Assembly (NCBI GenBank): GCA_964487475.1
Contig: CAZAPM010000005.1
Location: forward strand, 1 to 64,000
Source of the DNA: an uncultured Planctomycetales bacterium
GTDB lineage: Bacteria; Omnitrophota; Gorgyraeia; Gygaellales; Profunditerraquicolaceae
Reading direction: 5' to 3'
DNA: 64,000 nt
Shown here: in pieces, positions 1-64,000 of the stretch
How positions within the stretch are numbered: position 1 is the stretch's first letter
How the letters are laid out: every line of letters begins with the position of its first letter
Program-made: the position numbers and the translations under genes
The notes under the pieces: model-generated
Seen by the model: the letters and a program-made list of their open reading frames with translations, nothing else
Database searches by the model: none
What the model was told of the DNA's origin: nothing

Positions 1-150
1 GTGGTCAACGCCGATGAGGCGACCTTCCACAGCATGGCATTCTTTGACGGCGTCAACGTGGTCCCCGAGCCGGTGAGCACATCCCTGTTTCTCGTCGGTG
101 GCGCAGCGATGTGGCTGCGCAGAAAACGCGCCGCCATCCGCGGCAAATAA
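1..150 (+). CDS. PEP-CTERM sorting domain protein, C-terminal fragment (5' truncated by window)
   Basis: Frame 1 reads ...GVNVVPEPVSTSLFLVGGAAMWLRRKRAAIRGK*: VPEP motif, hydrophobic helix, basic tail. Not in the ORF track. Confidence 0.85.
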   Translation: MVNADEATFHSMAFFDGVNVVPEPVSTSLFLVGGAAMWLRRKRAAIRGK

Positions 151-161
151 GGCAGGATACT

Positions 162-1838
162 TCAGCGGGCCTGAAACACGTACACCGTATACGGGCCGAA
201 TCGTTTTGTCCCGTACGCTGTCTCTGCCGGCAGCACGAAGCGGTTTTTCCCGTCATCGATCAACACGTCGATCTCTCCCCGGTCCAGCGCCTCTTGCAGC
301 TGCGCCGCAGGCACGGCGAGCCATCCCGGAATGAACTCCTTCTCCTCATAAACAGTAAGGAAATACGCGGGCTCCGGGGTCCTCACTTGACGGTAATACC
401 ACAAAAGCAGATCGTTAAAGAATACGGCTTTTTTCTCGGCCAGGGCAAAGACCGCCGGCTCAAGGGGGCTGTGTGCGCTCCGGGCATCGGTGCGTATCCC
501 TGCGAGGGAATAGAGGTGCGCCAGCCTTTTGTTGACATCAGCCAGGGATGAAGCGGCGTTTTCCTTGCGTAATGCCAGGTATTCGCCGTTCGGAGTGAAG
601 AGCAAGTGCATGCTTTCGGGAATGCCGATACGCGTCCCCGAGGGGAACACGGAGTGCACCCATCCAATACATTCCGACGCCGGCGTGCTGCGGTGCAGCG
701 CGGAAACTTCACGCACCGTCCCCCAGGCAGTCACAAGGATAACGCACAGCGCGCATCCAGCCGTTACCACTCGTAATCTCTGCCGCCGCCACAGCCATTC
801 CACGGATGCTCCCGCAAAAATACACAGGAACAGGCCGATGGGGAAGGCATAACGCGGAAGCGGGTTGCGGGAAACAAGGAAGGGCAGGGAGAGCAGGAGG
901 AATGAGGAGGCCAGGATCATCGCGGTCCTTCTGCCGAAGATCTTGAACGCAGCCGCGATCCCGCCTAAGGAAAATATCCATGCCAGCGGATGCGCGAATG
1001 CGGGCAGGATCACGGTGAAAAGTTTCTGGAGCGTGTCGTATTTCCCCTGGTAAAAGGTCGCCGTGGTCCCTACGCTGTTACGCAAAAACGCCAGGGGCGA
1101 GGTCCAGATGAAGGGGACGATCGCCAACTGCATGAGCAGCAACCCGCCGATACAATATCCGCTGAACCTCCAGCCTACCGCGATCAGCGCGACCAGGATA
1201 AAAGGGGCATAGAGGAGTTTTCCGGCGACGGCGAGGGAGATCAGTGCACCGGCTGCGGCGGCCCGGCGCGCGGACCAGGTATTGGTATTCGCCACCAGCA
1301 TGAGGCTCAAGAGGAAAAAAGCGGCTGCCGCGGCATCGGGCATGAGGCTGACGGAGTAAACATACAGGAAGGGGGAGGCAAGCATCAGCGCTGCCGCGCA
1401 CCAGGCTCCGGCGCGAAGACCGTTCCTGAGGAACAGCCAGGCTGCGGCCAGAGGGCCAAAGGCCGAGATCAGCATGATCAGCGCCCTGCCGATCATAAGG
1501 TGCCGGTCCGGGGAGATCACCGCCTGGGCGATATAGGAAGACAGGGCGTGCAGCAGGATCGGCGGCTGGCGGTGCAGCACTGCTCCCAGCGCATCCGGCT
1601 GGGTGAAGAGGAAATCCGCGGAGTAAAGGCCAAGCAGGGGGATTCCGTAGACGCCCAGCGCGGAGAACGTGATCCCGGCCGGAGCAAGCCCGGCGAATAA
1701 TCCCAGCACGCAGGTCAGGACCTCGTATTCCAGCGGTTCGTAATACCGCAGCGCCGGAGGAAATATCACGGCAGGCAGGCGGGAGAGTATCCCGATCGCG
1801 AATATGATAACCAGGAGTAATGTATCGCGTGTGCGCAT
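162..1838 (-). CDS. Polytopic membrane glycosyltransferase, GT-C/ArnT-PMT-like
   Basis: 558 aa with many TM segments, 'SLMPDAA', 'GKLLYAP', 'PRYAFP', a C-terminal soluble domain and a GGAGGTGG SD. Confidence 0.6.
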   Translation of the reverse strand: MRTRDTLLLVIIFAIGILSRLPAVIFPPALRYYEPLEYEVLTCVLGLFAGLAPAGITFSALGVYGIPLLGLYSADFLFTQPDALGAVLHRQPPILLHALSSYIAQAVISPDRHLMIGRALIMLISAFGPLAAAWLFLRNGLRAGAWCAAALMLASPFLYVYSVSLMPDAAAAAFFLLSLMLVANTNTWSARRAAAAGALISLAVAGKLLYAPFILVALIAVGWRFSGYCIGGLLLMQLAIVPFIWTSPLAFLRNSVGTTATFYQGKYDTLQKLFTVILPAFAHPLAWIFSLGGIAAAFKIFGRRTAMILASSFLLLSLPFLVSRNPLPRYAFPIGLFLCIFAGASVEWLWRRQRLRVVTAGCALCVILVTAWGTVREVSALHRSTPASECIGWVHSVFPSGTRIGIPESMHLLFTPNGEYLALRKENAASSLADVNKRLAHLYSLAGIRTDARSAHSPLEPAVFALAEKKAVFFNDLLLWYYRQVRTPEPAYFLTVYEEKEFIPGWLAVPAAQLQEALDRGEIDVLIDDGKNRFVLPAETAYGTKRFGPYTVYVFQAR

Positions 1839-1912
1839 ATTTTACCACCTCCAATATACTATAGAATGACCCGTTTGTCCACGCCCCTGCCAATACAAAT
1901 GCCGCGAAAATA

Positions 1913-1921
1913 TGCTATAAT
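1913..1921 (+). promoter_or_regulatory. Extended -10 promoter (TGcTATAAT), probable leaderless transcript
   Basis: TATAAT at 1916-1921 ends 6 nt before ATG 1928; no SD present. Confidence 0.55.
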
Positions 1922-1927
1922 GGCGGC

Positions 1928-3217
1928 ATGCGAAAATTACCCGGTCCTTTCGTGCTGATCCTTGCGGCGTTGTTATGCCTGCTTGCGGCATTCGGGAAAG
2001 GGGTGACCCTGCCCGAGGACAGGTACGATGCGGATGAGCTGCTGTATATCTATTACGCGGGTTTGTTCGACGCATTTTTCATCTCCCGCGATATGGGGAA
2101 TATCGTTTGGCATTCCGGGGTCAAGTACCTGGCGCTTCCGGTAGGGGCGTATGTGCTGGGAGCGATGGTGTACGTGAGCCCGCAGCGGGATATGCTCAAG
2201 GCTCCGCAACGGATCTATGCTTTTTCTTCCCCCGACGGGGTGCCCCGTCCCATCGCCGAATCCCTTACCGAACTCGCGCAGCATCCCTTTCCATACGCGC
2301 GCGAGATGATCGACGTTCTCCGTCAGCGGATGTTGGGCTTCCGCGCCGCCAGCCTGTTTTTCGTATGCCTGCTCGGGTTCCTGCTCGGCGGGTATCTCTG
2401 CGCTCTTTGCGCAGCAGGTGTCTTTTTTCAGGACAGCCTGTTCCTGTGGTTCAGCAGCGTGGTGTTGTTGGAATCACTCTGGTTGTCGTTGCATCTGCTG
2501 AACATGCTGCTGATCCTCATGTGCCTTGTGCGTTGGCAAGGGGGTTGTGCCCGTGGAACGGTGTGGAAATACGCAGCCGCGGTGGGCGTGGTCACGGGGC
2601 TGCTTTCGGGAACGAAGATTCACGGCGCGCTCGATCTGGTCACGTGGTGTATCCTGGCCTGCGGGATTGTGGTGTTGCGGGGACGTGACAGCAGGGGGCT
2701 GCGCAGGGAAGCCGTGACTGCGGCGGTTGCCACGATGCTTATCTTCGCGGTTTCGTTCTTCGTGTTTGCGGTGTTCAATCCGCTTTTTTATACGGAGGAT
2801 CCTTTGACGGTCCTGCGGGGGATCGTGCGCGCGCGTTTCGATCTGTTCAACGCACAGGCAGCGGGCGATGTGTTTTCCGACCTGACTACTCCTTGGAAGC
2901 GGCTCTTTTTCGTCGTACACCGTTTCCTGGTCGTCGAGCTTGATCCCCCGGAGATCATGGCTGCTGTTTTTGGGGGTGGCTTCATGGCGTGGCGCGCCGG
3001 GAGCGGGCTCTTCCGCGGCAGGGAGCTAGGAGTGGAAGCCCTGCTTTTGACCGCGTTCACGGTAGAGATCGCGGCAATACTTCTCTTCATGAGGTACGCC
3101 GGGGTGCGTTACCTGGTGGTATTGACTCCGTATCTGGGCCTTTTTCAGGGGTATGGCTGGTATTGTATCATCACGCGTTTCTTCGGGATGGTGCGCGCAA
3201 GGGTGAGGTACCGATGA
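1928..3217 (+). CDS. Polytopic membrane protein, probable GT-C glycosyltransferase
   Basis: 429 aa; early 'DADE' acidic motif after TM1, 'GTKIHG', late 'RYL'; multiple TMs. Confidence 0.55.
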   Translation: MRKLPGPFVLILAALLCLLAAFGKGVTLPEDRYDADELLYIYYAGLFDAFFISRDMGNIVWHSGVKYLALPVGAYVLGAMVYVSPQRDMLKAPQRIYAFSSPDGVPRPIAESLTELAQHPFPYAREMIDVLRQRMLGFRAASLFFVCLLGFLLGGYLCALCAAGVFFQDSLFLWFSSVVLLESLWLSLHLLNMLLILMCLVRWQGGCARGTVWKYAAAVGVVTGLLSGTKIHGALDLVTWCILACGIVVLRGRDSRGLRREAVTAAVATMLIFAVSFFVFAVFNPLFYTEDPLTVLRGIVRARFDLFNAQAAGDVFSDLTTPWKRLFFVVHRFLVVELDPPEIMAAVFGGGFMAWRAGSGLFRGRELGVEALLLTAFTVEIAAILLFMRYAGVRYLVVLTPYLGLFQGYGWYCIITRFFGMVRARVRYR

Positions 3218-4035
3218 TCGGCCGTGTGCTGGGATTCTATCGGGTCCGGGAATGGTATTATCACGTGGGGTTGGGGGTTCTGGGGGTTTTGTTCGTGGGG
3301 GGAGGAGAGCAGTTCCTGCCGCGGGCGGGGTTGGGGATTGCGGCCGGAGTGTTCGGGTTGGCGCAAGGGTATGCGTTCAACCGGCTGTGCGACAGTGATC
3401 CACGATCGTGGAGCGCGAAGGGGTGGGCAGGGTTGCTGCTGCCGTTGGTCCTCTGCGCCGTCCTTATCGCGGTATGGTATCCTGCCGCAGGGTTTTTGCT
3501 TGGCATGATCGTGGTGTTTAACGCGCTGTATTCCTTCCCTTCCTTCAATGCGAAAAGGAGTACCTGGGCGAGCGCGGTGATCCATGTGTTCCTTTTCGGG
3601 GGGATATTCTGTTTGTCGGGGGCTATCGCTAAAGGCGCGTGTACGGCATCTTTGCTGGTGATGGGGGCGTTCCTGGGAGGGTTTCTGGTCCCCGCACAGC
3701 TTTTGCATGAGCTGGCCCATGCACGTGCGGATGGGCGATGGGAATTGTGTCAGGGCAGAAGCCGTCTCTATCTATGGGTGGTGGCGTGCTCCGTTATGGC
3801 ACTGGCCGCAGCGGCGTTTCCCCTCGCGCAGTATCTCAGTCTGCCGCCTCTTTTTCCTGCAGCGGGAGTGCTTTGGGTGTGGTTCCTCGTCCCGTTTCTT
3901 CGTTCAAGGATATGGAAGGAGTATTCGGCTGAATACGCGGAAGAATTGCGGGCACGTTTTCGGGAAGCCGGAATGCTTTTCGGGGTAGTGTACGCTGTCG
4001 CGTTTCTTCAGTATTCCCTGTCCATCGCGCGGTAG
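3214..4035 (+). CDS. UbiA prenyltransferase-like membrane protein
   Basis: ATGA overlap with the upstream stop; 'YAFNRLCD', 'ALYSFPSFNAKR', 'LLHELAHARAD' resemble degenerate UbiA motifs. Confidence 0.55.
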   Translation: MIGRVLGFYRVREWYYHVGLGVLGVLFVGGGEQFLPRAGLGIAAGVFGLAQGYAFNRLCDSDPRSWSAKGWAGLLLPLVLCAVLIAVWYPAAGFLLGMIVVFNALYSFPSFNAKRSTWASAVIHVFLFGGIFCLSGAIAKGACTASLLVMGAFLGGFLVPAQLLHELAHARADGRWELCQGRSRLYLWVVACSVMALAAAAFPLAQYLSLPPLFPAAGVLWVWFLVPFLRSRIWKEYSAEYAEELRARFREAGMLFGVVYAVAFLQYSLSIAR

Positions 4036-5537
4036 TGTACCGCTTCCGCGATGTGCGCCGCCTGAATGACCTGTCGGCCTGCCAGATCGGCGATAGTCCT
4101 GGCGACCTTGAGTATCTTGTCGTACGCCCGCAATGAGAGCCGCAACTCCTGCATCGCGGTGTGCAGAAGCTCCTCCGCTTCCTTTTCCATGGCGCAGTAT
4201 TTCTTGATGTGCCTGGCCGCCATCTGCGCATTGCAGAACACCCCTTCGTGTTTCAGTCTGGTACGCTGTATCATCCGGGCGTGTTCCACCCGCGTTTTGA
4301 TGGCGGAGGAAGGCTCCGGCTCCAGACCGGCGCTTAATTCGGCGCAGCGGATGGCGGGAAGCTCCAGGTGAATATCTATCCGGTCGGTAAGCGGGCCCGA
4401 GATGCGGCTGCGGTACGCCTGTACTTTGCTTGCGGTGCACCGGCAGGAGCGTCCGGTGTGAGAATAGTATCCGCACGGGCAGGGGTTCATGGCGCATACC
4501 AGCATGAATGAGGCGGGGAACATCGTGGCCCGGGATGCCCGGCACACGCAGATGCGCCCCTCTTCCATGGGCTGGCGCAGCGCTTCCAGGGTTTCCCTTT
4601 TGAACTCCGGCAGCTCGTCCAAAAAAAGCACTCCGTGGTGCGCCAGGCTTATCTCTCCGGGCTGGGGGATCGCGCCGCCACCGGTCAGGGAAAAGAGTGA
4701 GGCGCCGTGGTGCGGGCTGCGAAACGGCCTGGTCTTGATGAGCGCACCGGAAAATATCTCCTTGCCGCACACGGAGTAGACCTTGGTTAACTCAAAGGAT
4801 TCTTCCGTGGTCAAGTCCGGCATGATGGTGGGGATGCGCCTGGCCAGCATGCTTTTCCCGCTGCCCGGAGGCCCGATCATGAGTACGTTGTGCCCTCCGG
4901 CTACCGCCACTTCCAGCCCTCTTTTCGCGGCGTACTGGCCTTTCACCTCCGTGAAATCGACCGGGTAGCATTGCGGATCCGGGAATATCCCGGCATCCCG
5001 GCGCGCGGCCTGAATGCATGATCGCTGCGGGTCCATGATGATCTGCGCCGCTTCCTTCAAATCCTTTGCCGGCAGGGGAATGACCTCTTCGACCAGCGCC
5101 GCTTCAGCGGCATTGGCTGCAGGCATGATGATACGGTGTTGTCTGGTCGCCGCCAGGTTCAGGCATATCGGAAGCACTCCTTTGGCCGCGCAAAGCGCTC
5201 CGTCCAAAGAGAGCTCCCCTAAGGCGTAGAGGTCCGCTATCCCGGATAAGGGGATCTGCTCGCTTGCCGCCAGTATCGCCAGGGCAATGGGCAGGTCGAA
5301 GAGCGCCCCGCTTTTTTTGAGCTCGGAGGGGGTGAGGCTTATGGTGATCCGGTCGAAAGGCCATTCGAACCCGCAGTTTTTGATGGCGGATTTGACCCGC
5401 TCCTTGCTCTCTTTAAGCGCGGTATCCGCCAGCCCAACAAGAGATATGGCCGGAAGCCCCCGGCTTATGTCCACTTCCACTTCGACCGGTATCACTTCGA
5501 TCCCCCAGGTAAGCATGCTTCTGATCTTTGCCAGCAT
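4008..5537 (-). CDS. comM: YifB/ComM family Mg-chelatase-like AAA+ ATPase
   Basis: 'GPPGSGKSMLARR', 'RPFRSPHH', 'GEISLAHHGVLFLDELPEF', 'AMNPCPCG'. Confidence 0.95.
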   Translation of the reverse strand: MLAKIRSMLTWGIEVIPVEVEVDISRGLPAISLVGLADTALKESKERVKSAIKNCGFEWPFDRITISLTPSELKKSGALFDLPIALAILAASEQIPLSGIADLYALGELSLDGALCAAKGVLPICLNLAATRQHRIIMPAANAAEAALVEEVIPLPAKDLKEAAQIIMDPQRSCIQAARRDAGIFPDPQCYPVDFTEVKGQYAAKRGLEVAVAGGHNVLMIGPPGSGKSMLARRIPTIMPDLTTEESFELTKVYSVCGKEIFSGALIKTRPFRSPHHGASLFSLTGGGAIPQPGEISLAHHGVLFLDELPEFKRETLEALRQPMEEGRICVCRASRATMFPASFMLVCAMNPCPCGYYSHTGRSCRCTASKVQAYRSRISGPLTDRIDIHLELPAIRCAELSAGLEPEPSSAIKTRVEHARMIQRTRLKHEGVFCNAQMAARHIKKYCAMEKEAEELLHTAMQELRLSLRAYDKILKVARTIADLAGRQVIQAAHIAEAVHYRAMDREY

Positions 5538-5698
5538 CGTTCCTCCTTTGTTCGGTCTTTCCGCGCGTCCCGCATATGCTTAGACGCGCCAGCGCATCGA
5601 ATCTCACGGTGACAGGCGCAAAATTATTGCCCCATGACGCCGGTTGTGCCAAATCCAGTCAAATAAGGGGCTTTTGTGCCAGTGAAAAAGAATAATTC

Positions 5699-5726
5699 TT
5701 GCTTTTTCATTTGGATATTCTATAAT
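5699..5726 (+). promoter_or_regulatory. Probable sigma70 promoter
   Basis: TTGCTT-N16-TATAAT in an AT-rich intergenic region. Confidence 0.5.
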
Positions 5727-5743
5727 ATACCCTTACAAAGTAG

Positions 5744-6367
5744 GTGTTTATGAAAGATAGAAATAAACTGATCCTGGTAATAGTCACGGCATTGGTGTTG
5801 TTTTTTGGCATCAGGTACCTGCTGCTTGAGAGGGAGACCATCAAGTTGCGGGGTTCCCTGCGCCAATCTCACCAGCGGGCAGTCCTCCTGGAGGAAGAAA
5901 AACAGGAGGTGGAGCGGCTTTTGGCCCAGGAAAAGCAGCTGCGTGCCGAAGTCGAGGAAAAGAACGAGCTGATCCGTGCGACCCTGAAAGCGGGGATGCG
6001 CAAGATCTACTCCCAGCATGCGTCCTTGAGCCAGGTACGCAGCCAGGCCCAGCAGTTGGAGTCCGAGATCGCCATGCTGCGGGCGGAAAATTCCGGTTTG
6101 CGTGCCCAGCAGGAGGACATCCGCAAGAGATTGGCGGAGGTCAGCCGGGAGTACGAATCCTACCGCCGCAATATCGTTTCCTTTGCCGCGGTCAAGGAGA
6201 CATTTACCGACTGGACGGATAAGGCAGTGAAGATAGTCCAGGCGATCACCGAGCGTCCGCACTCCCCCGATACCGAGTTCGGCAACGGGGGCTTTATCGT
6301 CAAGAACGGCCGGTCCACGCAGTTGCAAAGAGTCAAAATCGAAGTAAACCCTGCCTCACTCGAATAA
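5744..6367 (+). CDS. Hypothetical membrane-anchored coiled-coil protein (alternative start ATG 5750)
   Basis: N-terminal TM helix followed by a long E/Q/K/R-rich heptad region. Confidence 0.7.
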   Translation: MFMKDRNKLILVIVTALVLFFGIRYLLLERETIKLRGSLRQSHQRAVLLEEEKQEVERLLAQEKQLRAEVEEKNELIRATLKAGMRKIYSQHASLSQVRSQAQQLESEIAMLRAENSGLRAQQEDIRKRLAEVSREYESYRRNIVSFAAVKETFTDWTDKAVKIVQAITERPHSPDTEFGNGGFIVKNGRSTQLQRVKIEVNPASLE

Positions 6368-6813
6368 TGACCGAGATCTTCATCGACATCTGGCGCAATA
6401 AGATATTTATGACCACGATCCTCGCCTGGATCGTGGCGCAGAGCATCAAAGTCTTCATGGGAGTGATCCGGCTGCGGAAATTCGACTTCCGCTGGTTCGT
6501 GGGGACCGGGGGTATGCCCTCCAGCCATGCGGCAGGAGCTTCCTGCCTGGCGGCCGCAGTCGGCTACAAGTACGGGTTCAGCGAAGTGCACTTTGCCCTG
6601 GCCGCGGCATTCGCCCTGGTGGTGATGTTCGACGCCCAGGGAGTACGCCGGGCAGCCGGCCGGCAGGCCAAGCTGCTCAACAAGATCACCGAGGATATTT
6701 ACTGGCAGGGAAAGATACAGGATGACCGTTTGCGCGAGCTGATCGGGCATACGCCGGTCGAGGTCATCATGGGCGGGTTGCTGGGGATTCTGATCGCGGT
6801 GCTGGCGCGTTAA
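6367..6813 (+). CDS. Divergent PAP2 family protein (DUF212)
   Basis: 'GGMPSSH', 'VMFDAQGVRRAAGRQA', 'ELIGHTPVEV'. Confidence 0.92.
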   Translation: MTEIFIDIWRNKIFMTTILAWIVAQSIKVFMGVIRLRKFDFRWFVGTGGMPSSHAAGASCLAAAVGYKYGFSEVHFALAAAFALVVMFDAQGVRRAAGRQAKLLNKITEDIYWQGKIQDDRLRELIGHTPVEVIMGGLLGILIAVLAR

Positions 6814-6841
6814 GCGTGCGCATCGCGTCAAGGAGGCGGCA

Positions 6842-7657
6842 GTGGATAGAAGGATAATCGTAGTAATCGCGGTGGCAGTGGTGGTAGTCGGCGCGGGCCT
6901 GGCCATGATGCTCTTTAAGGATAACGCGGCGTTCCTGGGACGGGGAGAAGGCGGGGCGACCGCCACGGCGCTCCTGGCGCAGGCGAAGGATGCGGAAGCG
7001 AAGGGAAGCATGGCGGATGCGAAAGCCGCGTACCAGAAGCTGGTGACGGATTTTCCGAACTCGAACGAGGTCATGACCTGGCAGAAGAAGCTCGAGGATC
7101 TCAATATCCGCATCCTGTTCTCCCCGCAGCTGACCCCCAAGAGCGTCCAGTATGAGGTCAAGCCCGGGGATACCCTCACCAAGATCGCAAAGATGCACAA
7201 CACCACGGTCGAGCTGATCAAGCGCAGCAATAATCTTAGCGACGACCGGATCGTCCCCGGAAAGAAACTCAAGGTATGGACCGCCCCGTTCTCGATCTTC
7301 GTGGATAAATCGCAGAACATCCTCATCCTCAAGAGCGAGGAGGAAGTGGTCAAGTCATATATCGTGACCACCGGGCTTAACAACTGCACGCCCGTGGGCA
7401 CCTTCAAGATAGTCAATAAGCTTCCCAACCCGACCTGGTTCAAAGCCGGGGCGGTGGTCCCTCCGGATTCCCCGGAGAACGTGCTGGGTACCCGCTGGAT
7501 GGGGTTTGACCTGGCCGGATACGGGATCCATGGCACGATCGAGGCCAACATGCTGGGCAAGCAGGCGTCCCAGGGATGCGTGCGCATGGCCAACCAGGAC
7601 GTGGAGGAGCTCTACACCATCGTTCCCACCGGCACGGTCGTGACCGTCGTCGATTAA
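6842..7657 (+). CDS. L,D-transpeptidase (YkuD family) with LysM domain
   Basis: LysM 'YEVKPGDTLTKIAK'; catalytic 'GIHGT...SQGCVRM'. Confidence 0.93.
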   Translation: MDRRIIVVIAVAVVVVGAGLAMMLFKDNAAFLGRGEGGATATALLAQAKDAEAKGSMADAKAAYQKLVTDFPNSNEVMTWQKKLEDLNIRILFSPQLTPKSVQYEVKPGDTLTKIAKMHNTTVELIKRSNNLSDDRIVPGKKLKVWTAPFSIFVDKSQNILILKSEEEVVKSYIVTTGLNNCTPVGTFKIVNKLPNPTWFKAGAVVPPDSPENVLGTRWMGFDLAGYGIHGTIEANMLGKQASQGCVRMANQDVEELYTIVPTGTVVTVVD

Positions 7658-7672
7658 TACCGAGGTATCCGC

Positions 7673-8620
7673 ATGATCGGGCTTGATTTCGAAAAACCAA
7701 TCCTGGAACTGGAAAAGAAGATAGAGGAGCTGCGCCATTTCAGCACTGAGAAGAAGGTGGACCTTTCCTCCGAGGTCAAGAAGCTCGAGGAGAAGCTGGG
7801 GGGCTTGCGCCGGGATATCTACGGGAATCTAAGCCCCTGGCAGCGGGTACAGCTGGCGCGGCATCCGCACCGGCCCTATACCATGGATTATATCGGCCTG
7901 ATGATGACCGATTTCGTCGAACTGCACGGGGACCGCAGTTTCGCGGATGATAAAGCGTTGATCACCGGCCTGGCCACGATCGACGGCACCCGGGTGGTGG
8001 TGATGGGGCACCAGAAAGGCCGCGACACCAAGGAGAACCTGAAACGCAACTTCGGATGCGCGCACCCCGAGGGATACCGCAAAGCGCTGCGCATCATGCA
8101 GCTGGCGGAGAAGTTCGGCTTGCCTATCGTGGTGTGCATCGATACGCCCGGCGCATATCCCGGGATCGACGCCGAGGAGCGCGGACAGGCCCAGGCGATC
8201 GCCCTGAACTTGAGGGAGATGGTGCAGATCGCCGTGCCGATCGTGGCTACGGTCATCGGCGAGGGCGGATCCGGCGGCGCCCTGGGGATCGGGGTGGCGG
8301 ATAAGGTGGCGGTGCTGGAAAACGCGTATTACTCCGTGATCTCGCCCGAAGGATGCGCCGCGATCCTCTGGAAGAGCGGAGCGAAGGCTCCCGAAGCCGC
8401 CGAAGTGCTCAAGCTTACAGGGCCTGATTTAAAGAAATTCGGGATCATTGACGAGGTGATCCCCGAACCGCTGGGAGGAGCGCATCGCGATCCGGCCAAG
8501 ACCGCCGCGGCGCTCAAGGAGTTCGTCAAAAAGAGCCTCAAGGAATTGCGGGGGCTCTCCACGGACGACCTGCTGGCGGCACGATATAATAAATTCCGGA
8601 GCATCGGCAAGTTCGCATGA
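7673..8620 (+). CDS. accA: Acetyl-CoA carboxylase carboxyltransferase alpha subunit
   Basis: 'LDFEKPI', 'ARHPHRP', 'DTPGAYPGIDAEERGQ', 'GEGGSGGAL'. Confidence 0.97.
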   Translation: MIGLDFEKPILELEKKIEELRHFSTEKKVDLSSEVKKLEEKLGGLRRDIYGNLSPWQRVQLARHPHRPYTMDYIGLMMTDFVELHGDRSFADDKALITGLATIDGTRVVVMGHQKGRDTKENLKRNFGCAHPEGYRKALRIMQLAEKFGLPIVVCIDTPGAYPGIDAEERGQAQAIALNLREMVQIAVPIVATVIGEGGSGGALGIGVADKVAVLENAYYSVISPEGCAAILWKSGAKAPEAAEVLKLTGPDLKKFGIIDEVIPEPLGGAHRDPAKTAAALKEFVKKSLKELRGLSTDDLLAARYNKFRSIGKFA

Positions 8621-9132
8621 TCGAGCAGGAGCTGGTCTTCCTGGGGCTCTTGCAAGAGAGCCCGCAGCACGGGTATCAGATCAAAAAGAAGATCCGGGAG
8701 ATACTCCCGCTCTTCTCCGGCCTGGACATCAAATCCATATACTATCCCCTTTCCGTCCTGGAGAAGAAGGGCCTGCTGGTCAAGCGCTCCTTACGCCAGG
8801 GTAACCGTCCCAAACGTTACGAGTACGAACTTACCGCTCAGGGGAAAGCCCGCTTCCTGGAGCTGCTCGATCAAAGCCTCCTCAGTTTCAAGCGCCCCCA
8901 GTTCACCCTCGACTTAAGCCTGTATTTTCTGCCGTACTTAAGCCCTGATACCGTCAGGCGCCGCCTGCGCGGACGGATGCGGCTTTTGCAGCAGCTGGCC
9001 GCCAGCATGAAGCGGATGGCGGAAGTTTCCCCGGCCAAAGGGCACCGGGCGCTGGGGTTGATCCTCGAGCATAATTTCCGGATGGTGGAGGCGGAGCGTA
9101 AGTTTTTGGCAGAGCTCACCCAATCCATATAA
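8617..9132 (+). CDS. PadR family transcriptional regulator
   Basis: 'LGLLQESPQHGYQIKK', 'SIYYPL', 'YELTAQGK'. Confidence 0.88.
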   Translation: MIEQELVFLGLLQESPQHGYQIKKKIREILPLFSGLDIKSIYYPLSVLEKKGLLVKRSLRQGNRPKRYEYELTAQGKARFLELLDQSLLSFKRPQFTLDLSLYFLPYLSPDTVRRRLRGRMRLLQQLAASMKRMAEVSPAKGHRALGLILEHNFRMVEAERKFLAELTQSI

Positions 9133-9140
9133 GGAAGGCC

Positions 9141-9833
9141 ATGAGAAAGCTGATCAGAAAAACGGTCATCATACTCGCGCTGCTTCTCCTCTGCGCGGCG
9201 GCCTTCCGGATGACGGCGGGATTCTGGGCCCGGCAGGCGGCGGGCCTTTTGCTGGTGCCCGATGTGTTGCGTAAAGCGGATTGTATCGTCATGCTGCAGG
9301 GGGACCTCTACCCCCGGGCCAAGAAAGCCGCCGAGCTTTATGCGCAGGGGTATGCGCCGGCGATCGTGGTCTCCCCTTTGAAGGAGCGGGAGAAGGAGCT
9401 TAGGGAATATTATTATTTCGAGCACGTGCTGACCGGCGCGGCGGATGTAGACTCGAGCGTGCTGCTGGAGAAAGCCCTGGGGTACTTCGGCAAGGATATG
9501 CAGGGCGTGTACCTGACGGGGATCGAAGGGACCTCGACCTTCGACGAGGCCAGGGCGACCAGGGAGTTGATGCAGCGCAAAGGCTTTGCCTCCATGATCC
9601 TGGTGACGAACACCTATCATATGCGCCGCGCCCTCTGGATCTTCCGCCGCGTGTTCAGGGGCTCCGGGATCGCCATCTATCCGGTCACCGCCCCGCATCC
9701 CGTCTTCGACCCCGGCCGCTGGTGGCATAAAGAGGCGGATGCGGATATGATCTTCCGCGAGTATCTGGCGTTCGCGCATAATTTCATATATCATTTCGTC
9801 CTGGGCAAAGAACGCACCGCGTTCGATTCCTGA
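9141..9833 (+). CDS. YdcF/DUF218 family protein
   Basis: N-terminal TM, 'ADCIVMLQG', 'STFDEA', 'LVTNTYHMRRA'. Confidence 0.85.
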   Translation: MRKLIRKTVIILALLLLCAAAFRMTAGFWARQAAGLLLVPDVLRKADCIVMLQGDLYPRAKKAAELYAQGYAPAIVVSPLKEREKELREYYYFEHVLTGAADVDSSVLLEKALGYFGKDMQGVYLTGIEGTSTFDEARATRELMQRKGFASMILVTNTYHMRRALWIFRRVFRGSGIAIYPVTAPHPVFDPGRWWHKEADADMIFREYLAFAHNFIYHFVLGKERTAFDS

Positions 9834-9858
9834 AAGACCCCCTCCCGCTATTTTTCCC

Positions 9859-9887
9859 TTGACTATTCCGCAGCCGCAGCATATAAT
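9859..9887 (+). promoter_or_regulatory. sigma70 promoter of the marR-efflux operon
   Basis: TTGACT-N17-TATAAT followed by an AT-rich imperfect palindrome (9899-9919). Confidence 0.75.
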
Positions 9888-9933
9888 TAATTATGATGAT
9901 AGTTAACATAGTTAAATATAAAGGGGGATTACG

Positions 9934-10386
9934 ATGAGCCCTGGAGCGATCGAGGATTTTGCCGATAAGCTGGTAGAGGTGATGCCGGTGGTGATGCGGG
10001 AGCTTGCCCGCCGCCAGGTGCGCGAGATCTACGAAGGCAAGATCACCCTTCCCCAGGTGCTGGTGCTGGATTATCTGCACAGCCGTACCGGGGCCAAGAT
10101 GAAGGACCTGGCGGCAGAGCTTAAGGTAAGCACCGCCGCCATGACCGGGATCATCGACCGTATGGTGCGGGATAAATATGTGGCGCGGTCGTTCGACGAA
10201 CGCGACCGCAGGATCATCATCATCACCCCTACCCCGAAGGGCAGGGCGCTTTGCCAGAAGATAAGGCTGGAAAGGAAAGCGCTGGTGATGCAGATATTCG
10301 CGGGGATATCCCCGGAGGACAGGGCGCATTACCTTAATGTACTGCAGCAGATCAGGAAGTACCTGCTGGAAACGCTTCAGGGATGA
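9934..10386 (+). CDS. MarR family transcriptional regulator
   Basis: 'ITLPQVLVL', 'DLAAELKVSTAAMTGIIDRM', 'DERDRR'. Confidence 0.93.
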   Translation: MSPGAIEDFADKLVEVMPVVMRELARRQVREIYEGKITLPQVLVLDYLHSRTGAKMKDLAAELKVSTAAMTGIIDRMVRDKYVARSFDERDRRIIIITPTPKGRALCQKIRLERKALVMQIFAGISPEDRAHYLNVLQQIRKYLLETLQG

Positions 10387-11666
10387 ACATGACGAAACGG
10401 ATCGCGGTGTGGATTTTTTTCTGGTGTATGCTTCTCGGCGCATTGCCGGCGCAGGCCCAGGAGGTCTCTCTTTCCCTGGACGAGGCGCTGGCCTTAGGCA
10501 TGCGTCAGAACCAGAGCGTAAAACTTTCCCTTGATGAAGTGCTCCGCGCCCGGGCGGCGCTGGGGGAAGCCTCTTCCGAGCGGCTCCCTTCGGTAAATGC
10601 CGCAGGCAGCCTTACGCATACCATGGGCCTCTATGACAAGGATGTGCGGTCGATAAAGACCGATATCGGGGTCTCGCAGGTGCTTTTTGCCGGAGGCAGG
10701 ATCATCAATACCATTTCCTTCGCGGAGCAGGGGGTGGTGATCGCCCAGGCCGTGCTGGAAGGCGCGAAGCTGGAGGCGGCCCTGCAGATACGTAAGGCGT
10801 TCTTCGCCTGCCTGCTGGCGGAGAAGCTCGAAGCGGTGAACAAACATATCCTCTCCAACGCCCAGGCCCACTTCGCCGCGGTCAAGGCGCGTTATGATGC
10901 GGGCCAGGCCTCCCGTTCCGATCTTTTGCGTGTCGAACAATCGCTTGCGTCCGTGCAGCAGGCATATGAGGCGTCGCGCAACCAGCGTATCCAGGCGCAG
11001 GCGTTCTTGCAGACGGTCCTGGCATTGCAGCCGGGGGTACTTATAGTGCCGAAGGGAGAGCTTTCCTATCAGCCGCAGGAAGTCGCCTTCGATGAAGCGC
11101 TGCTGGCGGCCATGCGCAGCCGGCCGGAGATCCGCCGGTACGAAGCGCTGGAGAAGCAGGCTAAGGCTTCCGTCGGGATCGCCAAGTCCGGGAGCCGGCC
11201 GACGGTTTCGGCGGCCTGGGATTATTACAGCAGCTCGACCCCGGCCTTAGCCACCAGCTCGGCGCGGGCGTGGAACGATCATCAAATCGCGGGGATCACG
11301 GTCAGCTGGCCGGTATTTGACGGATGGGCGGCCAAGCGGCGGGTCGAGCAGGCGCTCTCCGAGGTTTCCCAGGCGCAGACGCTGCGGGAGAAGGCCGCGC
11401 TGGATATCGCCCTGGATGTGAAGACGGCGTATCTGGGGTTGCGCGATGCGGTCGAAGCCATCAAAGCTTCCGAAGCGGAGGTGGCGCTGTACCGGGACGC
11501 GCAGCAGGTCAGCAGCAGGAGATTCCAGGCCGGAGAGATGAGCGTGCTGGAGGCGGACGATGCCCAGCTGCGTTTCGAGATCGCGGTGTTCAACGGGGAT
11601 CAGGCATTATACGAATATTCGGTCGCGAAAGCGGCATTCGAGAAAGCGACGGGAGGATTGCGATGA
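10383..11666 (+). CDS. TolC family outer membrane efflux protein
   Basis: Signal peptide, 'LSLDEALALG', duplicated OEP pattern, position in an RND operon. Confidence 0.9.
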   Translation: MNMTKRIAVWIFFWCMLLGALPAQAQEVSLSLDEALALGMRQNQSVKLSLDEVLRARAALGEASSERLPSVNAAGSLTHTMGLYDKDVRSIKTDIGVSQVLFAGGRIINTISFAEQGVVIAQAVLEGAKLEAALQIRKAFFACLLAEKLEAVNKHILSNAQAHFAAVKARYDAGQASRSDLLRVEQSLASVQQAYEASRNQRIQAQAFLQTVLALQPGVLIVPKGELSYQPQEVAFDEALLAAMRSRPEIRRYEALEKQAKASVGIAKSGSRPTVSAAWDYYSSSTPALATSSARAWNDHQIAGITVSWPVFDGWAAKRRVEQALSEVSQAQTLREKAALDIALDVKTAYLGLRDAVEAIKASEAEVALYRDAQQVSSRRFQAGEMSVLEADDAQLRFEIAVFNGDQALYEYSVAKAAFEKATGGLR

Positions 11667-12553
11667 AGAGGCGTAACGGCAAGGCGTGGGCGGCGATCCT
11701 GCTTCTGGCGGGTGCGGCGAGCATCGGCGCGGGATGCAAGGAGAAAAAGGCCGTGCTCAACGAAGAGGAGAAGATCCCGGTGAGGGCGCAGAAGGTGCAG
11801 CTGCGCGATATCGCCGAAGCGGTCGAGTATGTGGGGGATATCCGCGGCGTGGACGAGGCCAAGGTATACCCTAAGGTAAGCGGTAAGGTGATGGAGAAGG
11901 TCAAGGAGGAGGGCGCGAAGGTGGCCAAGGGCGATACGCTCATGTATCTTGACCGGGATGAAGTGGGTATGCAGTACGCCAAAGCGCCGGTGGAGAGCCC
12001 TCTTTCGGGTATCGTGGGCCGCCTGTACGTGGACATAGGCTCGAACGTGTCCGCGCAAAGCGCCGTGGCGCTGGTGATGGACATGTCCAAGGCCAAGATT
12101 TTGCTGGAGGTCCCGGAGATACACCTGCCCAGGGTGGCGGTAGGGCAGAAGGCTTCGATCCGCGTCGATGCGTATCCGGGCGAGGTGTTCGAAGGCACGG
12201 TGACCCAGGTCAGCCCGGTGGTAAGCCTGGAGAACCGGGCGGCGCCCGTAGAGATCCTGCTGGATAACGCGGACGGCCGGCTCAGATCGGGGATGTTCGC
12301 ACACGTGGCGCTCATCCTGCAGATCCACACCGGTGTTCCTGTTGTGCCGAAAGAAGCGGTGCTGGGAAAGAACTCGGAGCGGTTCGTATATGTGGTCAGG
12401 TCCGGCAAGGCGAAGATGGCCCCGGTCAGGATCGGCGTGCGGGAGGGCCCGCAGTACGAGATCAAGAGCGGGCTCGCGGCCGGGGATATGGTCGTGGTGG
12501 TCGGCCAGCAGCGGTTGCGCGAAGGCGTCTCCGTGCTGGTGGAGCAGGAGTAA
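11663..12553 (+). CDS. RND efflux periplasmic adaptor (MFP), probable lipoprotein
   Basis: ATGA overlap at 11663; lipobox-like 'GAGC'; 'VYPKVSGKV', 'SPLSGIV', 'LRSGMFA'. Confidence 0.9.
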   Translation: MKRRNGKAWAAILLLAGAASIGAGCKEKKAVLNEEEKIPVRAQKVQLRDIAEAVEYVGDIRGVDEAKVYPKVSGKVMEKVKEEGAKVAKGDTLMYLDRDEVGMQYAKAPVESPLSGIVGRLYVDIGSNVSAQSAVALVMDMSKAKILLEVPEIHLPRVAVGQKASIRVDAYPGEVFEGTVTQVSPVVSLENRAAPVEILLDNADGRLRSGMFAHVALILQIHTGVPVVPKEAVLGKNSERFVYVVRSGKAKMAPVRIGVREGPQYEIKSGLAAGDMVVVVGQQRLREGVSVLVEQE

Positions 12554-12562
12554 GGGAGGCCT

Positions 12563-15500
12563 ATGAACTTACCCGCATTCGGAGTACGCAAGCCGGTCAC
12601 CAACCTGATGATCTTCTGCGCCATCATCATTTTGGCGCTGTATACCACCACCCGTATCGGCATCGACAGTATGCCTAAGATCGAGCCGCCGATCATCACC
12701 GTCATCTCCGCGTATCCGGGTGCGAGCCCCGAGGACGTCGAGCAGAAGGTCACCGAGCCGCTGGAGAACCAGCTCGCGACCACCCCGGGGATCGAGAAGA
12801 TCACCTCCACCTCTTCCGAAGGGCTTTCCCTCATCACCATCAAGCTGAAGTGGGGGGTGAGCATCGATGCCGCGTCCAACGACGTGCGGGACCGCATCGA
12901 CCTGGCCAAGCGGTTCCTGCCGGATATCCCCGATGAGATGGACAACCCCTTTATCTACAAATTCAATACTTCCAATATCCCGATCCTCTTTTTGGGGATC
13001 ACCGCGGATGAGTCATATGCCGGGCTTTATGACCTGATCGATAACAAGGTGGCGGATGCGCTGCGCCAGATGCCGGGGGTCGGCACCGTGGAGCTGATCG
13101 GCGCGCTGGAGCGGCAGATCAACGTGTTCCTTGACCGGCAAAGGCTGGAAGGCTACGGCCTTTCGGTGCTGGATATCGAGCGGACCCTGGCGCAGGAGAA
13201 TATCTCCCAGCCGGTAGGGAAGCTCAAGACCGGTTTAAGCGACTATCTGGTCAGGCTCCCGGGAGAATTCTCCTCTCCGGAGGAGATCAATACCGTGATC
13301 CTGGGCACGCGCGACGGAAAATTCGTGTACCTTAAGGACGTGGCCACGATCGAGGACAGTTTCAAGGAGCAGACCCTGCATGTGCGCATCAACCGCAAGC
13401 CGGGGCTGCTGCTGATGATCCAGAAGCAGACCGACAGCAACACGGTCGAAGTGGCTAAGCAGGTCAAAGCCAAACTGGCCTCGCTGGAGGTGGCGCTTCC
13501 CTCGGACGTGAAGATGTTCACGATCTTCGATACGTCCCAGGACATCATCGATTCCCTCGATACTTTGGGTCAGACCGTATGGCTGGGGATCCTGCTGGTC
13601 ATGGTGGTGGTGTGGTTCTTTCTGCGCCGGTTCCTGCCCAGCTTTATCATCGCGCTGACCATCCCCTTCTCGCTGATGATCTCTTTCATCTATATCTTTC
13701 TGGCGGGAAAGACCGTCAATACCATCAGCCTTTCTTCCCTGGCCATCGCCACCGGCATGGTGGTGGATAATGCCATCGTGGTGGTGGACAATATCTTCCG
13801 CAAGCTTGAGCGCGGCAATCGCCCGGCGGAAGCAGCGATCTTCGGGACTCAGGAGATGTTCCTTTCCATCGCCGCTTCCACGGCGACGACCGTGGTGGTG
13901 TTCATGCCCATGCTTTTCCTCCCCGGGATCGTCGGCGTCATCTTCGGGGAATTGGCGGTGATCGTGACCGCGACATTGGTCGGGTCGCTTTTCACCGCGG
14001 CGACGTTCACCCCGATGGTTTGTTCCAAGTGGATGACCTCGGCGCGGGTTTCCGGACAGAAACATCCTTTATTCAAGAAGTTTTATGATTTTGCGGAAGG
14101 AGTGTTCGTTTCCTGGGAATCCGCGTATTCGCGGGCGCTGGGCTGGTGCCTGGGCCATAAGAAGATGGTGCTGGGTAGTTTCGGCGTGGCTTTTCTCGCG
14201 ACCATGGCCATGGTGCCGCTGGTGGGTAACGAGTTCTTCCCGGAGGAGGACACGGGAGATGTGCGCCTTACCATCCATATGCCTTTGGGCACCCGCCTGG
14301 AGGAGAGCGATAAGGTGGCGCGCCGTATCGAAGAGATGATGGTCAAGGAGATCCCCGAGGCCAAGTTCTTCTTCGCCCGTACCGGAGAGGTCCCCGGCCG
14401 CAGCCGGGCCAGCGGTCAGGCCGCAGGGACCAATATCGTCACCGGGGGGGCCAAGCTCGTGCCTAAGAATGAACGCACCCGTTCCGACAAGATGATCGCG
14501 CAGGCGATGCGCGACAGGGTCAAGGTGATCCCCGGAGTGATGAAGATCGATATCTCCACCGGAAATCCCATCGGCAGGATGATCACCGGAACCGGAGGCA
14601 AGGCGATCACGGTCGAGGTGCTGGGGGATTCCTTTGAGGAAACCGGCGCGGCGGCGGAGCGGATCAAAGCGGTCATGCAGCGGATCCCCGGGGCTGTGGA
14701 TGCGTCGATCTCCCGGGAGCTCAACCGCCCGGAGCTTAAGATCCAGGTGGACAGGGAAAAGGCCGCGAACCTGGGCCTGACCATGCACACCATCGCCTCG
14801 AGCCTGAACGCGTATATCCAGGGTTCGACCGCGACGAAGTACCGGGAGAAGGGGGAGACGTACGATATTTACGTCCGCCTCGCGGAATCTTCCCGGCAGA
14901 AGATAGAGGACCTGGAGAATCTCACCCTGGTATCCCCGCTTACCCAGGCGCAGGTGCGGCTTTCCAATATCGCCCGGATATACGAGGAAGCCGGGCCGCT
15001 GGAGATCGAGCGCCAGAACCGCGCCCGGGCGCTGTATGTGGAATGCAATACCTTCAACCGCTCTTCCGGCAAGGTGGTGGAGGATCTCAAGGCCGAACTT
15101 TCCAAGATGGCGTTCCCTCAGGATGTCCTGGTCAATTTCGGAGGGGAGGCGGAGGAGCAGAAAAAAGCGTTCCGGGACTTAGGGCTCCTGCTGCTGCTGG
15201 GGGTCGTCCTGGTCTACATGATCATGGCCGCGCAGTTCGAGTCGCTGGCAGATCCTTTCATCATCATGTTCGCGATCCCCTTCACCTTCATCGGCGTAAT
15301 CATTTCCTTCGTGCTTACCCGCACGACGTTGAGCATCGTCAGTTACTTAGGTATCATCATGCTCATGGGTATCGTGGTCAATAACGCCATCGTGCTGGTC
15401 AGTTATATCATCATTCTGCGCGGCCGGGGGCATTCCATGTACGAAGCCGTGACCATGGCCGGCAAGGACCGCCTGCGTCCGATCCTCATGACCACCATTA

Positions 15501-15673
15501 CCACGCTGGCCGGGTTGTTGCCCATGGCCATATCCACGGGTGTGGGGTCCGAGAGCTGGCAGCCGCTGGGGATCACCATGATCGGCGGGCTTACCGTATC
15601 GACCCTGATCACGCTGTTGTTCGTGCCGACCATGTATGCGGTCTTCCACCGTAGGCAGGAGGCGAAGGTATGA
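12563..15673 (+). CDS. RND efflux permease (AcrB/AcrD/AcrF family)
   Basis: 1036 aa; 'YPGASPEDVE', 'GMVVDNAIVV', 'GIVVNNAIVL', 'RLRPILMT'. Confidence 0.96.
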   Translation: MNLPAFGVRKPVTNLMIFCAIIILALYTTTRIGIDSMPKIEPPIITVISAYPGASPEDVEQKVTEPLENQLATTPGIEKITSTSSEGLSLITIKLKWGVSIDAASNDVRDRIDLAKRFLPDIPDEMDNPFIYKFNTSNIPILFLGITADESYAGLYDLIDNKVADALRQMPGVGTVELIGALERQINVFLDRQRLEGYGLSVLDIERTLAQENISQPVGKLKTGLSDYLVRLPGEFSSPEEINTVILGTRDGKFVYLKDVATIEDSFKEQTLHVRINRKPGLLLMIQKQTDSNTVEVAKQVKAKLASLEVALPSDVKMFTIFDTSQDIIDSLDTLGQTVWLGILLVMVVVWFFLRRFLPSFIIALTIPFSLMISFIYIFLAGKTVNTISLSSLAIATGMVVDNAIVVVDNIFRKLERGNRPAEAAIFGTQEMFLSIAASTATTVVVFMPMLFLPGIVGVIFGELAVIVTATLVGSLFTAATFTPMVCSKWMTSARVSGQKHPLFKKFYDFAEGVFVSWESAYSRALGWCLGHKKMVLGSFGVAFLATMAMVPLVGNEFFPEEDTGDVRLTIHMPLGTRLEESDKVARRIEEMMVKEIPEAKFFFARTGEVPGRSRASGQAAGTNIVTGGAKLVPKNERTRSDKMIAQAMRDRVKVIPGVMKIDISTGNPIGRMITGTGGKAITVEVLGDSFEETGAAAERIKAVMQRIPGAVDASISRELNRPELKIQVDREKAANLGLTMHTIASSLNAYIQGSTATKYREKGETYDIYVRLAESSRQKIEDLENLTLVSPLTQAQVRLSNIARIYEEAGPLEIERQNRARALYVECNTFNRSSGKVVEDLKAELSKMAFPQDVLVNFGGEAEEQKKAFRDLGLLLLLGVVLVYMIMAAQFESLADPFIIMFAIPFTFIGVIISFVLTRTTLSIVSYLGIIMLMGIVVNNAIVLVSYIIILRGRGHSMYEAVTMAGKDRLRPILMTTITTLAGLLPMAISTGVGSESWQPLGITMIGGLTVSTLITLLFVPTMYAVFHRRQEAKV

Positions 15674-15963
15674 TGAAAATGGTGATGGTGGTATATAACG
15701 AGGCTATGGACCTGGAAGTGATGGAGGTGCTGCAGGGGTGCGCCATGAAGAATTTCACCAAGGTCATGGGCGTATACGGCCGCGGGACGCACTCCGGCAC
15801 TCATATGGGCAACGATATCTGGCCTGGCCGCAACAATATCCTGTACGTGGCGTGCGCTCCGGAGCAGGCGCGGAAGTTGCTGGGATGCGTCGCGGCGCTG
15901 AAAAAGACCCTCGGGCATGAGGGGATCAAGGCGTTCCTGATGCCGGTTGAGGAGTCGGTGTAA
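15670..15963 (+). CDS. P-II-like transporter-associated protein (PG0541 family)
   Basis: 'GRGTHSGTHMGNDIWPG'; small protein directly after the RND permease. Confidence 0.75.
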   Translation: MMKMVMVVYNEAMDLEVMEVLQGCAMKNFTKVMGVYGRGTHSGTHMGNDIWPGRNNILYVACAPEQARKLLGCVAALKKTLGHEGIKAFLMPVEESV

Positions 15964-15970
15964 TAAACTG

Positions 15971-15999
15971 TTGAACTCTCCCCGGTTTAGGGTTACAAT
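15971..15999 (+). promoter_or_regulatory. Probable sigma70 promoter
   Basis: TTGAAC-N17-TACAAT. Confidence 0.55.
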
Positions 16000-16026
16000 A
16001 AGCCATTGAAAGAGGAGGGTGCGCAG

Positions 16027-16275
16027 ATGCAGGTAAGTATCGTGGTCTTATCTCTCGGCAAGCGTCATGCGGAAGCAGTCACTCTGCAGGGGGTGCTGAC
16101 ACAGTGGGGATGCATCATCAGGACCCGTTTAGGGATCCACGGAGCCGTGGGCAGCAGCTGTTCCGATCGCGGCCTGATCATCCTGGAAGTGGTGTCGACC
16201 GCCGCCCAGAAAGCGAAGTTCCTCAAGGATTTGCGGCGCGTGCCGGCGCTGAAGGTTAAATCAGTCGATCTGTAA
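16027..16275 (+). CDS. Small ACT-like protein, similar to TM1266/iron-only hydrogenase regulator family
   Basis: GAGGAGG SD; 'QGVLTQWGCIIRTRLGIH...CSDRGLIILEV'. Confidence 0.6.
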   Translation: MQVSIVVLSLGKRHAEAVTLQGVLTQWGCIIRTRLGIHGAVGSSCSDRGLIILEVVSTAAQKAKFLKDLRRVPALKVKSVDL

Positions 16276-16299
16276 GCAATACACAAAAGGAAGGCGTCT

Positions 16300-16461
16300 A
16301 TGGTCGAAAGGTCTGAATTCAAAGGTAAGCCCATCCTGGTCCTGAAGCGGGACGAGGAGGATAAGTATCCGTTCTCATTCGGCCTTTCCAAGGCGCGCCT
16401 TATCATCGAGCACTTCGAGGACGTCAAGAAGTTCGTTGAGGAGTACAAGGAAGAAAAGTAG
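16300..16461 (+). CDS. Small hypothetical protein (53 aa), below the ORF-track cutoff
   Basis: AAGGAAGG upstream; MVERSEFKGKPILVLKRDEEDKYPFSFGLSKARLIIEHFEDVKKFVEEYKEEK*; codon style matches neighbouring genes. Confidence 0.75.
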   Translation: MVERSEFKGKPILVLKRDEEDKYPFSFGLSKARLIIEHFEDVKKFVEEYKEEK

Positions 16462-16482
16462 TTTTCCGCCGGAGCGTGTGGG

Positions 16483-16511
16483 TTGAAAAGGCGGTCCGGA
16501 TATGGTATTAT
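16483..16511 (+). promoter_or_regulatory. sigma70 promoter with extended -10
   Basis: TTGAAA-N17-TATTAT with TG at -15/-14. Confidence 0.6.
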
Positions 16512-16680
16512 TGTTATGAAAGAGATCTTCCTTGGGGCAAGGGGGAAATTACCAGCGGGCAGGCAATGCCCGGGAAACCCACATAAATAATTTCTCCCCT
16601 TGCTTCTTTTTTTGTGCGGAAAGCACAACACCCAGCATACCTTATAGCTGGGGTGTAGGTGCGGAAAGCACATCCCAGCT

Positions 16681-16896
16681 ATGCATGAAAACAAAACCTT
16701 ACTCGAGCGGATACTGTACAAATACGAATACGTCGGCTACGTCGAGAAGGACGGCAACGTACTGAAGAAGTATAAGAAGGTCAAGCGTTTCCCCATGCTC
16801 GGACGGGGGATCAAGATAGTATTGTACCTGCTTTTCGGCGCCGCACTGGTGTATATCGCCCAATTACTTTCCAGTATCACGCTTTTCAACAAATAA
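16681..16896 (+). CDS. Small hypothetical membrane protein
   Basis: 71 aa; basic N-terminus and one C-terminal TM helix. Confidence 0.6.
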   Translation: MHENKTLLERILYKYEYVGYVEKDGNVLKKYKKVKRFPMLGRGIKIVLYLLFGAALVYIAQLLSSITLFNK

Positions 16897-16912
16897 TACC
16901 GGGAGAATACCG

Positions 16913-17458
16913 ATGATAAAACACCTGTTGGGAGCATTCTGTATCGCAGCGTTCAGTATCGCACAAGGAGGAGTGAGCATGGCACAGGAAGGCAATATCG
17001 CAGTGCTGGAAACGACCCAGGGGACTATCGAGATCGCGCTCAAGCCCGAAGTGGCGCCCAAGGCGGTCGAGAATTTCCAGGGGCTGATCAAGAACGGATA
17101 TTATGAAGAGGTCATTTTTCACCGCGTGATCAAGGATTTCATGATCCAGGGCGGGGACCCGACGGGTACCGGCCGCGGGGGCGAGTCGGTGTGGGGTAAA
17201 CCTTTCGAGGATGAATGCACTCCCCAGGTCACGTTCAGCAAGCCCGGCCTCCTGGCCATGGCGAATGCCGGCCCGCGCACGAACGGCAGCCAGTTCTTTA
17301 TCACGACCGTTCCCTGCCCGTGGCTCAACGGTAAACATACCATCTTCGGCGAAGTGGTCAAGGGCATGGAAGTGGTGACGCAGATCGAGAACGTCCCGGT
17401 CGGCCCGGGCGACCGTCCGCGCACCGACGTGAAGATCCTGCGCGCCTATCTGAAATAG
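16913..17458 (+). CDS. Cyclophilin-type peptidyl-prolyl cis-trans isomerase (alternative start 16979)
   Basis: 'FHRVIKDFMIQGGDPTGTGRGG', 'AMANAGPRTNGSQFFIT', 'LNGKHTIFG'. Confidence 0.96.
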   Translation: MIKHLLGAFCIAAFSIAQGGVSMAQEGNIAVLETTQGTIEIALKPEVAPKAVENFQGLIKNGYYEEVIFHRVIKDFMIQGGDPTGTGRGGESVWGKPFEDECTPQVTFSKPGLLAMANAGPRTNGSQFFITTVPCPWLNGKHTIFGEVVKGMEVVTQIENVPVGPGDRPRTDVKILRAYLK

Positions 17459-17467
17459 CGCCGCGGG

Positions 17468-19519
17468 ATGCGTTTTTCTATCGAGTACGCCAAGGAGCTC
17501 AATACTGCCCAGCTTGCCGCCGTGCAGTCGACCGAAGGTCCGCATCTGGTGATCGCGGGCGCGGGAAGCGGCAAGACGCGGGTGCTGGTATACCGTGTCG
17601 CCTATCTGGTGGAGAAGGGGGTGGACCCGCAGGATATCCTCCTCCTTACCTTTACCCGCAAAGCCTCGCAGGAGATGCTGCGCCGCGCCAGCCTGCTGCT
17701 GGATGAGAGGTGCCAGCGGGTTTCCGGAGGCACGTTCCACTCCTTTGCCAACGCCATCCTGCGCAAATACGCGCCCCTGCTGGGGTTCTCCAGTTCCTTC
17801 ACCATCCTCGACCAGTCCGATGCCGAGGATACCGTCAATCTGATCCGCACCCAGCTGGGCTACCACAAGCAGGACAAACGTTTCCCCCGCAAGGCCGCCA
17901 TCCTGGAGGTGATCTCGAAAAGCGTGAACCGCTCCCTGGACCTGGCCAAAGTGATCTACGACGAATATCCCCAGTTCATGGAGTGGGATTCCGAGATCGC
18001 CCGCATCCGTAACGATTACCAGGCCTACAAGAAGAACAAATCCCTGATGGATTACGACGACCTCCTGGTCTACCTCAAGGAGTTGCTGGTGACCCGGCCC
18101 GAGGTGCGCACCGCGCTTTCCCGCCGGTACCGCTACATCATGGTCGACGAGTACCAGGATACCAATAAGCTGCAGGCGTACATCGTATGCCTGCTTTCCA
18201 GCGAGCACAAGAACGTCATGGTGGTCGGGGACGATTCGCAGAGCATCTATTCTTTCCGCGGGGCGAATTTCAAGAACATCATCGATTTCCCCAATCTTTT
18301 CCCCGGCGCCAAGGTGATCATGCTGGAGGAGAATTACCGCTCCCTGCAGCCGATCCTCAACCTCACCAACGAGGTGATCCATTATTCGAAGGAGAAGTTC
18401 GATAAGAACCTTTTTACCCGCCGGACCGGAGGCACGCTGCCGGTGTTCGTGGATGCGGCGGACGAGCATGCCCAGTCCCGGTATGTGGCGGATAAGATCC
18501 TGGAACTGCGGGAGAGCGGGGTGGAGCTGAAGGATGTGGCGGTGCTGTTCCGTTCGGGGTGGCATTCGAACGACCTGGAAGTCGAGCTGGCCTCCCGTAA
18601 TATCCCCTTTGTGAAGTACGGCGGCCAGAAATTCGTGGCGGCGTCGCATATCAAGGACGCGATGTCCTATTTGCGCATCATTTATAACATGTACGATGAG
18701 GTCAGCTGGCTGCGGTTGCTGCTTCTGCTGCGGGGAATTGGTCCAAAGACCGCGGAGAGGGTGCTCCAGGGAGTAGTGGCGGCCAAGCAGGGGCTGGAGT
18801 ATAAGGATGCGCTCCTGTTCAAGCACGAGGATTTGAAGAGCCTCATGGAGGTGTTGCGTTCGGTGGATCCCTCGGCCATGGCGCCGGCTGCCATGCTCGA
18901 GCTTTTCCTTAAGCATTACGGGCCGCTCCTGCGGGAGAAGTATGATGATTACCATAAGCGTATCAATGACTTGGAGTCTCTTTTGCGCATCGCCGAGCGG
19001 TATACTTCCCTGACCGAATTCCTGACCGACATGGCGCTTGAGCCTCCGGAGCGAAGCATTATCGAGGCAGGCACCCTGGACCGGGACGATTCCCCGGTGA
19101 CCCTTTCCACGATCCATTCCGCCAAAGGGTTGGAGTGGCACACGGTATTCCTGCTGTATGCGGCAGAGGGGCATTTGCCCTCCTACCTGTCTCTGGAAAG
19201 CGAGGAAGGGATCGAGGAGGAGCGTCGCTTGTTCTACGTCGCCACCACCCGGGCAAAGGAAAACCTTTATATGCTCAAACCTCACCTGGAGCGCTCCCCC
19301 CGCGGCTATATGCATGAGGGCGGGTCGGTCTTTACCCAGGCTTCCCGTTTTCTGACCGAGGGCGGGATCATGCAGGGGATGGTGCACATCGAGTCCGAAG
19401 GCAGGGATGCGTTCGACGAGGTGGATGAAGAGGATGTGACCGGTGAGCGAGGGGCCCGCGGTACAAGCGACACCTACCTGCGCCTGATGAAGGAGTATTT
19501 CGAGGGCGAAGAGGGATAA
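17468..19519 (+). CDS. UvrD/PcrA/Rep family ATP-dependent DNA helicase
   Basis: 'AGAGSGKT', 'VDEYQDTN', 'VGDDSQSIYSFRGA', 'TIHSAKGLEW', 'EERRLFYVATTRA'. Confidence 0.95.
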   Translation: MRFSIEYAKELNTAQLAAVQSTEGPHLVIAGAGSGKTRVLVYRVAYLVEKGVDPQDILLLTFTRKASQEMLRRASLLLDERCQRVSGGTFHSFANAILRKYAPLLGFSSSFTILDQSDAEDTVNLIRTQLGYHKQDKRFPRKAAILEVISKSVNRSLDLAKVIYDEYPQFMEWDSEIARIRNDYQAYKKNKSLMDYDDLLVYLKELLVTRPEVRTALSRRYRYIMVDEYQDTNKLQAYIVCLLSSEHKNVMVVGDDSQSIYSFRGANFKNIIDFPNLFPGAKVIMLEENYRSLQPILNLTNEVIHYSKEKFDKNLFTRRTGGTLPVFVDAADEHAQSRYVADKILELRESGVELKDVAVLFRSGWHSNDLEVELASRNIPFVKYGGQKFVAASHIKDAMSYLRIIYNMYDEVSWLRLLLLLRGIGPKTAERVLQGVVAAKQGLEYKDALLFKHEDLKSLMEVLRSVDPSAMAPAAMLELFLKHYGPLLREKYDDYHKRINDLESLLRIAERYTSLTEFLTDMALEPPERSIIEAGTLDRDDSPVTLSTIHSAKGLEWHTVFLLYAAEGHLPSYLSLESEEGIEEERRLFYVATTRAKENLYMLKPHLERSPRGYMHEGGSVFTQASRFLTEGGIMQGMVHIESEGRDAFDEVDEEDVTGERGARGTSDTYLRLMKEYFEGEEG

Positions 19520-19529
19520 AGCAATTTTC

Positions 19530-19558
19530 TTGACACGAAAAAAGAACGATAGTATAAT
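19530..19558 (+). promoter_or_regulatory. Perfect-consensus sigma70 promoter heading the PKS cluster
   Basis: TTGACA-N17-TATAAT, followed by the palindrome GTTAAATTTAAC (19566-19577). Confidence 0.85.
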
Positions 19559-19606
19559 CAATTAGTTAAATTTAACCATATTTTTGCTGAGTGGGAATTT
19601 CTTGCC

Positions 19607-19876
19607 ATGCAATGGGATAAGCACACACAACATACTTTCGAGACCTTCATTTCTCGCATCCCGATCTTCCATCGCGCGATCACCAAGGAAACCGTGAGAA
19701 CGAAGGCTGAAGAGCTGGCCGAAGCGAGAAAAGCGGCCTTGGTCGAGGAAAAGGATGTGGTGGATGCGTTTTTTGCGGACGTTCCTTCGCCTTTTTACAG
19801 CATGATGATCCGACTGATGGAACAGACAGGCATCGATTACCGCAAATACGGCTACCCCAGAGCCTCCCGGAAATAA
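19607..19876 (+). CDS. Small PCP_red/DUF2621-like protein
   Basis: 'MQWD...RIPIFHR...KAEELA' resembles the protochlorophyllide-reductase C-terminal (PCP_red) pattern. Confidence 0.6.
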   Translation: MQWDKHTQHTFETFISRIPIFHRAITKETVRTKAEELAEARKAALVEEKDVVDAFFADVPSPFYSMMIRLMEQTGIDYRKYGYPRASRK

Positions 19877-19888
19877 CCGTCCCTACGT

Positions 19889-20896
19889 ATGAAAATTGCC
19901 GTCATTGGTGCAGGAGCGATAGGGAATCTTGTGGCCGGCTACCTTGCGCATAAGGGAGCGGACGTGGTGCTGGTGGGGCGGCCCGGCTCGGCCGAGGCGA
20001 TCCGTTCGCACGGGCTGCGCATTACCGGAGTGCGGGGGGAGTTGCAGGTGCGGGTAAGCATCGGGGAGCGCCTGTCCCTGGCGCCGGAGATCGCCGTGCT
20101 GGCGACGAAGACGCAGGATATCGAAGAGGCGCTGCGCTCCAATCAGGGGTATCTGCAGGAGAGCCTGATGCTGACTACGCAAAACGGGGTGCGCGCGGAT
20201 GCCATTGCCGCGCGGTTCGTGCCGCGGGAGCGTATCGTATCGAGCATAGTGATGTTCGGGGCGACGTACCTTGAGCCCGGGCATGTGGTGCATAATTTCG
20301 AGGGGAACTGGATCATGGGCAAAGGGTTTCCCTCGACCCCGGATACTCTGGTGCAGCAGGCGTCCCTTATGGCGTCCGCGGCGTTTTCGGTGGAGGTGAC
20401 TCCGCAGCTTTCCGGGATGAAGTACCTTAAAATATTCGTCAACGCCAACAATTGCATTCCCGCGATCCTCGGCACCAGTATGCAGGAAGCCTTCGCCGAT
20501 GCCGGGGTCAGCCGGGTGAGTGTCGCGATCTGGAGGGAAGGGCTGGAGGTGGTGCGCGCGGCAGGGATCACGCTTCACTCCATGCCTCATTTCCCGGTGG
20601 AGAATGTCACCAAGCTTTGCGCGATCCCGCTGGATGAGGCGGCCAGGGTGTTCTCCGGATTGATGGGAAAATTGAGCCGGGAGCCGCTCTACGGCTCCAT
20701 CCTGCAGAGCATCAAGCGCGGCCGCGCCTCGGAGATCGAGTATATCAACGGCGAGTTCGTGCGGCTGGCGCAGGCGCACGGGAAAGAGGCGCCGCTTAAC
20801 GCGAAGCTGGTGGCGATGGTGCATGAGGTGGAGAAGCGCGAGCAGTTCCTTTCCCGCGAGGCGTTTCTGGAGCAGGTGCAGGGGCTCTGCGCATAA
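19889..20896 (+). CDS. Ketopantoate reductase (ApbA/PanE) family NAD(P)H-dependent reductase
   Basis: 'IAVIGAGAIG', 'ATKT', 'QNGV', 'SILQSIKRGRASEIEYING'. Confidence 0.88.
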   Translation: MKIAVIGAGAIGNLVAGYLAHKGADVVLVGRPGSAEAIRSHGLRITGVRGELQVRVSIGERLSLAPEIAVLATKTQDIEEALRSNQGYLQESLMLTTQNGVRADAIAARFVPRERIVSSIVMFGATYLEPGHVVHNFEGNWIMGKGFPSTPDTLVQQASLMASAAFSVEVTPQLSGMKYLKIFVNANNCIPAILGTSMQEAFADAGVSRVSVAIWREGLEVVRAAGITLHSMPHFPVENVTKLCAIPLDEAARVFSGLMGKLSREPLYGSILQSIKRGRASEIEYINGEFVRLAQAHGKEAPLNAKLVAMVHEVEKREQFLSREAFLEQVQGLCA

Positions 20897-20908
20897 GAGA
20901 GGGCGGTC

Positions 20909-21523
20909 ATGGTAGATACTCCATTCCCCAAGTTGAAGCTTACCGTGAATGCGGTGCACGGTCATTGTTACCACGGGTATAAGATCGGCGACGAGATCAT
21001 CCTGGAGGATTTTACCCACGCGCCCAAGCATTTCTGCTTAGGATTGGCGCATGCGCTGTTTCCCGTGATCTACGGGCTTTCCTTCGGGGCGCAGTATCCT
21101 TTCCGGGATAACCAGCGGTCGCTGCTCGTCACCTGTCCCGACGGAGGGAAACTCGAGTTCAAGGCCGAGATCCTGGATAAGGAGGGGGCGGTCCAGCACA
21201 TCCCGAAGGACCCGCAGTGGAAGGGGCCCCGTCCTAAGAAGATGCGCCTTAAGGTGGTCCAGGCCAAAGGGCATTGCGCGTTCAAGTATAAAGTGGGGGA
21301 CACCTGGGAGACCACGGGTCTGCAGTGCATCCCGGGTTTTTGCGGCGCGGCGTTCCATACGGCGTTCCCGGCGCTTTTCGCGCTTAACTTCGGCGCGAAG
21401 TTTTTCTTTATGGAGGATCCTAACGGAGTCAATACGGTGACCTGCCCGGACGGAGGCAACATCATCTTCGAGGTTTCCCGGGTCGAAGAAACGGCGCAGG
21501 AGAAGAAGGATACGACGGGTTGA
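20909..21523 (+). CDS. Tandem TIGR04076-like Cys-motif protein
   Basis: Two repeats of GHC..K.GD...P..FC....H..FP...L.FGA...TCPDGG. Confidence 0.7.
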   Translation: MVDTPFPKLKLTVNAVHGHCYHGYKIGDEIILEDFTHAPKHFCLGLAHALFPVIYGLSFGAQYPFRDNQRSLLVTCPDGGKLEFKAEILDKEGAVQHIPKDPQWKGPRPKKMRLKVVQAKGHCAFKYKVGDTWETTGLQCIPGFCGAAFHTAFPALFALNFGAKFFFMEDPNGVNTVTCPDGGNIIFEVSRVEETAQEKKDTTG

Positions 21524-21524
21524 T

Positions 21525-22787
21525 ATGAAGAAAAGAAGAGTGGTGATCACGGGGATAGGGGTTATCTCTCCCAACGGTATCGGTAAGGATAAGGCCTGGG
21601 CAGGGATGTCCGGGGGAAAGTCGGGGATCAGGCGGGTGGACGGCTTCGACGTGAGCGTGTTCAATACCAAGATCGCGGCGGAAGTGAGGGATTTCGACCC
21701 CTTCGCGTTAGGTTTGACGCATCAGGAGGCCATGCGCATGGACCGCTACGTGCAGTTCGGGGTGGTAGCCGGGGACATGGCGATCAAGGACAGCCGCCTG
21801 GATTTCTCCAGGGTCGATCCGCAGCGGGTGGGGGTGTGCCTGGCCAACGCCATCTGCGGCACCAAATATATGGAGGAGGAGTTCGCGCTGGTCACCAACG
21901 ACGGCAAAGAGCCCATCGATCCGGCCAAGGTGCGTCCCGACCTGTATGACGCGGCCATGTTCAATACTCCTTCCATCGAGATCTCCGCGCGGTATAAGCT
22001 CAAGGGAGTGTGCAACACTATCTCCACCGGCTGCACTGCCGGGACCGATTCCTTAGGCTACGGGTTGGAAACGATCCAGGACGGTTTGCAGGATGTCATG
22101 GTCTGCGGCGCGGCCGAAGCGCCCCTGACGCCTATCACCTTCGGGGCGTTCGACGTGGTCAATGTCCTTTCCGTGCACAACGCCGAGCCCCAGAAAGCGT
22201 CCCGTCCTTTTGACAATAAACGCGACGGGTTCGTCCTTTCCGAAGGGTCGGGGATACTGATCCTGGAGGAGCTGGAGCATGCCTTGAAGCGCAATGCGCA
22301 TATTTATTGCGAGGTATTAGGCTTCGGCACCAGCTGCAACGCGTTCCATATGACCGACCTTCCGGCGGACGGCGGGGCCATGGCCAGCTGCATCAGGCTT
22401 GGTCTGAAGGATGCGGACATCAAGCCGACGGAGATCGACTATATTCAGGCGCACGGCTCTTCCACGAGAATGAACGATATCTTCGAGACTGCGGCCTACA
22501 AGATGGTGTTTGGGGACCATGCGTATAAGATCCCCGTAAGTTCGTTCAAGTCTATGATTGGCCATCCCCTGGCGGCAGCCAATGCCGTTGAAATGACCAT
22601 TGCCTGTATGATGTTCGAGAAGGACATTATCCCTCCGACGATCAATCAGGAGGAAAAGGACCCCTTGTGCGACCTGGATTACGTCCCGAACGTGGCTCGG
22701 CAGCAGAAGCTTAATACCATCATCAAGACCAGCAGCGGGTTTTCCGGGATTCATTCATCCTTAATCATGAGGCGTTTCAATGGATAA
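21525..22787 (+). CDS. Type II PKS ketosynthase alpha (KS-alpha)
   Basis: 'ISTGCTAGTDSLG' (aromatic KS-alpha STGC motif), 'AHGSSTRMND', 'KSMIGH', terminal 'SGFSGIHS'. Confidence 0.9.
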   Translation: MKKRRVVITGIGVISPNGIGKDKAWAGMSGGKSGIRRVDGFDVSVFNTKIAAEVRDFDPFALGLTHQEAMRMDRYVQFGVVAGDMAIKDSRLDFSRVDPQRVGVCLANAICGTKYMEEEFALVTNDGKEPIDPAKVRPDLYDAAMFNTPSIEISARYKLKGVCNTISTGCTAGTDSLGYGLETIQDGLQDVMVCGAAEAPLTPITFGAFDVVNVLSVHNAEPQKASRPFDNKRDGFVLSEGSGILILEELEHALKRNAHIYCEVLGFGTSCNAFHMTDLPADGGAMASCIRLGLKDADIKPTEIDYIQAHGSSTRMNDIFETAAYKMVFGDHAYKIPVSSFKSMIGHPLAAANAVEMTIACMMFEKDIIPPTINQEEKDPLCDLDYVPNVARQQKLNTIIKTSSGFSGIHSSLIMRRFNG

Positions 22788-24009
22788 GATCGCGATCACC
22801 GGTATCGGAGTGGTCTCACCCTCCGGCATAGGCAAAAGGCAGTTCTGGGCGAACATCAAGTCCGGGCGTTCTTTCATCAAGGAGATCACCCGTTTCGACG
22901 CTTCCCGCTACCCTTCGCGTATCGCCGGGCAGATCGACGACCTGGAGAAGTATTCGCACGTCTCCGAAAGGCTCCTGAAGAAGATCGACGCGTTCTCGCA
23001 CATGGCGCTGATCGCCTCCGAGATGGCGCTGCAGGATGCGGGGATCGACATCAAGCAGGAGGACCCGAACCTGGTGGGGATATTCCTCGGCAATGCCATC
23101 GGCGGGTGGCTGTATGCGGAGACCGAGCTGCGCGACCTTTATCTCGAAGGCCGCGAAGGGGTTTCCCCGTATATGGCGTCCGCCTGGTTCCCGGCCGCGC
23201 CCCAGGGGCAGGTGTCTATCTATTACGGGATCAAGGGATTTTCCAAGACGGTGGTTGCCGACCGGGCCAGCTCGCAGGAAGCGCTGGCGTATGCCAGGAA
23301 GACCCTGGCCAAGGGCAAGCTCAATATGATCCTTTCCGGAGGGATGGAGGCGCCGGTTTCTCCCTACGGGTTGCTTTGCTGCAACACTTACGGGTGCCTT
23401 TGCGAGGATAACCGCGTTCCCCAGGAAGCGTACCGTCCGTATGACCGCGCCCGCAAGGGAGTGGTGATCGGCGAGGGCGCCGGGATCGTGGTGCTGGAGA
23501 GTTCCGGCCGGGCCAAGGCCCGCGGCAAGCAGCCGTTGGCGTATATCACCGGACACGGTTCCACCTGCGACGGGTATGACCGGATCGGCTGCGATCCTTC
23601 GGGTGTGCAGCTGGCGCGCGCCATTACGCTGGCGCTCGCGGATGCCGGCCGCAAGCCCCACGAGATCGATTATGTGAGCCTCGACGGCATGGCGGTCGAG
23701 GGATGGGACAAGAGCGAGATCTCCGCCGTCACGCAGGTCTTCGGCGAGCACGCGAAACGGATGTTCGCCAGCTGTCCCAAGACCATGTTCGGGAACCTTC
23801 TGGGTGCTGCCTCGGCGCTGGACCTGATCACCGCGGTCCTGGCCATGGAGCATGAGATGGTCCCCCCGACGCTTAATCTGACCGACCCGGATATCGACGG
23901 GTTGAAGTACGTTACCGGCAAGGCCCAGGAGCATCCCGTAAAAAAGGCGCTGCTTATCTCCCGGGGCCGCGGCGGCATTAATTCGGTGTTAGTGGTAGAG
24001 AAACCTTAA
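22780..24009 (+). CDS. Type II PKS chain length factor (KS-beta/CLF)
   Basis: KS fold without the catalytic Cys; 'VSPYMASAWFPAAPQGQVSI' matches the CLF 'VSAYQSFAWF...GQISI' pattern; 'PKTMFGNL'; overlaps the KS-alpha stop. Confidence 0.88.
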   Translation: MDKIAITGIGVVSPSGIGKRQFWANIKSGRSFIKEITRFDASRYPSRIAGQIDDLEKYSHVSERLLKKIDAFSHMALIASEMALQDAGIDIKQEDPNLVGIFLGNAIGGWLYAETELRDLYLEGREGVSPYMASAWFPAAPQGQVSIYYGIKGFSKTVVADRASSQEALAYARKTLAKGKLNMILSGGMEAPVSPYGLLCCNTYGCLCEDNRVPQEAYRPYDRARKGVVIGEGAGIVVLESSGRAKARGKQPLAYITGHGSTCDGYDRIGCDPSGVQLARAITLALADAGRKPHEIDYVSLDGMAVEGWDKSEISAVTQVFGEHAKRMFASCPKTMFGNLLGAASALDLITAVLAMEHEMVPPTLNLTDPDIDGLKYVTGKAQEHPVKKALLISRGRGGINSVLVVEKP

Positions 24010-24062
24010 CACTTGGCCTGATCGGAAAGGCCAGTGTTTCGCTTTCTGCGAAAGGAGCTGTA

Positions 24063-25523
24063 ATGAAGATACTTTTTGTGATGCCGAAGGTGGGAGCATG
24101 GGCGACCCACGGGAAACATGTGGCCCCTAACCAGCTGTACGCGCACTGGGCGGCGTATGTGCGTGAAAAAGGGTACGAGGACCTCGAGGTGCTTGACTGC
24201 AAGGCGCTGGAGATGGCCGACGACCAGATGGTGGAGACGGTCAAATCCAAGAAGCCCGATGTGGTGGTGATGGGGGAACAGCTGCACTCCTACGGCGGAT
24301 ACGCGGTGGTGGCGCATTTTAACGATGCCGCCCGCAAGATCAAATCCTCCTTCCCTTCGGTCAAGATCATCTTCGGCGGATTGTGGTACTCCGCGATGCC
24401 TACCGAAACGCTGGAGGCGAACCCGGCCGTGGATTACATCGTCATGGGTGAAGAGGAGTCGTTTTACGAGCTGATCGATGCCATCGCCAGGAAGCAGGAC
24501 CTGACCAAGGTGGCCGGGGTGACGGTGCGCGTGGACGGCAAGATTTCCATGGGGCCGTACAAGCCGCTGCTGCAGGACCTGGATTCCCTGCCGCTTCCGG
24601 CGTACGATCTTTTCCCGATGGAGAAGTACGTGGGGCATACCCACTGGAAGCCCTTCGTGGATATGGTCTCCTCCCGCGGATGCCCTTCGGCATGTACCTT
24701 CTGCTACGAGTGGGACCAGTATGACCCGCGTAACCCGTCCGATTTCCTGAAGTGGCGCGCCAAGAGCCCGGAGCGGGTCATCGAAGAGCTCAACGTGCTG
24801 CATAAAAAATACGGGGTCAAAGTGGTGGTGCTGCAGGACGATAATTTCAACGTCAATCCCGAGCGGGTGAAGAAGTTCTGCGAGCTTAAGAAAGCGGCGA
24901 ACAATCCCATCAAGTGGGTGTCCCTCGGCCGCGCCGTGGACTGGATCAACTGCGAGCCGATCCTGCCCCTGATGAAGGAGACCGGCCTGTTTACCGGCGT
25001 CTTCGGGATCGAAGTGACCACTCCCGAGGAGCTCAAGAAGATCGCCAAGGGTATTACCATCGACCAGATCAAAAAGACCGTGGAGATCCTGCGCAAGCAG
25101 AACATCGCGGTGGTGGCGGATATCATGATGGGCTTTGAGTACGACACGGAAGCCATCATCAAGCAGCGCTACGAGTTTACCGATATGGTCGATCCGGATA
25201 TCCTCTGGGTAGGCTACGTGACGCCGGCGCCGAATTCTCCCATGTGGAGGATAGGGATGCAGCGCAAGTGGATCGATCCCAAGAAGATCGATTTCACCCG
25301 GTGGGATTTCCTGCATCCGGTGATGCCGACGGACCATCTGACCGTGGAGGACCTGGGCCGTCTGGGTTCCTGGTGCATGCGCGAATTCTTCTCCAAGCCC
25401 GGACGTATCAACCGGATCATGGAGAGCGATTTCGATATCCTGGCCAAGCTTTGTTTCCAGGATGTCATGGCCGGGGTCGGCAAGTGGGAAGCCGGCGCCA
25501 CCAAAGGCGAAGTTCATATCTGA
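24063..25523 (+). CDS. Cobalamin-dependent radical SAM enzyme (class B methyltransferase/BchE-like)
   Basis: N-terminal B12-binding region ('PDVVVMG...IIFGG...DYIVMGEEE'), 'SRGCPSACTFC', 'DDNF'. Confidence 0.9.
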   Translation: MKILFVMPKVGAWATHGKHVAPNQLYAHWAAYVREKGYEDLEVLDCKALEMADDQMVETVKSKKPDVVVMGEQLHSYGGYAVVAHFNDAARKIKSSFPSVKIIFGGLWYSAMPTETLEANPAVDYIVMGEEESFYELIDAIARKQDLTKVAGVTVRVDGKISMGPYKPLLQDLDSLPLPAYDLFPMEKYVGHTHWKPFVDMVSSRGCPSACTFCYEWDQYDPRNPSDFLKWRAKSPERVIEELNVLHKKYGVKVVVLQDDNFNVNPERVKKFCELKKAANNPIKWVSLGRAVDWINCEPILPLMKETGLFTGVFGIEVTTPEELKKIAKGITIDQIKKTVEILRKQNIAVVADIMMGFEYDTEAIIKQRYEFTDMVDPDILWVGYVTPAPNSPMWRIGMQRKWIDPKKIDFTRWDFLHPVMPTDHLTVEDLGRLGSWCMREFFSKPGRINRIMESDFDILAKLCFQDVMAGVGKWEAGATKGEVHI

Positions 25524-25524
25524 G

Positions 25525-25616
25525 ACGTAGGGACGGTTCTCTTTTACGGTTAGAACCGTCCCCTGTTACCGAGAATAAAAAGGGACGGTTCTGTATTTGA
25601 TCGGAGAACCGTCCCT
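25525..25616. repeat. Two tandem palindromic REP-like units GGGACGGTTCT..AGAACCGTCCC
   Basis: 11-bp IR 25530-25540/25552-25562 and 12-bp IR 25581-25592/25605-25616; the first unit begins with GTAG. Confidence 0.8.
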
Positions 25617-25629
25617 AAAAGGAGAGAAG

Positions 25630-25869
25630 ATGGATACGAAAACGAAGATAAAGGAAGTACTGGTGAAGTTGCTGAAGGTCAGGCCCGAAGAGCTCAAGGA
25701 CGGCGTCTCGCTGCAGGATTGCATCGGGGTCGATTCGACGGAAATGGTGGAATCGGTGATCGCCCTGGAAAAAGAGTTCGGCACCAAGCTTTCCCCAAAG
25801 GATATCACCAAGTTCTGTTCCATCGATGACATCGAAAAGGTGATCAGCAGTAAACTGTCCGTAAAATGA
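25630..25869 (+). CDS. Acyl carrier protein
   Basis: 79 aa; 'IGVDSTEMVE' phosphopantetheine Ser motif, 'LEKEFG'; AGGAG SD. Confidence 0.92.
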   Translation: MDTKTKIKEVLVKLLKVRPEELKDGVSLQDCIGVDSTEMVESVIALEKEFGTKLSPKDITKFCSIDDIEKVISSKLSVK

Positions 25870-26672
25870 GACTGGTAGACCTGTCGCTGCCCATTGACGA
25901 AAAAGCGTTCGAGGTCCACCGGGTAGAGATCGAACGTGTCAGCCACAAGGCGGGGGTGGAGAAGTTCAACCGCGTCATCATGGGCAAGACCTTCAAGGGC
26001 AAGGTGCAGCATCTCCTCGGCCAGCGGATCCTGAAACCTTCGGATCTCCCGGACGAGGAGTTTCTGTCTCTGGAGGTGGTGCATGCGCCGGTGCATGTCG
26101 GCACCCATCTGGATTACTCCTTCCATTACGGCTCCCGCTCCGAAGGCCGGGCTTCCCGGACCGCGGAGGAGATACCCCTGGAATGGTGTTACTGCGACGG
26201 GGTCAAGCTGGATTTCACCCATAAGAAGTCGGGTGAGGTGATCGCTGCCGCGGATATCGAGGCCGCCTTGAAGAAGATCGGATATGCGCTTAAGCCCAAG
26301 GATATCGTGCTGCTGCATACCGGGGCGGATAAATTTTACGGCTCTCCCAAGTATTTTGTCGAGTATCCGGGGGTGGACGTCTCGGCGATCGAGTATCTCC
26401 TCGACCGGGGGATCAAGATCTTCGGCACGGACACGATGGGGATCGACCGGCCCTATAAGTACATGCTGGCGGAGTTCCTGAAGACCCGCGACATATCGCG
26501 TTTTTATCCGTCCCATTTTTTCGGGAGGAAGAGGGAGTTCATCCACATCGAACGGCTGGCGCGGCTCGAACAGCTGCCGCCCACCGGGTATAAGATCATT
26601 TGTTTCCCTGTCCGGATCAAACAGACTGGCGCTGCCTGGGCGAGGGTAGTGGCAGAGTTCGCAGGAGGCTGA
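25866..26672 (+). CDS. Metal-dependent cyclase family protein (putative later-ring polyketide cyclase)
   Basis: 'HVGTHLD', 'GTDTMGID', 'HIERL'; same family as the ZhuJ/OxyN-type cyclases. Confidence 0.85.
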   Translation: MRLVDLSLPIDEKAFEVHRVEIERVSHKAGVEKFNRVIMGKTFKGKVQHLLGQRILKPSDLPDEEFLSLEVVHAPVHVGTHLDYSFHYGSRSEGRASRTAEEIPLEWCYCDGVKLDFTHKKSGEVIAAADIEAALKKIGYALKPKDIVLLHTGADKFYGSPKYFVEYPGVDVSAIEYLLDRGIKIFGTDTMGIDRPYKYMLAEFLKTRDISRFYPSHFFGRKREFIHIERLARLEQLPPTGYKIICFPVRIKQTGAAWARVVAEFAGG

Positions 26673-26673
26673 C

Positions 26674-26988
26674 ATGGCGGAAAAGGCGGTTATTCAGGAT
26701 CTAGAGAAGATGATGGAATTCCCTCGCGAAGGGGTGTTCAGCAAGGTGCTGGTCAAGACCCCTACTTCCAACCATACCCTGATGTGCCTGGCCAAGGGCA
26801 GCGACATCTCGGAGCATACTTCGACCCGGGAAGCGGCGGTGACGGTGCTCAAGGGGAAGGGTACCTTCTGGCTGGGGAGGAAGAAGATCCCCATGAAGCA
26901 GGGAACGTTCATTTTCATGCCGAAGAACGCGCCGCACGCGCTTTCTGCGAGCGAGAACCTCGCGTTCATTTTAAGCCTGAGCGGAAGG
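26674..26988 (+). CDS. Cupin domain protein (3' end falls in the scaffold gap)
   Basis: 'ISEHTS..EA..VLKGKG...FIFMPKNAPHAL'. Confidence 0.8.
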
Positions 26989-27088
26989 NNNNNNNNNNNN
27001 NNNNNNNNNNNNNNNNNNNNNNNNNNNNNNNNNNNNNNNNNNNNNNNNNNNNNNNNNNNNNNNNNNNNNNNNNNNNNNNNNNNNNNNN
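26989..27088. other. Assembly gap (100 N)
   Basis: Run of N; the round length suggests a placeholder of unknown true size. Confidence 0.99.
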
Positions 27089-27526
27089 ATGGGACATACC
27101 TGCAATTCCATCGTCATCAACGCGCCATATGAAAAGGTGTTCGACATTTCCAACGACATCCCCCGCTGGGTCGAGCTTTTCGGCGGTGAGTATAAAAAGG
27201 CCGAAGTGGTGGAGAAGAAGGATAACAAGATCACGTTCCGGCTGACCGACGACGAGGGCAAATCCTGGGTCTCCTGGCGTCTGCTCTTCAAGGATAAGTA
27301 TTTCGCCTATGCCGAGCGGCATGACCCCAAATTCCCTTTCAAGTTCATGAAGATCGTCTGGCTGTACACTCCCCGTCCCGAAGGCACCGAGTTGACCTGG
27401 ATCCAGCATTTCGAGATGGACGACAAGGCGAAGTTCAACGATGCCCAGGTGGAAGGGTTCATCAACGGGCATTCCAAGGACAACCTGAAGATCTTTAAGG
27501 ATATCATCGAGCAGGAAACCGAATAG
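27089..27526 (+). CDS. Polyketide aromatase/cyclase (SRPBCC; TcmN-N/WhiE ORFVI-like)
   Basis: 'GHTCNSIVINAP...NDIPRWVELF..EY...TFRLT...SWVSWR...PFKFMKIVWLY...WIQHFEM' closely follows the monodomain ARO/CYC pattern. Confidence 0.88.
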   Translation: MGHTCNSIVINAPYEKVFDISNDIPRWVELFGGEYKKAEVVEKKDNKITFRLTDDEGKSWVSWRLLFKDKYFAYAERHDPKFPFKFMKIVWLYTPRPEGTELTWIQHFEMDDKAKFNDAQVEGFINGHSKDNLKIFKDIIEQETE

Positions 27527-28657
27527 GTGAGGCGTACGACCTTCGTACTGCTCTGTCTTGAAGGAGGGGTGCTTTCCTTCAGCGTGGCGGCCACGGCCGC
27601 CCTGGTGCCTTCGATCGCCCGGGAGTTCGCTCTTTCGCAGTTTCTGGTGGGCGCGGCGGTGTGGCTGTATATGCTTCCCTACGGGATCTCGGCGCTGCTC
27701 TACGGGCCGCTGATCCGCCGTTGCGATGCCAAGACCGTCGAATTATGGTGTTTCGCGCTTTTTCTCGCGGCGAACGTCCTTTGCGGCCTGGCGCCTTCGA
27801 TCGAGGTGTTCCTCGCGGGACGCTTCCTGATGGGGGTTTTCGGAGCTTCCGTGATCCCGCTTGCGGTCATCCTGATCGCGCAGGAAAGCGCAGCGCAGGA
27901 GCGCGGCAAACAGGTGGGGATATTCTTCGGCGCGACCTTTACCGCTTCTTTGGCGGGATTGCTCTTAAGCGGATTGCTGCCCTGGCGGTGGAATTATCTC
28001 CTCCCCGCGGTTTTCGGGGTATTGGTGTGGATCCACATCGCCATGTATATGCCGCGTTTCCCGGTCCAGGCAGGGGATAAGGCCAGCAGGTATCTGCATG
28101 CCTTCGGCGAACGGGCGTTCCAGAGGGTATTCGCATACATCTTCCTCGTGAGCTTGATCTATCACGGGGTGCAGCAGTGGCTGGGGGTGTATTTCTCGAC
28201 ACGGTTCGGGTGGCCGCAGCTGACCATCAGCCTGCTGGTGACCCTGACCAGTTTGAGCGGGATATTCGGCGAGGTGCTGGGAGGCTTCATGGCGGACTGG
28301 CACGGCCGGCGCAGGACGATCGCGCTGGGCGCGGGATTGATGGCGGTCAGCGCGTTTTTGCTGGTCTTCCGGATGCCGGTGTGGTGTTTCGCGCTGGTCA
28401 TGCTGGCCTGGGGCGCGGGCTGGACCTTCAACCATGCCGGGGTATCGACGGTTTTGACGGATATGCCGCAGAAGCACCTGCATGAAGCGGCGAGCCTTAA
28501 CAGCAGCGTGCGTTTCCTTGCCGGAGGGTTAGGCGCGGCGTGTGCCGGATTGCTGCTGCAGCGGAGTTTTGAGACAGGATTTTTCGTGTTGGGCGCGTTG
28601 TTGCTGGCGCTCGTATGGTTAAGCGGGAAGTTCTTTCCCGCGAGCCGGACCACCTAA
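27527..28657 (+). CDS. MFS transporter (probable product exporter)
   Basis: About 12 TMs; 'YGPLIRR', 'GRFLMG', 'GFMADWHGRR'. Confidence 0.9.
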   Translation: MRRTTFVLLCLEGGVLSFSVAATAALVPSIAREFALSQFLVGAAVWLYMLPYGISALLYGPLIRRCDAKTVELWCFALFLAANVLCGLAPSIEVFLAGRFLMGVFGASVIPLAVILIAQESAAQERGKQVGIFFGATFTASLAGLLLSGLLPWRWNYLLPAVFGVLVWIHIAMYMPRFPVQAGDKASRYLHAFGERAFQRVFAYIFLVSLIYHGVQQWLGVYFSTRFGWPQLTISLLVTLTSLSGIFGEVLGGFMADWHGRRRTIALGAGLMAVSAFLLVFRMPVWCFALVMLAWGAGWTFNHAGVSTVLTDMPQKHLHEAASLNSSVRFLAGGLGAACAGLLLQRSFETGFFVLGALLLALVWLSGKFFPASRTT

Positions 28658-28670
28658 GGGAGAGGGAAAT

Positions 28671-29447
28671 ATGGAGACGGTATTGAAAGGCAAGGCGGCG
28701 ATCGTGACCGGGGCCAGCCGCGGCATAGGAAAGGCCCTGGCATCGACCGTGGCCAGTATGGGAGCGAATGTGGCCATTGCGGCAAGGCAGGAGGGCCCGT
28801 TAAAGGAGGCCGCGGAGGAGATCGCCAAAAAGTATAAGGTAGAGGTCTTGCCCGTAGTGTGCGACGTCACCAAACTCGAAGACCTGGAGAACCTGGTCAA
28901 CCAGACTAAGGCCAAGTTCGGCAAGATCGATATACTCATCAATAACGCCGGGGTTTCCAGCCAGTATCCCTTCCCGCACCAGCCGATCGAGGAGATCGAG
29001 AAGCTCGCGCTGACCAATTACCTGGGGTATGTCCGCCTGATCCGATTGGTGATCAACGATATGATCGCGCGTAAATCCGGCGCCATCATCAATATGGTCT
29101 CGGGCTCGACCTTAGTTGACCCCGTTCCAAAAAATTTCGTGGTGTACAGCTCGTTGAAAGTCGGGCTGCGCGCGTTCTGCAAGGGGCTTTTCTGGGAACA
29201 GCGCGACAACGGGATCAAGATCACCTCGCTTCTGCCCGGGGTCACCGATACCGATCTGACGGGCAAGCTCAAGGATATCACCAACGATACTTCCCGCCTC
29301 ATGACCACCGAGGCGATCGAGAACGCGGTGCGTTTCGCCCTGACCGTGCCGGCGAACGTCTGCCCGCTGGAGATCTCCGTCATCAATCAGCAGACGCCCT
29401 GGACCGCGCCCATCATCCCGTACAAGCAGGCGCATCCGGATAAATGA
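28671..29447 (+). CDS. SDR family oxidoreductase (candidate ketoreductase)
   Basis: 'TGASRGIG', 'NNAG', 'YSSLK'. Confidence 0.92.
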   Translation: METVLKGKAAIVTGASRGIGKALASTVASMGANVAIAARQEGPLKEAAEEIAKKYKVEVLPVVCDVTKLEDLENLVNQTKAKFGKIDILINNAGVSSQYPFPHQPIEEIEKLALTNYLGYVRLIRLVINDMIARKSGAIINMVSGSTLVDPVPKNFVVYSSLKVGLRAFCKGLFWEQRDNGIKITSLLPGVTDTDLTGKLKDITNDTSRLMTTEAIENAVRFALTVPANVCPLEISVINQQTPWTAPIIPYKQAHPDK

Positions 29448-29845
29448 GCATGAACGCACAGGATAAGAAGAACATCCAGAAACGGTACCTGATCTGGTTC
29501 TATAAGTCGGCCAAAGAAGCCTTCGATAAGGTCGAGCGCAAGTTCACCCAGGCGGAGGTGGACCTGGAAGTGCTCGCCCGCCTGAAGCGTTTTGACCGAA
29601 GCGGCAGGCTGCGCAAGGAGCTCGCCGGATTCGAGGAGTATATCGACAAGAAGCTTTCCGCCGGCAAGGAGCTGAAATTCGCCGGCCGGGGTACCTTGAA
29701 GAACGAGTATATCTTCCTGGCGGCAAAACTCGATGCGGTGGAGAAGGTCATCGCGAAGCGTTTCGGCCCCGGGGAGCTTTCCCGGATCAAGCGGATGTAC
29801 GAGCAGGAGATGACCTCCCGTATTTTACGGAGCACCGAGCATTAG
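29444..29845 (+). CDS. Hypothetical helical protein
   Basis: ATGA-coupled ORF within the operon; no family recognised. Confidence 0.7.
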   Translation: MSMNAQDKKNIQKRYLIWFYKSAKEAFDKVERKFTQAEVDLEVLARLKRFDRSGRLRKELAGFEEYIDKKLSAGKELKFAGRGTLKNEYIFLAAKLDAVEKVIAKRFGPGELSRIKRMYEQEMTSRILRSTEH

Positions 29846-29848
29846 CCT

Positions 29849-30769
29849 ATGATCATCGACGCGCATTCTCACTGGCTTCCGGCACAGATCATTGAGAACG
29901 CCCATTTCTATCATAAGGGATGGGGGGATATAGAAGCACAGGTCAAGATGATGCGGGAGTCGGGTATCGACAAGGCGGTGTTATCCTATCCTACCTCTGA
30001 TGCACATCATAAGCTCGGTACGCAGGGAGAGGTGGCGCGGATATTCAACGATGCGGTCGCCAACATCCTGCGCAAGTATCCCGATACGTTCATCGGCGCG
30101 GCGGTGATGCCGGTGGGGGATGCGGCAGTGATGCTCGACGAGGCTAAGCGCGCTACGGAAAAGATGGGGTTCCGGGCGATCTCCCTGGCCACGAGCTATG
30201 ACGGGGTGTATCTGGATGACGCGCAGTTCACCCCGCTTTTCAAGTTCTGCCGTCAGATGCGCCTGCCGGTGTTCGTGCATGCGCAGATCGTTAATCCCAT
30301 CGGATCGGACAGGGTCAAGGACCCTTTGCTTACCCCGGTCATCGAATATGTGTTTGAAACTACCATGTGCGTGGGCCGGCTCCTCATGTCGGATATCCTG
30401 CGGGAATCCGAAGGCCTTAATTTCGTGTTCGGGTATTTCGGCGGAGTGACCCCGTTTCTGGCGCACCGGTATGACGCGACCTACCGGATGCTGCGGGGGA
30501 TCAATTTCGTGAAGGACCTGCAGGCGGATCCGACGCAGTTCCTGAAGCGTATTTATGTCGATACCAGCGGGGATACTACCCGCGCCAACCTGGAGGCGGC
30601 GCTCGCGCTTTTCGGGCCGGAGCATATCCTCTGGGGCAGCGACTGGCCGGCGAAGAAGGACGGCGCCGGTTCGATGGATGCGATCAGGGGCCTGGCGATC
30701 CCGGAGGAGGGAAAGGCCGGGATATTGGGGGAGAATGCGTTGCGGCTGTTCCAGGGTGGTCAAGAATGA
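29849..30769 (+). CDS. Amidohydrolase_2 family protein (ACMSD/aromatic acid decarboxylase-like)
   Basis: 'IIDAHSH', 'PVFVH', 'IYVDTS', 'ILWGSDWP', 'ILGENA'. Confidence 0.88.
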   Translation: MIIDAHSHWLPAQIIENAHFYHKGWGDIEAQVKMMRESGIDKAVLSYPTSDAHHKLGTQGEVARIFNDAVANILRKYPDTFIGAAVMPVGDAAVMLDEAKRATEKMGFRAISLATSYDGVYLDDAQFTPLFKFCRQMRLPVFVHAQIVNPIGSDRVKDPLLTPVIEYVFETTMCVGRLLMSDILRESEGLNFVFGYFGGVTPFLAHRYDATYRMLRGINFVKDLQADPTQFLKRIYVDTSGDTTRANLEAALALFGPEHILWGSDWPAKKDGAGSMDAIRGLAIPEEGKAGILGENALRLFQGGQE

Positions 30770-32547
30770 GGAATAATGCTTTTTTGCGCGTCTCGGTGCT
30801 GGTGGCGGTTATTGCAGGTGCGTTGGCAGGTGTCCCGCGTTCGGGAGGGTGCGCACCGGAACCTTATAAGGAATGGTCGGGTAGCGATTCCATGTTCGGG
30901 GGATTTGGGTACGATTCCAGGAAGAGCAGGATCGAAGAAGGATGGTTTTCCGGCAGGGTGGGGCATCACGAGAAAGAGATGGCTGCGTTTAAGGCAGGGC
31001 AGGAGCTGTCGGGTCCCGTAAAGAATGATTTCCACTGGGTGTTGCAGGTTCTGTTGAAAAAACCGTCTCGGATCGATTCTATCACCGTGTTCCCGGGCAC
31101 GCGCGGGCAAAATCATCAGACAGGGCAGCTGTTCTGCAAAGGTCAGGGGTGGAGCACGGCGAAGGGGACGGAAAATGAGTGCGGAGCGGTACTGGACCCG
31201 TTGCTGGTTTTTTTCAAAGGATCGCAGCTCAATGCCGGATATGATCAGACGCTTGGCGAGTACCCTGCGGATAAGCTGTTGACCTTCGATCTCTTCGGCC
31301 CGGCCCGCACCGATGCTTTTGAGGGAGGCGGAATAAGGGTTGAGCTGAGTGACGGGTCTCATCTGATCTCCGGCTTTGGCGATGAACTTACGAGCCCGCG
31401 CGTGAAACATTGCACCATTGCGACCGTTCCTCCCCCCTGGAATGCGGGGCAGTGGGGAGGGAAGGCATATGTACCGGTTCCGGATAAATTGCAATGGAAG
31501 GCTACCTTGCAGCTGGGGAGGCCGCTACAGATCCGCTCCATGTCGATTGAGCCATATACTATTAAGGTATCGTATAAAGGTGTAGAGTTGGATGCAAAAG
31601 ATATGCGTTCCCTGGGAGAGCTACCCGTTGGCGGACACACCTTTGATATATTCAGCGCGGGGCCGATCAAGGAGTCCCAGGGAGGGGATTTCGTGGTCGA
31701 ATTTGTTGACGGGGAAAAGTACCGTGTTGCTTTTGAGAAATCTGTCCCGGGTCTCCGATTGCATATTGATCTTTGTTGTGATAGGTCTCCTTGCGTGGAA
31801 CAGGGTACCGCGAAAGTTCCCGAGAAGTTCAGTATTTCCTTTTGTCGGCACTATAAGCCAGTTTCCGATAAACGGGATTATTTATATGTCGTGGGTGTTC
31901 TCACAGGAGAGTTTGATATTAAGAAGCGCCAGTTGGTGCTCACGCGCAGCGAGTCTTACGGGAAACTGCGTATTCGGGGTGCGGCAAAAAAGTTTACGAT
32001 CCCTCTTTCCGAAGATGGGAGCGCCAAAGGAGAGATACTCTATACCCATAAGGATGAGTTTTTCGGCGAGTCGATTTCGGGCACGATCTCTCTTGATCTG
32101 CAGGTACGGGAAGACGGCCGGCTGGTGATCCGGGATGCAGCGGTTTCCGATTCGTTCGACCGCAGGTTCTTTTTCCCGAGGAAGGGAACCGCGGTTAAAA
32201 CGCATGGCGAGTTGTTCTCTCTTCAGGGGGGACATGGAGACGGATTGAGTTCTGTGACATACGATAATACGGGATTTTTCTTTGACGGGATCGATGACGG
32301 AAAGGTGATCATCTCAGCTGCCCCGTATGAGTCGGAATACGGGGGTGGCGGATGCAGCGAGGAGGATGATACGCCAGTCGCCGTTCTCGACTTGAATGAA
32401 GCGGGTCTGGCGACCTATGTGCACCAGGGGCATTCCTTCGAATTCAAGCTTATCGCAGAGCCGCATACCCGCGAGAAATTTTTCGTTCAATGGAAATGTT
32501 TAGATACAGAAGGCTTGAGAGTCGAGCTCGTCGACCCGGATAAGTAA
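30766..32547 (+). CDS. Secreted hypothetical protein with internal duplication
   Basis: Signal-like N-terminus; beta-rich; codons more AT-rich than the flanking genes. Confidence 0.7.
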   Translation: MRNNAFLRVSVLVAVIAGALAGVPRSGGCAPEPYKEWSGSDSMFGGFGYDSRKSRIEEGWFSGRVGHHEKEMAAFKAGQELSGPVKNDFHWVLQVLLKKPSRIDSITVFPGTRGQNHQTGQLFCKGQGWSTAKGTENECGAVLDPLLVFFKGSQLNAGYDQTLGEYPADKLLTFDLFGPARTDAFEGGGIRVELSDGSHLISGFGDELTSPRVKHCTIATVPPPWNAGQWGGKAYVPVPDKLQWKATLQLGRPLQIRSMSIEPYTIKVSYKGVELDAKDMRSLGELPVGGHTFDIFSAGPIKESQGGDFVVEFVDGEKYRVAFEKSVPGLRLHIDLCCDRSPCVEQGTAKVPEKFSISFCRHYKPVSDKRDYLYVVGVLTGEFDIKKRQLVLTRSESYGKLRIRGAAKKFTIPLSEDGSAKGEILYTHKDEFFGESISGTISLDLQVREDGRLVIRDAAVSDSFDRRFFFPRKGTAVKTHGELFSLQGGHGDGLSSVTYDNTGFFFDGIDDGKVIISAAPYESEYGGGGCSEEDDTPVAVLDLNEAGLATYVHQGHSFEFKLIAEPHTREKFFVQWKCLDTEGLRVELVDPDK

Positions 32548-32557
32548 GGGAGGGATC

Positions 32558-32866
32558 ATGGCGCAATGTCCGTCGTGCAATCAGAAAGTCCCGTTCGGGA
32601 TCCTGCGGTTTGATTTTGCCAAGAACGCGGGCAAGTCCCGGTATCACCGCGAGTACGCGTGCCCGTTCTGCAAGCAGCTCTTCAGTATCACCGTCGCATC
32701 GAGGATCGCGGCGGAAGTGCTGGTGATCGCGGGCAGCATCGGCATATTCGTGGCCGCAGATAAGTTCTTCGGGAACGAAACTTTGGGGGTCCTGGCGGCG
32801 GTCGTCTACGCAATTGTGCTGGCGATAATCTGGTGGATCGGGTTCGCCCAGACCTATAGGCCGTAA
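32558..32866 (+). CDS. Small Zn-ribbon (CxxC..CxxC) membrane protein
   Basis: 'CPSC', 'CPFC' followed by two TM helices; GGGAGGG SD. Confidence 0.7.
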   Translation: MAQCPSCNQKVPFGILRFDFAKNAGKSRYHREYACPFCKQLFSITVASRIAAEVLVIAGSIGIFVAADKFFGNETLGVLAAVVYAIVLAIIWWIGFAQTYRP

Positions 32867-32886
32867 GGGTATTATTGCGTGATGCG

Positions 32887-33540
32887 ATGAAAAAAGCATT
32901 TCTTTCGTTGTTCCTGTGCGCCGTATGGTGCTCCTGCGGGTGGGCGGGGGTACGGGAGACCGCAGATGCGCTGATATACGTTCCGGATTCCCTGGACCAT
33001 AGCAGGAAACATCCCGTAGTGGTCGCGCTTTCGCCTTCCGCCGATGCGCACGGCATGATCGAGGCCTGGAAAGGGATCTCCGAACGGTATCAGTGGCCGG
33101 TGCTGGCAGCCAGGAACTATTCCAACGGCGGGGATATGATGCAGATGCTTAAGGTGGTCGCCCGAAGCGTCCGGGCTGCGGCGGAGTATCTGCCTATCGA
33201 CGGAACGAGGGTCATCGCGACCGGTATTTCGGGCGGAGGGATGGGCGCGCACGCCTTCGCGTTCCAGTATCCGGAGATGACCGGGGCCGTGGTGGTCAAC
33301 ACCGGGATGATGCACGAGTATTATTTTTCCCCGGCGCAGGCGCCCCGTTATCCCCGGGGCAAACTCGCGGTGTTTTTGGCCAGTCCGGAGGATTTCCGGT
33401 ACGGGGAGATGAAGCGGGACCGGTCGTTCTTGACGGGACGCCAGTGGACGACGAAATGGATCGAATTTGCGGGAGGGCATACCATGGCGCCCGATACCGC
33501 GTACGAAGAAGCAGCCCAGTGGATCGCTGAGCGCATATAA
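32887..33540 (+). CDS. Secreted alpha/beta hydrolase (esterase-like)
   Basis: Signal peptide, nucleophile elbow 'GISGGG', C-terminal 'GGH'. Confidence 0.75.
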   Translation: MKKAFLSLFLCAVWCSCGWAGVRETADALIYVPDSLDHSRKHPVVVALSPSADAHGMIEAWKGISERYQWPVLAARNYSNGGDMMQMLKVVARSVRAAAEYLPIDGTRVIATGISGGGMGAHAFAFQYPEMTGAVVVNTGMMHEYYFSPAQAPRYPRGKLAVFLASPEDFRYGEMKRDRSFLTGRQWTTKWIEFAGGHTMAPDTAYEEAAQWIAERI

Positions 33541-33553
33541 TAAGGAGACCGAG

Positions 33554-34300
33554 ATGCAGATGCAGAAGGAAGTTCATTTGACGGGCAAGGATCTGGTAGG
33601 AATGGTGCAGCTTCGTCCGCAGGACGTGGGACAGTATGCGATCGTCCCCGGGCCGAAGGACAGGCTGGAAGTGCTGTTGAAGAAGATACAGGATCCGGTA
33701 CGCAATTTCTCCTTCATGGAATATACGATGTATACCGGCACGTACCAGGGGATCAAGGTCACCGGGATCAACGGCGGCCGTTTTTCGACGGATACTTCGA
33801 TCACCTCCGAGGTCATCTGCAACGCCGGGATCAAGAACGTCATCCGTATCGGTTCCTGCGGCGCCATGGACGAGAAGATCAAGGTGGGAGACCTGGTCCT
33901 GGTGGATACCGTGATCCGCGGCGACGGGGTAACGCCCTATTACGTGAAACCCGACTTTAAGACCGTGGCGGACAAGCAGATCACCGACACCCTTTTCGAG
34001 GTGGCCCAGGGGATGGGGCTTACCGTGCACCGGGGCACGGCCTGGACTACAGATGCGCTGCTTAAGGAGACCCGCGAGATAGTCGAAGCTAAGCGCAAGG
34101 AGGGCGCCATTGCGGTGGATATGGTCTCCTCGACGCTGTTGACCATCGCGCAGCTGTACAACGTCAAAGCCGGATCGATCCTGGCGGTCAGCGACAACCT
34201 GATCACCGGTGAGATGGGGTTCATGAACCCGCTTTATTACATGGCGGAAACCAACCTCATTACAATCGCCTTGGAAACCGTCAAGCGCCTGAACGCATGA
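33554..34300 (+). CDS. Nucleoside phosphorylase (PNP/UDP family 1)
   Basis: TAAGGAG SD; 'IRIGSCGA', 'WTTDA', 'AVDMVSS', 'AVSDNL'. Confidence 0.88.
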   Translation: MQMQKEVHLTGKDLVGMVQLRPQDVGQYAIVPGPKDRLEVLLKKIQDPVRNFSFMEYTMYTGTYQGIKVTGINGGRFSTDTSITSEVICNAGIKNVIRIGSCGAMDEKIKVGDLVLVDTVIRGDGVTPYYVKPDFKTVADKQITDTLFEVAQGMGLTVHRGTAWTTDALLKETREIVEAKRKEGAIAVDMVSSTLLTIAQLYNVKAGSILAVSDNLITGEMGFMNPLYYMAETNLITIALETVKRLNA

Positions 34301-35235
34301 AGCCGTTTTCCCCGCTCTTCTGGCCGATACGATACCAGCAGGGAGTGATCTCCATTCTCGACGAGACGCTTCTGCCGCATCAGGTGGTCTATATCGAAGC
34401 TCCCGATCACGCGGCAGCGTGCCGGGCGATCCGGGAGATGAAGACGCGCGCCGTGGGCCAGGTGCTGCTGGTGATGTATATTTTCATCCAGCTGATCGAC
34501 CGGCATCAGGGCAATGTCCCCTCCGAGCTGCTGGAAAAAGTGGCGCAGGAGATCAACGCCACCCGGCCGACGCTTTCCTTTAAGTATCTTACCGATATGG
34601 TCCTGGGGTGGGCCAGGCAGGGGGCTCCTCTGTCCCAGGCCATCAACGGGTTCCTGGAAGGGCTTAAACACGCCCGCCTGGCGCAGGCGAAAGAAGCGGC
34701 CGCGCTGCTTAAGGACGGGGATGCCGTCCTTACGCATTGTAACATCAGCGGGCTGATGCCGGTGATCGCGGGATTTGCCGCGGAGCAGGGGAAGGCGGTC
34801 AGGTTTTTTGCGACCGAGACCCGGCCGTACCTGCAGGGGTCGCGGCTCACCGCCTGGGAATTGCACGAAGCGGGTTTTGACGTGACGGTGATCGCGGACG
34901 GGATGGCAGCACAGGTCATGGCCGAAGGAAAGATCTCCAAGGTCATCGTCGGGGCGGATCATCTGGCGCAAAACGGTGATATCGCCAACAAGATCGGCAC
35001 GCTGCAGATCGCCCTGGCAGCCAGGCATTTCGGGATCCCTTTTTACGTGATCTGTCCGCCTGCGTCCAGGGCGCAAAGCGGCAAGGATATCGCCATCGAG
35101 GTCCGTCCGGAGGATGAATTGCTTGTGATCAACGGGGTGCGTACCACCTCCGCGGGGGTCAAGGGTTATTATCCGGCGTTCGACGTGACGCCGGCCGAGT
35201 TAATCACCGGGCATATCAAGCTGGGGGTGCGTTGA
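34297..35235 (+). CDS. mtnA: Methylthioribose-/5-deoxyribose-1-phosphate isomerase-like protein (MtnA family, divergent)
   Basis: 'LTHCN', 'ETRPYLQGSRLTAWEL', 'NGDIANKIGT', 'PAFDVTPAELITG'. Confidence 0.82.
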   Translation: MKPFSPLFWPIRYQQGVISILDETLLPHQVVYIEAPDHAAACRAIREMKTRAVGQVLLVMYIFIQLIDRHQGNVPSELLEKVAQEINATRPTLSFKYLTDMVLGWARQGAPLSQAINGFLEGLKHARLAQAKEAAALLKDGDAVLTHCNISGLMPVIAGFAAEQGKAVRFFATETRPYLQGSRLTAWELHEAGFDVTVIADGMAAQVMAEGKISKVIVGADHLAQNGDIANKIGTLQIALAARHFGIPFYVICPPASRAQSGKDIAIEVRPEDELLVINGVRTTSAGVKGYYPAFDVTPAELITGHIKLGVR

Positions 35236-36251
35236 TGGCTGATCAACTGCAGGCGTGCAAGGAAGCGATCAAGATCACGGGGAAAAGGCTCTACTCCTCG
35301 GGCCTGGCCGTGGCCCGTTCGGGGAATATCAGCTGCCGCCTGGACGACGCGCAGGTCCTCATCACCGCCACCGGCACGTACCTGGGGGAGCTTTCCGACC
35401 AGGATATCGTGCGGGTCGATCTCGCCGCCGGCCTTTGCCTGGATGCGAAAAAGCCGAGCTCCGAACTTCCCCTGCATTCCCTCGTCTACAAGAATTTCCC
35501 GGCGAAGGTCGTGGTGCACTGCCATCCGCCCCTGGCCAACGGTTATTTTTCGGTCAATGATTCCCTGGAGGCCTGCACGTTCGAGACCAGATTCTATTTA
35601 GGCAGGGTTCCGGTGGTGGCGCAGGAGACGCCGACGGTTACTCGACCGGAGGCAGTGATCGATGCGCTCAAGGCCAACAGCCTGGTAGTGCTCAAGCACC
35701 ACGGCGCGGTCGCCATGGGAGAGACCTTTGACGAGGCTATGGCGCTGGTCGAAGCGCTCGAGGAAGCGGTCAAATCCGCCTGCGTGGCGCGCCTTTTCTC
35801 CGTAGGGGGTCAGCTTTCCGCTCCGGCAAATGCTGCCGGGTCTTTCTCCGGGGCCCGGACGGGTTCCGGATCCGGAGGGATGAAGATGTTCTCTCCGGAG
35901 CATATCCAGGCGATCGTGGACCTGGTCAACCAGGATGAGCTGATCGCCCGGAAAGGCAGCGAGCTCGACCTGACCGTGCAGCTGGCGATTTGTCTCGACG
36001 GAAGCGACGATAAGTACAAGTTCAATTTTGAAAAGGGCAAGATCGTGCGCCTGGACCGGGACGCCGATGCGCCTTTTGTCATCTCTGCTCCGGCCGCGGT
36101 GTGGGAGCAGGTATTCTTAGGAAAGCTGGATTCTTTTGTCGCGGTCACTCAGGGAAAGATGAGCCTCAAGGGCCAGTTGGGGCAGCTTTCCAAGTGGTAC
36201 GTGCCCTTCACCAGGCTTTTCGAGCTTTTCAAGCAGGTCCCCATACGGTAA
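35232..36251 (+). CDS. Class II aldolase/adducin domain fused to an SCP2 sterol-carrier domain
   Basis: 'SGNISCR', 'PSSELPLH', 'VVHCHP', 'LKHHGA'; C-terminal 'FVISAPAAVW...GKLDSFVAVTQGKMSLKG' is SCP2-like. Confidence 0.85.
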   Translation: MMADQLQACKEAIKITGKRLYSSGLAVARSGNISCRLDDAQVLITATGTYLGELSDQDIVRVDLAAGLCLDAKKPSSELPLHSLVYKNFPAKVVVHCHPPLANGYFSVNDSLEACTFETRFYLGRVPVVAQETPTVTRPEAVIDALKANSLVVLKHHGAVAMGETFDEAMALVEALEEAVKSACVARLFSVGGQLSAPANAAGSFSGARTGSGSGGMKMFSPEHIQAIVDLVNQDELIARKGSELDLTVQLAICLDGSDDKYKFNFEKGKIVRLDRDADAPFVISAPAAVWEQVFLGKLDSFVAVTQGKMSLKGQLGQLSKWYVPFTRLFELFKQVPIR

Positions 36252-36254
36252 CAC

Positions 36255-37742
36255 ATGAAAACATCCTACCCCGCGTATATCGACGGAGCGTTCGTGGAGG
36301 GAGTCTCTTTGCGCCGCGCGCTCGATCCGGCAACGGGTGAGCCGGTCGCGGATGCCGCCTGGCTTTCTCGTGAACAGCTGCTTCAGGCGCTGGCAGGCGC
36401 ACGCCGCGCCGCGGATGAAGGCCCCTGGCGCGCAATCTCATTGAGAGAGCGCAAGGAGTTCCTGCTGCGCATCAGCCGCGGGATACTGGAGCGGGCAGGG
36501 GAGCTCGCGATGCTCGAGACCCTCAATACCGGCAAGCCGCTGAAGGAATCCACCTTCATGGATATCCCTTCCGCTGCCAAAACCTTCGAGCATTTCGCCC
36601 TTCATCTCGAGGAGTACCTGCAGGAGGAATCTCTGCGGCCGGTGGCGCACGCCCAAGGCACGCTAATCCGCCAGCCGCGGGGAGTGGCCCTTCTGATCGT
36701 CCCCTGGAATTATCCTTTGATCATCGCTTCCTGGAAGATGGCATCCGCGCTGGCAGCCGGCAATACGGTGATCCTCAAGCCCTCCAGCCTTACCCCCCTG
36801 ACCGCGCTTGCGTTAGCGGAGATCGTTCACTCCTGCGGCCTGCCTCCGGGTGTCGTGCAGGTCGTCAATGCTTCCGGAGAGGATGTTCAGGAGTGCCTGT
36901 GTGCGGACGCGCGGGTGGACATGATCTCTTTTACCGGCGGGAACGAAGTCGGACGTAAGATCATCGCCTCCAGCGCGCCGCAGGTCAAAAAACTGGTGAT
37001 GGAACTGGGAGGGAAATCCGCGTCCTTAGTCCTGGCGGATGCCGATCTCGAGCTGGCGGTCAACGGCTCCCTTTGTTCGATCTTCCTTAATCAGGGGCAG
37101 ATGTGCACGGCGATGTCCCGTATCTTCGTGCAGGAGAAGGTGTATGAGCCTTTCCTGAAAGATTTTGCCGCGAAAGCTTCCCGGATCGTGCTGGGGAAAG
37201 GGATCGACGCGCAGACCCAGATGGGCCCGCTGATCTCGCGGGAGCAGAGGGAGAGGGTCCAGGCGTTCGTGGCTCAGGCCCAAAAAGAAGGGGCGAAGGT
37301 GGTTTGCGGAGGATGCGTTCCGCGATCGCCGGAACTGGCAAAGGGGTTTTTCTTCGAGCCTACGGTCCTCTCGGGGGTGACGTCCCAAATGCAGGCGTTC
37401 CGGGAGGAGGTGTTCGGCCCGGTGGTGTGCGTGGGGAAGTTCTCGACGATAGAAGAAGGTATTGCCCTGGCGAACGCCTCGGAGTTCGGATTGGCCAGTT
37501 GCGTGTGGAGCGCGAACACGCATGCCGCGGAGGAGATCGGCCGGCGCATCGATGCCGGCCTGACGTGGATCAACACCTACGGGATGTTCTATGACGCGCT
37601 TTCCTACGGAGGGTTCAAGCAAAGCGGCTTCGGCTATGAGCTTGGCCGCGCAGGGTTCCTCGAGTATACCCGCCTTAAAACGATCGTCACCGACCGTACC
37701 GAGGGCGCCAAGCCTTTGGTCAACTACTGGTACGGATTCTAG
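36255..37742 (+). CDS. NAD(P)-dependent aldehyde dehydrogenase
   Basis: 'VPWNYP', 'FTGG', 'MELGGKS', 'NQGQMC', 'EEVFGPV', 'GGFKQSG'. Confidence 0.95.
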   Translation: MKTSYPAYIDGAFVEGVSLRRALDPATGEPVADAAWLSREQLLQALAGARRAADEGPWRAISLRERKEFLLRISRGILERAGELAMLETLNTGKPLKESTFMDIPSAAKTFEHFALHLEEYLQEESLRPVAHAQGTLIRQPRGVALLIVPWNYPLIIASWKMASALAAGNTVILKPSSLTPLTALALAEIVHSCGLPPGVVQVVNASGEDVQECLCADARVDMISFTGGNEVGRKIIASSAPQVKKLVMELGGKSASLVLADADLELAVNGSLCSIFLNQGQMCTAMSRIFVQEKVYEPFLKDFAAKASRIVLGKGIDAQTQMGPLISREQRERVQAFVAQAQKEGAKVVCGGCVPRSPELAKGFFFEPTVLSGVTSQMQAFREEVFGPVVCVGKFSTIEEGIALANASEFGLASCVWSANTHAAEEIGRRIDAGLTWINTYGMFYDALSYGGFKQSGFGYELGRAGFLEYTRLKTIVTDRTEGAKPLVNYWYGF

Positions 37743-38779
37743 CGCGATTCCAGGCTTTTGATCCCGTATAACTGGAGCAGGTCATTGACGTTGGTGGTTT
37801 TGACGTCAAACCCTCCCGCGTCCGATGAGGGCAGCAGGATGATGCGTTTGCCCTGAAGCGCTTCCGCGAGCTTGAGCTTGACCATGGTGCGCCCGCCGCT
37901 GTTGGTCAGGGCGTCGACCATCTTTTCGATACCCTTGGCTTCGGCCTGTCCTTCCGTCTCGATGGCTTTCGCGATCATGCCCTGCTGGGCGAAATAGGCA
38001 TCGGCCTCGATCTTGGCTTTGGCGAACTCTCCGTCGGCATCCGCGGTCATCTTGTTGACCTCTCCCTGCGCCTGTTGCATGCGCTGCAGGTACTCCTCCA
38101 CCGTGGCTTTCACTTCAGATTTGAAGCGTTCCGCCATCTGGTCCGCGATCTTTTTCTCCTCGATGGCTTTCTGGTAGGAGGGGTTGAACCGGTAATCCTT
38201 CGGCAGGACATTTTCTACGATCACCCCGTAGGGGTTGAGGAGTTCGTTGAGCACGTTCTTGACCGCCTCGGCTTTTTCGGTGCGCTTGTTGGCGACATAG
38301 AAATCCTCGGTCTTCAGTGCGCCGAAGAGTTCCCGGGTGACGTTGCGGCTGATGGGGCGTACCAGCTTTTCCTCAAGCTCGGGGCTGCTCTGGGCCAGCG
38401 TTTGCAGGATGACCGGCGCTTTTTCCGGAAGGATGCGGTAGGCTAAAATGACATCCAGGGCGATATCGTTGCCGTCGATGGTCTTGAACACCAGGTCGTC
38501 CCTTCCCAGTCGTGAGCCGCGGTTGTTGGCGGTCATCTCCATATTCTGCAGCTTGGTGTCGAAGGTGTACCATTCGTTGATGACGGGAGGAAAGAAGTAG
38601 GTGGCGCCGGGAGCGTAGATCTTCTGCTCGATCCCGGATTTCGCGAGCGGGGACCATTTGATCACCCGCACTCCCACTTCCGTGGACCTGGTGCTGTGGG
38701 GGAAGAACGCCAGCATGACCACGAGTCCGACGAGGAGGATGCCGCCGATCCCTCCGAAGATGGCTTTGAGTTTGTTCAT
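37739..38779 (-). CDS. SPFH/prohibitin (HflK/C-like) membrane protein
   Basis: N-terminal TM, band-7 domain ('FKTIDGNDIALDV'), Ala/Glu-rich coiled coil. Confidence 0.85.
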   Translation of the reverse strand: MNKLKAIFGGIGGILLVGLVVMLAFFPHSTRSTEVGVRVIKWSPLAKSGIEQKIYAPGATYFFPPVINEWYTFDTKLQNMEMTANNRGSRLGRDDLVFKTIDGNDIALDVILAYRILPEKAPVILQTLAQSSPELEEKLVRPISRNVTRELFGALKTEDFYVANKRTEKAEAVKNVLNELLNPYGVIVENVLPKDYRFNPSYQKAIEEKKIADQMAERFKSEVKATVEEYLQRMQQAQGEVNKMTADADGEFAKAKIEADAYFAQQGMIAKAIETEGQAEAKGIEKMVDALTNSGGRTMVKLKLAEALQGKRIILLPSSDAGGFDVKTTNVNDLLQLYGIKSLESR

Positions 38780-38782
38780 GGC

Positions 38783-39865
38783 TTATTCCTTTCCCTGGTC
38801 GATGCCGAACATGCGCAATGAGTTCTCGAGATTGAGCGGGTTGATCCCGTATTGTCCGCTCGAAGGCAGCACGATCACCTCCAGCCCCCGGTACACTTCC
38901 GCCATGCTCAATCCCACCAGCTTGTCGGACCCCTTGCGCTGATATGCCTGATTGATGAGTTCGGTCTTTTGCGCTTCCGCCAGCTTGACCATGAGGTTCG
39001 CTTCGGCGTTCTTGGTGCGCACGTAGAGGTCTTTTTCCGCCATCTTCCTGGTGACGTAGGCGTGGCCTTCCTGGAGCTTGACCTTGACGTTGGCCTCGCC
39101 CTCCTGGCGCACTTTCTTCACCAGCGCTTCCTCTCCCGAGGCTTTGGCTTTGGACTGGTTGGTGAACACCATCTGGTCTTTAAGTTTCTTCTCTTCGATG
39201 TTGCGCTGGATCTCGTCGCTGTAGACGAAATACCGCACCAGCACATGATCGATCTCGATGCCTTTGGGGTTGAGCTCGGCATTGAGCAGCTTCTTCGCCA
39301 GCTCGGATTTTTCCACCCGCAGCGGGGAATTGTAGAACTCTTCGGTGGTCAGCTCTCCCAGGGATTCCTTGAGCTTCGGCTCCACCTTGGGGATGATCCC
39401 GTTATCCTCGAAGAGACGGCCCGGGCCTAAGGTGGTGATGACCTTATAAGGGTCGGTGATGTGAAAGAGGATGCTTACGTCGACGGTAACGAAGAACCCG
39501 TCCGAGGTCTGGATGTAAGCGGCTTTTGCCCGGCGGGCGTGTTTGGCCGCGGATTCGGAGTAGTTGGTCAGTTCGAAGACCTGCAGGTCCTTGGGGAAGC
39601 GGTGCATGACCTCCATGCCGAAAGGCATCAGGATGTGCAGGCCGGTCTGATAGACGGTGGGGTGGATCCCGGTCTTCAACCCGATGTTGACCTGCTTGAT
39701 CCCGTATTCGTTGGGTTTGATGTAGACGAGGAAGGAGGATAAAAAGAACGCCAGCAGCAGTATCGGTACCAACGGCAGAAGCACGGATGAAACGAAATTC
39801 CTGACCGAGGAAGACAGCGCTTCTCCGGCTTTTTCGGCAGCGGAATCCCAATCGTTCCTGGGCAT
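38783..39865 (-). CDS. SPFH/prohibitin (HflK/C-like) membrane protein
   Basis: AGGAGG SD before MPRNDW; 'IQTSDGFFVTVDVSI'; paralog of the neighbouring gene. Confidence 0.85.
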   Translation of the reverse strand: MPRNDWDSAAEKAGEALSSSVRNFVSSVLLPLVPILLLAFFLSSFLVYIKPNEYGIKQVNIGLKTGIHPTVYQTGLHILMPFGMEVMHRFPKDLQVFELTNYSESAAKHARRAKAAYIQTSDGFFVTVDVSILFHITDPYKVITTLGPGRLFEDNGIIPKVEPKLKESLGELTTEEFYNSPLRVEKSELAKKLLNAELNPKGIEIDHVLVRYFVYSDEIQRNIEEKKLKDQMVFTNQSKAKASGEEALVKKVRQEGEANVKVKLQEGHAYVTRKMAEKDLYVRTKNAEANLMVKLAEAQKTELINQAYQRKGSDKLVGLSMAEVYRGLEVIVLPSSGQYGINPLNLENSLRMFGIDQGKE

Positions 39866-39989
39866 AGAGCCTCCTTGCGTAGAAGACGCAACACCGGCCA
39901 CTCTGATGAGGCCGGGTGTGGATTCGTATCTATTGTCGAAATTGATTATAGGGGGGGAAAGCATTCCCGGTCAAGCTGGAATTAATGTC

Positions 39990-40019
39990 TTGACAGTGCC
40001 CGTTGGGTGCGGGTACAAT
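39990..40019 (+). promoter_or_regulatory. sigma70 promoter, probable leaderless transcript
   Basis: TTGACA-N18-TACAAT ending 7 nt before ATG 40027; no SD. Confidence 0.6.
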
Positions 40020-40026
40020 TCAGCAT

Positions 40027-41529
40027 ATGGATGTCATTTCACTGCTTACACAAAGAGCGAAGGAATCTGCCGATAAGCCGGCGTTCGTTTCCCGGGAGGG
40101 GGTGCTGACCTTTGCCCATCTTCGGGACAGGGTCTTCTCCGCCTGCGAGGGGCTGCGGGAACTCGGGGTCAAAAAGGGCGACCGGGTCGCGTTGTACCTT
40201 CCGACGTGGACCGAGTATGTCATCAGCTACCTGGCGGTCTGGTGTTGCCAGGCTACGGCCGTGCCCCTGGATTTCATGTTGACCTCCGACGAGCTTGAGT
40301 CCTGCATCAGGCATTGCGAAGCCTCCGTGCTCATCGCCAAGCCCAAGGCCTCGGTTTCCCTGTCCGAGCTTAAGTCCCGTTGCGCCAGCCTTACCGCGGT
40401 GGTTTCCTGCGAGCACGGGGCGGAAGAGGAGCGGGGGCTGGTGTTCTCCCGGCTGCTGGAGCATGCTCCGGCGCGCCTGCAGGGGGCGGCGGATCCGAAG
40501 GCTACCGCCATAATCTTCTATACTTCCGGCACCACCGGCAAGCCCAAGGGGGTGCTTATCAACTACCGGCAATTGAGCGCCCCTCCGGAGGCGATGAAGC
40601 ATTTCGTGGATTTGACGGAGAAGGACGTGACGGTCTGCGCGCTGCCCTTTTCCCATCTGGGCGGGCTTATCTATATCCAGAACTGCCTTTCTTTCGGGAT
40701 GACCGTGGTGCTGATGGAGCGGTTCATCCCCCTGGAATTCCTTAAGCTGGTCTCCCAGCACCGGGCCACGTGTTTCTGGATCGTGCCTTCCATGTATTAC
40801 GCCATGCTGCAGCTCAAGGAGTTCGAGACCTTCGACCTTTCCTCCCTGCGTTGGATCGTCACCTTCGGGGCTTCCAATTCACCCGATGCGCTGCGCCGGT
40901 TCCAGCAGTATTGTCCTCAGGCGCATCTTCTGAACGGATGGGGGTTGACGGAGACCAATGCGCCTACTACCGTCATCCCGCTGGGCTCGAAGAAGATCGA
41001 AAGCGTAGGCCGTCCTGCGCCCTGGGTCGAGGTCAAAGTGTTCGGTGACGACGGGGGGGAAGTTCCCGTCTCCGGCGTGGGGGAAGTGGCGGTACGCGGC
41101 TGGGTGGTGACCGAAGGGTATTATAAGGACCCGGCGTTGACCTCCGAAACGATCCGCAAAGGATGGTTCTATACCGGGGACCTGGGCCGGTTCGATGCCG
41201 AAGGGGACCTTTACATCGTCGGCAGAAAAAAGGAGATGATCAAGGTCGCCGGGGAGATCGTCTTCGAGCCGGAGGTGGAGGCGGCCATTCACCGCCATCC
41301 TGACGTGGCGGAAGCCGCCGTCGTCGGGGTGCCGGATAAGATGCGCGGCGAGGTGCCGAAGGCCTTTGTCGCCTGCAAGGAGGGCAAGTCCCTTTCCGAG
41401 GAGGACCTGCGCGCGTTCCTGCGCCAGTCCCTCGCGCATTTCAAGGTCCCGCATTATTTTGTGTTCCTGCCGTCATTGCCTAAGAACCGCACCGGCAAAG
41501 TGGATAAAGCGCAGCTGCGCGCAGGGTAG
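40027..41529 (+). CDS. Acyl-CoA ligase (class I adenylate-forming enzyme)
   Basis: 'YTSGTTGKPKG', 'GWGLTET', 'YTGDLG', 'GRKKEMI', 'LPKNRTGKVDK'. Confidence 0.93.
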   Translation: MDVISLLTQRAKESADKPAFVSREGVLTFAHLRDRVFSACEGLRELGVKKGDRVALYLPTWTEYVISYLAVWCCQATAVPLDFMLTSDELESCIRHCEASVLIAKPKASVSLSELKSRCASLTAVVSCEHGAEEERGLVFSRLLEHAPARLQGAADPKATAIIFYTSGTTGKPKGVLINYRQLSAPPEAMKHFVDLTEKDVTVCALPFSHLGGLIYIQNCLSFGMTVVLMERFIPLEFLKLVSQHRATCFWIVPSMYYAMLQLKEFETFDLSSLRWIVTFGASNSPDALRRFQQYCPQAHLLNGWGLTETNAPTTVIPLGSKKIESVGRPAPWVEVKVFGDDGGEVPVSGVGEVAVRGWVVTEGYYKDPALTSETIRKGWFYTGDLGRFDAEGDLYIVGRKKEMIKVAGEIVFEPEVEAAIHRHPDVAEAAVVGVPDKMRGEVPKAFVACKEGKSLSEEDLRAFLRQSLAHFKVPHYFVFLPSLPKNRTGKVDKAQLRAG

Positions 41530-41536
41530 GCGCGGC

Positions 41537-42862
41537 ATGAAACGAGGCGCGGTCCGGGAAAGCCTGCGGGTAAGCACCTGGGACGGGATGTTCGCCTCCT
41601 GTACCGCCGGCCTGACCAGTGATTATATCGCTCCTTATGCCCTGGCGCTGGGAGCTTCCACCAGTCAGATCGGGGTATTGACCGCGGTTCCCAGCCTGGC
41701 CGCGTCTTCGCTGCAGCTTGCCTCCGCGCACCTTTCCGAGAAGATCGGAAGCCGCAAGAAGGTCGTGCTGTTCTTTGTCCTGCTGCATGCGCTGTTCGGT
41801 ATCCCCATACTCCTGGTGCCGTATGTTTCTCCGGCCGGCATGGCGGTCCCGCTGCTGATCGGGCTGGTCACGCTTTTCGCCACCTGCAATGCCTGCGCGT
41901 CCCCGGCCTGGGCCGGGCTGATGTCGGAGTATATCCCCCGTTCGATGCGGGGGAAGTTCTTCGGCTGGAGAAGCCGGATCATGGTCCTGGTCACGGTGGG
42001 AGCTTCCCTCGTCTCGGGGATGATCCTGCATTTTTCGCGGCAGCGGGTGCTGCGCGGGTTCGCCGTGATCTTCCTGCTGGCGGTTGTCTGCCGCGTGATT
42101 TCCTGGTACTTCCTCACCCGGATGTATGAGCCGGCATACCGGGTGCGCCGGGAAGCGTATTTCAGTTTTTACGATTTTATCCGGAGGGCCAGAGGGTCGA
42201 ATTTCGCGCGGTTCGTGCTTTTTTCCGCGGCGTTCATCTTTTGCGTCAACCTGGCCTCCCCGTTCTTTTCCGTCTTCATGCTGCGGGACCTTAAGTTCAA
42301 CTACCTGACCTTTACGTTGATCACGCTGACCGCGACCCTGGCGCAGGTGGTGGCCATGTCCCGCTGGGGGATGCATGCGGATAAAGTAGGCAACGTCAAG
42401 GTGATCCGGGTCACTTCCGTGCTGATCGCCAGCCTTCCTTTATGGTGGGTGATCAGCCAGCATCCGCTGATGCTTTTTTTCGCCCAGGTGCTTTCCGGGT
42501 TCGCCTGGGCCGGGTTCAATCTGTGCGCCACCAATTTCATCTACGACGCGGTGACCCCTCAGAAACGGGTGCGGTGCATCGCCTATTACAATCTGTTCAT
42601 CGGCCTGGCGACCTTTGCCGGAGCGTTGACCGGGGGCATGCTGGCGGCGCATCTGCCCGACCTTTTCGGATACCGCCTGCTTTCGCTTTTCGTGCTGGCA
42701 GGGATGTGCCGGTACGCGGTGGCCAGGATATTCCTGACGAGGATCCGCGAAGTGCGCAGCGCCCAGGAGATCTCCAGCCGGGACCTGTTCTACAGCGTGA
42801 TCGGGATCAGGCCCTTTTTGAACTATGCGCCCATATCGCGGCAGGAACCGGAGGAGGAATGA
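41537..42862 (+). CDS. MFS transporter
   Basis: Multiple TMs; 'LSEKIGSRKK', 'RGKFFG', 'WGMHADKVGN'. Confidence 0.85.
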   Translation: MKRGAVRESLRVSTWDGMFASCTAGLTSDYIAPYALALGASTSQIGVLTAVPSLAASSLQLASAHLSEKIGSRKKVVLFFVLLHALFGIPILLVPYVSPAGMAVPLLIGLVTLFATCNACASPAWAGLMSEYIPRSMRGKFFGWRSRIMVLVTVGASLVSGMILHFSRQRVLRGFAVIFLLAVVCRVISWYFLTRMYEPAYRVRREAYFSFYDFIRRARGSNFARFVLFSAAFIFCVNLASPFFSVFMLRDLKFNYLTFTLITLTATLAQVVAMSRWGMHADKVGNVKVIRVTSVLIASLPLWWVISQHPLMLFFAQVLSGFAWAGFNLCATNFIYDAVTPQKRVRCIAYYNLFIGLATFAGALTGGMLAAHLPDLFGYRLLSLFVLAGMCRYAVARIFLTRIREVRSAQEISSRDLFYSVIGIRPFLNYAPISRQEPEEE

Positions 42863-43905
42863 GCAAGATCGAGCTTTTCGGGGTGCTGCTGCCCGAACTG
42901 GAAACACAGGTCGTGGAGTGGGGGTATAAGAAATTCTTCGCCCGGACGATCCTGGAGTGGATCTATCAAAAAGGCGTGTATGATTTTGCGCGCATGAGCA
43001 GCCTTCCGGAGACCCTGCGGCAGGTCCTGCGGGAGAACTGCCGGATCGCCCTGCCGGACCGGGTAAAGGTCTCCCGCTCCCAGGACGGGACCGCCAAGAT
43101 GCTTTTCGCGCTGGAGGACGGGCAGGCGATCGAGGCGGTGAGCATCCCGGCCAAAGGCAGGCATACGGGGTGTATTTCCAGCCAGGTGGGATGCAAGTTC
43201 GGGTGCTCGTTTTGCGCCAGCGGCATTTCGGGGTTCGTGAGGAATCTTTCGGCCGGGGAGATCGTGGCCGAGGTCATGGGCCTGCAGCGTCAGGCCGGTG
43301 AGAGGCTGACGCATCTGGTGTTCATGGGTACCGGAGAGCCGCTGGACAATTATGCGCAGGTGCTCAAGGCCATCCGCATCCTTAATGCTCCCTACGGCGC
43401 GGGTATCGGCGCGCGCCGGATCACTATCTCCACCTGCGGGGTGGTGCCGGGGATCCTGGCGCTGGCCAAGGAAGGGCTGCAGGTCGAGCTTTCCGTTTCC
43501 CTGCACGCCTCGGACGACGAGACCCGTTCCCGGCTGCTCCCGGTCAACAGGAAGTATCCGTTGACGCACCTGCTGGATGCATGCGCGTATTACAGCGAGG
43601 CCACCAACCGGCAGGTGACGTTCGAGTATATTCTGATCCAGGGAGTCAATGCGGATTTGCGCAGTGCGAAGAATTTGAGTATACTGTTGAAGAAGCTGCG
43701 GCTGCCCAAGGTGAACCTGATCCCGGCAAATCCCGTGCCGCAGCTGCATATCCACCCGCCGTCGGCAAAAGAGGTGCGCGGCTTTATCGGCGAACTGGAA
43801 GCCGCCCGCATCCCGGTCACGGTGCGCCGTTCCCGGGGAGCGGATATCGATGCCGCCTGCGGGCAGCTGAGGCTTTCCTATGAGAAAAAAGAGCGGTCTG
43901 CATAA
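42859..43905 (+). CDS. rlmN: Dual-specificity RNA methyltransferase RlmN
   Basis: GGAGGAGG SD; 'CISSQVGCKFGCSFC', 'MGTGEPLDN', 'VSLHA', 'DIDAACGQL'. Confidence 0.92.
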   Translation: MSKIELFGVLLPELETQVVEWGYKKFFARTILEWIYQKGVYDFARMSSLPETLRQVLRENCRIALPDRVKVSRSQDGTAKMLFALEDGQAIEAVSIPAKGRHTGCISSQVGCKFGCSFCASGISGFVRNLSAGEIVAEVMGLQRQAGERLTHLVFMGTGEPLDNYAQVLKAIRILNAPYGAGIGARRITISTCGVVPGILALAKEGLQVELSVSLHASDDETRSRLLPVNRKYPLTHLLDACAYYSEATNRQVTFEYILIQGVNADLRSAKNLSILLKKLRLPKVNLIPANPVPQLHIHPPSAKEVRGFIGELEAARIPVTVRRSRGADIDAACGQLRLSYEKKERSA

Positions 43906-44566
43906 GTACTTCGTGCTCCTGGCGGTGTGCGCCCTGCTGGTGGCGGCGGTGCAGGCGCTGGTATCCTTCCGGCCGCTGCCCGTCAAGAACCTCGGCGCAT
44001 CCGGCCGCACCATCGTGTGTTTCGGCGACAGCCTGACCTTCGGCTACGGAGTGGAGGAAGGGGAGAGTTATCCCGCGAGGCTGGCCGCGCTTACCGGCAC
44101 GGAGGTGATCAACTCCGGGATCGACGGGAATACCTCTTTGGACGCTTTGGGCAGGATCGAGGAGGACGTGCTGCGTCATGATCCGAAACTGGTGATCATC
44201 GGTTTCGGGGGGAACGATTTTTTAAAGCAGGTGCCGCGGGACCAGTCCGTGTCCAATATCCGCGCCATGATCGCGCGGGTGCAGGAGAAGGGGGCTATGG
44301 TGGCGGTGCTGGATGTGAGCGCGGGGTTCTTCCTCAAGGACTACCGGGTGGCCTACGAGCAGCTGGCGCGGGAAAGCGGCGCCATTTTCATTCCGGATGC
44401 CTTCCACGGCATCCTGACCAATCCCTCATTGAAAAGCGACTTCGTGCATCCGAACGCCAGGGGGTATCAGCTGGTGGCCCAGCGGGTGTACCGCAGCATC
44501 GTGCATTACCTTTACGGAGCACCCCAGGCCGCGCGCACGAGCCCTGCCGCCGCTCCTTCGTCCTAA
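43880..44566 (+). CDS. GDSL/SGNH esterase (arylesterase/TesA-like)
   Basis: 'FGDSLT', 'GGND', 'DFVHPN'. Confidence 0.9.
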   Translation: MRKKSGLHKYFVLLAVCALLVAAVQALVSFRPLPVKNLGASGRTIVCFGDSLTFGYGVEEGESYPARLAALTGTEVINSGIDGNTSLDALGRIEEDVLRHDPKLVIIGFGGNDFLKQVPRDQSVSNIRAMIARVQEKGAMVAVLDVSAGFFLKDYRVAYEQLARESGAIFIPDAFHGILTNPSLKSDFVHPNARGYQLVAQRVYRSIVHYLYGAPQAARTSPAAAPSS

Positions 44567-45492
44567 TCGATCCGTTTGTCCTTGACGTAACTGCTGGTGT
44601 CTTTGGTCTTGGCGTAGGACTTGAGCTCCGCGCCGATCTCGCCGATCTGGGCCACATGTTCGATCTTGCGCGATTCGTTGGTCACGACGCCGATCGAGAT
44701 GGAGAGCAGGCCGAAGCGCTGTTCGTGGCCCTTGCGGTCGAATCCGACGATATATCCGTTCTTGCGGTCGGTCTCGTTGTAGAACTCCGGCGCGGTGGCG
44801 TCGAAATCCTCGATGACCTTCTGGCAGAGGAGGTCGGAAACTTCCGGCGTGGTGACGATCACGTAATCGTCCCCGCCGATGTGCCCGATAAAATCGTCGG
44901 GGTTCCCGGTCTTCTGCACCTGGCGGATGAGGATACGCGCGGTCTCCCGGATCACCTCATCCCCGTGTTTGAACCCGTATTTGTCATTGTAGGATTTGAA
45001 TTTGTTGAGATCGATGTAGCAGACCGCGAAGAGGAGCTTGTTCTCGATGCGGCGGGTGATCTCGTTCATGATCGAGACGTTGCCGGGAAGCCGGGTCAAG
45101 GGATTGGCTTCCAGGTCGCGCTGGGTGCGCCGCAGGATCATGCGGATGCGGGCCAGCAGTTCCTTGGGCTCGAAAGGCTTGACCACGTAATCATCGGCTC
45201 CCGCGTCGATGCCCCCTACCCGGTCGTTGATGTCCCCCTTGCCGGTGACCATGATCACGGGCAGATGCTGCAGCAGCAGGTCCTTTTTCACCCGGCGGCA
45301 TACTTCTCTTCCGTCGATCTTCGGCATCTTGTAGTCGACCAGCACCAGGTCCAGGGGCTTGCTGTTGATGATCTTCAGTGCCGCTTCCCCGTCCTCGGCC
45401 TCGAGCACTTCGTAATTCTCCTCCGAAAGGGTCAATGAAAGTACATCCCGGATATCGGGGTCGTCGTCAACGATGAGTATACGTGCTGCCAT
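44563..45492 (-). CDS. Response regulator with GGDEF-type diguanylate cyclase domain
   Basis: REC domain ('ILIVDDD', 'DYKMP', 'KPF') plus 'NPLTRLPGN', 'FKSYNDKYG...GDEVI', 'GGDDY'. Confidence 0.88.
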   Translation of the reverse strand: MAARILIVDDDPDIRDVLSLTLSEENYEVLEAEDGEAALKIINSKPLDLVLVDYKMPKIDGREVCRRVKKDLLLQHLPVIMVTGKGDINDRVGGIDAGADDYVVKPFEPKELLARIRMILRRTQRDLEANPLTRLPGNVSIMNEITRRIENKLLFAVCYIDLNKFKSYNDKYGFKHGDEVIRETARILIRQVQKTGNPDDFIGHIGGDDYVIVTTPEVSDLLCQKVIEDFDATAPEFYNETDRKNGYIVGFDRKGHEQRFGLLSISIGVVTNESRKIEHVAQIGEIGAELKSYAKTKDTSSYVKDKRID

Positions 45493-45504
45493 ACGGTCTC
45501 CTTG

Positions 45505-47028
45505 TTACTCCGGAAGCGGCAAAACGAAGCTGAAGGTCGAGCCTTCTCCCGGCGCGCTTGTCACCCAGATGTTCCCGCGGTGCGCTTCGATGATGTGTTT
45601 GACCAGGGACAAGCCCAGTCCCGAGCCTTTCACCTGTTCGTTGATCTGGTTTTCCACCCGGTAGAATTCCTCGAATATCTTACTCGCGTCTTCCGGTGGG
45701 ATGCCGCATCCGGTATCCCTGATGTCGATCCGGATTGATCTCGATTCGTGCAGGGAGGATGAAACGGTGATCTTGCCCTGCGCCGGCGTGAATTTGAGGG
45801 CGTTGCCGATGATGTTGATGAATACCCGGCTGATCTGGCTCTTGTCCGCCATGATCGAAGGCAGGTTGTCGGCAAGCTCCAGCCCCAGGGCGATCTGTTT
45901 TTCCTTGAACTGTACCCAGAGCAGGTCCAGTACCCCGGCCAGCACTTCCTTGATGTCGACCGGCTCGGTCTTCATGATCACCCGTCCGGATTCGATACGG
46001 GCGATATCCAGCAGGTCGTTGACCAGGTGGGTGAGTTCGTCGCTGTGGCGGTTGATCTTGTCCAGGCGCAGCCGTACCCCTTCGGGCAGCTCTCCCAGTT
46101 TGTCCGAGAGCAGGAGGGAGGCGTAGCCTTTGATGGAGGTCAGGGGGGTGCGCAGCTCGTGGGAGACCGCGGAGATGAATTCGGTCTTCCGGTTGCTGAT
46201 GTTCTTCACTTCCTCCAGCGCCAGGGTCAGGTCCCGGGTCCTTTCCTCCACCTTGCGCTCCAATTCCTGCTGGTATCTCCAGGTTTTCTCGAAGAGGCGG
46301 GCGTTCTCCAGCGCCTGCCCGAGCTGATTGGAGAGGATGGTGATCAATTCTTCGTCCCCCTCGGTCATGACCGATTCGGGGTGGCTGGTGCCGGCGAAGA
46401 ATATGCCTTTGCTGCCTTCCTTCGGCAGCACCGGCGAACAGATGAAGGAGTGCGTTTGGAAGACCTCCTTGAATTCGTAGAGCAGGGCGGTGTTCTCCTC
46501 CGGACGCAGGGAAGAGAAATTCTTCTCCTTGTCCAGCAGCCCCAGGAAGGTCTGCTGTTCCTGCAGCAGGTATTTCTCCAGAAGCACCGCCTCATTCTCC
46601 TCGAACCCGATGGAGAGCTTGACGGAAGGAATCCTGCGGTCCTCTTCCCAGAGGATGCAGAAGGCTTTTTCGAAACCCATCTCCCGCAGCTGGGATGAGT
46701 CGAGGCGGGCGAAGACCTGGGATTCCTCGAGCGTGGTACTGATGGCACGGGAGAGCTTCTGCAGCGCGAAGAGGGAGGTGATCTTGCGGTCGAGCTCTTC
46801 CTGGGTCTTATGCAGTTCGATGTCGGTGCGCATGATCAGCTTCGCCTGCTCGTCCATCTCTTCCAGGGAATGGTTGAGCTTATCGATCAGGAGTTGCTGC
46901 TGCTGGATGCGCTCCATCTTGAAGGCCAGATAAATGGAGAGGGCAAAGGTGATCAGGATGCTCACCGGCCCGATCATCAGTGCCAGCCGTTCGATGGTAA
47001 GGACGTTTTCTAAGCTGAGCATATCCAT
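45505..47028 (-). CDS. GAF-containing sensor histidine kinase
   Basis: 'SHELRTPLTSI', 'NALKFT', 'DTGCGI', 'GSGLGL'. Confidence 0.93.
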   Translation of the reverse strand: MDMLSLENVLTIERLALMIGPVSILITFALSIYLAFKMERIQQQQLLIDKLNHSLEEMDEQAKLIMRTDIELHKTQEELDRKITSLFALQKLSRAISTTLEESQVFARLDSSQLREMGFEKAFCILWEEDRRIPSVKLSIGFEENEAVLLEKYLLQEQQTFLGLLDKEKNFSSLRPEENTALLYEFKEVFQTHSFICSPVLPKEGSKGIFFAGTSHPESVMTEGDEELITILSNQLGQALENARLFEKTWRYQQELERKVEERTRDLTLALEEVKNISNRKTEFISAVSHELRTPLTSIKGYASLLLSDKLGELPEGVRLRLDKINRHSDELTHLVNDLLDIARIESGRVIMKTEPVDIKEVLAGVLDLLWVQFKEKQIALGLELADNLPSIMADKSQISRVFINIIGNALKFTPAQGKITVSSSLHESRSIRIDIRDTGCGIPPEDASKIFEEFYRVENQINEQVKGSGLGLSLVKHIIEAHRGNIWVTSAPGEGSTFSFVLPLPE

Positions 47029-47031
47029 CCG

Positions 47032-48228
47032 TTATGTCCCCAGCGCCAGGAGACAGATGCTTTGGTTGTGAAAATAGGTCTTTCCCTTGAAATCGATGGA
47101 TTTCAAAGGGGCCTGCTCGCCGTAGGAGCACATCCCGAATATGGGGATATCCTCCCCGAACCCTTTTTTAATCAGGTCGAGTTCCTTCTGGATCGACCGG
47201 CCCAGCAGTTTGAGCCGGGAAACGGATTCCAGTACTATTATGCACTGTGCGTGCGTTCCTGCAAGTCCTAGTTTTGCCTCTTCGACGGCGTCTTCGGTGG
47301 CGGCAAAGGTGGATTCGCGGGTCCCGATCATGAAGCGGAGCATCCCGCCTTCCGGGACGTTGCCCTGGAAGACCAGGGATCCGTTGTCCTCGATGGCGAG
47401 GATGTTGCGGATCAGGTACTCCCGTTCGCTGGGCTGATAGATACCTACCGGATACAGGATGGATATCCTTTTGGCGTTCTGTTTGAGCTGGGGGAGGCTG
47501 CAGCGGAAGTATTCTTCGTATACGTTGCTCGCGGAGGTGCCGTCGATCTCGTAGACCCGGTTGCCTACGGCGCGGGTGACGGTGCGCGGCTTGCCCAATG
47601 GTTTGAGCCCGTGTTTGATCCCTACCCCGAAACGGAGTTTGCCCCCCCAGGAAACGGCGCAGGCCGCGTCATTGGAAACTTCGTCGTTGAAATAGACGTA
47701 ACTCTGGCGGCCGGAGAGGTCGTCCGAAGAAGAGCCTCCGATGATGGGAAAGCTCGTGCCCATCCGCTCCTGAAGCCCGCTTAAGAGCGCGGGGCTTTCC
47801 TCGCTCAGCCCTTCGCACAGCAGCAGCGCGAAATCGCGGCGGATATCCTTCAGTTCGGTAAGCAGGGCATCCCCCAGTATCTCTCCCGCTTTCAAACCTC
47901 CGTTGACCCGGATGTTCTTGACCATGCCCGGGCAGCAGTGCGCTTTGAGCGGCAGGCCTATCAGCAGCAGCGCCACCCCCTGGCGCATGAATCCGGAAGG
48001 GGTGATGGCGGCTGCGGTGCTGCATCCCAGAAGAGGCACGGGAGCGAGCAGTTCATGCAGGGCGCGCAGGGTTTTCTGATGGGCGTATTCAATGGTGGTG
48101 AAACACAGCGCCAGATCGATGGAATGGTCCAGGAAAGGGGCTTTGGCCTGGGCCACCGCTTCTTTTACCGCGAGCAGGTAGTCCCGTTTTGAGCTGGCAC
48201 CTATACCGAAAAGGAAGCGTTCAGACAT
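47032..48228 (-). CDS. FIST signal transduction domain protein
   Basis: 'LLGCSTA', 'IIGGSSSDD', 'SYGEQAP', 'FHNQS'; the start may extend to 48267. Confidence 0.85.
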   Translation of the reverse strand: MSERFLFGIGASSKRDYLLAVKEAVAQAKAPFLDHSIDLALCFTTIEYAHQKTLRALHELLAPVPLLGCSTAAAITPSGFMRQGVALLLIGLPLKAHCCPGMVKNIRVNGGLKAGEILGDALLTELKDIRRDFALLLCEGLSEESPALLSGLQERMGTSFPIIGGSSSDDLSGRQSYVYFNDEVSNDAACAVSWGGKLRFGVGIKHGLKPLGKPRTVTRAVGNRVYEIDGTSASNVYEEYFRCSLPQLKQNAKRISILYPVGIYQPSEREYLIRNILAIEDNGSLVFQGNVPEGGMLRFMIGTRESTFAATEDAVEEAKLGLAGTHAQCIIVLESVSRLKLLGRSIQKELDLIKKGFGEDIPIFGMCSYGEQAPLKSIDFKGKTYFHNQSICLLALGT

Positions 48229-48275
48229 GGTTTTCCCCAGTATATCTTCTTGCGATAGCAGGGTCAATATAATTG

Positions 48276-48304
48276 TTGACGAACCGCGGGAGTTTGATTA
48301 GAAT
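48276..48304 (+). promoter_or_regulatory. sigma70 promoter of the tRNA gene
   Basis: TTGACG-N17-TAGAAT ending 9 nt upstream of the tRNA. Confidence 0.7.
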
Positions 48305-48313
48305 AGCTCCCAC

Positions 48314-48391
48314 GGCCCCATCGTCTAGCCTGGTCTAGGACGAATGGTTCTCAGCCATTAAACACCGGTTCAAATCCGGTTGGGGCTACCA
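48314..48391 (+). tRNA. tRNA-Glu (anticodon CTC)
   Basis: Acceptor GGCCCCA/TGGGGCT+A+CCA, anticodon arm AATGG-TTCTCAG-CCATT, T arm CCGG-TTCAAAT-CCGG. Confidence 0.95.
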
Positions 48392-48418
48392 AATTCCTTC
48401 CCTTTTCAGGAGAGAGGA

Positions 48419-49972
48419 TTGTCCGAAAAACCGAGGGTTATCTCGTATGGCAGGCTCCAGGCGGGCCTGCCATTTCTCTTTCTGCTTACCGCGTTCCTCT
48501 GTAATTTCCGCCGTTTCTTCTTTGACGACGAGATCTTTACCGTCAGGCTTACCGGGCTTTCCTGGGATGAGCTTTTCCGGCAGCTGGTCCAGACCGAGGT
48601 CCATCCGCCCTTGAGCTATGCGGTGTATAAGCTTTGGTTCGGTCTTTGGCAGCCGGGAGTGGAGTCCGGACAGGTGCTTTCCCTGTTTTTGGCGGCGTTC
48701 GCCCTGTGGTGGTATGTGCGCACCTGGGCCCGGCTTTTCCCTTCCATCGGCTGGAGGTTCGTGTTTGTGGCGGTGCATCCGCTCCTGATACTTTGGGCCG
48801 GATCGGTGCGTTATTATTCCCTGCTGTATCTTTGTGTGAGCGCCTCGATGTGGTTTGCCGTGCAGCTGGCGCAGGGATCGCGCAGGTGCCGGGAGTGGGC
48901 GTGGTTTACGGCGGTCAGTATCGCGGGGATGTATACGGAAGCGATCTATGCCGCGGTGCTCATCCCGCAGCTGGCGCTTATCGCCTGGGCCGGCCGCGGC
49001 AAGGCACGCGGGCAGGCACAATCCGGTCCGTCGTTCGCCTTCCTCTGGTGCTGCGCGGTCGGGGTGATCGCGCTGGCCTTTTCCCCCTGGATGGATGAGA
49101 CCTTCATCCATTATCAGGCGAACCTCGGCCGTTTCTCCCGGTTTCCTTATATATATACCCTGGGATACATGTTCTTTGCGTCCTTCCTGGGCCAGTCGAT
49201 CCACCCTTTTAACTGGCCGGTCGTGATCCCTGCCGTAACGGTGTTTGCCGGGCTTACCTGTGCGGGGCTGGTGCGTGTGTTCCGGCAGCAGCGCCGGGAG
49301 GCGTGGATCTGGGCGTTGCTGTGCGCAGGAACGCTGCTGTTCGCTTCGCTCGTGCGGCTTACCACCTGCAGGCACTGGCTGTTCCTGCCGGGCCTGGTGC
49401 TGATCCCGGCCCTGTACGGCCTGGCGCAGATCCGGCGCAGGGGCGTGCGCATCGCCTGCACGGTGCTGGTAGCGGCAGTGTCGCTTACCGGCACGACGAA
49501 CGTCGTCCTTAAGCGGGAACTGCATAAGTCGGGGGTGAGCGATCCCCTCGGGGAGATCCTGTCCATGGTGGAATATTCTGTCCGCGAAGAGCCTTCGAGC
49601 GCGGTATTCTCGTATTACCGGTCCCTGGATTATTATCTGCAGCGCGCTCCTTTCTGCGAAGGCAGGTTCCTGCAGCTGTACGGTCCGTTTGACACGGCCC
49701 GCAGGAACGTTGAGGCGGCGCTGCGGGATGCTCCGGCGCAGGTGGTGTATATCTGGAGTTATGAGGGAGGGGATCCGGAAAGGGAGGCCATCGAAGGGAT
49801 GGTCCGCCGCGCGCTGGCCGAAAAGGGGTACCGGATATTCCGAGAGGAGAAGATATCCGCCCATGACCTGGCGCGCTGGGCTGCGCGGTATATGTCTCCC
49901 GCATTTCACAATCCCCGCGGTTACCGTTTCATAATAGAGGTATACCGCCTTGGGGTTCCCGAGGGAGGATGA
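48419..49972 (+). CDS. GT-C (family 39-like) membrane glycosyltransferase
   Basis: 'FDDEIFT', 'EVHPPLSY', 'VRYYS'; TTG start after GAGAGG chosen to avoid overlapping the tRNA. Confidence 0.75.
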   Translation: MSEKPRVISYGRLQAGLPFLFLLTAFLCNFRRFFFDDEIFTVRLTGLSWDELFRQLVQTEVHPPLSYAVYKLWFGLWQPGVESGQVLSLFLAAFALWWYVRTWARLFPSIGWRFVFVAVHPLLILWAGSVRYYSLLYLCVSASMWFAVQLAQGSRRCREWAWFTAVSIAGMYTEAIYAAVLIPQLALIAWAGRGKARGQAQSGPSFAFLWCCAVGVIALAFSPWMDETFIHYQANLGRFSRFPYIYTLGYMFFASFLGQSIHPFNWPVVIPAVTVFAGLTCAGLVRVFRQQRREAWIWALLCAGTLLFASLVRLTTCRHWLFLPGLVLIPALYGLAQIRRRGVRIACTVLVAAVSLTGTTNVVLKRELHKSGVSDPLGEILSMVEYSVREEPSSAVFSYYRSLDYYLQRAPFCEGRFLQLYGPFDTARRNVEAALRDAPAQVVYIWSYEGGDPEREAIEGMVRRALAEKGYRIFREEKISAHDLARWAARYMSPAFHNPRGYRFIIEVYRLGVPEGG

Positions 49973-50080
49973 GGGGGAATTTAAAATTTCTCTTGCTTTT
50001 TCCATCCGGGTGTGTTAATACAATAAATTAACACAACCATTTACCGGCTATCTACTTATGCGCACATCGACTATACATAC

Positions 50081-50120
50081 CCCAGGGCAGTGAACACGCA
50101 GTCACGCTCTGGGTTTTTTT
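50081..50120 (+). terminator. Intrinsic terminator-like hairpin upstream of the PPIase/Tad operon
   Basis: CCCAGGGC-A-GTGA / TCAC-GCTCTGGG stem followed by T7. Confidence 0.7.
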
Positions 50121-50144
50121 GTCGGCATCATTCAAGGAGGCCAT

Positions 50145-51086
50145 ATGGCGAGAGGTAAAGCGTTATTGATCGCGGGAGCTTGTGCGGCGTTGCTTTGGGG
50201 GTGCGGCAATATCCCTTTTTTATCCGGAGGTAAAAGCGGTTCCGGGAAGAAAACGGTCACGCCTCCGCGCGGCGAGAAAGTGGTGGCGATAGTCGGGGGG
50301 AATTACATTACCGCTTCCGACCTGAATAAAGAGGTGGAGACCTTCAATTCGATGATCGAGGAACAGGCCAAAAGAACGCAGACCAAGGCCGAGCTGATCG
50401 ATACCCAGGAAGAGAAGGTCGCATACCTTAAAGAAATGATGGTCCCCCGTTACATGTATTATGAGGAAGCCCTGGCCTTAGGGTTGGACAAGGACCCCGA
50501 TCTTAAGAAGACCATCGATATGTTCAAGATCAACGTGCTGGGAGACCAGGTGCTGCAGCAGGAGATCAAAAGGGCCGAGGTGACGGATAGGGACGTCGAA
50601 GAGTTCCTCTCCCAGAACAAGGACCATCCCTTCCTGAACAGCCCGGAAGCCCGCAGGGTGTATGAGATCGTCGTCGGAAGCGAGGCGCAGGCGAAGATGG
50701 TGCTCTCCGAACTGTACCGGGATGCGGATTTCTCCGATCTGGCCAGGCAGTACTCCACCTCCGCTTCCAAGGATAAGGGCGGGGATCTGGGGATGATCCC
50801 CTTGCCGCGTTCGGAGGACGAGGTCACGCTGGACCGCTCGTATTATGAGCAGGCATTTTCGTTGGAGCGGGGCAAGTTCACTCCGTATTTCAAGGATTCC
50901 CGGGGCAAGTTCGTGATCCTCAAGGTCACGGATATCAAGCCGGGAGCGCCTCTTCCCAGAAGCGAGATCGAACAGCAGGTCCGGGAAGGGCTCGCCGGTA
51001 AAAAACAGATGGAAGCGAAAAAAGCGCTCGAGGATAGCATAAAAAACCGTATCGAGGTGAAGTACTTCGAGGAAAAGGTGGAATAA
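50145..51086 (+). CDS. PpiC/PrsA-type peptidyl-prolyl isomerase lipoprotein
   Basis: Lipobox 'LWGC'; 'FSDLARQYS', 'KGGDLG'. Confidence 0.88.
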   Translation: MARGKALLIAGACAALLWGCGNIPFLSGGKSGSGKKTVTPPRGEKVVAIVGGNYITASDLNKEVETFNSMIEEQAKRTQTKAELIDTQEEKVAYLKEMMVPRYMYYEEALALGLDKDPDLKKTIDMFKINVLGDQVLQQEIKRAEVTDRDVEEFLSQNKDHPFLNSPEARRVYEIVVGSEAQAKMVLSELYRDADFSDLARQYSTSASKDKGGDLGMIPLPRSEDEVTLDRSYYEQAFSLERGKFTPYFKDSRGKFVILKVTDIKPGAPLPRSEIEQQVREGLAGKKQMEAKKALEDSIKNRIEVKYFEEKVE

Positions 51087-51088
51087 TT

Positions 51089-51970
51089 ATGCCCGTACAA
51101 ATGCCCAAGAAGTTCATTCCGCTTATCATCGCTGCGGTCGCCGGCTTGATCGCGGTCGTGCTGGTCAACAGCTGGATGCAGCAGCAGTCCGAGCTCGCCA
51201 AGCAGGATGCGGCCAACCGTTCCAAGAATATGGTGCCCGTGGTCAGGGCGACGCAGGATATCCCGGCCAACACCGAGATCAAGGAATCGATGGTCAAGGT
51301 GGAGCAGGTCGCGAAGTCCCAGGCGCAGCCCAAGGTCGCCGGTTCCCTCGGCGGGGTGGTGGGTATGGTCACGCTCGCGCCTTTCTCCAAAGGCGAGCAG
51401 GTAATCCTTAATAAGATCAGCCGCACGTCGGAGCAGGAGACGCTTTCTTCGCGGGTCCCGGCCGGCAAGCGCGCGATCACGATACAGGTGGATACGACTT
51501 CTTCCGTGGGCGGGCTCATCCGTCCCGGCGATCATGTGGATGTGGTGGGTATGGTGCCGTTGCCGCAGATGGGACCCGACGGGAAACCCGTGCAGCAGAT
51601 GACCACCATGCCGCTCTTCCAGGACGTGCTGGTGCTGGCGGTGGGGCAGGAATTCGAAAAGGTGGCGGCTCCGCGCGGCAAGGAAGTGACCAGGACGACC
51701 ACGGCTTCTTCTACTATTACCTTTGCGCTTTCCCCGCAGGAGGCGAATCTGGTGGCATTCCTGCAGGACCAGGGCAAGATCCGCCTGATCCTCCGTTCTC
51801 CGGGAGACCGGACCGTGCAGCAGGCTGCGCCGGCAAGCTGGGAGATGGTGTTCCGTACCGTGATGCCGCAGATGTTCCAGCAGCAGGAAAATGAAGTCGA
51901 GGCGGCGGGTTCCCGGCGTACCGTGGAAATTTACCGAGGCTTACAAAAAGAAGTAAAACCTCTTGAATAA
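51089..51970 (+). CDS. cpaB: Flp pilus assembly protein CpaB/RcpC
   Basis: SAF domain 'VVRATQDIPA'; 'GKRAITI', 'VGGLIRPGDHVDV', 'VLVLAVG'. Confidence 0.92.
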   Translation: MPVQMPKKFIPLIIAAVAGLIAVVLVNSWMQQQSELAKQDAANRSKNMVPVVRATQDIPANTEIKESMVKVEQVAKSQAQPKVAGSLGGVVGMVTLAPFSKGEQVILNKISRTSEQETLSSRVPAGKRAITIQVDTTSSVGGLIRPGDHVDVVGMVPLPQMGPDGKPVQQMTTMPLFQDVLVLAVGQEFEKVAAPRGKEVTRTTTASSTITFALSPQEANLVAFLQDQGKIRLILRSPGDRTVQQAAPASWEMVFRTVMPQMFQQQENEVEAAGSRRTVEIYRGLQKEVKPLE

Positions 51971-51991
51971 ATAGCTACGCAAAGGAGACCT

Positions 51992-53626
51992 ATGAGCAAG
52001 GGTAAAAAATTCTGCATTTTCTCCGTGGTGAGCATGCTGGCCTGCGCCGCATTCCTTTCGTTCTCGGAAGGGTCCGACGACGGCGTGATCCGCATCGTGG
52101 TCAATGATACCAAGCTGATCCCGGTAAGCATGCCTACGCGCGTGGCTATCGGCAATCCCGCGGTCGCCGATGTGGCATCCGTGAGCACTTCCGAGATCGC
52201 GATCAGCGGCAAAGCCCCGGGTAAGACCACCCTGGTGTACTGGGATAATTTCGGCGAGCAATCCGCAGAGGTCAAGGTCTTGAGCGAGGACGTCATCGAG
52301 AACAAACGTAAAGTTGACAGCCTGCTCGGGAACCTCGGATTGGTCGAAGTGTACACCAGGCCCGACGAGGATTCCGGTAAAGTGCTGATCTTGGGACGGG
52401 TGCGCCTGGCCAAGGATAAGGAGCGCCTGCTTCTGGCGCTGGGAGGCCTGAAGGATAAGATCATCGACCTTTCCGAGGTCAAGGAAGAGCAGTCGGTGGT
52501 GGAGATAGACGTGCAGGTCCTGGAGCTTAACAAGGATGCGACCAACACCCTCGGCATCTCCTGGCCCGGGCAGCTGGGCCTGGTGGAAACGGACCTTTCT
52601 CCCGCCATGACCGCCGCCGGCGCGAAATGGTCGACGCTTTTCAAGGTGCTTACCGGGAACCGGGGGATCTATTCCACCGAAGATAACTCGGTGACCGTGC
52701 AGCCTTTCCATGTGAAACTCGACGCCTTGGTCCAGGAGGGAAAAGCGCGTATCCTTTCCCGTCCGCGCCTGGCGTGCCAGAGCGGCAAGGAAGCGCAGTT
52801 GCTGGTAGGCGGCGAGAAGCCGACGTTCACCACCTCTACAACCGAGGGCGGCAGCACCTCCAGCACCATCGAGTATAAGGAATACGGCATCAAACTGAAG
52901 ATGAATCCCGTGGTATCCGAAGATAACCGTATCAAGCTTAACCTTTCGGTGGAAGTAAGCGACGTCGGCGATGCCGAGACTATCGGCGATCCCAACGCCC
53001 CTACGGCCAAGGCGTATCCTTTGACCAAGCGGACCGCCTCTACCGAATTGTTCCTCAATGACGGCCAGACCATGGCTATCGGAGGGTTGATCAAGCAGAA
53101 GTCGGAAGAGGACCTGCGCAAGTTCCCCTGGCTTTCCGACGTGCCGGTGCTGGGGATGTTCTTCCGCCAGCGGATCACCAAAACGGGCGGCGGGACGGGT
53201 ACGCGCGGGGACACCGAGCTTTTCATCACCCTTACCCCCACCGTGGTCAGCAAGGATATCGCAAGGCCTACCCCCGATATGAAGAAGGAAGTGGCGCAGA
53301 AGGTCCGTACCAGGCTTCCCGAGCCGGTACTCGCTCCGAAAGTCGCCAATTACGCCAAGGCGGTGCAGACCAAGATAGTCCGTCAGGCATCGTATCCGGC
53401 TTCGGCGAAAGAGGCGGGGTGGGAAGGCGTGGTCCGGCTTGGCCTTAAGCTCGCCGCAAACGGCGATCTGCTCGGCCTTAAAGTGAACCAGTCTTCAGGA
53501 TATAAGGTGCTCGATGAAGCGGCGCTTTCGGTGGCCAGGAGCCTGGCGCCTTATCCGCCGTTCCCCCCGCAGATCGACGCTCCGGAGTTGACCGTCGAGG
53601 TGCCGATCGTGTATCAGTCGAACTAG
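51992..53626 (+). CDS. cpaC: Tad secretin CpaC/RcpA with a C-terminal TonB_C-like domain
   Basis: 'RVAIGNPAVADV', 'ARILSRPRL', 'GGEKP', 'IGGLI', 'PWLSDVPVLG'; C-terminal 'YPASAKEAGWEGVV...SSGYKVLDEAAL'. Confidence 0.88.
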   Translation: MSKGKKFCIFSVVSMLACAAFLSFSEGSDDGVIRIVVNDTKLIPVSMPTRVAIGNPAVADVASVSTSEIAISGKAPGKTTLVYWDNFGEQSAEVKVLSEDVIENKRKVDSLLGNLGLVEVYTRPDEDSGKVLILGRVRLAKDKERLLLALGGLKDKIIDLSEVKEEQSVVEIDVQVLELNKDATNTLGISWPGQLGLVETDLSPAMTAAGAKWSTLFKVLTGNRGIYSTEDNSVTVQPFHVKLDALVQEGKARILSRPRLACQSGKEAQLLVGGEKPTFTTSTTEGGSTSSTIEYKEYGIKLKMNPVVSEDNRIKLNLSVEVSDVGDAETIGDPNAPTAKAYPLTKRTASTELFLNDGQTMAIGGLIKQKSEEDLRKFPWLSDVPVLGMFFRQRITKTGGGTGTRGDTELFITLTPTVVSKDIARPTPDMKKEVAQKVRTRLPEPVLAPKVANYAKAVQTKIVRQASYPASAKEAGWEGVVRLGLKLAANGDLLGLKVNQSSGYKVLDEAALSVARSLAPYPPFPPQIDAPELTVEVPIVYQSN

Positions 53627-53627
53627 T

Positions 53628-55799
53628 ATGCCCGCGAAAACAATCGTAATATTCAGCACCAAGGGCGGGGTCGGAAAGACCTTGGTGGCGACCAATCTCG
53701 CAGTCTCCTTGGGTGCGTTGCTGCGCAAAAAGGTCCTGTTGCTCGACCTTGACCTGCAGGCAGCCCAGGACATGTCGCGCGGGCTCGATCTTTTGCCTTC
53801 CCGGTCCCTCTTCAGTTTTGCGGAGGGGCTGCAGGCGGGCGCGGTGCAGCGGCCGATCAAAGACCGTGTCGAGCATGTGGATAAATTCGGCATCGATTTT
53901 CTTCCCGCAGTGCTCAAACCGGGGCATATCGCCCGCCTCGACAGCGCCAAGATCGAGCAGAGCCTTGACGTTTTGGAAAAAGAATACGATTTCATCATCA
54001 TAGACGCGGGACGGGCGTTCTCCGAACAGTTCTTTTCCTGCGTCAACCACGCTAACCTTATCCTTCTGGTAGCGACTCCCGATATCCTCTCCGTATACCA
54101 GACCAAGTGGGCTCTGGATATCCTGCAGACCCTGCATGTGCCCCTGCCCCTGGTCAAGATCGTCCTCAACCGCGCGCAAAGTATCGGCGGGGTAAGCTGG
54201 CAGGAGGTGCGGGCCGCGATCCCCTGCGAGATCATCTGTCGTATCCCCTCCGAAGGCAAGGTCTCCGGAATGGCGTTGAACCGTTCGGTCCCGGTGGTGC
54301 TCGATGCGCCGGGCTCCAAGATGAGCTTGAGCCTCAAACAGTTGTCAGACGACCTGGTAGGGCGGCAGGACTTATTCCTGGAGCGGCAGCACATCGATGT
54401 GCATGCGTTGGACGATTCCCAGGGGGTCTACTCCAAGGAGTTTGAGTTCTGGAAGCGTTTCAAGATCTCCCAGGAAGAATTGGCCGCGGAGGCGGCGGCG
54501 GATAAAGAGTTCGACGAGATCATCGAATTGAAGCGCCGCATCCATCAGAAGCTCATCGATAAGCTCGATCTTAAGCATATCGAGATCGATATGACCGATT
54601 CCGTGAAAGCGGCCCAGGTCCGGGAGAAGACCGAAAAGGTGGTCATCAATTCATTGGCGGAGGAAACAGGGGTGTTCCTGGCTTCTCCGGAAGTGCGCAA
54701 AAGGCTGGTCAAGGAGATCGTGGACGAGGCCCTCGGCCTCGGACCGCTGGAAGACCTGATGGCCGACCATGATATCTCCGATATCATGGTCAATAACCGC
54801 AACCAGATCTATGTGGAACGCCACGGCAAGCTCGAGCTTTCTCCCAAGAGGTTCCTTTCCAACGAGCAGGTGCGACAGGTGATCGAGCGGATCATCGCGC
54901 CCTTAGGCCGGCGTATCGATGAATCCATGCCCATGGTCGACGCGCGCCTTCCCGACGGGTCCCGTGTCAACGCGATCATTCCTCCGTTGTCATTGACCGG
55001 CCCGACCCTGACCATCAGGAAATTCGGCCGTGAGCGGCTGCAGATGGAGGATATGCTGCGCATCGGTTCCCTGACCAGGCATATGGCGGAGTTCATCCAG
55101 GCCTGCGTGCTTTCCCGCAAGAACATGGTGGTTTCCGGAGGCACCGGTTCGGGAAAGACCACGGTCTTGAACGTGCTTTCCGCGTACATCCCCGCAGGCG
55201 AGCGTATCGTGACCATCGAAGACGCCGCGGAGCTGCGCTTGAAGCAGGAGCACTGGGTGAGGCTCGAATCCAAGCCCCCGAACATCGAGGGCAAGGGCGC
55301 GATCACCGCCCGGGACCTGTTCCGCAACTCCCTGCGTATGCGGCCGGATCGCATCATCATCGGGGAGTGCCGCGGCGCGGAGACCCTGGACATGTTGCAG
55401 GCCATGAATACCGGTCACGACGGCTCCATGACCACGATCCATGCCAACTCGACCCAGGACGTTATCTCCCGTATGGACTCCATGATCCTGATGTCCGGCG
55501 TCGAACTTCCGGTGCGCGCCATCCGCGAGATGATCGCATCGGCCGTCAATATTATCGTCCACACCGCCAGGTTGTCAGACGGAACGCGTAAGGTCATGCA
55601 GATCTCCGAGATCATCGGCATCAGGGAGGACCTGCATATCGAGACGCGGGACGTCTTCATCTTCAAGCGTTCCGGGATCGATGCCGAAGGCAAGGTCCTG
55701 GGAGAATACCAGCCTACCGGGTACCTGCCTTCGTTCCTGACCGACCTGCGGCTGCGGGGCATTCCTATCTCTGACGATATCTTCAAGCCCGCTGCATGA
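53628..55799 (+). CDS. cpaF: CpaE/TadZ (MinD/ParA-like) - CpaF/TadA ATPase fusion
   Basis: N-terminal 'KGGVGKT', 'IIIDAG'; C-terminal 'GGTGSGKTT', 'TIEDAAEL', 'RMRPDRIIIGECRG', 'MNTGHDGS'. Confidence 0.92.
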   Translation: MPAKTIVIFSTKGGVGKTLVATNLAVSLGALLRKKVLLLDLDLQAAQDMSRGLDLLPSRSLFSFAEGLQAGAVQRPIKDRVEHVDKFGIDFLPAVLKPGHIARLDSAKIEQSLDVLEKEYDFIIIDAGRAFSEQFFSCVNHANLILLVATPDILSVYQTKWALDILQTLHVPLPLVKIVLNRAQSIGGVSWQEVRAAIPCEIICRIPSEGKVSGMALNRSVPVVLDAPGSKMSLSLKQLSDDLVGRQDLFLERQHIDVHALDDSQGVYSKEFEFWKRFKISQEELAAEAAADKEFDEIIELKRRIHQKLIDKLDLKHIEIDMTDSVKAAQVREKTEKVVINSLAEETGVFLASPEVRKRLVKEIVDEALGLGPLEDLMADHDISDIMVNNRNQIYVERHGKLELSPKRFLSNEQVRQVIERIIAPLGRRIDESMPMVDARLPDGSRVNAIIPPLSLTGPTLTIRKFGRERLQMEDMLRIGSLTRHMAEFIQACVLSRKNMVVSGGTGSGKTTVLNVLSAYIPAGERIVTIEDAAELRLKQEHWVRLESKPPNIEGKGAITARDLFRNSLRMRPDRIIIGECRGAETLDMLQAMNTGHDGSMTTIHANSTQDVISRMDSMILMSGVELPVRAIREMIASAVNIIVHTARLSDGTRKVMQISEIIGIREDLHIETRDVFIFKRSGIDAEGKVLGEYQPTGYLPSFLTDLRLRGIPISDDIFKPAA

Positions 55800-56137
55800 G
55801 GATCAGAAACCTCACCAAAAATACGATACTTGCGGAAGACGCTGAAATAGCGGCGAGTTTTTCCCAGCGTACCAGGGGGCTGTTAGGGAGGGATTCCTTG
55901 CCGCTGGGCAAGGGTATGCACATCTTAAGGTGCAACAGTGTGCACACTTTCTTCATGCGTTTTTCGATCGACGTAGTGTTCCTTTCCGCGCACGGCAAGG
56001 TCCTTAAGACCTTCGTTGCGTTAAAACCATTCCGCATTACCCTGCCGTTGTTCAGGGCCTCGAGCGTGATCGAACTTCCTGCCGGGACAGTCCTTAATTC
56101 GAACACTGAAATAGACGACACAATCGCCATAGAATAA
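55796..56137 (+). CDS. DUF192 family protein
   Basis: 'RTRGLLGR', 'VHTFFMRFSIDVVFL', 'VIELPAG'. Confidence 0.9.
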   Translation: MRIRNLTKNTILAEDAEIAASFSQRTRGLLGRDSLPLGKGMHILRCNSVHTFFMRFSIDVVFLSAHGKVLKTFVALKPFRITLPLFRASSVIELPAGTVLNSNTEIDDTIAIE

Positions 56138-56147
56138 TATTACCAGA

Positions 56148-56175
56148 TTGACATTATATTACCGGATGGTATACT
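56148..56175 (+). promoter_or_regulatory. sigma70 promoter with direct repeats flanking the -35
   Basis: TTGACA-N16-TATACT; ATATTACCRGAT at 56137-56148 and 56156-56167. Confidence 0.6.
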
Positions 56176-56199
56176 AATAATGTCCAAACTGGAGATTTC

Positions 56200-57756
56200 A
56201 TGGGAATAATCTATAAGCTCACGCCGGAAGTAGTCTCCTACATAATCGATCAGAAACGGGATAATCAGAAGATCAGCTGCCGCAGCCTGGTGGCAGTGGT
56301 CAAGGACCGTTTCGGGATCGTCGTTTCCAAATCCAGTATCAATTCCATCTTCAAGAGCGCGAACTTGAGCCAGCCTGTGGGAAGGCCGAGGAGGATGCGC
56401 CGGGGATCGATCGAGTCTGCCGGGATGGGCGGGTTATTGCTCAAGGCTGCGGATTCCCTGGTAGGCGGCTTGGATCTGCTGGCCGAGGAGATATCTGCAG
56501 GAAAGAGCCTCTCCCGGGAGGGGGTCAGGAGCGCCCTGGATACGCTCCTGTTGCGCCCTTTCATCGACGATCATCTGCTGGGCAGGGTAACGGCTTCCTT
56601 TTCCGTGCACAAGGCCGTTCCCGCAGGTCCTTCGACGGGTGAGGCGGCCCAGGAGGATGTTTTTGATCCCGCCCTCGTCTCTCTGTCTCCCTCACAGATA
56701 AAGAAGTTCAGGGAGGCGGTATCCTGCCGCGTGAAGATCGTCTCTATCGGCCTTCCTGACGGCGCCAAGGTGTATTTTGACGGGCAGTGTCATACTTTGC
56801 GGGGGAATGCCCATGTCCCCGCGGTGTTCGGTGTTCCTTTCGCATACGCCAAGCGCGAGGTTTCGGGATTCTTTATGGGGAAGACCCCGCTGGTGTTCCT
56901 TATGGCTCCCGGGTATGAGTCCCCCAGTAAGGAGTTTCTGGGTTTTATAAAAGCTATTGCGACTCAGCATGGCGCTCCTGTTAACGTCGATTTTCTTACT
57001 GAAGCCGGGGAATTCAATTATGGGAAATTCAATATAAATAATAGGTCTAATTTTATCTTTGGACTTTGGCCATGGCAATTTGGACAAAATATAGACGTTA
57101 AATTGTCCAAAGAGACATCAAAAATAGAAATCAGCCATTTAAATAAGGAATATTATTTGTCTGAGGGAGCTGTTACATTCTCGTTCTTGGAAAAGGGGGA
57201 TAAGCTGGGGTTTAGGGTGTGCGCTTTGAGGGAGACCCCGGCCGGGGAACCGAAGATCACTTTGGTTACGAACTTTGATTTTAAGAATGTGGCGGGTGTG
57301 GATGTCGCCAGTATATTCTTCGGTAAATGGCCTGGTTTGGATGATTCCTTCAGGGATTACACGCGCATAATGGAAGGTTATGCTTCTGGCAAGGACCCTA
57401 TGGGATCAAGTGAACCGTATCCATTTGTCAATAATGAGGATACATCAAAAGCTCTTTCTGGTATCATTTCCGAGTATAGGCTGTTCCTTGACTGGTACCT
57501 TAAGCGCTGGCTGGGGGGTGCTGAGTTGAGTGGTTTGACGTATGAGCGTATGTGTGAAACAGTGTATGCGGCAGAGGGGACGTACCGGTTGGGAGTCCGC
57601 GAGCTTACCGCATATTTTTCCGTCGGAGTGAACAACGAATGGTGTGGGGGGCTGGAAAAACTTTGCCGGTCGCTTAACACCAGTAAAGTGGTGTGGGGCG
57701 GTCAAAAAAATGTCCGGTTCCTCCTCCAGAAACCGCTTTCAAAAGAGGGGTCCTGA
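56200..57756 (+). CDS. Hypothetical protein with N-terminal HTH, possibly transposase-derived
   Basis: 'ISCRSLVAVVKDRFGIVVSKSSINSIFK' resembles a transposase winged HTH; AT-rich central and 3' part. Confidence 0.6.
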   Translation: MGIIYKLTPEVVSYIIDQKRDNQKISCRSLVAVVKDRFGIVVSKSSINSIFKSANLSQPVGRPRRMRRGSIESAGMGGLLLKAADSLVGGLDLLAEEISAGKSLSREGVRSALDTLLLRPFIDDHLLGRVTASFSVHKAVPAGPSTGEAAQEDVFDPALVSLSPSQIKKFREAVSCRVKIVSIGLPDGAKVYFDGQCHTLRGNAHVPAVFGVPFAYAKREVSGFFMGKTPLVFLMAPGYESPSKEFLGFIKAIATQHGAPVNVDFLTEAGEFNYGKFNINNRSNFIFGLWPWQFGQNIDVKLSKETSKIEISHLNKEYYLSEGAVTFSFLEKGDKLGFRVCALRETPAGEPKITLVTNFDFKNVAGVDVASIFFGKWPGLDDSFRDYTRIMEGYASGKDPMGSSEPYPFVNNEDTSKALSGIISEYRLFLDWYLKRWLGGAELSGLTYERMCETVYAAEGTYRLGVRELTAYFSVGVNNEWCGGLEKLCRSLNTSKVVWGGQKNVRFLLQKPLSKEGS

Positions 57757-57759
57757 GCC

Positions 57760-57788
57760 TTGCAACCCAGCGCCAGTAATGATATATT
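57760..57788 (+). promoter_or_regulatory. sigma70 promoter of the pilin operon
   Basis: TTGCAA-N17-TATATT directly upstream of the riboswitch. Confidence 0.6.
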
Positions 57789-57808
57789 TAGTATGCAACT
57801 GGTAGCAG

Positions 57809-57915
57809 CGGCAGCGAAAAGGCAAGGCCTTCTGGAGGGAGGGCTACGCAAAGCCACGGGACGGGGTGCAGATTGATTTTCAGTCTGCAGGCGTCAGCCG
57901 GGTTGTCGAAAGCCG
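57809..57915 (+). promoter_or_regulatory. Cyclic di-GMP-I (GEMM-I)-like riboswitch aptamer
   Basis: GGCAA-[P2 GGCCTTCT/GGAGGGCT]-ACGCAAAGCCACGGG-[P3 GACG..TGCAGATTGA/TCAGTCTGCA..CGTC]-AGCCGGGTTGTCGA; P1 CGGC/GCCG. Confidence 0.8.
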
Positions 57916-57946
57916 AAGGAGTGAAGCAGGGATCTTCGGTTTTTTT
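57911..57946 (+). terminator. Riboswitch expression-platform terminator
   Basis: AGCCGAAG...CTTCGGTT followed by a T tract; the 5' arm overlaps the aptamer P1 3' strand. Confidence 0.65.
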
Positions 57947-57982
57947 ATTTGAAAGGGGCTTTGCGTGAAAAGGAGGAGTCAG

Positions 57983-58156
57983 ATGATGAGGTCAAAAAAG
58001 GGACAGAGCACGCTGGAATACATTATCATTTTCACGGTGATAGTGGGCGCAGTGTGGTTCGCGGCAAATACGCTGATCAAGGGCAGGGTCACCAACATGC
58101 TTGACCATGCGAGCGGACAGGCGGAAAAAGCGGTCGAGCACATCAATTTTGAATGA
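57983..58156 (+). CDS. Flp-type prepilin (probable major pilin)
   Basis: AGGAGG SD; class III signal 'KKG/QSTLEY' plus hydrophobic helix; 57 aa. Confidence 0.85.
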   Translation: MMRSKKGQSTLEYIIIFTVIVGAVWFAANTLIKGRVTNMLDHASGQAEKAVEHINFE

Positions 58157-58185
58157 TCCCAAGGCACGATAAGGAGGTGAGTAGC

Positions 58186-58521
58186 ATGCGAGTATTCAGG
58201 GGGATAAGAGGGCAAAGCACTGCGGAGTATGTGATCGTGCTGGGGTTGATCGTGGCCGCGGTGGTGGCCATGCAGACGTACATCAAGCGCGGGTTCAACG
58301 CCAGGATCAAGAATGCCGTGGATTACACCGATGACGGCGGCACGGGTGAGAATATCTTCACCACCAGGCAGTATGAGCCGTATTACATGAAGTCGGACTT
58401 CGAAAGAAGCCGTGAGAGCACCGAAGGGGATTCAATGGCCGAGGACGGCGCCGTGGCGAGAACGGTTGAAGAGGAGACCAGCAGCACGGGATATCAGGAA
58501 CAGACCGCGGTGGTCGAATAA
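58186..58521 (+). CDS. Flp-like prepilin with extended C-terminus
   Basis: AAGGAGGTGA SD; 'RG/QSTAEY...AMQTYIKRG'. Confidence 0.82.
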   Translation: MRVFRGIRGQSTAEYVIVLGLIVAAVVAMQTYIKRGFNARIKNAVDYTDDGGTGENIFTTRQYEPYYMKSDFERSRESTEGDSMAEDGAVARTVEEETSSTGYQEQTAVVE

Positions 58522-58545
58522 TTCTATTTGTAAGGGGGTGATCAT

Positions 58546-58866
58546 ATGTTTCTCCGTGTAGGCAAGAAGGGGCAGTCAACGCTTGAATATGCAATCCTTA
58601 TCGGCGTAGTCGTAGCCGGTCTGATCGCGATGCAGGTGTACCTGAAAAGAGGTATTCAGGGCGGGCTCAGGGAATCCGCGGATACCGCCGGAAAGCAGTT
58701 CTCTCCGGGGCATACTACGAACGAGTATACCACTACCAGTACCACGTCCTCCAAGGAGACCGTCATGGGAGGGGTGACCCGGACCGAGATCACCGACCAG
58801 CAGGTGGAGCGCGAGGGTTCGGAAGAGGTCGCGACCCAGGGTAACGAGAACTGGTGGCCTGAATAA
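58546..58866 (+). CDS. Flp-like prepilin with extended C-terminus
   Basis: 'KKG/QSTLEY...AMQVYLKRG'. Confidence 0.82.
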   Translation: MFLRVGKKGQSTLEYAILIGVVVAGLIAMQVYLKRGIQGGLRESADTAGKQFSPGHTTNEYTTTSTTSSKETVMGGVTRTEITDQQVEREGSEEVATQGNENWWPE

Positions 58867-58940
58867 TCCGTGTCTTCCCCAGGCATCTGCGTGTGCCTGG
58901 GGACGGATCCCGGGGGTTCAACGGCATCAAAGGAGGGTAA

Positions 58941-59792
58941 ATGTCTTCGGCGTTAGGTGTATACTTCGCGGTGTTCGCAGGAGTGTTCGGGGTGGTCTGG
59001 TTCGTCTTCCCGGCGCTGCAGGAGCGCATGGAACAGTGGCAGCGCGGGCGCATGAACAGAATGACCCCCCGTCTGGATAAGATGTTTTTGGATATACCTA
59101 TACAAAAGCTTTTGCTCCTCGATCTGGGTATCCCTCTTGCTTGCGGCGCAGCGGGTTTCATGATGACCCGGAGCCTGGTGATGAGCGTGGCTTCGGCTGC
59201 GGTGGGGCTTTTGATCCCCATGATCATCATCAAACAGCTGGAAGCGGCCCGGCGCAGGAAATTCGCATCCCAGCTGGTGGACGGCTTAATGATCCTTTCC
59301 AGTTCTCTGAAAGCGGGCTTGAGCCTGATGCAGGCGTTCGAATCCCTGGTCGAGGAGATGTCGGCGCCGATCAGCCAGGAGTTCAGCCTGGTGGTCAGGC
59401 AGATGCAGATGGGCGTTTCCCTGGAAGAGGCGATCAATAACCTCAAAAAGCGGATGAAGGTGGAGGAGCTGGATATGGTGGTGACCGCCATGCTGGTGGC
59501 GAGGGAGACCGGCGGCGACCTTACCACGACCTTTACCCGGGTCATTTATACCATTCAGGAGCGCAATAAGCTCATCGGCCGGGTGAACGCGCTGTGTATC
59601 CAGGGGAAGCTGCAGGGTATCATCATGTCGGCCCTGCCGGTGGTGTTCGGCATCTTCGTCTATAAAGTTACTCCGGACTTTTTCGATATTTTTCTCAAGG
59701 ATAATTTCGGCAGGATGCTTTTCGGGTATGCGATCATCTCCGAGATCCTGGGAGTGATCTTCATCGCAAAATTCAGCAAGGTCGACGTATAG
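58941..59792 (+). CDS. tadB: Flp pilus inner membrane platform protein TadB
   Basis: T2SSF-like; 'QLVDGLMILSSSLKAGLSL', 'RETGGDL'. Confidence 0.9.
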   Translation: MSSALGVYFAVFAGVFGVVWFVFPALQERMEQWQRGRMNRMTPRLDKMFLDIPIQKLLLLDLGIPLACGAAGFMMTRSLVMSVASAAVGLLIPMIIIKQLEAARRRKFASQLVDGLMILSSSLKAGLSLMQAFESLVEEMSAPISQEFSLVVRQMQMGVSLEEAINNLKKRMKVEELDMVVTAMLVARETGGDLTTTFTRVIYTIQERNKLIGRVNALCIQGKLQGIIMSALPVVFGIFVYKVTPDFFDIFLKDNFGRMLFGYAIISEILGVIFIAKFSKVDV

Positions 59793-59804
59793 AAGGAGCA
59801 GAAC

Positions 59805-60704
59805 ATGCCTGTGGCGATCGCGTTATTGTTCGGAGTGACGGTATATTTCCTCCTGCAGTTCTTTAAGCCGGAGTTGTTCCGCGATGCGGACTCCAGTCTG
59901 CCGGACAGTTATTTCGAGGATAAAGCCAGGCAGGAGGCCCAGGGAGAAGCCCTGTTGCGCGGGGAGACCAGGAGCTGGGTGCCGCTTTCGACACGGTTCA
60001 AAGATGCCGAGGCCAAGATCCCTTTTTCCTTGAGCGGTCTGAAACGCAAACTGCTTAAAGCCGGATCTCCCATGGGGGTGCTGGAATTCCTCGCGTTCAA
60101 GGTGGTGGCGATAGTCGGGCTGGCGGTGATAGGCGGCGCCTTTGCCGGAAACTCTCCAAGGGAAGGTATCATCCTGGCAGGCGCGCTGGTAGGTTTCGTG
60201 CTCCCCGAGATGTGGCTTAACGGAAAGATAAAGAAACGCCAGGCGAGCATCCGCCGTGACCTTCCCAACATCATCGATTTGCTTAACCTTTGCGTGAGCG
60301 GCGGCCTGGATTTTATGCTGGCGGTCAACCGCGTGGTGCGGGATCTAAAGCCCTGCGAGTTAACGCGTGAACTGGCGGAGGTGTACCGGGAAACGCAGAT
60401 GGGAAAGAGCCGGCGCGATTCTTTGAAGAATTTCGCCTGGCGCATCGATATGCCGGAGACGTATTCCTTTGTGCGCACCCTGGTGCAGGCGGACCGCATG
60501 GGTACGCCTATGTCAGAGGCGCTCAATGTGCAGGCCGAGGAGATGCGGGTGCGCCGTTTCCAGAACGGGGAATCGATGGCGCTCAAGGCGCCCATCAAGC
60601 TGCTTTTTCCGCTGTTCGTGTTCATTTTGCCGGTGGTCTTGATCATCGTCGGCGCCCCGATCATCATCCAGTTCACCAGGGGCGGGGTCAATTTCGGGTT
60701 TTAA
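59805..60704 (+). CDS. tadC: Flp pilus inner membrane platform protein TadC
   Basis: 'DLPNIIDLL...GLDF..A', 'QADRMGTP', 'KLLFPL'. Confidence 0.9.
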   Translation: MPVAIALLFGVTVYFLLQFFKPELFRDADSSLPDSYFEDKARQEAQGEALLRGETRSWVPLSTRFKDAEAKIPFSLSGLKRKLLKAGSPMGVLEFLAFKVVAIVGLAVIGGAFAGNSPREGIILAGALVGFVLPEMWLNGKIKKRQASIRRDLPNIIDLLNLCVSGGLDFMLAVNRVVRDLKPCELTRELAEVYRETQMGKSRRDSLKNFAWRIDMPETYSFVRTLVQADRMGTPMSEALNVQAEEMRVRRFQNGESMALKAPIKLLFPLFVFILPVVLIIVGAPIIIQFTRGGVNFGF

Positions 60705-60724
60705 CGGAGGAGTGTAAAGAAGCG

Positions 60725-60934
60725 ATGAGACGCATACGTTCTGAAAGAGGGCAGAGCACCGCGGAGTATTTCATCATGATGGCGGTGGTGCTGGCCGCGG
60801 TCCTGGTGGCGGGCGTGCTGGGACGGGTGCGCAGCTCCATGGGGACGTTCTTCGATGCTGCCGCCGGAGCGATCACGGGTTCTGCCGCGCCGAGCCTCGA
60901 TGCAGCGCCTCCGTGCCGGGTCATAAAGGAGTGA
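60725..60934 (+). CDS. Flp-type prepilin
   Basis: 'RG/QSTAEY' plus hydrophobic helix. Confidence 0.8.
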   Translation: MRRIRSERGQSTAEYFIMMAVVLAAVLVAGVLGRVRSSMGTFFDAAAGAITGSAAPSLDAAPPCRVIKE

Positions 60935-60960
60935 GGGCAACAGGGATGAGAGGAACGGGC

Positions 60961-61119
60961 ATGTATACGAAGAGAAGCCGGGCGCAGACCATGATCGAAT
61001 ACGCGATGCTGGTGATGATCATCACCACCGCGTTGATCGCCATGTTCACGTATATGCGCCGGTCGGTGAACGCCAAGCTCAAGCAGGTGCAGCTCGAGCT
61101 GGATGAGTCCAAACGTTGA
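60961..61119 (+). CDS. Short Flp-like prepilin (alternative start 60946)
   Basis: 'RA/QTMIEY...AMFTYMRR'. Confidence 0.75.
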   Translation: MYTKRSRAQTMIEYAMLVMIITTALIAMFTYMRRSVNAKLKQVQLELDESKR

Positions 61120-61439
61120 TGAGGCGACCCATGCGCAGCCGCGGGCAGACGATGGTGGAATATACGGTGCTGATCGGGGTCGTGACCGTGGCGTTGATCG
61201 CGATGACGGTATACATGAAGCGCGCGCTGCAGGGCAACGTGCGCGACCAGGCGGACCAGGTCTCCGACGGGCAGTTCTATTCTCCGGGAGCGACCACGGG
61301 GAGTACGGTGGTGACGGTGAAGTCGCTCGAGAGCTCCCTCTCCGAAGAGAACACCAGTATTTCGGATGCGGTGCTGGAGCAGGAGACCAGGAAGGACGAG
61401 CAGGTTGCGGCATTCGACCAGGAGCCGAGACGATGGTAA
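61119..61439 (+). CDS. Flp-like prepilin with extended C-terminus
   Basis: 'RG/QTMVEY...AMTVYMKR'; paralog of 58546-58866, both ending in a Trp-containing tail. Confidence 0.8.
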   Translation: MRRPMRSRGQTMVEYTVLIGVVTVALIAMTVYMKRALQGNVRDQADQVSDGQFYSPGATTGSTVVTVKSLESSLSEENTSISDAVLEQETRKDEQVAAFDQEPRRW

Positions 61440-62278
61440 ACGGACGGGGGAGAGGGGCCGGGGGATTCAGTTTTGCCGAATATGTGTTCCTGCTGGCGGC
61501 GGTGTCCGCGATCTTCATCGGGATGAACACCTACGTTAAGCGCGGCGCCCAGGCTAAGATCAAGGGGCTGACCGATCATTTCATCGGCGCCGAGCAGGCG
61601 TCGGATTACTCCACCAGCGATGTCACCAGCGAGACCAGGACCGAGGAGTCTACCACCGCCAATCAACGGCTTTTAAAGGGCGGAGGGATCCAGGTGGCGA
61701 TGCTCGACCGCCGGTATATCGAGTCGAACAGCACCGCCCTCGATACCGACCCTACGTTCATCCCCTCTTCCAGTGCGGCGTTCGTCACCAAGGACCGCAG
61801 CGAGATCACTATTCCCGAATACGGGAACAATACCACCAGTACGGAAGAGCTCATGAAAGACGATTGGTCGGATAAATCCGAGCTGCAGGGGCTGGAGAAC
61901 AAGTATGACACCCTGATTCGCGAAGCGAGCGATCTTATGGATGCTGCGAATAGTACCGCATCCCGCGGCCGCGACCTTATCCGGCAGGCGAACAATATTG
62001 ATTGCAATGACGATGATGATTGCGAGGATGCGCAGGATGATATTCGGGCATCCGGGAATACACTTTTGACAAATTCCACGGCTTTGCTTTCACAGGCGGA
62101 GGAGAAGCTGGCGGCAGCGCAGGAATTGGAGTCGGAGATCGACACTGTTCGCGCCAGACTGAACGTTACGGCGTCGAATACCTCCTCAGGCGAAGAGGAA
62201 GAACTGGTGTCAAGGATCGAAGATGCGCAGGAGTGGCGCAGACTTTTGGTCAACGGAACGGATATACTGGGGGATTGA
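61433..62278 (+). CDS. Large minor pilin-like protein with acidic coiled-coil C-terminus
   Basis: 'GG/FSFAEY...GMNTYVKRG'; 'DCNDDDDCEDAQDD'. Confidence 0.72.
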   Translation: MVNGRGRGAGGFSFAEYVFLLAAVSAIFIGMNTYVKRGAQAKIKGLTDHFIGAEQASDYSTSDVTSETRTEESTTANQRLLKGGGIQVAMLDRRYIESNSTALDTDPTFIPSSSAAFVTKDRSEITIPEYGNNTTSTEELMKDDWSDKSELQGLENKYDTLIREASDLMDAANSTASRGRDLIRQANNIDCNDDDDCEDAQDDIRASGNTLLTNSTALLSQAEEKLAAAQELESEIDTVRARLNVTASNTSSGEEEELVSRIEDAQEWRRLLVNGTDILGD

Positions 62279-62280
62279 CG

Positions 62281-63015
62281 ATGAACGTGCGGACGGGGCG
62301 ATATAGGGAGCGTGCCGAGAGAGGACAGGCATTCGCAGAGGTGGCGATCATGGCCAGCCTCATGCTGCTGGTATTCGGCGTCCTTATCGCCTACATCCAG
62401 AGGTTCAATGACCAGCAATACGCGCAGATGACGGCGTTTCGCAATGCGCTCCGTCAAGCCTCCGTGTACGGGACGGATGAGGGATCGGGCGCAGGGGCAT
62501 CGATCCAGTATACCCTTATCGAGAACCGCCGCCATGCGGATGTCTCCAGCGGTTTTCAAAAACGCAGCCCCCAGACCTTCAGCGCCAGCGCCAACGTGTT
62601 CTGGGCGATCCCCGAGACGAATTCCAATGCCACCAGCCTTATCGGCTATAAGATAAACGAGGAAGAGTTCATCAAGGATTATGATACCCTTTCTTCCAAA
62701 GCCGGAGAGGGAGAGAATTTCCAGACCGGTCAGATCATTACTTCTTCCGACGTGGAGTTCAACGAGACCATGGAGAAGACCGAAACCCCGCAGCAGATCC
62801 GTACCGTGCAGAATTCCCGGCTGGAGGAGACGGTGACGACGGTAATTCCTTATGAGATCGTGACGAACGACACTGCGGAGGATGTGGTCAGTAGCGGGAC
62901 TTTGATCAGCGTGACCCAGGGCTTATACCGGGACGCAGACGGCCAGTATAAATATCACAGTGATTCGGTGGGGACGGTAGTGGAAAGGGGGAGGTCATGG
63001 ACCACTTCCTTCTGA
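62281..63015 (+). CDS. TadE-like minor pilin
   Basis: 'RG/QAFAEVAI' plus hydrophobic helix. Confidence 0.75.
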   Translation: MNVRTGRYRERAERGQAFAEVAIMASLMLLVFGVLIAYIQRFNDQQYAQMTAFRNALRQASVYGTDEGSGAGASIQYTLIENRRHADVSSGFQKRSPQTFSASANVFWAIPETNSNATSLIGYKINEEEFIKDYDTLSSKAGEGENFQTGQIITSSDVEFNETMEKTETPQQIRTVQNSRLEETVTTVIPYEIVTNDTAEDVVSSGTLISVTQGLYRDADGQYKYHSDSVGTVVERGRSWTTSF

Positions 63016-63290
63016 TGCCCTATCCACGCGCGCGCAAAGGGCAGAGCCTCCTGGAGTCTCTGATGGCATTGATCGTAGGGATCATCCTTTTGGGCGGGAT
63101 CGTGCAGATTTGGGTCTGGGGCAATACCCAGATCGTGAACCGGCAGCGGGAGTACGAGCGGACCAGGGTGACCGCGGGGGTGTCGGGCGATTATAATTCT
63201 TACAACAGCGCCTGGCCTCCGAATAGAGGGACTTTGGATAGTCTTACGGAAGAGGAAGTGCTGGTTGATTTTCCCGGAGGAGGCAAGTAA
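63015..63290 (+). CDS. TadE-like minor pilin
   Basis: 'KG/QSLLESL' plus hydrophobic helix; TGATG overlap with the upstream gene. Confidence 0.75.
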   Translation: MPYPRARKGQSLLESLMALIVGIILLGGIVQIWVWGNTQIVNRQREYERTRVTAGVSGDYNSYNSAWPPNRGTLDSLTEEEVLVDFPGGGK

Positions 63291-63292
63291 CC

Positions 63293-64000
63293 ATGTTCAC
63301 CTTCTTTCATCTTCGCAAGCTGCAGTATGAGAAGGGCCAGGTGCTGCCCTTTTTCATCATGTTCGTGGCGCTCCTGGTGATCATGGCTATGGTCAGCGTC
63401 AACTTAGGGAAGGTGGCGTTCATCAAGACTGACGCGTCCAACGGCGCGGATGCCGGCGCTATTGCCGCCGGCTCGATGATGGCGAATTATTTTAACTCTG
63501 CCGCCAAGGCCAACGAAGAGATGCAGGTGGCCTGGCAGGAATTCTACATTTCCCTGGCCATCGAGACCGGGATCGCTCTCGCTGCCGCGATCGCCGCATA
63601 TGCGATTGTGTCGCAGACGGTAATCACTTCGGCTGCATCCAAATCCGTTGCCCCGAACTCCCCCATTACTGCATACGTGATCGGAGTGAAGGATTGCGCG
63701 TTGACCGGTAAAGCACTGGTGCTTTTGGAGACCTTGGCGACCACCATATGGGGTATGATCATCGCCGTTACCGCGTTCCATGTGGCGCAACTCTATTACT
63801 ATAAGTCTATCCGTAAGATGTTGCGGGAAGGTCGGGAGGTTTCGATTAAAACCGGTCATCAGTTCGTGTTTTTGAACAGTGGGATCGGATCGAAGTTGAC
63901 GGAAGAACAAAGAGATACGCTCGATAGCTTTATGGATGGGCTGGAACATGAGGCGTCTTATACCTTTGACTGGCGGGATGGGCAGGACAGGGATCATGCG
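63293..64000 (+). CDS. TadG-like pilus assembly protein (3' truncated by window)
   Basis: GGAGG SD; MFTFFHLRKLQYEKG/QVLPFFIMF...NLG...SNGADAGAIAAG matches the Tad N-terminal 'ADAAALAG' pattern. Absent from the ORF track because it has no stop in the window. Confidence 0.8.
   Translation, partial: MFTFFHLRKLQYEKGQVLPFFIMFVALLVIMAMVSVNLGKVAFIKTDASNGADAGAIAAGSMMANYFNSAAKANEEMQVAWQEFYISLAIETGIALAAAIAAYAIVSQTVITSAASKSVAPNSPITAYVIGVKDCALTGKALVLLETLATTIWGMIIAVTAFHVAQLYYYKSIRKMLREGREVSIKTGHQFVFLNSGIGSKLTEEQRDTLDSFMDGLEHEASYTFDWRDGQDRDHA

Follow-up and report, generated by a model that had tools for sequence, protein, structure and literature searches.

Oxygenase-poor type II polyketide synthases (PKSs) of strict anaerobes have already been published (the dendrubin paper, PMC7693217), and a 2023 catalogue counts Candidatus Omnitrophica among the phyla with pairs of a ketosynthase (KS) and a chain-length factor (CLF) (PMC10132072). 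Precedents are also at hand for the pairing of a radical SAM adenosylase with an enzyme of the PNP family, namely HpnH/HpnG and MqnE (PMC13459092). Here, we focus on a locus that combines a type II PKS with a cobalamin-domain radical SAM enzyme and a nucleoside module, located in a 64,000-nucleotide stretch of DNA (the window, meaning this whole stretch). The original prediction had put it forward as an undescribed system, which holds only in part, given what the first two publications already report.

The locus is a single, tightly packed run of 22 open reading frames (ORFs) between positions 19607 and 37742 (Table 1), with gaps of at most 73 nt and seven overlapping junctions (longest-ORF calls). 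Pfam, NCBIfam, and the ORF calls place all previously named genes on one strand, as had been claimed, namely the plus strand. The membership of the original gene list is right as well, but its order is not: the PanE/ApbA-like reductase lies upstream of the KS gene instead of after the SDR gene, and three ORFs between the Amidohydro_2 gene and the phosphorylase gene were missing. The synteny check came out positive: the gene order recurs in all 20 loci that were retrieved from relatives around their CLF gene, and the run is therefore more than chance. The start originally given for it coincides exactly with a sigma-70-type consensus 49 nt before the first gene, a candidate promoter judged by its consensus match. 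This is the sole 12/12 site among eight promoter-like sites in 19400–38400, where such sites are not enriched (8 observed versus 7.5 expected). The run of 100 N, an assembly gap or masked stretch, costs the cupin gene its end and perhaps also the aromatase/cyclase (ARO/CYC) gene, which abuts it, its start.

Table 1. Features of the window, with positions counted from its first nucleotide and, where given, retention among the 20 relatives’ loci.
Feature	Position	Strand	Evidence	Relatives’ loci
OEP/TolC-type protein	10383–11666			
Sigma-70-type promoter consensus (candidate)	19530–19558	+	TTGACA-17-TATAAT, 12/12 match	
DUF2621-like protein, 89 aa	19607–19876	+	PF11084 30.6 bits (cut-off 27.7)	18/20
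PanE/ApbA-family NAD(P)H reductase	19889–20896	+	PF02558, PF08546; TIGR00745 176 bits (cut-off 141)	19/20
Tandem TIGR04076 protein	20909–21523	+	TIGR04076 90.6 bits	14/20
KS-alpha, type II PKS	21525–22787	+	PF00109, PF02801; Cys-His-His triad intact	19/20
CLF (KS-beta)	22780–24009	+	catalytic positions Arg-Asp-Asn	
Cobalamin-domain radical SAM enzyme, BchE/HpnJ-like	24063–25523	+	PF04055 77.9 bits, PF02310 46.5 bits	
Acyl carrier protein (ACP)	25597–25869	+	PF00550; GVDST serine motif	20/20
Metal-dependent cyclase	25866–26672	+	PF04199 109.6 bits	20/20
Cupin, truncated by N run	26674–26988	+	PF07883	3/20 (L036, L038, L040)
Assembly gap or masked stretch	26989–27088	.	run of exactly 100 N	
Mono-domain TcmN/WhiE-VI-type ARO/CYC (SRPBCC)	27089–27526	+	PF10604, PF03364	20/20
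MFS transporter, 12-TM, drug:H+ antiporter-like	27527–28657	+	PF07690 176.7 bits	15/20
SDR reductase	28671–29447	+	PF00106	18/20
133-aa ORF without family	29444–29845	+	39–47% identical matches	L036–L038, L040
Amidohydro_2, LigW/gamma-resorcylate-decarboxylase-like	29849–30769	+	PF04909	18/20
593-aa predicted lipoprotein, 102-aa Cys-rich membrane ORF, 221-aa esterase-like ORF	30766–33540	+		
Nucleoside phosphorylase, DeoD/Udp type	33554–34300 (longest ORF from 33467)	+	PF01048 120.7 bits	
MtnA-like (eIF-2B family) sugar-1-phosphate isomerase	34297–35235	+	PF01008 193.6 bits	
Class II aldolase fused to SCP2 lipid-binding domain	35232–36251	+	PF00596, PF02036	
NAD(P)+ aldehyde dehydrogenase (ALDH)	36255–37742	+	PF00171 523 bits	
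FadD/MenE-type acyl-CoA (AMP-forming) ligase, 508 aa	40003–41529	+	PF00501, PF13193	
Secretin	51992–53626			

The KS finds its closest solved structures in 6smo_B (383 bits) and the actinorhodin KS 1tqy_A (381 bits), with FabF scoring at most 351. The CLF, whose gene overlaps that of the KS by 8 nt, is catalytically dead, as Arg replaces the active-site Cys. Arg or Lys is found at this position in 8/8 Omnitrophota CLFs (triads R/K-D-N) and likewise in both non-actinomycete references, whereas the two Streptomyces CLFs carry Gln. A tree of 64 ketosynthases was built with IQ-TREE, in which the type II references are annotated rather than characterized clusters and polyene-type ketosynthases are left out. 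In it, the Omnitrophota KS falls together with all four KS-alpha references in a clade of 35 rows (SH-aLRT 99) with no FabF or FabB inside, and the CLF with all four reference CLFs in one of 13 rows (SH-aLRT 99). A FastTree of 123 rows agrees with both placements. This position outside the FabF clades sustains the earlier claim of an aromatic type II PKS, and active sites, trees, and fold relatives all identify the pair as a genuine type II PKS of the non-actinomycete branch. The likely start codon of the ACP is the ATG at 25630. Elsewhere, the same genome encodes FabD and one AcpS-type transferase.

The downstream enzymes fit this picture. The metal-dependent cyclase is 45% identical (E 4e-64) to a “cyclase family protein” of the type II PKS cluster on a Bacillus bombysepticus plasmid, and the ARO/CYC matches solved polyketide cyclases (3tl1, 3tvr, 2kf2, and TcmN 2rez) at E values of 1e-24 to 1e-23, so that its description as TcmN/WhiE-VI-like was apt. 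The SDR shares 32% identity with Escherichia coli FabG and 29% with two Streptomyces PKS ketoreductases, placing it no nearer to the C-9 ketoreductases of actinomycetes than to FabG. For the Amidohydro_2 enzyme, 5-carboxyvanillate decarboxylase (4icm_A, 4.3e-23) and gamma-resorcylate decarboxylase (2dvt_A, 2e-18) are found as relatives. Flavin monooxygenases, P450s, and ABM-type oxygenases gave no Pfam match in any of the 22 ORFs (E ≤ 0.001), in agreement with the original prediction; we speak of “none recognizable” rather than “none” because five ORFs have no Pfam family. Judging from these gene assignments, the PKS part very likely makes, tailors, and exports a small aromatic polyketide. The FabD of fatty acid synthesis would load malonyl units, KS/CLF would assemble a poly-beta-ketone on the ACP, and aromatase and cyclase would fold the chain into rings; tailoring would fall to the two reductases and the decarboxylase, with the whole synthesis proceeding without oxygen, and export of the product to the MFS pump.

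The host had been guessed to be a diderm anaerobe, possibly of the Omnitrophota. Among the best 119 KS homologs besides the window’s own (80–85% identity), every named one is Candidatus Omnitrophica/Omnitrophota, so the guess was correct. Both the OEP/TolC-type protein and the secretin are present, as expected of a diderm. The data are compatible with an anaerobic lifestyle: the genome, which is 94.6% complete, yielded no heme-copper oxidase, and the DNA occurs in wastewater, biogas-fermenter, and sludge metagenomes (three studies). Across 401 sampled Omnitrophota genomes, the CLF is present in 122 (excluding one 39%-identity match, G307), the radical SAM enzyme in 129, and the full-length aldolase::SCP2 fusion in 132 (excluding 11 short matches); 116 genomes hold all three and 264 none. 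The radical SAM enzyme accompanies the fusion in 125 of the 132 genomes. Of the 118 genomes holding both CLF and aldolase, 91 have them on the same contig, and in 90 of these 91 they lie within 15 kb of each other. The complete set is found again in Ca. Velamenicoccus archaeovorus LiM and in metagenome-assembled genomes (MAGs) or loci labelled Thermodesulfobacteriota, Syntrophaceae, Syntrophobacter, Dehalococcoidia/Dehalococcoidales, and Planctomycetia. The cluster is a conserved trait across the phylum (about a third of Omnitrophota), not a lone biosynthetic island, and PKS, radical SAM enzyme, and nucleoside module are inherited as a unit in Omnitrophota and some other anaerobes.

The genes assigned to a deoxyadenosine-processing module are indeed present, but the module is wider than reported and the recurrent unit does not end at 37742, since the FadD/MenE-type ligase (NF004837 423 bits, under the 476 cut-off) belongs to it. 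Two opposite-strand Band_7 genes separate this ligase from the ALDH gene in the present window; its homologs adjoin the phosphorylase, ALDH, or DUF2621 gene in nine PKS loci (L036, L037, L053, L069, L074, L075, L083, L113, and L118) and adjoin the module in 5/5 PKS-less module loci. In PKS-less genomes, the genes of a paralogous set of ligase, radical SAM enzyme, phosphorylase, isomerase, and aldolase::SCP2 are interspersed with those of an MMPL/LolA-like/DUF1302 exporter within a single packed operon. For the phosphorylase, the highest scores come from Udp (119 bits) and DeoD (101), followed by HpnG (47), futalosine hydrolase (27), and MTAP (25), and a separate true MTAP is encoded elsewhere in the genome (302 bits, cut-off 275). 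The isomerase passes TIGR00524 (203.9 bits, cut-off 185.85), misses TIGR00512 (231.5 bits, cut-off 279), and comes near the cut-off for true MTR-1-P isomerases (251 versus 271 bits). Fuculose-1-P aldolases match residues 8–190 of the aldolase and the SCP2-like 1wfr_A residues 211–326, a fusion seen in all 132 full-length matches; in PKS-less members of the same family, the aldolase is short and stands alone (4/4 loci examined). The ALDH stays under every NCBIfam equivalog cut-off. As for the radical SAM enzyme, its translation contains the CxxxCxxC motif, its closest solved relative is AprD4 (6fd2_B, 3.5e-18), and it scores 217 bits with the BchE model (cut-off 481, not reached) and 146 with HpnJ.

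The module is probably more than by-product disposal, owing to the separate MTAP, the SCP2 fusion, the adjacent FadD/MenE-like ligase, the PKS-less exporter operon, and the HpnH/HpnG and MqnE precedents. Tentatively, and at somewhat less than even odds, we favor a route in which the radical SAM enzyme adenosylates a greasy substrate and the module trims the adduct to an activated acid that is two carbons longer. The radical SAM enzyme would add the adenosyl radical to an sp2 carbon, like MqnE and HpnH, and the phosphorylase would take off adenine, like HpnG and MqnB. The isomerase would then yield ribulose-1-phosphate, and the aldolase, gripping the tail in its SCP2 domain, would release DHAP and R-CH2-CHO. 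Finally, the ALDH would give R-CH2-COOH for activation by the ligase, perhaps as a PKS starter. No cobalamin-domain radical SAM enzyme is known to adenosylate its substrate, and the HpnH, MqnE, and MqnC models did not match this one at E ≤ 0.001, both of which count against adenosylation. So do the position of its gene in the window, within the PKS core and 8 kb from the module, and the occurrence of paralogs (59–62% identical) with a TetR gene and without the module. Moreover, the Udp/DeoD-best phosphorylase, the near-MTR-1-P isomerase, and the small-sugar relatives of the aldolase fit ordinary small 5-deoxy sugars, which also speaks against an adenosylated substrate.

A close rival, only slightly less probable, keeps the same PKS and takes the module for a dedicated recycler of 5'-deoxyadenosine. 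This compound is released by the class B radical SAM enzymes known so far; here, the BchE-like enzyme would methylate or oxidize the polyketide in place of an oxygenase. Phosphorylase, isomerase, and aldolase would convert the freed 5'-deoxyadenosine to adenine, DHAP, and acetaldehyde (an MtnP-type DHAP shunt), and ALDH and ligase would turn the acetaldehyde into acetate and acetyl-CoA, which would go back into the malonyl pool. The trio agrees with the published shunt (MtnP variant, MtnA, and Ald2; PMC10986504), the isomerase clears its TIGR00524 cut-off, and the aldolase domain is closest to small-sugar aldolases. AccA lies nearby (window 7673–8620; likewise in L067, L072, L073, and L074), and a Streptomyces type II PKS has the SAM-recycling genes ahcY and metF beside it, a precedent for cofactor recycling within a biosynthetic cluster. 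However, the genome already has its true MTAP, and radical SAM enzymes are common in the 264 genomes without any of the set (many candidates per genome at first look). This reading also leaves unexplained why the aldolase is fused to SCP2, why the ligase is of the FadD and not the Acs type, and why a lipid exporter is interleaved in the PKS-less version. That the module instead scavenges outside 5'-substituted nucleosides (e.g., from host or prey), with a regulatory rather than chemical link to the PKS, is improbable. The E. coli shunt does support growth on 5'-deoxynucleosides (PMC10986504), Omnitrophota have been described as host-dependent (PMC10066038), and PKS-less copies of the module occur. 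Nonetheless, the module travels with the radical SAM enzyme in nearly all genomes with the fusion and remains beside the PKS despite several rearrangements and in different phyla, and a nucleoside importer is absent from the run (Pfam, 22 ORFs).

Two further proposals concern the PKS product. “Ladderane” clusters have been reported in Omnitrophota MAGs (PMC9902471), an antiSMASH label under which KS/CLF would make a reduced, lipid-like or polyene chain in a ladderane-type or fatty-acid-type cluster. The SDR and PanE-type reductases could serve such a chain, and the radical SAM enzyme scores 73.7 bits with the “lipid biosynthesis B12 rSAM” model TIGR04072, under its cut-off of 360. We nevertheless regard this as quite improbable: the run lacks a dehydratase and an enoyl reductase (Pfam), TcmN-type aromatase and PF04199 cyclase are never lost among the relatives, KS and CLF fall within aromatic type II clades, and the genome’s FabA-linked KS pair lies elsewhere (C1). 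Least probable of all is that the cluster provides a respiratory quinone with its aromatic head group, to be prenylated by a MenA-like prenyltransferase. The genome carries a MenA-like gene (110 bits, cut-off 102), its UbiE/MenG gene is split over the ends of two contigs, searches for MenB, MenD, and MqnA/D found none in it, and 35 of 42 strong-MenA genomes are CLF-positive. MenA exceeds its cut-off in only 49 of the 122 CLF-positive genomes, however, and a true MenB lies beside the strong MenA in 5/5 CLF-positive genomes that have one, i.e., the classical pathway, so that this reading is largely refuted.

The DUF2621-like protein has a weak PCP_red likeness (E 0.0074, under the cut-off), and its gene directly adjoins a radical SAM paralog in most relatives; the PanE/ApbA-like reductase is fused to the following gene in L050 and L113. 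The TIGR04076 protein consists of two repeats with three invariant Cys apiece (C20, C43, C76, C123, C145, and C179; 19-sequence alignment). Its AF2 model (pLDDT 89.6) had a best Foldseek E of only 0.24, a PDB sequence search gave no match, and the best VIA Z scores (6.3 and 6.2, to XdhC-like N-domains) are too weak for a fold name. The lipoprotein, Cys-rich, and esterase-like ORFs have no Pfam family and weak NCBIfam hits; unmatched in all 20 relatives’ loci, they are particular to the present genome’s copy. The 133-aa ORF is retained in the closer relatives.

The cluster is a real, conserved, oxygenase-poor type II polyketide synthase (PKS) cluster from anaerobes, and the company that it constantly keeps is unusual. 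The original prediction had taken it for an O2-independent aromatic type II PKS cluster, possibly from Omnitrophota; its observation is confirmed and its interpretation supported. All 22 ORFs of the run point in one direction, with intergenic gaps of at most 73 nt and overlaps at seven junctions. A perfect match to the sigma-70 consensus lies upstream, and promoter-like sites across the region (8 observed vs 7.5 expected) show no excess. The families had been named correctly beforehand, but the PanE-like gene was misplaced and several ORFs were left out. By Pfam, no oxygenase is recognisable in the run, as had been claimed, and neither a dehydratase nor an enoyl reductase was found in it. Compared with 20 relatives' loci around the chain-length factor (CLF) gene, the three ORFs without clear family are peculiar to this genome. 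The cupin occurs in 3 of the 20 and is intact between cyclase and ARO/CYC in L036, L038, and L040. We rejected the cluster as a genomic island by composition: the GC range inside (0.545-0.611) overlaps with that outside (0.505-0.616), and there is therefore no compositional contrast.

Features of the window, of other contigs of its own genome (C17, C21, C24; loci L138, L140), and of further fetched loci (L-numbers)
Feature	Location	Strand	Remarks
Gene run of the cluster	window 19607-37742	+	
sigma-70 consensus match	window 19530-19558		
First genes, in order: DUF2621-like, PanE/ApbA reductase, tandem TIGR04076 protein, two ketosynthase-family proteins		+	Pfam, NCBIfam
Next genes: B12-domain radical SAM, ACP, PF04199 cyclase, cupin, SRPBCC polyketide cyclase, MFS pump, SDR		+	Pfam, NCBIfam
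Next ORFs: 133-aa ORF, Amidohydro_2 enzyme, three ORFs without clear family		+	Pfam, NCBIfam
Last genes: PNP_UDP_1 phosphorylase, eIF-2B/MtnA-family isomerase, class II aldolase fused to SCP2, aldehyde dehydrogenase (ALDH)		+	Pfam, NCBIfam
Run of exactly 100 N	window 26989-27088		cupin 3' end and ARO/CYC start unreadable
Three unnamed ORFs	window 30766-33540	+	
Two Band_7/SPFH genes	window 37739-39964	-	between ALDH and ligase
FadD/MenE-type ligase	window 40003-41529	+	508 aa
Secretin	window 51992-53626	+	C-terminal TonB_C domain, residues 465-541
PKS-less paralogous operon	L066:3076-15586	-	MMPL pump, LolA-like/DUF1329 protein, DUF1302 barrel; ALDH
PKS-less paralogous operon	L067:5020-15963	+	MMPL pump, LolA-like/DUF1329 protein, DUF1302 barrel
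PanE-TIGR04076 fusion	L050:920-2566	+	548 aa
PanE-TIGR04076 fusion	L113:6857-8488	+	543 aa
Small eIF-2B-family protein	L074:5041-5529	-	about 162 aa; homologues in L095-L111
Radical SAM paralogue	L141:7565-11962	-	59-62% identical to the cluster's enzyme (range for L141 and L142)
Radical SAM paralogue	L142:8769-10829	-	59-62% identical to the cluster's enzyme (range for L141 and L142)
True MTAP	L138:3984-5318	-	N-terminal extension of ~160 residues without family
Second ketosynthase set	L140:4196-8351	+	364-aa KS-like protein, FabA-like dehydratase, 404-aa FabF-like KS, PagL-like lipid A deacylase
Very long ORF	L140:8393-16459		after the second ketosynthase set
MenA-like prenyltransferase	C17:26002-26763		110 bits (cut-off 102)
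UbiE/MenG, split	C24:14250-14606, C21:18515-18880		two contig ends

The ketosynthase (KS) and CLF genes adjoin with an 8-nt overlap. At the columns of FabF Cys164/His304/His341, CHH is found in the window KS and in 7/7 relatives' KS, and the catalytic columns of the window CLF read Arg-Asp-Asn (R/K-D-N in 8/8 Omnitrophota CLFs). The active-site Gln of CLFs has a role in decarboxylative priming. It is absent from the window CLF, which carries Arg instead, as do both non-actinomycete reference CLFs (Azospirillum and Bacillus plasmid clusters); both Streptomyces CLFs carry Gln. Read from these alignments, the Gln marks the actinomycete branch and not the type II PKS family as a whole. The solved structures closest to the KS by score are 6smo_B (383 bits) and 1tqy_A, the actinorhodin KS (381 bits); FabF follows with at most 351 bits, and the 'Ketosynthase' 6kxd_A reaches 237 bits. 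The structure search describes 6smo_B merely as 'PKS_KS domain-containing protein'; we take it to be the Photorhabdus anthraquinone synthase. The CLF scores hardly discriminate, at 269 bits with FabF and 263 bits with the actinorhodin CLF, and trees were therefore needed.

These trees combined 95 single-domain representatives (from 1.84 billion cluster representatives), annotated references, and the FabF-like genes of the own genome; the reference KS and CLF, from plasmid records and E. coli K-12, are annotated rather than characterised, and polyene-type ketosynthases lie outside the tree. FastTree (123 rows) and IQ-TREE (64-row subset) were concordant. The Omnitrophota KS fall with 4/4 reference KS-alpha into one 35-row clade and the CLFs with 4/4 reference CLFs into one 13-row clade, each with an SH-aLRT of 99 and zero fatty acid synthase ketosynthases within. 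Both proteins are thus placed in type II PKS clades apart from FabF/FabB, which is the outcome that the original prediction had anticipated. The window KS groups with non-actinomycete type II KS (the Azospirillum and Bacillus plasmid clusters and a Clostridium KS cluster), and neighbouring representatives from Laceyella, Thermoactinomyces, Clostridium, and metagenomes are named, e.g., 'minimal PKS ketosynthase (KS/KS alpha)'. All 120 matches listed by a KS search of the 90%-clustered collection were the own protein or Omnitrophota-type homologues (80-85% identity), so that no outgroup came from that collection.

The ACP is a discrete gene (PF00550), the SRPBCC protein finds TcmN and its solved relatives among the polyketide cyclases with E-values of 1e-24 to 1e-23, and the PF04199 cyclase, from the family to which OxyN-type cyclases presumably belong, is 45% identical to the cyclase of a Bacillus type II cluster. 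For the Amidohydro_2 enzyme, the matches are decarboxylases of 5-carboxyvanillate and gamma-resorcylate. Outside the run, the own genome encodes FabD and just one AcpS-type transferase. Owing to the triads, the trees, the cyclase and decarboxylase matches, the presence of FabD/AcpS, and the lack of a dehydratase, enoyl reductase, or recognisable oxygenase in the run, the predicted type II PKS is well supported, with polyene-type and characterised references lying outside the tree. A role as C-9 ketoreductase was not assigned to the SDR (29% identity to two Streptomyces PKS ketoreductases vs 32% to E. coli FabG). Another contig of the own genome holds a second ketosynthase set. In a complete Omnitrophota genome (L048/L090), CLF, ACP, cyclases, and module are present; upstream of its CLF (about 4004/10001), the KS, PanE, and TIGR04076 genes were not found, and an opposite-strand ligase gene stands there.

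The tandem TIGR04076 protein is separated from the KS gene by 1 nt and contains six invariant cysteines over two repeats. In two relatives, it forms a single ORF with the PanE-like reductase, and these fusions argue that the two proteins work together. Its structure is predicted confidently (pLDDT 89.6). It has no Pfam family and no PDB sequence match, an Atlas search returned only its own kind, and Foldseek gave nothing at E <= 0.001 (best E 0.24). The best VIA matches, to XdhC-like N-domains (Z 6.3 and 6.2 over 72-79 residues), are below the meaningful level and leave the fold unnamed.

The host had been guessed to belong to Omnitrophota, and indeed the best KS homologues (80-85% identity), if named, come from Candidatus Omnitrophica/Omnitrophota MAGs. 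Its own genome comprises 1.87 Mb on 36 contigs; at 94.6% completeness, no haem-copper oxidase was found in it. Metagenomes of wastewater, biogas fermenters, and sludge, from three studies, contain the window DNA, and no RNA runs containing window 21525-26980 are listed. To describe the distribution, 401 genomes were drawn evenly from the phylum; owing to kinship among them, the counts are descriptive and not tests. At E <= 1e-90, the CLF occurs in 123 of the 401, or 122 once G307 (a sampled genome with a match of 39% identity) is dropped, and in 48 of the 59 genomes of the window's own family. The radical SAM enzyme was found in 129/401 genomes and the aldolase in 143/401. Of the aldolase matches, 132 include the SCP2 part, the other 11 being short; 125 genomes have the aldolase together with the radical SAM enzyme. 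All three of CLF, radical SAM enzyme, and aldolase::SCP2 are encoded by 116 genomes and none of them by 264. Of the 118 genomes that encode both CLF and aldolase::SCP2, 91 have them on one contig, at most 15 kb apart in 90 of the 91 (median 9 kb). In the synteny comparison, the gene order recurs in 20 loci around the CLF.

With the nearest CLF from outside Omnitrophota as query, a wider scan returned 58 loci. The full set (with radical SAM, TIGR04076, phosphorylase, and isomerase) is present in loci that carry the labels Thermodesulfobacteriota (3), Syntrophaceae, Syntrophobacter, Dehalococcoidales/Dehalococcoidia (3), a Deltaproteobacteria MAG, and Planctomycetia, though MAG labels may be wrong, and also in the named enrichment organism Ca. 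Velamenicoccus archaeovorus LiM (L104). Loci of 40-45% identity turned out to be ordinary FabG-FabF pairs. Band_7 genes separate ALDH and ligase in the window and, along with NfeD genes, stand on the flanks of the PKS-less module of L066 and L067. AccA is likewise a near neighbour in the window, L067, L072, L073, and L074, which suggests that this neighbourhood is old and shared.

The first constant partner of the PKS is the radical SAM enzyme. Its B12-binding and radical SAM domains both score above the Pfam cut-offs, a CxxxCxxC motif lies in the core, and cobalamin binding is predicted. The best family scores are those of BchE (217 bits) and HpnJ (146 bits), and every equivalog cut-off is far higher; judged by its score, the enzyme is not BchE itself, because the cut-off for the latter is 481. 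It resembles the BchE/HpnJ/AprD4 group, in which the B12-binding domain precedes the radical SAM domain, with AprD4 as best solved relative. The gene sits inside the PKS core in the window, L083, and L087 and after the SDR gene in some families, while in other families it is present as two paralogues, the first flanked by the ALDH and DUF2621 genes and the second following the decarboxylase gene. A further paralogue, in L141 and L142, is accompanied by a TetR gene and lacks the nucleoside module; in L141, its neighbours also include a lipid A acyltransferase and an Alginate_exp-type porin.

The second partner is the module of phosphorylase, isomerase, aldolase::SCP2, ALDH, and ligase. The phosphorylase (PF01048) reaches 119 bits with Udp and 101 with DeoD, both below cut-offs, and 47 with HpnG. 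It does not match MTAP (TIGR01694, 25 bits vs a cut-off of 275), for which the true MTAP on another contig of the own genome scores 302 bits. The isomerase exceeds the cut-off of subfamily TIGR00524 (203.9 bits vs 185.85) and stays below those of equivalog TIGR00512 (231.5 vs 279) and NF004326 (251 vs 271). The aldolase (PF00596, 124 bits; NF006413, 115 bits, below 203) has an extra SCP2 domain that is not present in the known Ald2, and the cluster-type aldolase always carries this lipid-binding domain. In PKS-less members of the same family, the aldolase is short and solitary in 4/4 loci examined; these were rejected as a classical shunt, since neither phosphorylase nor isomerase was found with the queries used within ~10 kb. 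ALDH and ligase recur with the module. In L036, L037, L053, L069, L074, L075, L083, L113, and L118, the ligase gene is next to that of the phosphorylase, the ALDH, or DUF2621; the stretches covered of L038, L049, and L054 showed no ligase gene. Five PKS-less genomes encode a packed operon of 35-45% identical counterparts, in the order ligase, radical SAM, phosphorylase, isomerase, small eIF-2B-like protein, and aldolase::SCP2. In the two of these that were annotated by Pfam, an MMPL pump, a LolA-like protein, and a DUF1302 outer-membrane protein are interleaved, as is an ALDH (listed for L066). The small eIF-2B-family protein, which many relatives, L074 among them, encode between isomerase and aldolase::SCP2, is missing from the window's copy.

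What, then, would the module do? In the MtnP variant of the DHAP shunt, as outlined in the available text of PMC10986504, MtnP, MtnA, and Ald2 act on 5'-deoxyadenosine and MTA. The module would use the same three families in the same reaction order (phosphorylase, isomerase, and class II aldolase, yielding DHAP and an aldehyde). Dedicated recycling of free 5'-deoxyadenosine is a serious candidate on gene content, below an even chance and only slightly less likely than the adduct route described next. For plain disposal, a DeoD/Udp-like rather than MTAP-type phosphorylase is hard to place in a genome with its own true MTAP, as are the constant SCP2 fusion, the recurring ALDH and FadD/MenE-type ligase, the packing of the PKS-less version with MMPL/LolA-like/DUF1302 genes, and the absence of the whole set from two thirds of the sampled phylum. 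Compared with the DHAP shunt, moreover, ALDH and ligase extend the route to an activated acid, many relatives have the second small eIF-2B-like protein, and the module goes with a single radical SAM family and with either a PKS or a lipid exporter.

Alternatively, the nucleoside could arrive attached to something else. According to the accessible parts of PMC13459092, the radical SAM enzymes HpnH (hopanoids) and MqnE (futalosine route) add the 5'-deoxyadenosyl radical to a C=C bond in a hydrophobic or aromatic substrate, and PNP-family enzymes then remove adenine (HpnG, from adenosylhopane to ribosylhopane; MqnB, with aminofutalosine). The cluster's radical enzyme may work like MqnE/HpnH without being a sequence member. 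By the same logic, an adenosylated hydrophobic substrate would be trimmed by the module, with isomerase and aldolase hypothetically cutting the ribose down to a C2 unit, to DHAP and R-CH2-CHO, which ALDH and ligase would convert to an activated acid, two carbons longer, possibly the PKS starter. With this adduct route, the SCP2 domain, the type of ligase, the additional phosphorylase, the setting with an exporter, and the close co-inheritance would all be explained. Several points speak against it: the cobalamin domain and a likeness to HpnH/MqnE that stops at the superfamily (models of HpnH, MqnE, and MqnC are absent from the 17 NCBIfam matches at E <= 0.001), the resemblance of phosphorylase, isomerase, and aldolase to small-sugar enzymes, the precedent of cofactor-recycling genes that adjoin type II PKS genes, and the lack of an identified acceptor. 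From its gene content, we hold the adduct route as a tentative reading at somewhat less than an even chance. Its fullest form appears rather unlikely, namely that radical SAM enzyme and module constitute a new O2-free C-C route, in which C5'-C4' of the SAM ribose would be placed as a C2 (carboxymethyl) unit onto a hydrophobic acceptor and the CoA-product would prime the ancient Arg-type type II PKS; in Omnitrophota and other anaerobes, the outcome would then be a core molecule of the cell and not an occasional antibiotic. If true, it would be the third natural use of radical adenosylation, besides menaquinone (MqnE) and hopanoids (HpnH).

Ancestral non-actinomycete type II PKSs of anaerobes and Gram-negatives include den (dendrubins), clr (clostrubin), wex (wexrubicin), ant (AQ-256), and pcy. 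As far as the available text of PMC7693217 describes them, they share with the cluster the minimal KS-CLF-ACP, a TcmN-type aromatase and an OxyN-type cyclase, a near or complete lack of oxygenases, and producers that are strict anaerobes; den, ant, and pcy have TcmN-TcmN, whereas the cluster has one mono-domain TcmN. Its fixed extras are the B12 radical SAM enzyme, the tandem TIGR04076 protein, the PanE-type reductase, the LigW-like decarboxylase, and the module with ligase, and it is kept in ~30% of a small-genome phylum, whereas the others are found in single strains. Candidatus Omnitrophica is among 14 phyla with KS-CLF pairs in a catalogue (PMC10132072, in part), and antiSMASH 'ladderane' or other clusters have been reported from Omnitrophota MAGs (PMC9902471, in part). 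In the accessible main text of two phylum-wide genome papers (PMC10066038; bioRxiv 10.64898/2026.06.07.730766), the words polyketide and ketosynthase are absent, and we found no published link between DHAP shunt, deoxyadenosine, or aldolase and a radical SAM enzyme as in this module.

The own genome encodes a MenA-like prenyltransferase and UbiE/MenG, and MenB, MenD, and MqnA/D were not found at its 94.6% completeness, a combination that suggested a polyketide quinone head group. We rejected this idea: MenA is above cut-off in only 49 of the 122 CLF-positive genomes, and MenB adjoins MenA in 5/5 CLF-positive genomes with strong MenA.

Aromatic PKSs are usually treated as accessory antibiotic factories of actinomycetes. 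Here, the cluster is a stable, probably vertically inherited trait of an uncultured phylum with 1-3 Mb genomes, and it is also common to several other anaerobic lineages. This stability points to a physiological product, be it a pigment, an envelope or redox compound, or a weapon of host-dependent cells. Its unvarying pairing with a radical SAM enzyme of the cobalamin type and with a DHAP shunt adapted to lipids would mean either the first biosynthetic cluster with its own 5'-deoxyadenosine recycling line or a new radical chemistry that, without O2, builds carbon skeletons from the ribose of SAM.

The predicted diderm host agrees with the OEP/TolC-type protein, AcrB pump, and secretin encoded in the window, which fit a two-membrane cell. 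The secretin is part of a Tad/Flp-type pilus locus (RcpC, secretin, ATPase, and two TadB/C-like genes).

Follow-up and report, generated by a model that had tools for sequence, protein, structure and literature searches.

A phosphorylase-isomerase-aldolase-dehydrogenase module is a fixed part of a polyketide synthase and radical SAM gene cluster in uncultured Omnitrophota and may form an extended DHAP shunt

The window, the whole stretch of 64,000 nucleotides analysed here, belongs to a Candidatus Omnitrophota MAG with a size of 1.87 Mb and a completeness of 94.6%. Four genes on its forward strand encode a phosphorylase with the hexameric NP-I (PNP/UDP) fold that belongs to a divergent clade (33554..34300, 248 aa; Pfam PNP_UDP_1, 8.5e-35), an MtnA-like sugar-1-phosphate isomerase of the IF-2B family (34297..35235, 312 aa; Pfam IF-2B, 5.5e-57), a class II (Zn) aldolase with an SCP2 lipid-carrier domain fused to it (35235..36251, 338 aa; Pfam Aldolase_II, 7.8e-36, and SCP2) and an NAD(P)-dependent, non-acylating aldehyde dehydrogenase (ALDH; 36255..37742, 495 aa; Pfam Aldedh, 6.1e-157). 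The genes are tightly coupled: the first two share an ATGA overlap (34297-34300), the aldolase ATG at 35235 begins on the last base of the isomerase stop codon (35233-35235), and three bases separate the aldolase TAA (36249-36251) from the ALDH ATG at 36255. The Pfam matches and these junctions bear out the earlier note, which had placed four coupled genes at 33554-37742; all four are real and their coordinates are right. For the phosphorylase, the ATG at 33554, which has an AAGGAG ribosome-binding site in front, is preferable to the longer TTG frame from 33467. A fifth module gene, assigned by synteny, encodes a FadD-like acyl-CoA ligase (40003..41529, forward strand; Pfam AMP-binding, 2.4e-84) and is separated from the ALDH gene by two inserted SPFH genes. 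Neither the SCP2 domain nor the membership of this ligase gene had been noticed in the earlier note. A gene for a B12-binding radical SAM enzyme (24063..25523, forward strand; Pfam B12-binding and Radical_SAM), one of 71 radical SAM matches in the genome, lies upstream. The remaining conserved cluster genes (19607..30769, forward strand; Pfam and NCBIfam), whose order and content are kept in relatives, encode DUF2621, an ApbA-like reductase, a TIGR04076 protein, KS-alpha, KS-beta, an ACP and a PF04199 cyclase, followed by a cupin, an SRPBCC cyclase, an MFS protein, an SDR ketoreductase, a 133-aa protein and Amidohydro_2.

Comparison with NCBIfam equivalogs showed that the phosphorylase scores far below all of their cut-offs, among them those for uridine phosphorylase (119 bits, cut-off 280), DeoD (96 bits, cut-off 232) and MTAP (25 bits, cut-off 275); its scores against HpnG and futalosine hydrolase were 47 bits (cut-off 187) and 27 bits. 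Its AF2 model (pLDDT 91.8) matched E. coli PNP 1ecp_A with a Z score of 31.6 over 234 residues, the fold being equally close to DeoD-type PNPs and adenosine phosphorylases (Z ~31). G33, R37, R98, S101 and S213-D214 are retained, and counterparts of DeoD R43, E181 and R217 are missing. The ribose-diol Glu is replaced by Val191 in 16 of 16 phosphorylases and one phosphate Arg is also absent, suggesting a non-canonical sugar recognition. Structural range alignments and a phmmer alignment placed residues 14-17 (LVGM) at the His4/His8 site which binds the 5'-OH in PNP/Udp enzymes. Identity to the orthologues, found in 28 of 28 clusters, is 42-84%. The earlier note had named an enzyme acting only on uridine as fatal to its reading; the phosphorylase is not of the uridine type, as the uracil-binding Gln166/Arg168 insert known from E. 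coli Udp is missing and the purine-type Ser-Asp pair is kept.

The isomerase, the second MtnA-like copy in the genome, scores above the cut-off of TIGR00524 (203.9, cut-off 185.85) and below that of the equivalog TIGR00512 (231.5, cut-off 279). In an alignment with B. subtilis MtnA (2yvk), its Cys148 and Asp221 occupy the positions of the catalytic Cys and Asp. Relative to the genome's housekeeping MtnA, the clade of this isomerase lacks 7 residues following the Cys loop. The aldolase is the sole PF00596 match in the genome, which encodes no other class II aldolase; all 18 aldolase sequences compared share E77, H95, H97 and H156, and the match to the ribulose-1-phosphate aldolase family NF053831 is weak (63 bits, cut-off 300). 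In the AF2 model of the fusion (pLDDT 87), a disordered linker joins an aldolase part (residues 1-190) close to T. thermophilus FucA (Z 25.6) and B. thuringiensis DrdA (6btd, TM 0.81) to an SCP2 part (residues 216-336) close to 2cx7_B (Z 17.3, rmsd 1.8, 119 residues). The C-terminal SCP2 match reached 22.9 bits in Pfam (cut-off 21.3), and the domain is present in all 29 aldolase orthologues obtained, with a mean pairwise identity of 52% against 46% in the aldolase domain and 13% in the linker (18 aligned). In the model, the linker leaves the aldolase at the place of the FucA C-terminal tail, which has a role at the aldehyde site.

Betaine-aldehyde and phenylacetaldehyde dehydrogenases are the nearest solved relatives of the ALDH (~1e-105), with the ELGGK and GQMC motifs aligned, and with the relatives' cluster ALDH as query the module ALDH was the sole match in the genome at E <= 1e-20. 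The ligase is the reciprocal best hit of the relatives' module ligase, whose gene lies immediately after the ALDH gene or immediately before the phosphorylase gene and was found in 52 of the 64 related loci having at least 3.6 kb downstream. It is FadD-like, of ~500 aa, with FadD5, oxalate-CoA ligase and feruloyl-CoA ligase as nearest solved relatives; its A5 motif reads WG(L/M)TE in 22 of 22 sequences, with Gly at the position of the Trp that acts as a gate in acetyl-CoA synthetases. The B12-radical SAM enzyme, conserved in 27 of 28 related clusters, gave its best NCBIfam match to BchE (217 bits, cut-off 481) and the next to HpnJ, and its solved relatives are all distant (AprD4, 3.5e-18); it is presumed to be the source of the module's nucleoside substrate. 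In all 29 KS-beta sequences compared, the residue matching the KS-alpha cysteine is Arg or Lys and not Gln. As Gln at this position denotes priming by malonyl-ACP decarboxylation, such priming is doubtful here and an acyl-CoA starter is plausible.

Orthologues of the four module proteins, 34-84% identical, were found in all 28 related clusters examined (ALDH in 26), so the gene set is not due to chance. A phylum survey covered 200 sampled genomes, with 80 further loci beside them. The fused aldolase was present in each of the 32 sampled genomes with a KS-beta orthologue, on the same contig in 28 of them at a spacing of 6-12 kb, and PKS genes were present in 45 of 45 further related loci having at least 6 kb upstream. 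Across the 200 genomes and 80 loci the module was never found apart from the PKS/radical SAM cluster, and in the sampled genomes it was never lost where the PKS is present. This association persists although gene order varies between families. In genome G195 the order is ligase, B12-radical SAM enzyme, phosphorylase, isomerase, aldolase and ALDH, the radical SAM gene thus lying inside the module, and the aromatic-PKS tailoring genes are missing, yet module and radical SAM gene stay together. Family f14 has an MMPL/LolA-like/DUF1302 lipid-export set within or next to the module. Window genes outside the cluster set had no match in the relatives' 20-kb loci. The module is a fixed part of a PKS and radical SAM gene cluster in uncultured Omnitrophota, and the dedicated link proposed in the earlier note, which independent occurrence in relatives would have contradicted, is supported because the module was never found away from the cluster in the genomes and loci surveyed.

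At other places the genome encodes a canonical MTAP, which scores 302 bits against a cut-off of 274.85, and a canonical MtnA (416 bits, cut-off 279), so the module is not housekeeping salvage. Of 201 phylum genomes, 165 have an MtnA above the cut-off and only 39 have the aldolase, so ordinary disposal needs no module. In E. coli, according to the available text of PMC10986504, a nucleosidase suffices against 5'-deoxyadenosine toxicity and the rest of the shunt is dispensable.

The explanation we favour, tentatively and at somewhat less than even confidence, is that the five genes form a cluster-dedicated extended DHAP shunt converting 5'-deoxyadenosine from the B12-radical SAM enzyme to adenine, DHAP and acetyl-CoA. 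We infer all substrates and products and the direction of flow. The phosphorylase would convert the purine nucleoside and phosphate to 5-deoxyribose-1-phosphate, the MtnA-like isomerase would yield 5-deoxyribulose-1-phosphate, and the Zn aldolase would split this into DHAP and acetaldehyde. The dehydrogenase would oxidise the aldehyde to the acid and the ligase would form the CoA thioester, which could re-enter the polyketide synthase as starter or, once carboxylated, extender. The earlier note's equation of the enzyme series with the DHAP shunt holds in reaction types, with isomerase Cys148/Asp221, aldolase E77/H95/H97/H156 and phosphorylase R37, R98, S101 and S213-D214 kept. The note had further proposed either inhibitor removal with recovery of acetate or supply of a substituted C2 acid as starter; return of the acid to the PKS is favoured over mere inhibitor removal because an adjacent acyl-CoA ligase is conserved and the priming Gln is absent from KS-beta. 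The strict link to the cluster, the LVGM residues at the 5'-OH site and the 71 radical SAM matches in a genome with a single class II aldolase also speak for the 5'-deoxyadenosine shunt. Nine distinct related contigs carry, between the aldolase and ALDH genes or right after the latter, genes for a Tdh-like Zn dehydrogenase and for a thiolase of the LsrF type (NF006081, 356 bits, cut-off 297). C4 oxidation of 5-deoxyribulose-1-phosphate gives exactly the substrate of LsrF, whose products are DHAP and acetyl-CoA (PMC7828210, available part); the cassette would thus lead in parallel to the end products proposed for the module, which argues for a methyl-ended (5-deoxy) sugar. Against the 5'-deoxyadenosine shunt stand the conserved SCP2 domain, which has no use for acetaldehyde and whose role the shunt does not explain, a ligase apparently not of the acetate type, the probably non-canonical sugar recognition of the phosphorylase, the f14 lipid-export set, and the housekeeping MTAP and MtnA together with the sufficiency of a nucleosidase in E. 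coli. Literature searches found no published description of the module; if the explanation is true, it is a new form of a known salvage route, ending in a sugar phosphate of glycolysis and a two-carbon acid in activated form.

In a bolder alternative, the radical SAM enzyme or another cluster protein would put the 5'-deoxyadenosyl group of SAM on a lipophilic intermediate of polyketide or fatty nature. From this adduct the module would take off adenine and three ribose carbons (as DHAP) and turn the remaining two-carbon arm into an acid and a CoA ester, with SCP2 holding the greasy part. PNP_UDP_1-family enzymes strip the base from C5'-linked adenosine in the HpnH/HpnG (hopanoid side chain) and MqnE/MqnB (futalosine) pairs, and the genuine, strongly conserved SCP2 domain, the exit of its linker at the FucA-tail position, the open gate of the FadD-like ligase, the divergence of phosphorylase and isomerase from housekeeping paralogues, the lipid exporters of f14 and the lack of module loss where the PKS is present all fit. 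However, we know of no adenosylating B12-binding radical SAM enzyme, the HpnG similarity is weak, no acceptor molecule can be named, and the relatives' LsrF-type gene, which passes its equivalog cut-off, belongs to an enzyme with a methyl-ended substrate; we regard this alternative as unlikely, at perhaps half the weight of the shunt. Less probable still is starter supply from another 5'-substituted adenosine, the substituted C2 acid of the earlier note, for example from MTA to 2-(methylthio)acetyl-CoA. The DHAP shunt also converts MTA, to 2-methylthioacetaldehyde (PMC10986504, in its accessible part), and a ligase that is not of the acetate-specific type and a KS-beta without Gln speak for it; but MTA is already served by the canonical MTAP and MtnA, the cluster has no MTA-forming enzyme in its Pfam/NCBIfam annotation, and no fluorinase/chlorinase family match was found in the genome.

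We give little credence to ordinary purine nucleoside catabolism with an accidental cluster location, in which adenosine or inosine would pass through ribose-1-phosphate and ribulose-1-phosphate to DHAP and glycolaldehyde, and on to glycolate. The fold's equal nearness to DeoD-type PNPs and adenosine phosphorylases and the weak NF053831 match agree with it, but the co-occurrence with the cluster is strict across several gene-order rearrangements, the 5'-OH contact place has no His, the ribose-diol Glu is lost, and SCP2 and ligase are left without a role. A fluorometabolite route from 5'-fluoro-5'-deoxyadenosine to fluoroacetate or fluoroacetyl-CoA, the parallel drawn in the earlier note, is close to refuted. 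Its last four steps use the same enzyme types, and the phosphorylase gene is immediately preceded by the fluoride channel gene crcB and DUF190 in 13 distinct related contigs; a search for a fluoride riboswitch there gave nothing at gathering score. This crcB is the relatives' single copy and most simply housekeeping, the window's own genome has it on a different contig, an exporter would oppose fluoride use, and no SAM_HAT (PF01887) match exists in the 94.6%-complete genome.

Among known systems, the Streptomyces cattleya fluoroacetate pathway comprises fluorinase, 5'-FDA phosphorylase, isomerase, aldolase and aldehyde dehydrogenase, and its four post-fluorinase steps, the final ALDH included, match the module in enzyme type; its phosphorylase is MTAP-like, unlike that of the module, whose genome has no fluorinase-family gene. 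As in HpnH/HpnG, which act on a lipid, and MqnE/MqnB, a PNP_UDP_1-family enzyme would take the base off a nucleoside made by the radical SAM enzyme of the same pathway, although similarity is weak (HpnG 47 bits, futalosine hydrolase 27 bits) and the hopanoid and futalosine pathways, which lack an isomerase/aldolase/ALDH series, retain the ribose carbons. With LsrF of autoinducer-2 degradation, the module shares its proposed end products, DHAP and acetyl-CoA (PMC7828210, available part); an LsrF-equivalog gene lies in the modules of the 9 related contigs, whereas searches of the window and its genome found no LsrF-type gene. The isomerase and aldolase steps resemble DrdK-DrdI-DrdA, the 5-deoxyribose disposal route of Bacillus thuringiensis (aldolase model close to DrdA 6btd/6btg, TM ~0.8), but that route, in the accessible portion of PMC6079011, begins at the free sugar with a kinase and includes no ALDH, ligase or SCP2. 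The DHAP shunt exists as Pfs-MtnK-MtnA-Ald2 in E. coli ExPEC and as the MtnP variant, MtnP-MtnA-Ald2, in Rhodospirillum rubrum and Rhodopseudomonas palustris (PMC10986504, available text), the latter converting 5'-deoxyadenosine to adenine, DHAP and acetaldehyde (also PMC6079011, in part). The module shares with the MtnP variant the sequence of reaction types: the base is removed to leave a sugar-1-phosphate, an IF-2B-family enzyme carries out the aldose-ketose isomerisation, and a class II Zn aldolase releases DHAP and an aldehyde. It differs in that its phosphorylase is of the hexameric PNP/Udp branch and not of the MTAP family, its isomerase, which bears a loop deletion, scores too low for the MtnA equivalog, its aldolase is fused to SCP2, ALDH and acyl-CoA ligase steps are added, and it is embedded in a type II PKS/B12-radical SAM cluster and coexists with housekeeping MTAP and MtnA.

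The window belongs to a genome of 1.87 Mb (G000; 36 contigs, 94.6% complete), and the named relatives of its proteins were all Candidatus Omnitrophota MAGs; the same stretch was represented in seven DNA data sets from three studies (wastewater, biogas fermenter and sludge), with no RNA data set among those listed. A co-directional row of genes occupies 19607-37742 on the + strand. It begins at 19607 with genes for a DUF2621 protein, an ApbA-like reductase, a TIGR04076 protein, KS-alpha, KS-beta and the B12-binding radical SAM enzyme (24063..25523), continues with an ACP, a PF04199 cyclase, a cupin, an SRPBCC cyclase, an MFS protein, an SDR, a 133-aa protein and an Amidohydro_2 protein, and closes with three family-less genes (30766-33540) and the four module genes, which extend to 37742. 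These four genes (phosphorylase, MtnA-like isomerase, class II aldolase and ALDH; 33554-37742, +) had been described from the sequence as a coupled set, and both points held: the Pfam E-values of 8.5e-35 to 6.1e-157 leave them genuine, and they are closely coupled, the first two junctions being overlaps (ATGA, then a single base) and the third a spacer of three bases. The phosphorylase start proposed in the earlier note, 33554, is preceded by a good ribosome-binding site.

Twenty-nine related regions were compared with the full set of cluster proteins encoded in the window. The three genes at 30766-33540 (+), encoding 593 aa, 102 aa (weak match to a Cys-rich zinc finger) and 221 aa (weak match to a PHB-depolymerase-type esterase), had no counterpart among these 29 regions. 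Relatives differ in what occupies the spot between the Amidohydro_2 and phosphorylase genes: crcB and DUF190 genes, a nucleotidyltransferase/HEPN pair (region L007) or, in L015, an additional radical SAM/SPASM gene. The crcB and DUF190 genes lie directly upstream of the phosphorylase gene at L005:12934-13649 and on 12 further distinct contigs, all from part of the window's own family, and this crcB is the sole one of those genomes. The crcB of G000 is on a different contig from the module (C7:107522-107860), DUF190 was not found in G000, and no fluoride riboswitch reached the gathering score in the window, L005, L006, L007 or L009. In a protein-atlas search, the matches of the TIGR04076 protein were confined to its own Omnitrophota clusters. 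Beside the cluster, at 42442-48267 in the window and L032:5917-12034 in the distant relative G195, stand an RlmN-like radical SAM gene and a trio of FIST, histidine kinase and response regulator-GGDEF genes. Further along, a c-di-GMP-I riboswitch (57811-57910, +; 44.8 bits, gathering 35) has on one side a 518-aa ORF whose match to a transposase HTH is weak, and on the other Flp/Tad pilus genes (T2SSF 58941-60704). The genome as a whole has 71 radical SAM matches in its 1.87 Mb, about 22 of them in one row outside the window (C1:92000-126500).

The AF2 model of the phosphorylase (P0001, 33554-34300; pLDDT 91.8) has the hexameric NP-I fold and aligned with E. coli PNP (1ecp_A) at Z 31.6 over 234 residues. 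Since PNP, Udp, adenosine phosphorylase and the archaeal hexameric MTAP all gave Z values of 30.7-32.3, the fold is unable to tell these enzymes apart. All NCBIfam models remained far under their cut-offs, and the protein is a member of no named family: it scored 25.2 bits on the MtnP (MTAP family) model TIGR01694 (cut-off 274.85), 50 bits on the MTA/SAH nucleosidase model (cut-off 169), 95.6 bits on the DeoD-type model TIGR00107 (cut-off 232) and 119 bits on the uridine phosphorylase model TIGR01718 (cut-off 280.3). The cluster contains no kinase of the kind that an MtnN plus MtnK variant would need. Orthologues are 'hypothetical' at NCBI and named uridine phosphorylase by one source; alignment with E. 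coli Udp showed that the Udp-specific insert with the uracil-binding Gln166 and Arg168 is absent.

In E. coli DeoD we take R24, R43 (inter-subunit), R87 and S90 to form the phosphate site, E181 to bind the ribose, and D204 and R217 to bind the base. Alignment with DeoD and Udp showed that the phosphorylase keeps G33, R37, R98, S101 and the purine-type pair S213-D214, whereas M55 replaces R43, V191 replaces E181 and L227 replaces R217; V191 at the place of the ribose-diol Glu is shared by all 16 clade members. By phmmer and fold ranges, which are preferred here over MAFFT, the place of the 5'-OH-binding His4/His8 corresponds to residues 14-17 of the phosphorylase (LVGM), whereas MAFFT instead pairs its invariant His8 with the Udp N-terminus. 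As this His8 belongs to an N-terminal extension modelled at low confidence, the point is suggestive only and not firm.

The isomerase passes the subfamily model TIGR00524 (203.9 bits, cut-off 185.85) and lies under the MtnA equivalog TIGR00512 (231.5 bits, cut-off 279). Its Cys148 and Asp221 align with the catalytic Cys and Asp of B. subtilis MtnA, as in MtnA/DrdI-type enzymes, and compared to the housekeeping MtnA of G000 it has a 7-residue deletion beside the Cys loop and a shorter C-terminus. The aldolase is of class II, with the Zn-site residues H95, H97 and H156 and the catalytic E77 invariant in 18 of 18 sequences; its catalytic domain matched the folds of FucA (Z 25.6) and DrdA (TM 0.81), and it reached none of the NCBIfam aldolase equivalogs (best 115 bits, cut-off 203). 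A disordered linker of 22 residues leads to a second domain, residues 216-336, which aligned with 2cx7_B at Z 17.3 (rmsd 1.8, 119 residues aligned) and with human, yeast and mosquito SCP2 at Z 8-10; Pfam SCP2 scored 22.9 bits (cut-off 21.3). The modelled C-terminal domain is a genuine SCP2 fold, with ligand binding only putative. Mean pairwise identity was 52% for SCP2, 46% for the aldolase domain and 13% for the linker; on this measure the SCP2 domain is conserved at least as well as the catalytic domain.

The ALDH is predicted to be an ordinary hydrolytic aldehyde dehydrogenase. A fifth gene, encoding a FadD-like acyl-CoA ligase (window orthologue 40003-41529, reciprocal best hit), always adjoins the module in relatives: in the window's own family it follows ALDH, in five other families it precedes the phosphorylase gene, and in two further families ligase and phosphorylase genes sit together at the far cluster end. 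In its motif WG(L/M)TE, all 22 sequences carry Gly at the place where acetyl-CoA synthetases have the Trp gate for acetate. Between ALDH and ligase the window holds two SPFH/Band-7 genes (37739-39964, -), which were found at this place in none of the 29 related regions; the ALDH/SPFH and SPFH/ligase junctions are both bridged by independent contigs from runs of two other studies. An apparent contig joint from 36604 to 41343 was disregarded because its shorter side comprises only 21 letters.

The co-occurrence of the module with the cluster was determined in an even sample of 200 genomes of the phylum. The full-length fused aldolase was present in 34 of them (four more had an unfused aldolase domain only), and a KS-beta orthologue (≥55% identity, E ≤ 4e-143, separated by a clear gap from FabF-like matches at ≤40% identity) in 32. 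All 32 KS-beta genomes had the fused aldolase, 28 of them on the same contig at a distance of 6-12 kb, the other four being fragmented assemblies. Two genomes, G007 (78% complete) and G195, had the fused aldolase without a KS-beta orthologue. Full clusters contained phosphorylase, isomerase and aldolase in 28 of 28 cases and ALDH in 26. A one-genome-per-species collection yielded 392 stretches encoding the aldolase-SCP2 fusion, the best 80 of which came only from Omnitrophota-type MAGs, some labelled Planctomycetales. Among these best 80, PKS-type genes were found in every one of the 45 loci whose upstream sequence reaches 6 kb or more, which supports the tie between module and PKS that the earlier note had proposed to check by co-occurrence; the phosphorylase gene was found in 47 of 57 loci and the ligase in 52 of 64. 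At least seven of the 80 stretches are contigs already among the fetched regions, and kin are not independent. The association of module and cluster has persisted through several reshufflings of gene order, and few accessory gene sets of its Omnitrophota lineage are as well conserved as the cluster. Around the unfused aldolase genes of three genomes without the cluster (G179, G151 and G169), about 10 kb of sequence contained neither module nor PKS genes, which rules these aldolase genes out as free-standing module copies. At the G195 locus, where the cyclases and the ketoreductase are missing, module, ligase and B12-radical SAM gene occur together, so the radical enzyme seems to be the module's most faithful partner.

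Canonical MTAP and MtnA genes, both above their equivalog cut-offs, are located on two other contigs of G000 (C3 and C11, respectively). MtnA was above cut-off in 165 of 201 sampled phylum genomes, with two copies in cluster-bearing genomes, and G000 has no class II aldolase besides the fused one. The module is not the housekeeping salvage of the cell.

The KS-alpha motif TGC was found in 28 of 28 sequences, and an ACP is present. Where KS-alpha has its catalytic Cys, KS-beta (22780-24009, +) carries Arg (27) or Lys (2) in all 29 sequences, and lacks the Gln that actinomycete chain-length factors have there; this makes a supplied acyl-CoA starter for the PKS plausible. One published catalogue (PMC10132072) does no more than name Ca. 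Omnitrophica as one of the phyla with KS-CLF pairs.

Gene content in relatives provided clues to the substrate. A cassette of an LsrF-equivalog thiolase and a threonine-dehydrogenase-like Zn dehydrogenase, absent from G000, was found in nine distinct related contigs (L009:15101-16931, L013, L031, L033, L067, L085, L087, L095 and L116), either between the aldolase and ALDH genes or right after ALDH. Oxidation of 5-deoxyribulose-1-phosphate at C4 would give 3-hydroxy-5-phosphonooxypentane-2,4-dione, the LsrF substrate, which LsrF converts with CoA to DHAP and acetyl-CoA (PMC7828210). The cassette may offer 5-deoxyribulose-1-P another path to the same two products, and is a clue to a plain 5-deoxy sugar as substrate. 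Clues to a larger, greasy substrate are the conservation of SCP2, the Gly motif of the ligase and a lipid-export-type set of MMPL transporter, LolA-like protein and DUF1302 protein in one family of loci, f14 (L032:12311-16973 and L121:1814-6856). This trio lies 3' of ALDH in G195; in G059 it separates the aldolase gene from the ALDH gene and has IS200-like transposase genes at its flanks.

We tentatively favour, at somewhat less than an even chance, a cluster-dedicated extended DHAP shunt in which 5'-deoxyadenosine from the B12-radical SAM enzyme would be converted to DHAP and acetyl-CoA. The mere removal of an inhibitor, one of the roles suggested earlier, is unlikely: only the base-removing step relieves 5'-deoxyadenosine toxicity in E. 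coli (PMC10986504), and a housekeeping MTAP is present. That all five genes have been kept suggests that what the module makes matters. The main rival, adenosyl trimming of a lipophilic intermediate, accounts better than the 5'-deoxyadenosine reading for SCP2, for the kind of ligase and for the exporters, but requires chemistry for which no precedent is known in the B12-radical SAM class, and we regard it as unlikely. Under it the ribose of SAM would, doubtfully, serve as a building block: a radical enzyme of the cluster would add 5'-deoxyadenosyl to a lipophilic polyketide or lipid, and the SCP2-bearing module, derived from the DHAP shunt, would trim the adenosine to a two-carbon carboxymethyl arm activated as a CoA ester.

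Starters derived from MTA are improbable, and ordinary nucleoside catabolism is a weaker possibility still, to which we give very little credence. The parallel with the fluoroacetate pathway drawn in the earlier note was not supported: no match to the SAM_HAT (PF01887) fluorinase family was found in the 94.6% complete genome G000, in a search whose control matched 8 of 14 known genomes, and the fluoro route is thereby nearly excluded.

If the extended shunt on 5'-deoxyadenosine is correct, it would be the first salvage route for a SAM by-product inside a biosynthetic cluster, carried to a CoA thioester, and would show how small-genome, radical-SAM-rich organisms close the carbon balance of radical chemistry. 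Adenosyl trimming, if true, would imply a new logic of carbon-carbon extension, a new means of lengthening a carbon skeleton, widespread in Omnitrophota. Either way, the fusion occurs in 392 stretches of a one-genome-per-species collection, in a phylum without cultured representatives, and the five module enzymes are small, soluble and amenable to in vitro work.

Literature on Omnitrophota polyketides, the DHAP shunt and deoxyadenosine starter units, taken without supplements, yielded neither a DHAP-shunt-type module tied to a polyketide cluster nor a description of the aldolase-SCP2 fusion. Among known systems, the MtnP variant of the DHAP shunt and the Bacillus 5-deoxyribose pathway come closest. 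The module described here is set apart by the lineage of its phosphorylase, the fusion of its aldolase to SCP2, two added steps and its place inside a type II PKS/B12-radical SAM cluster.
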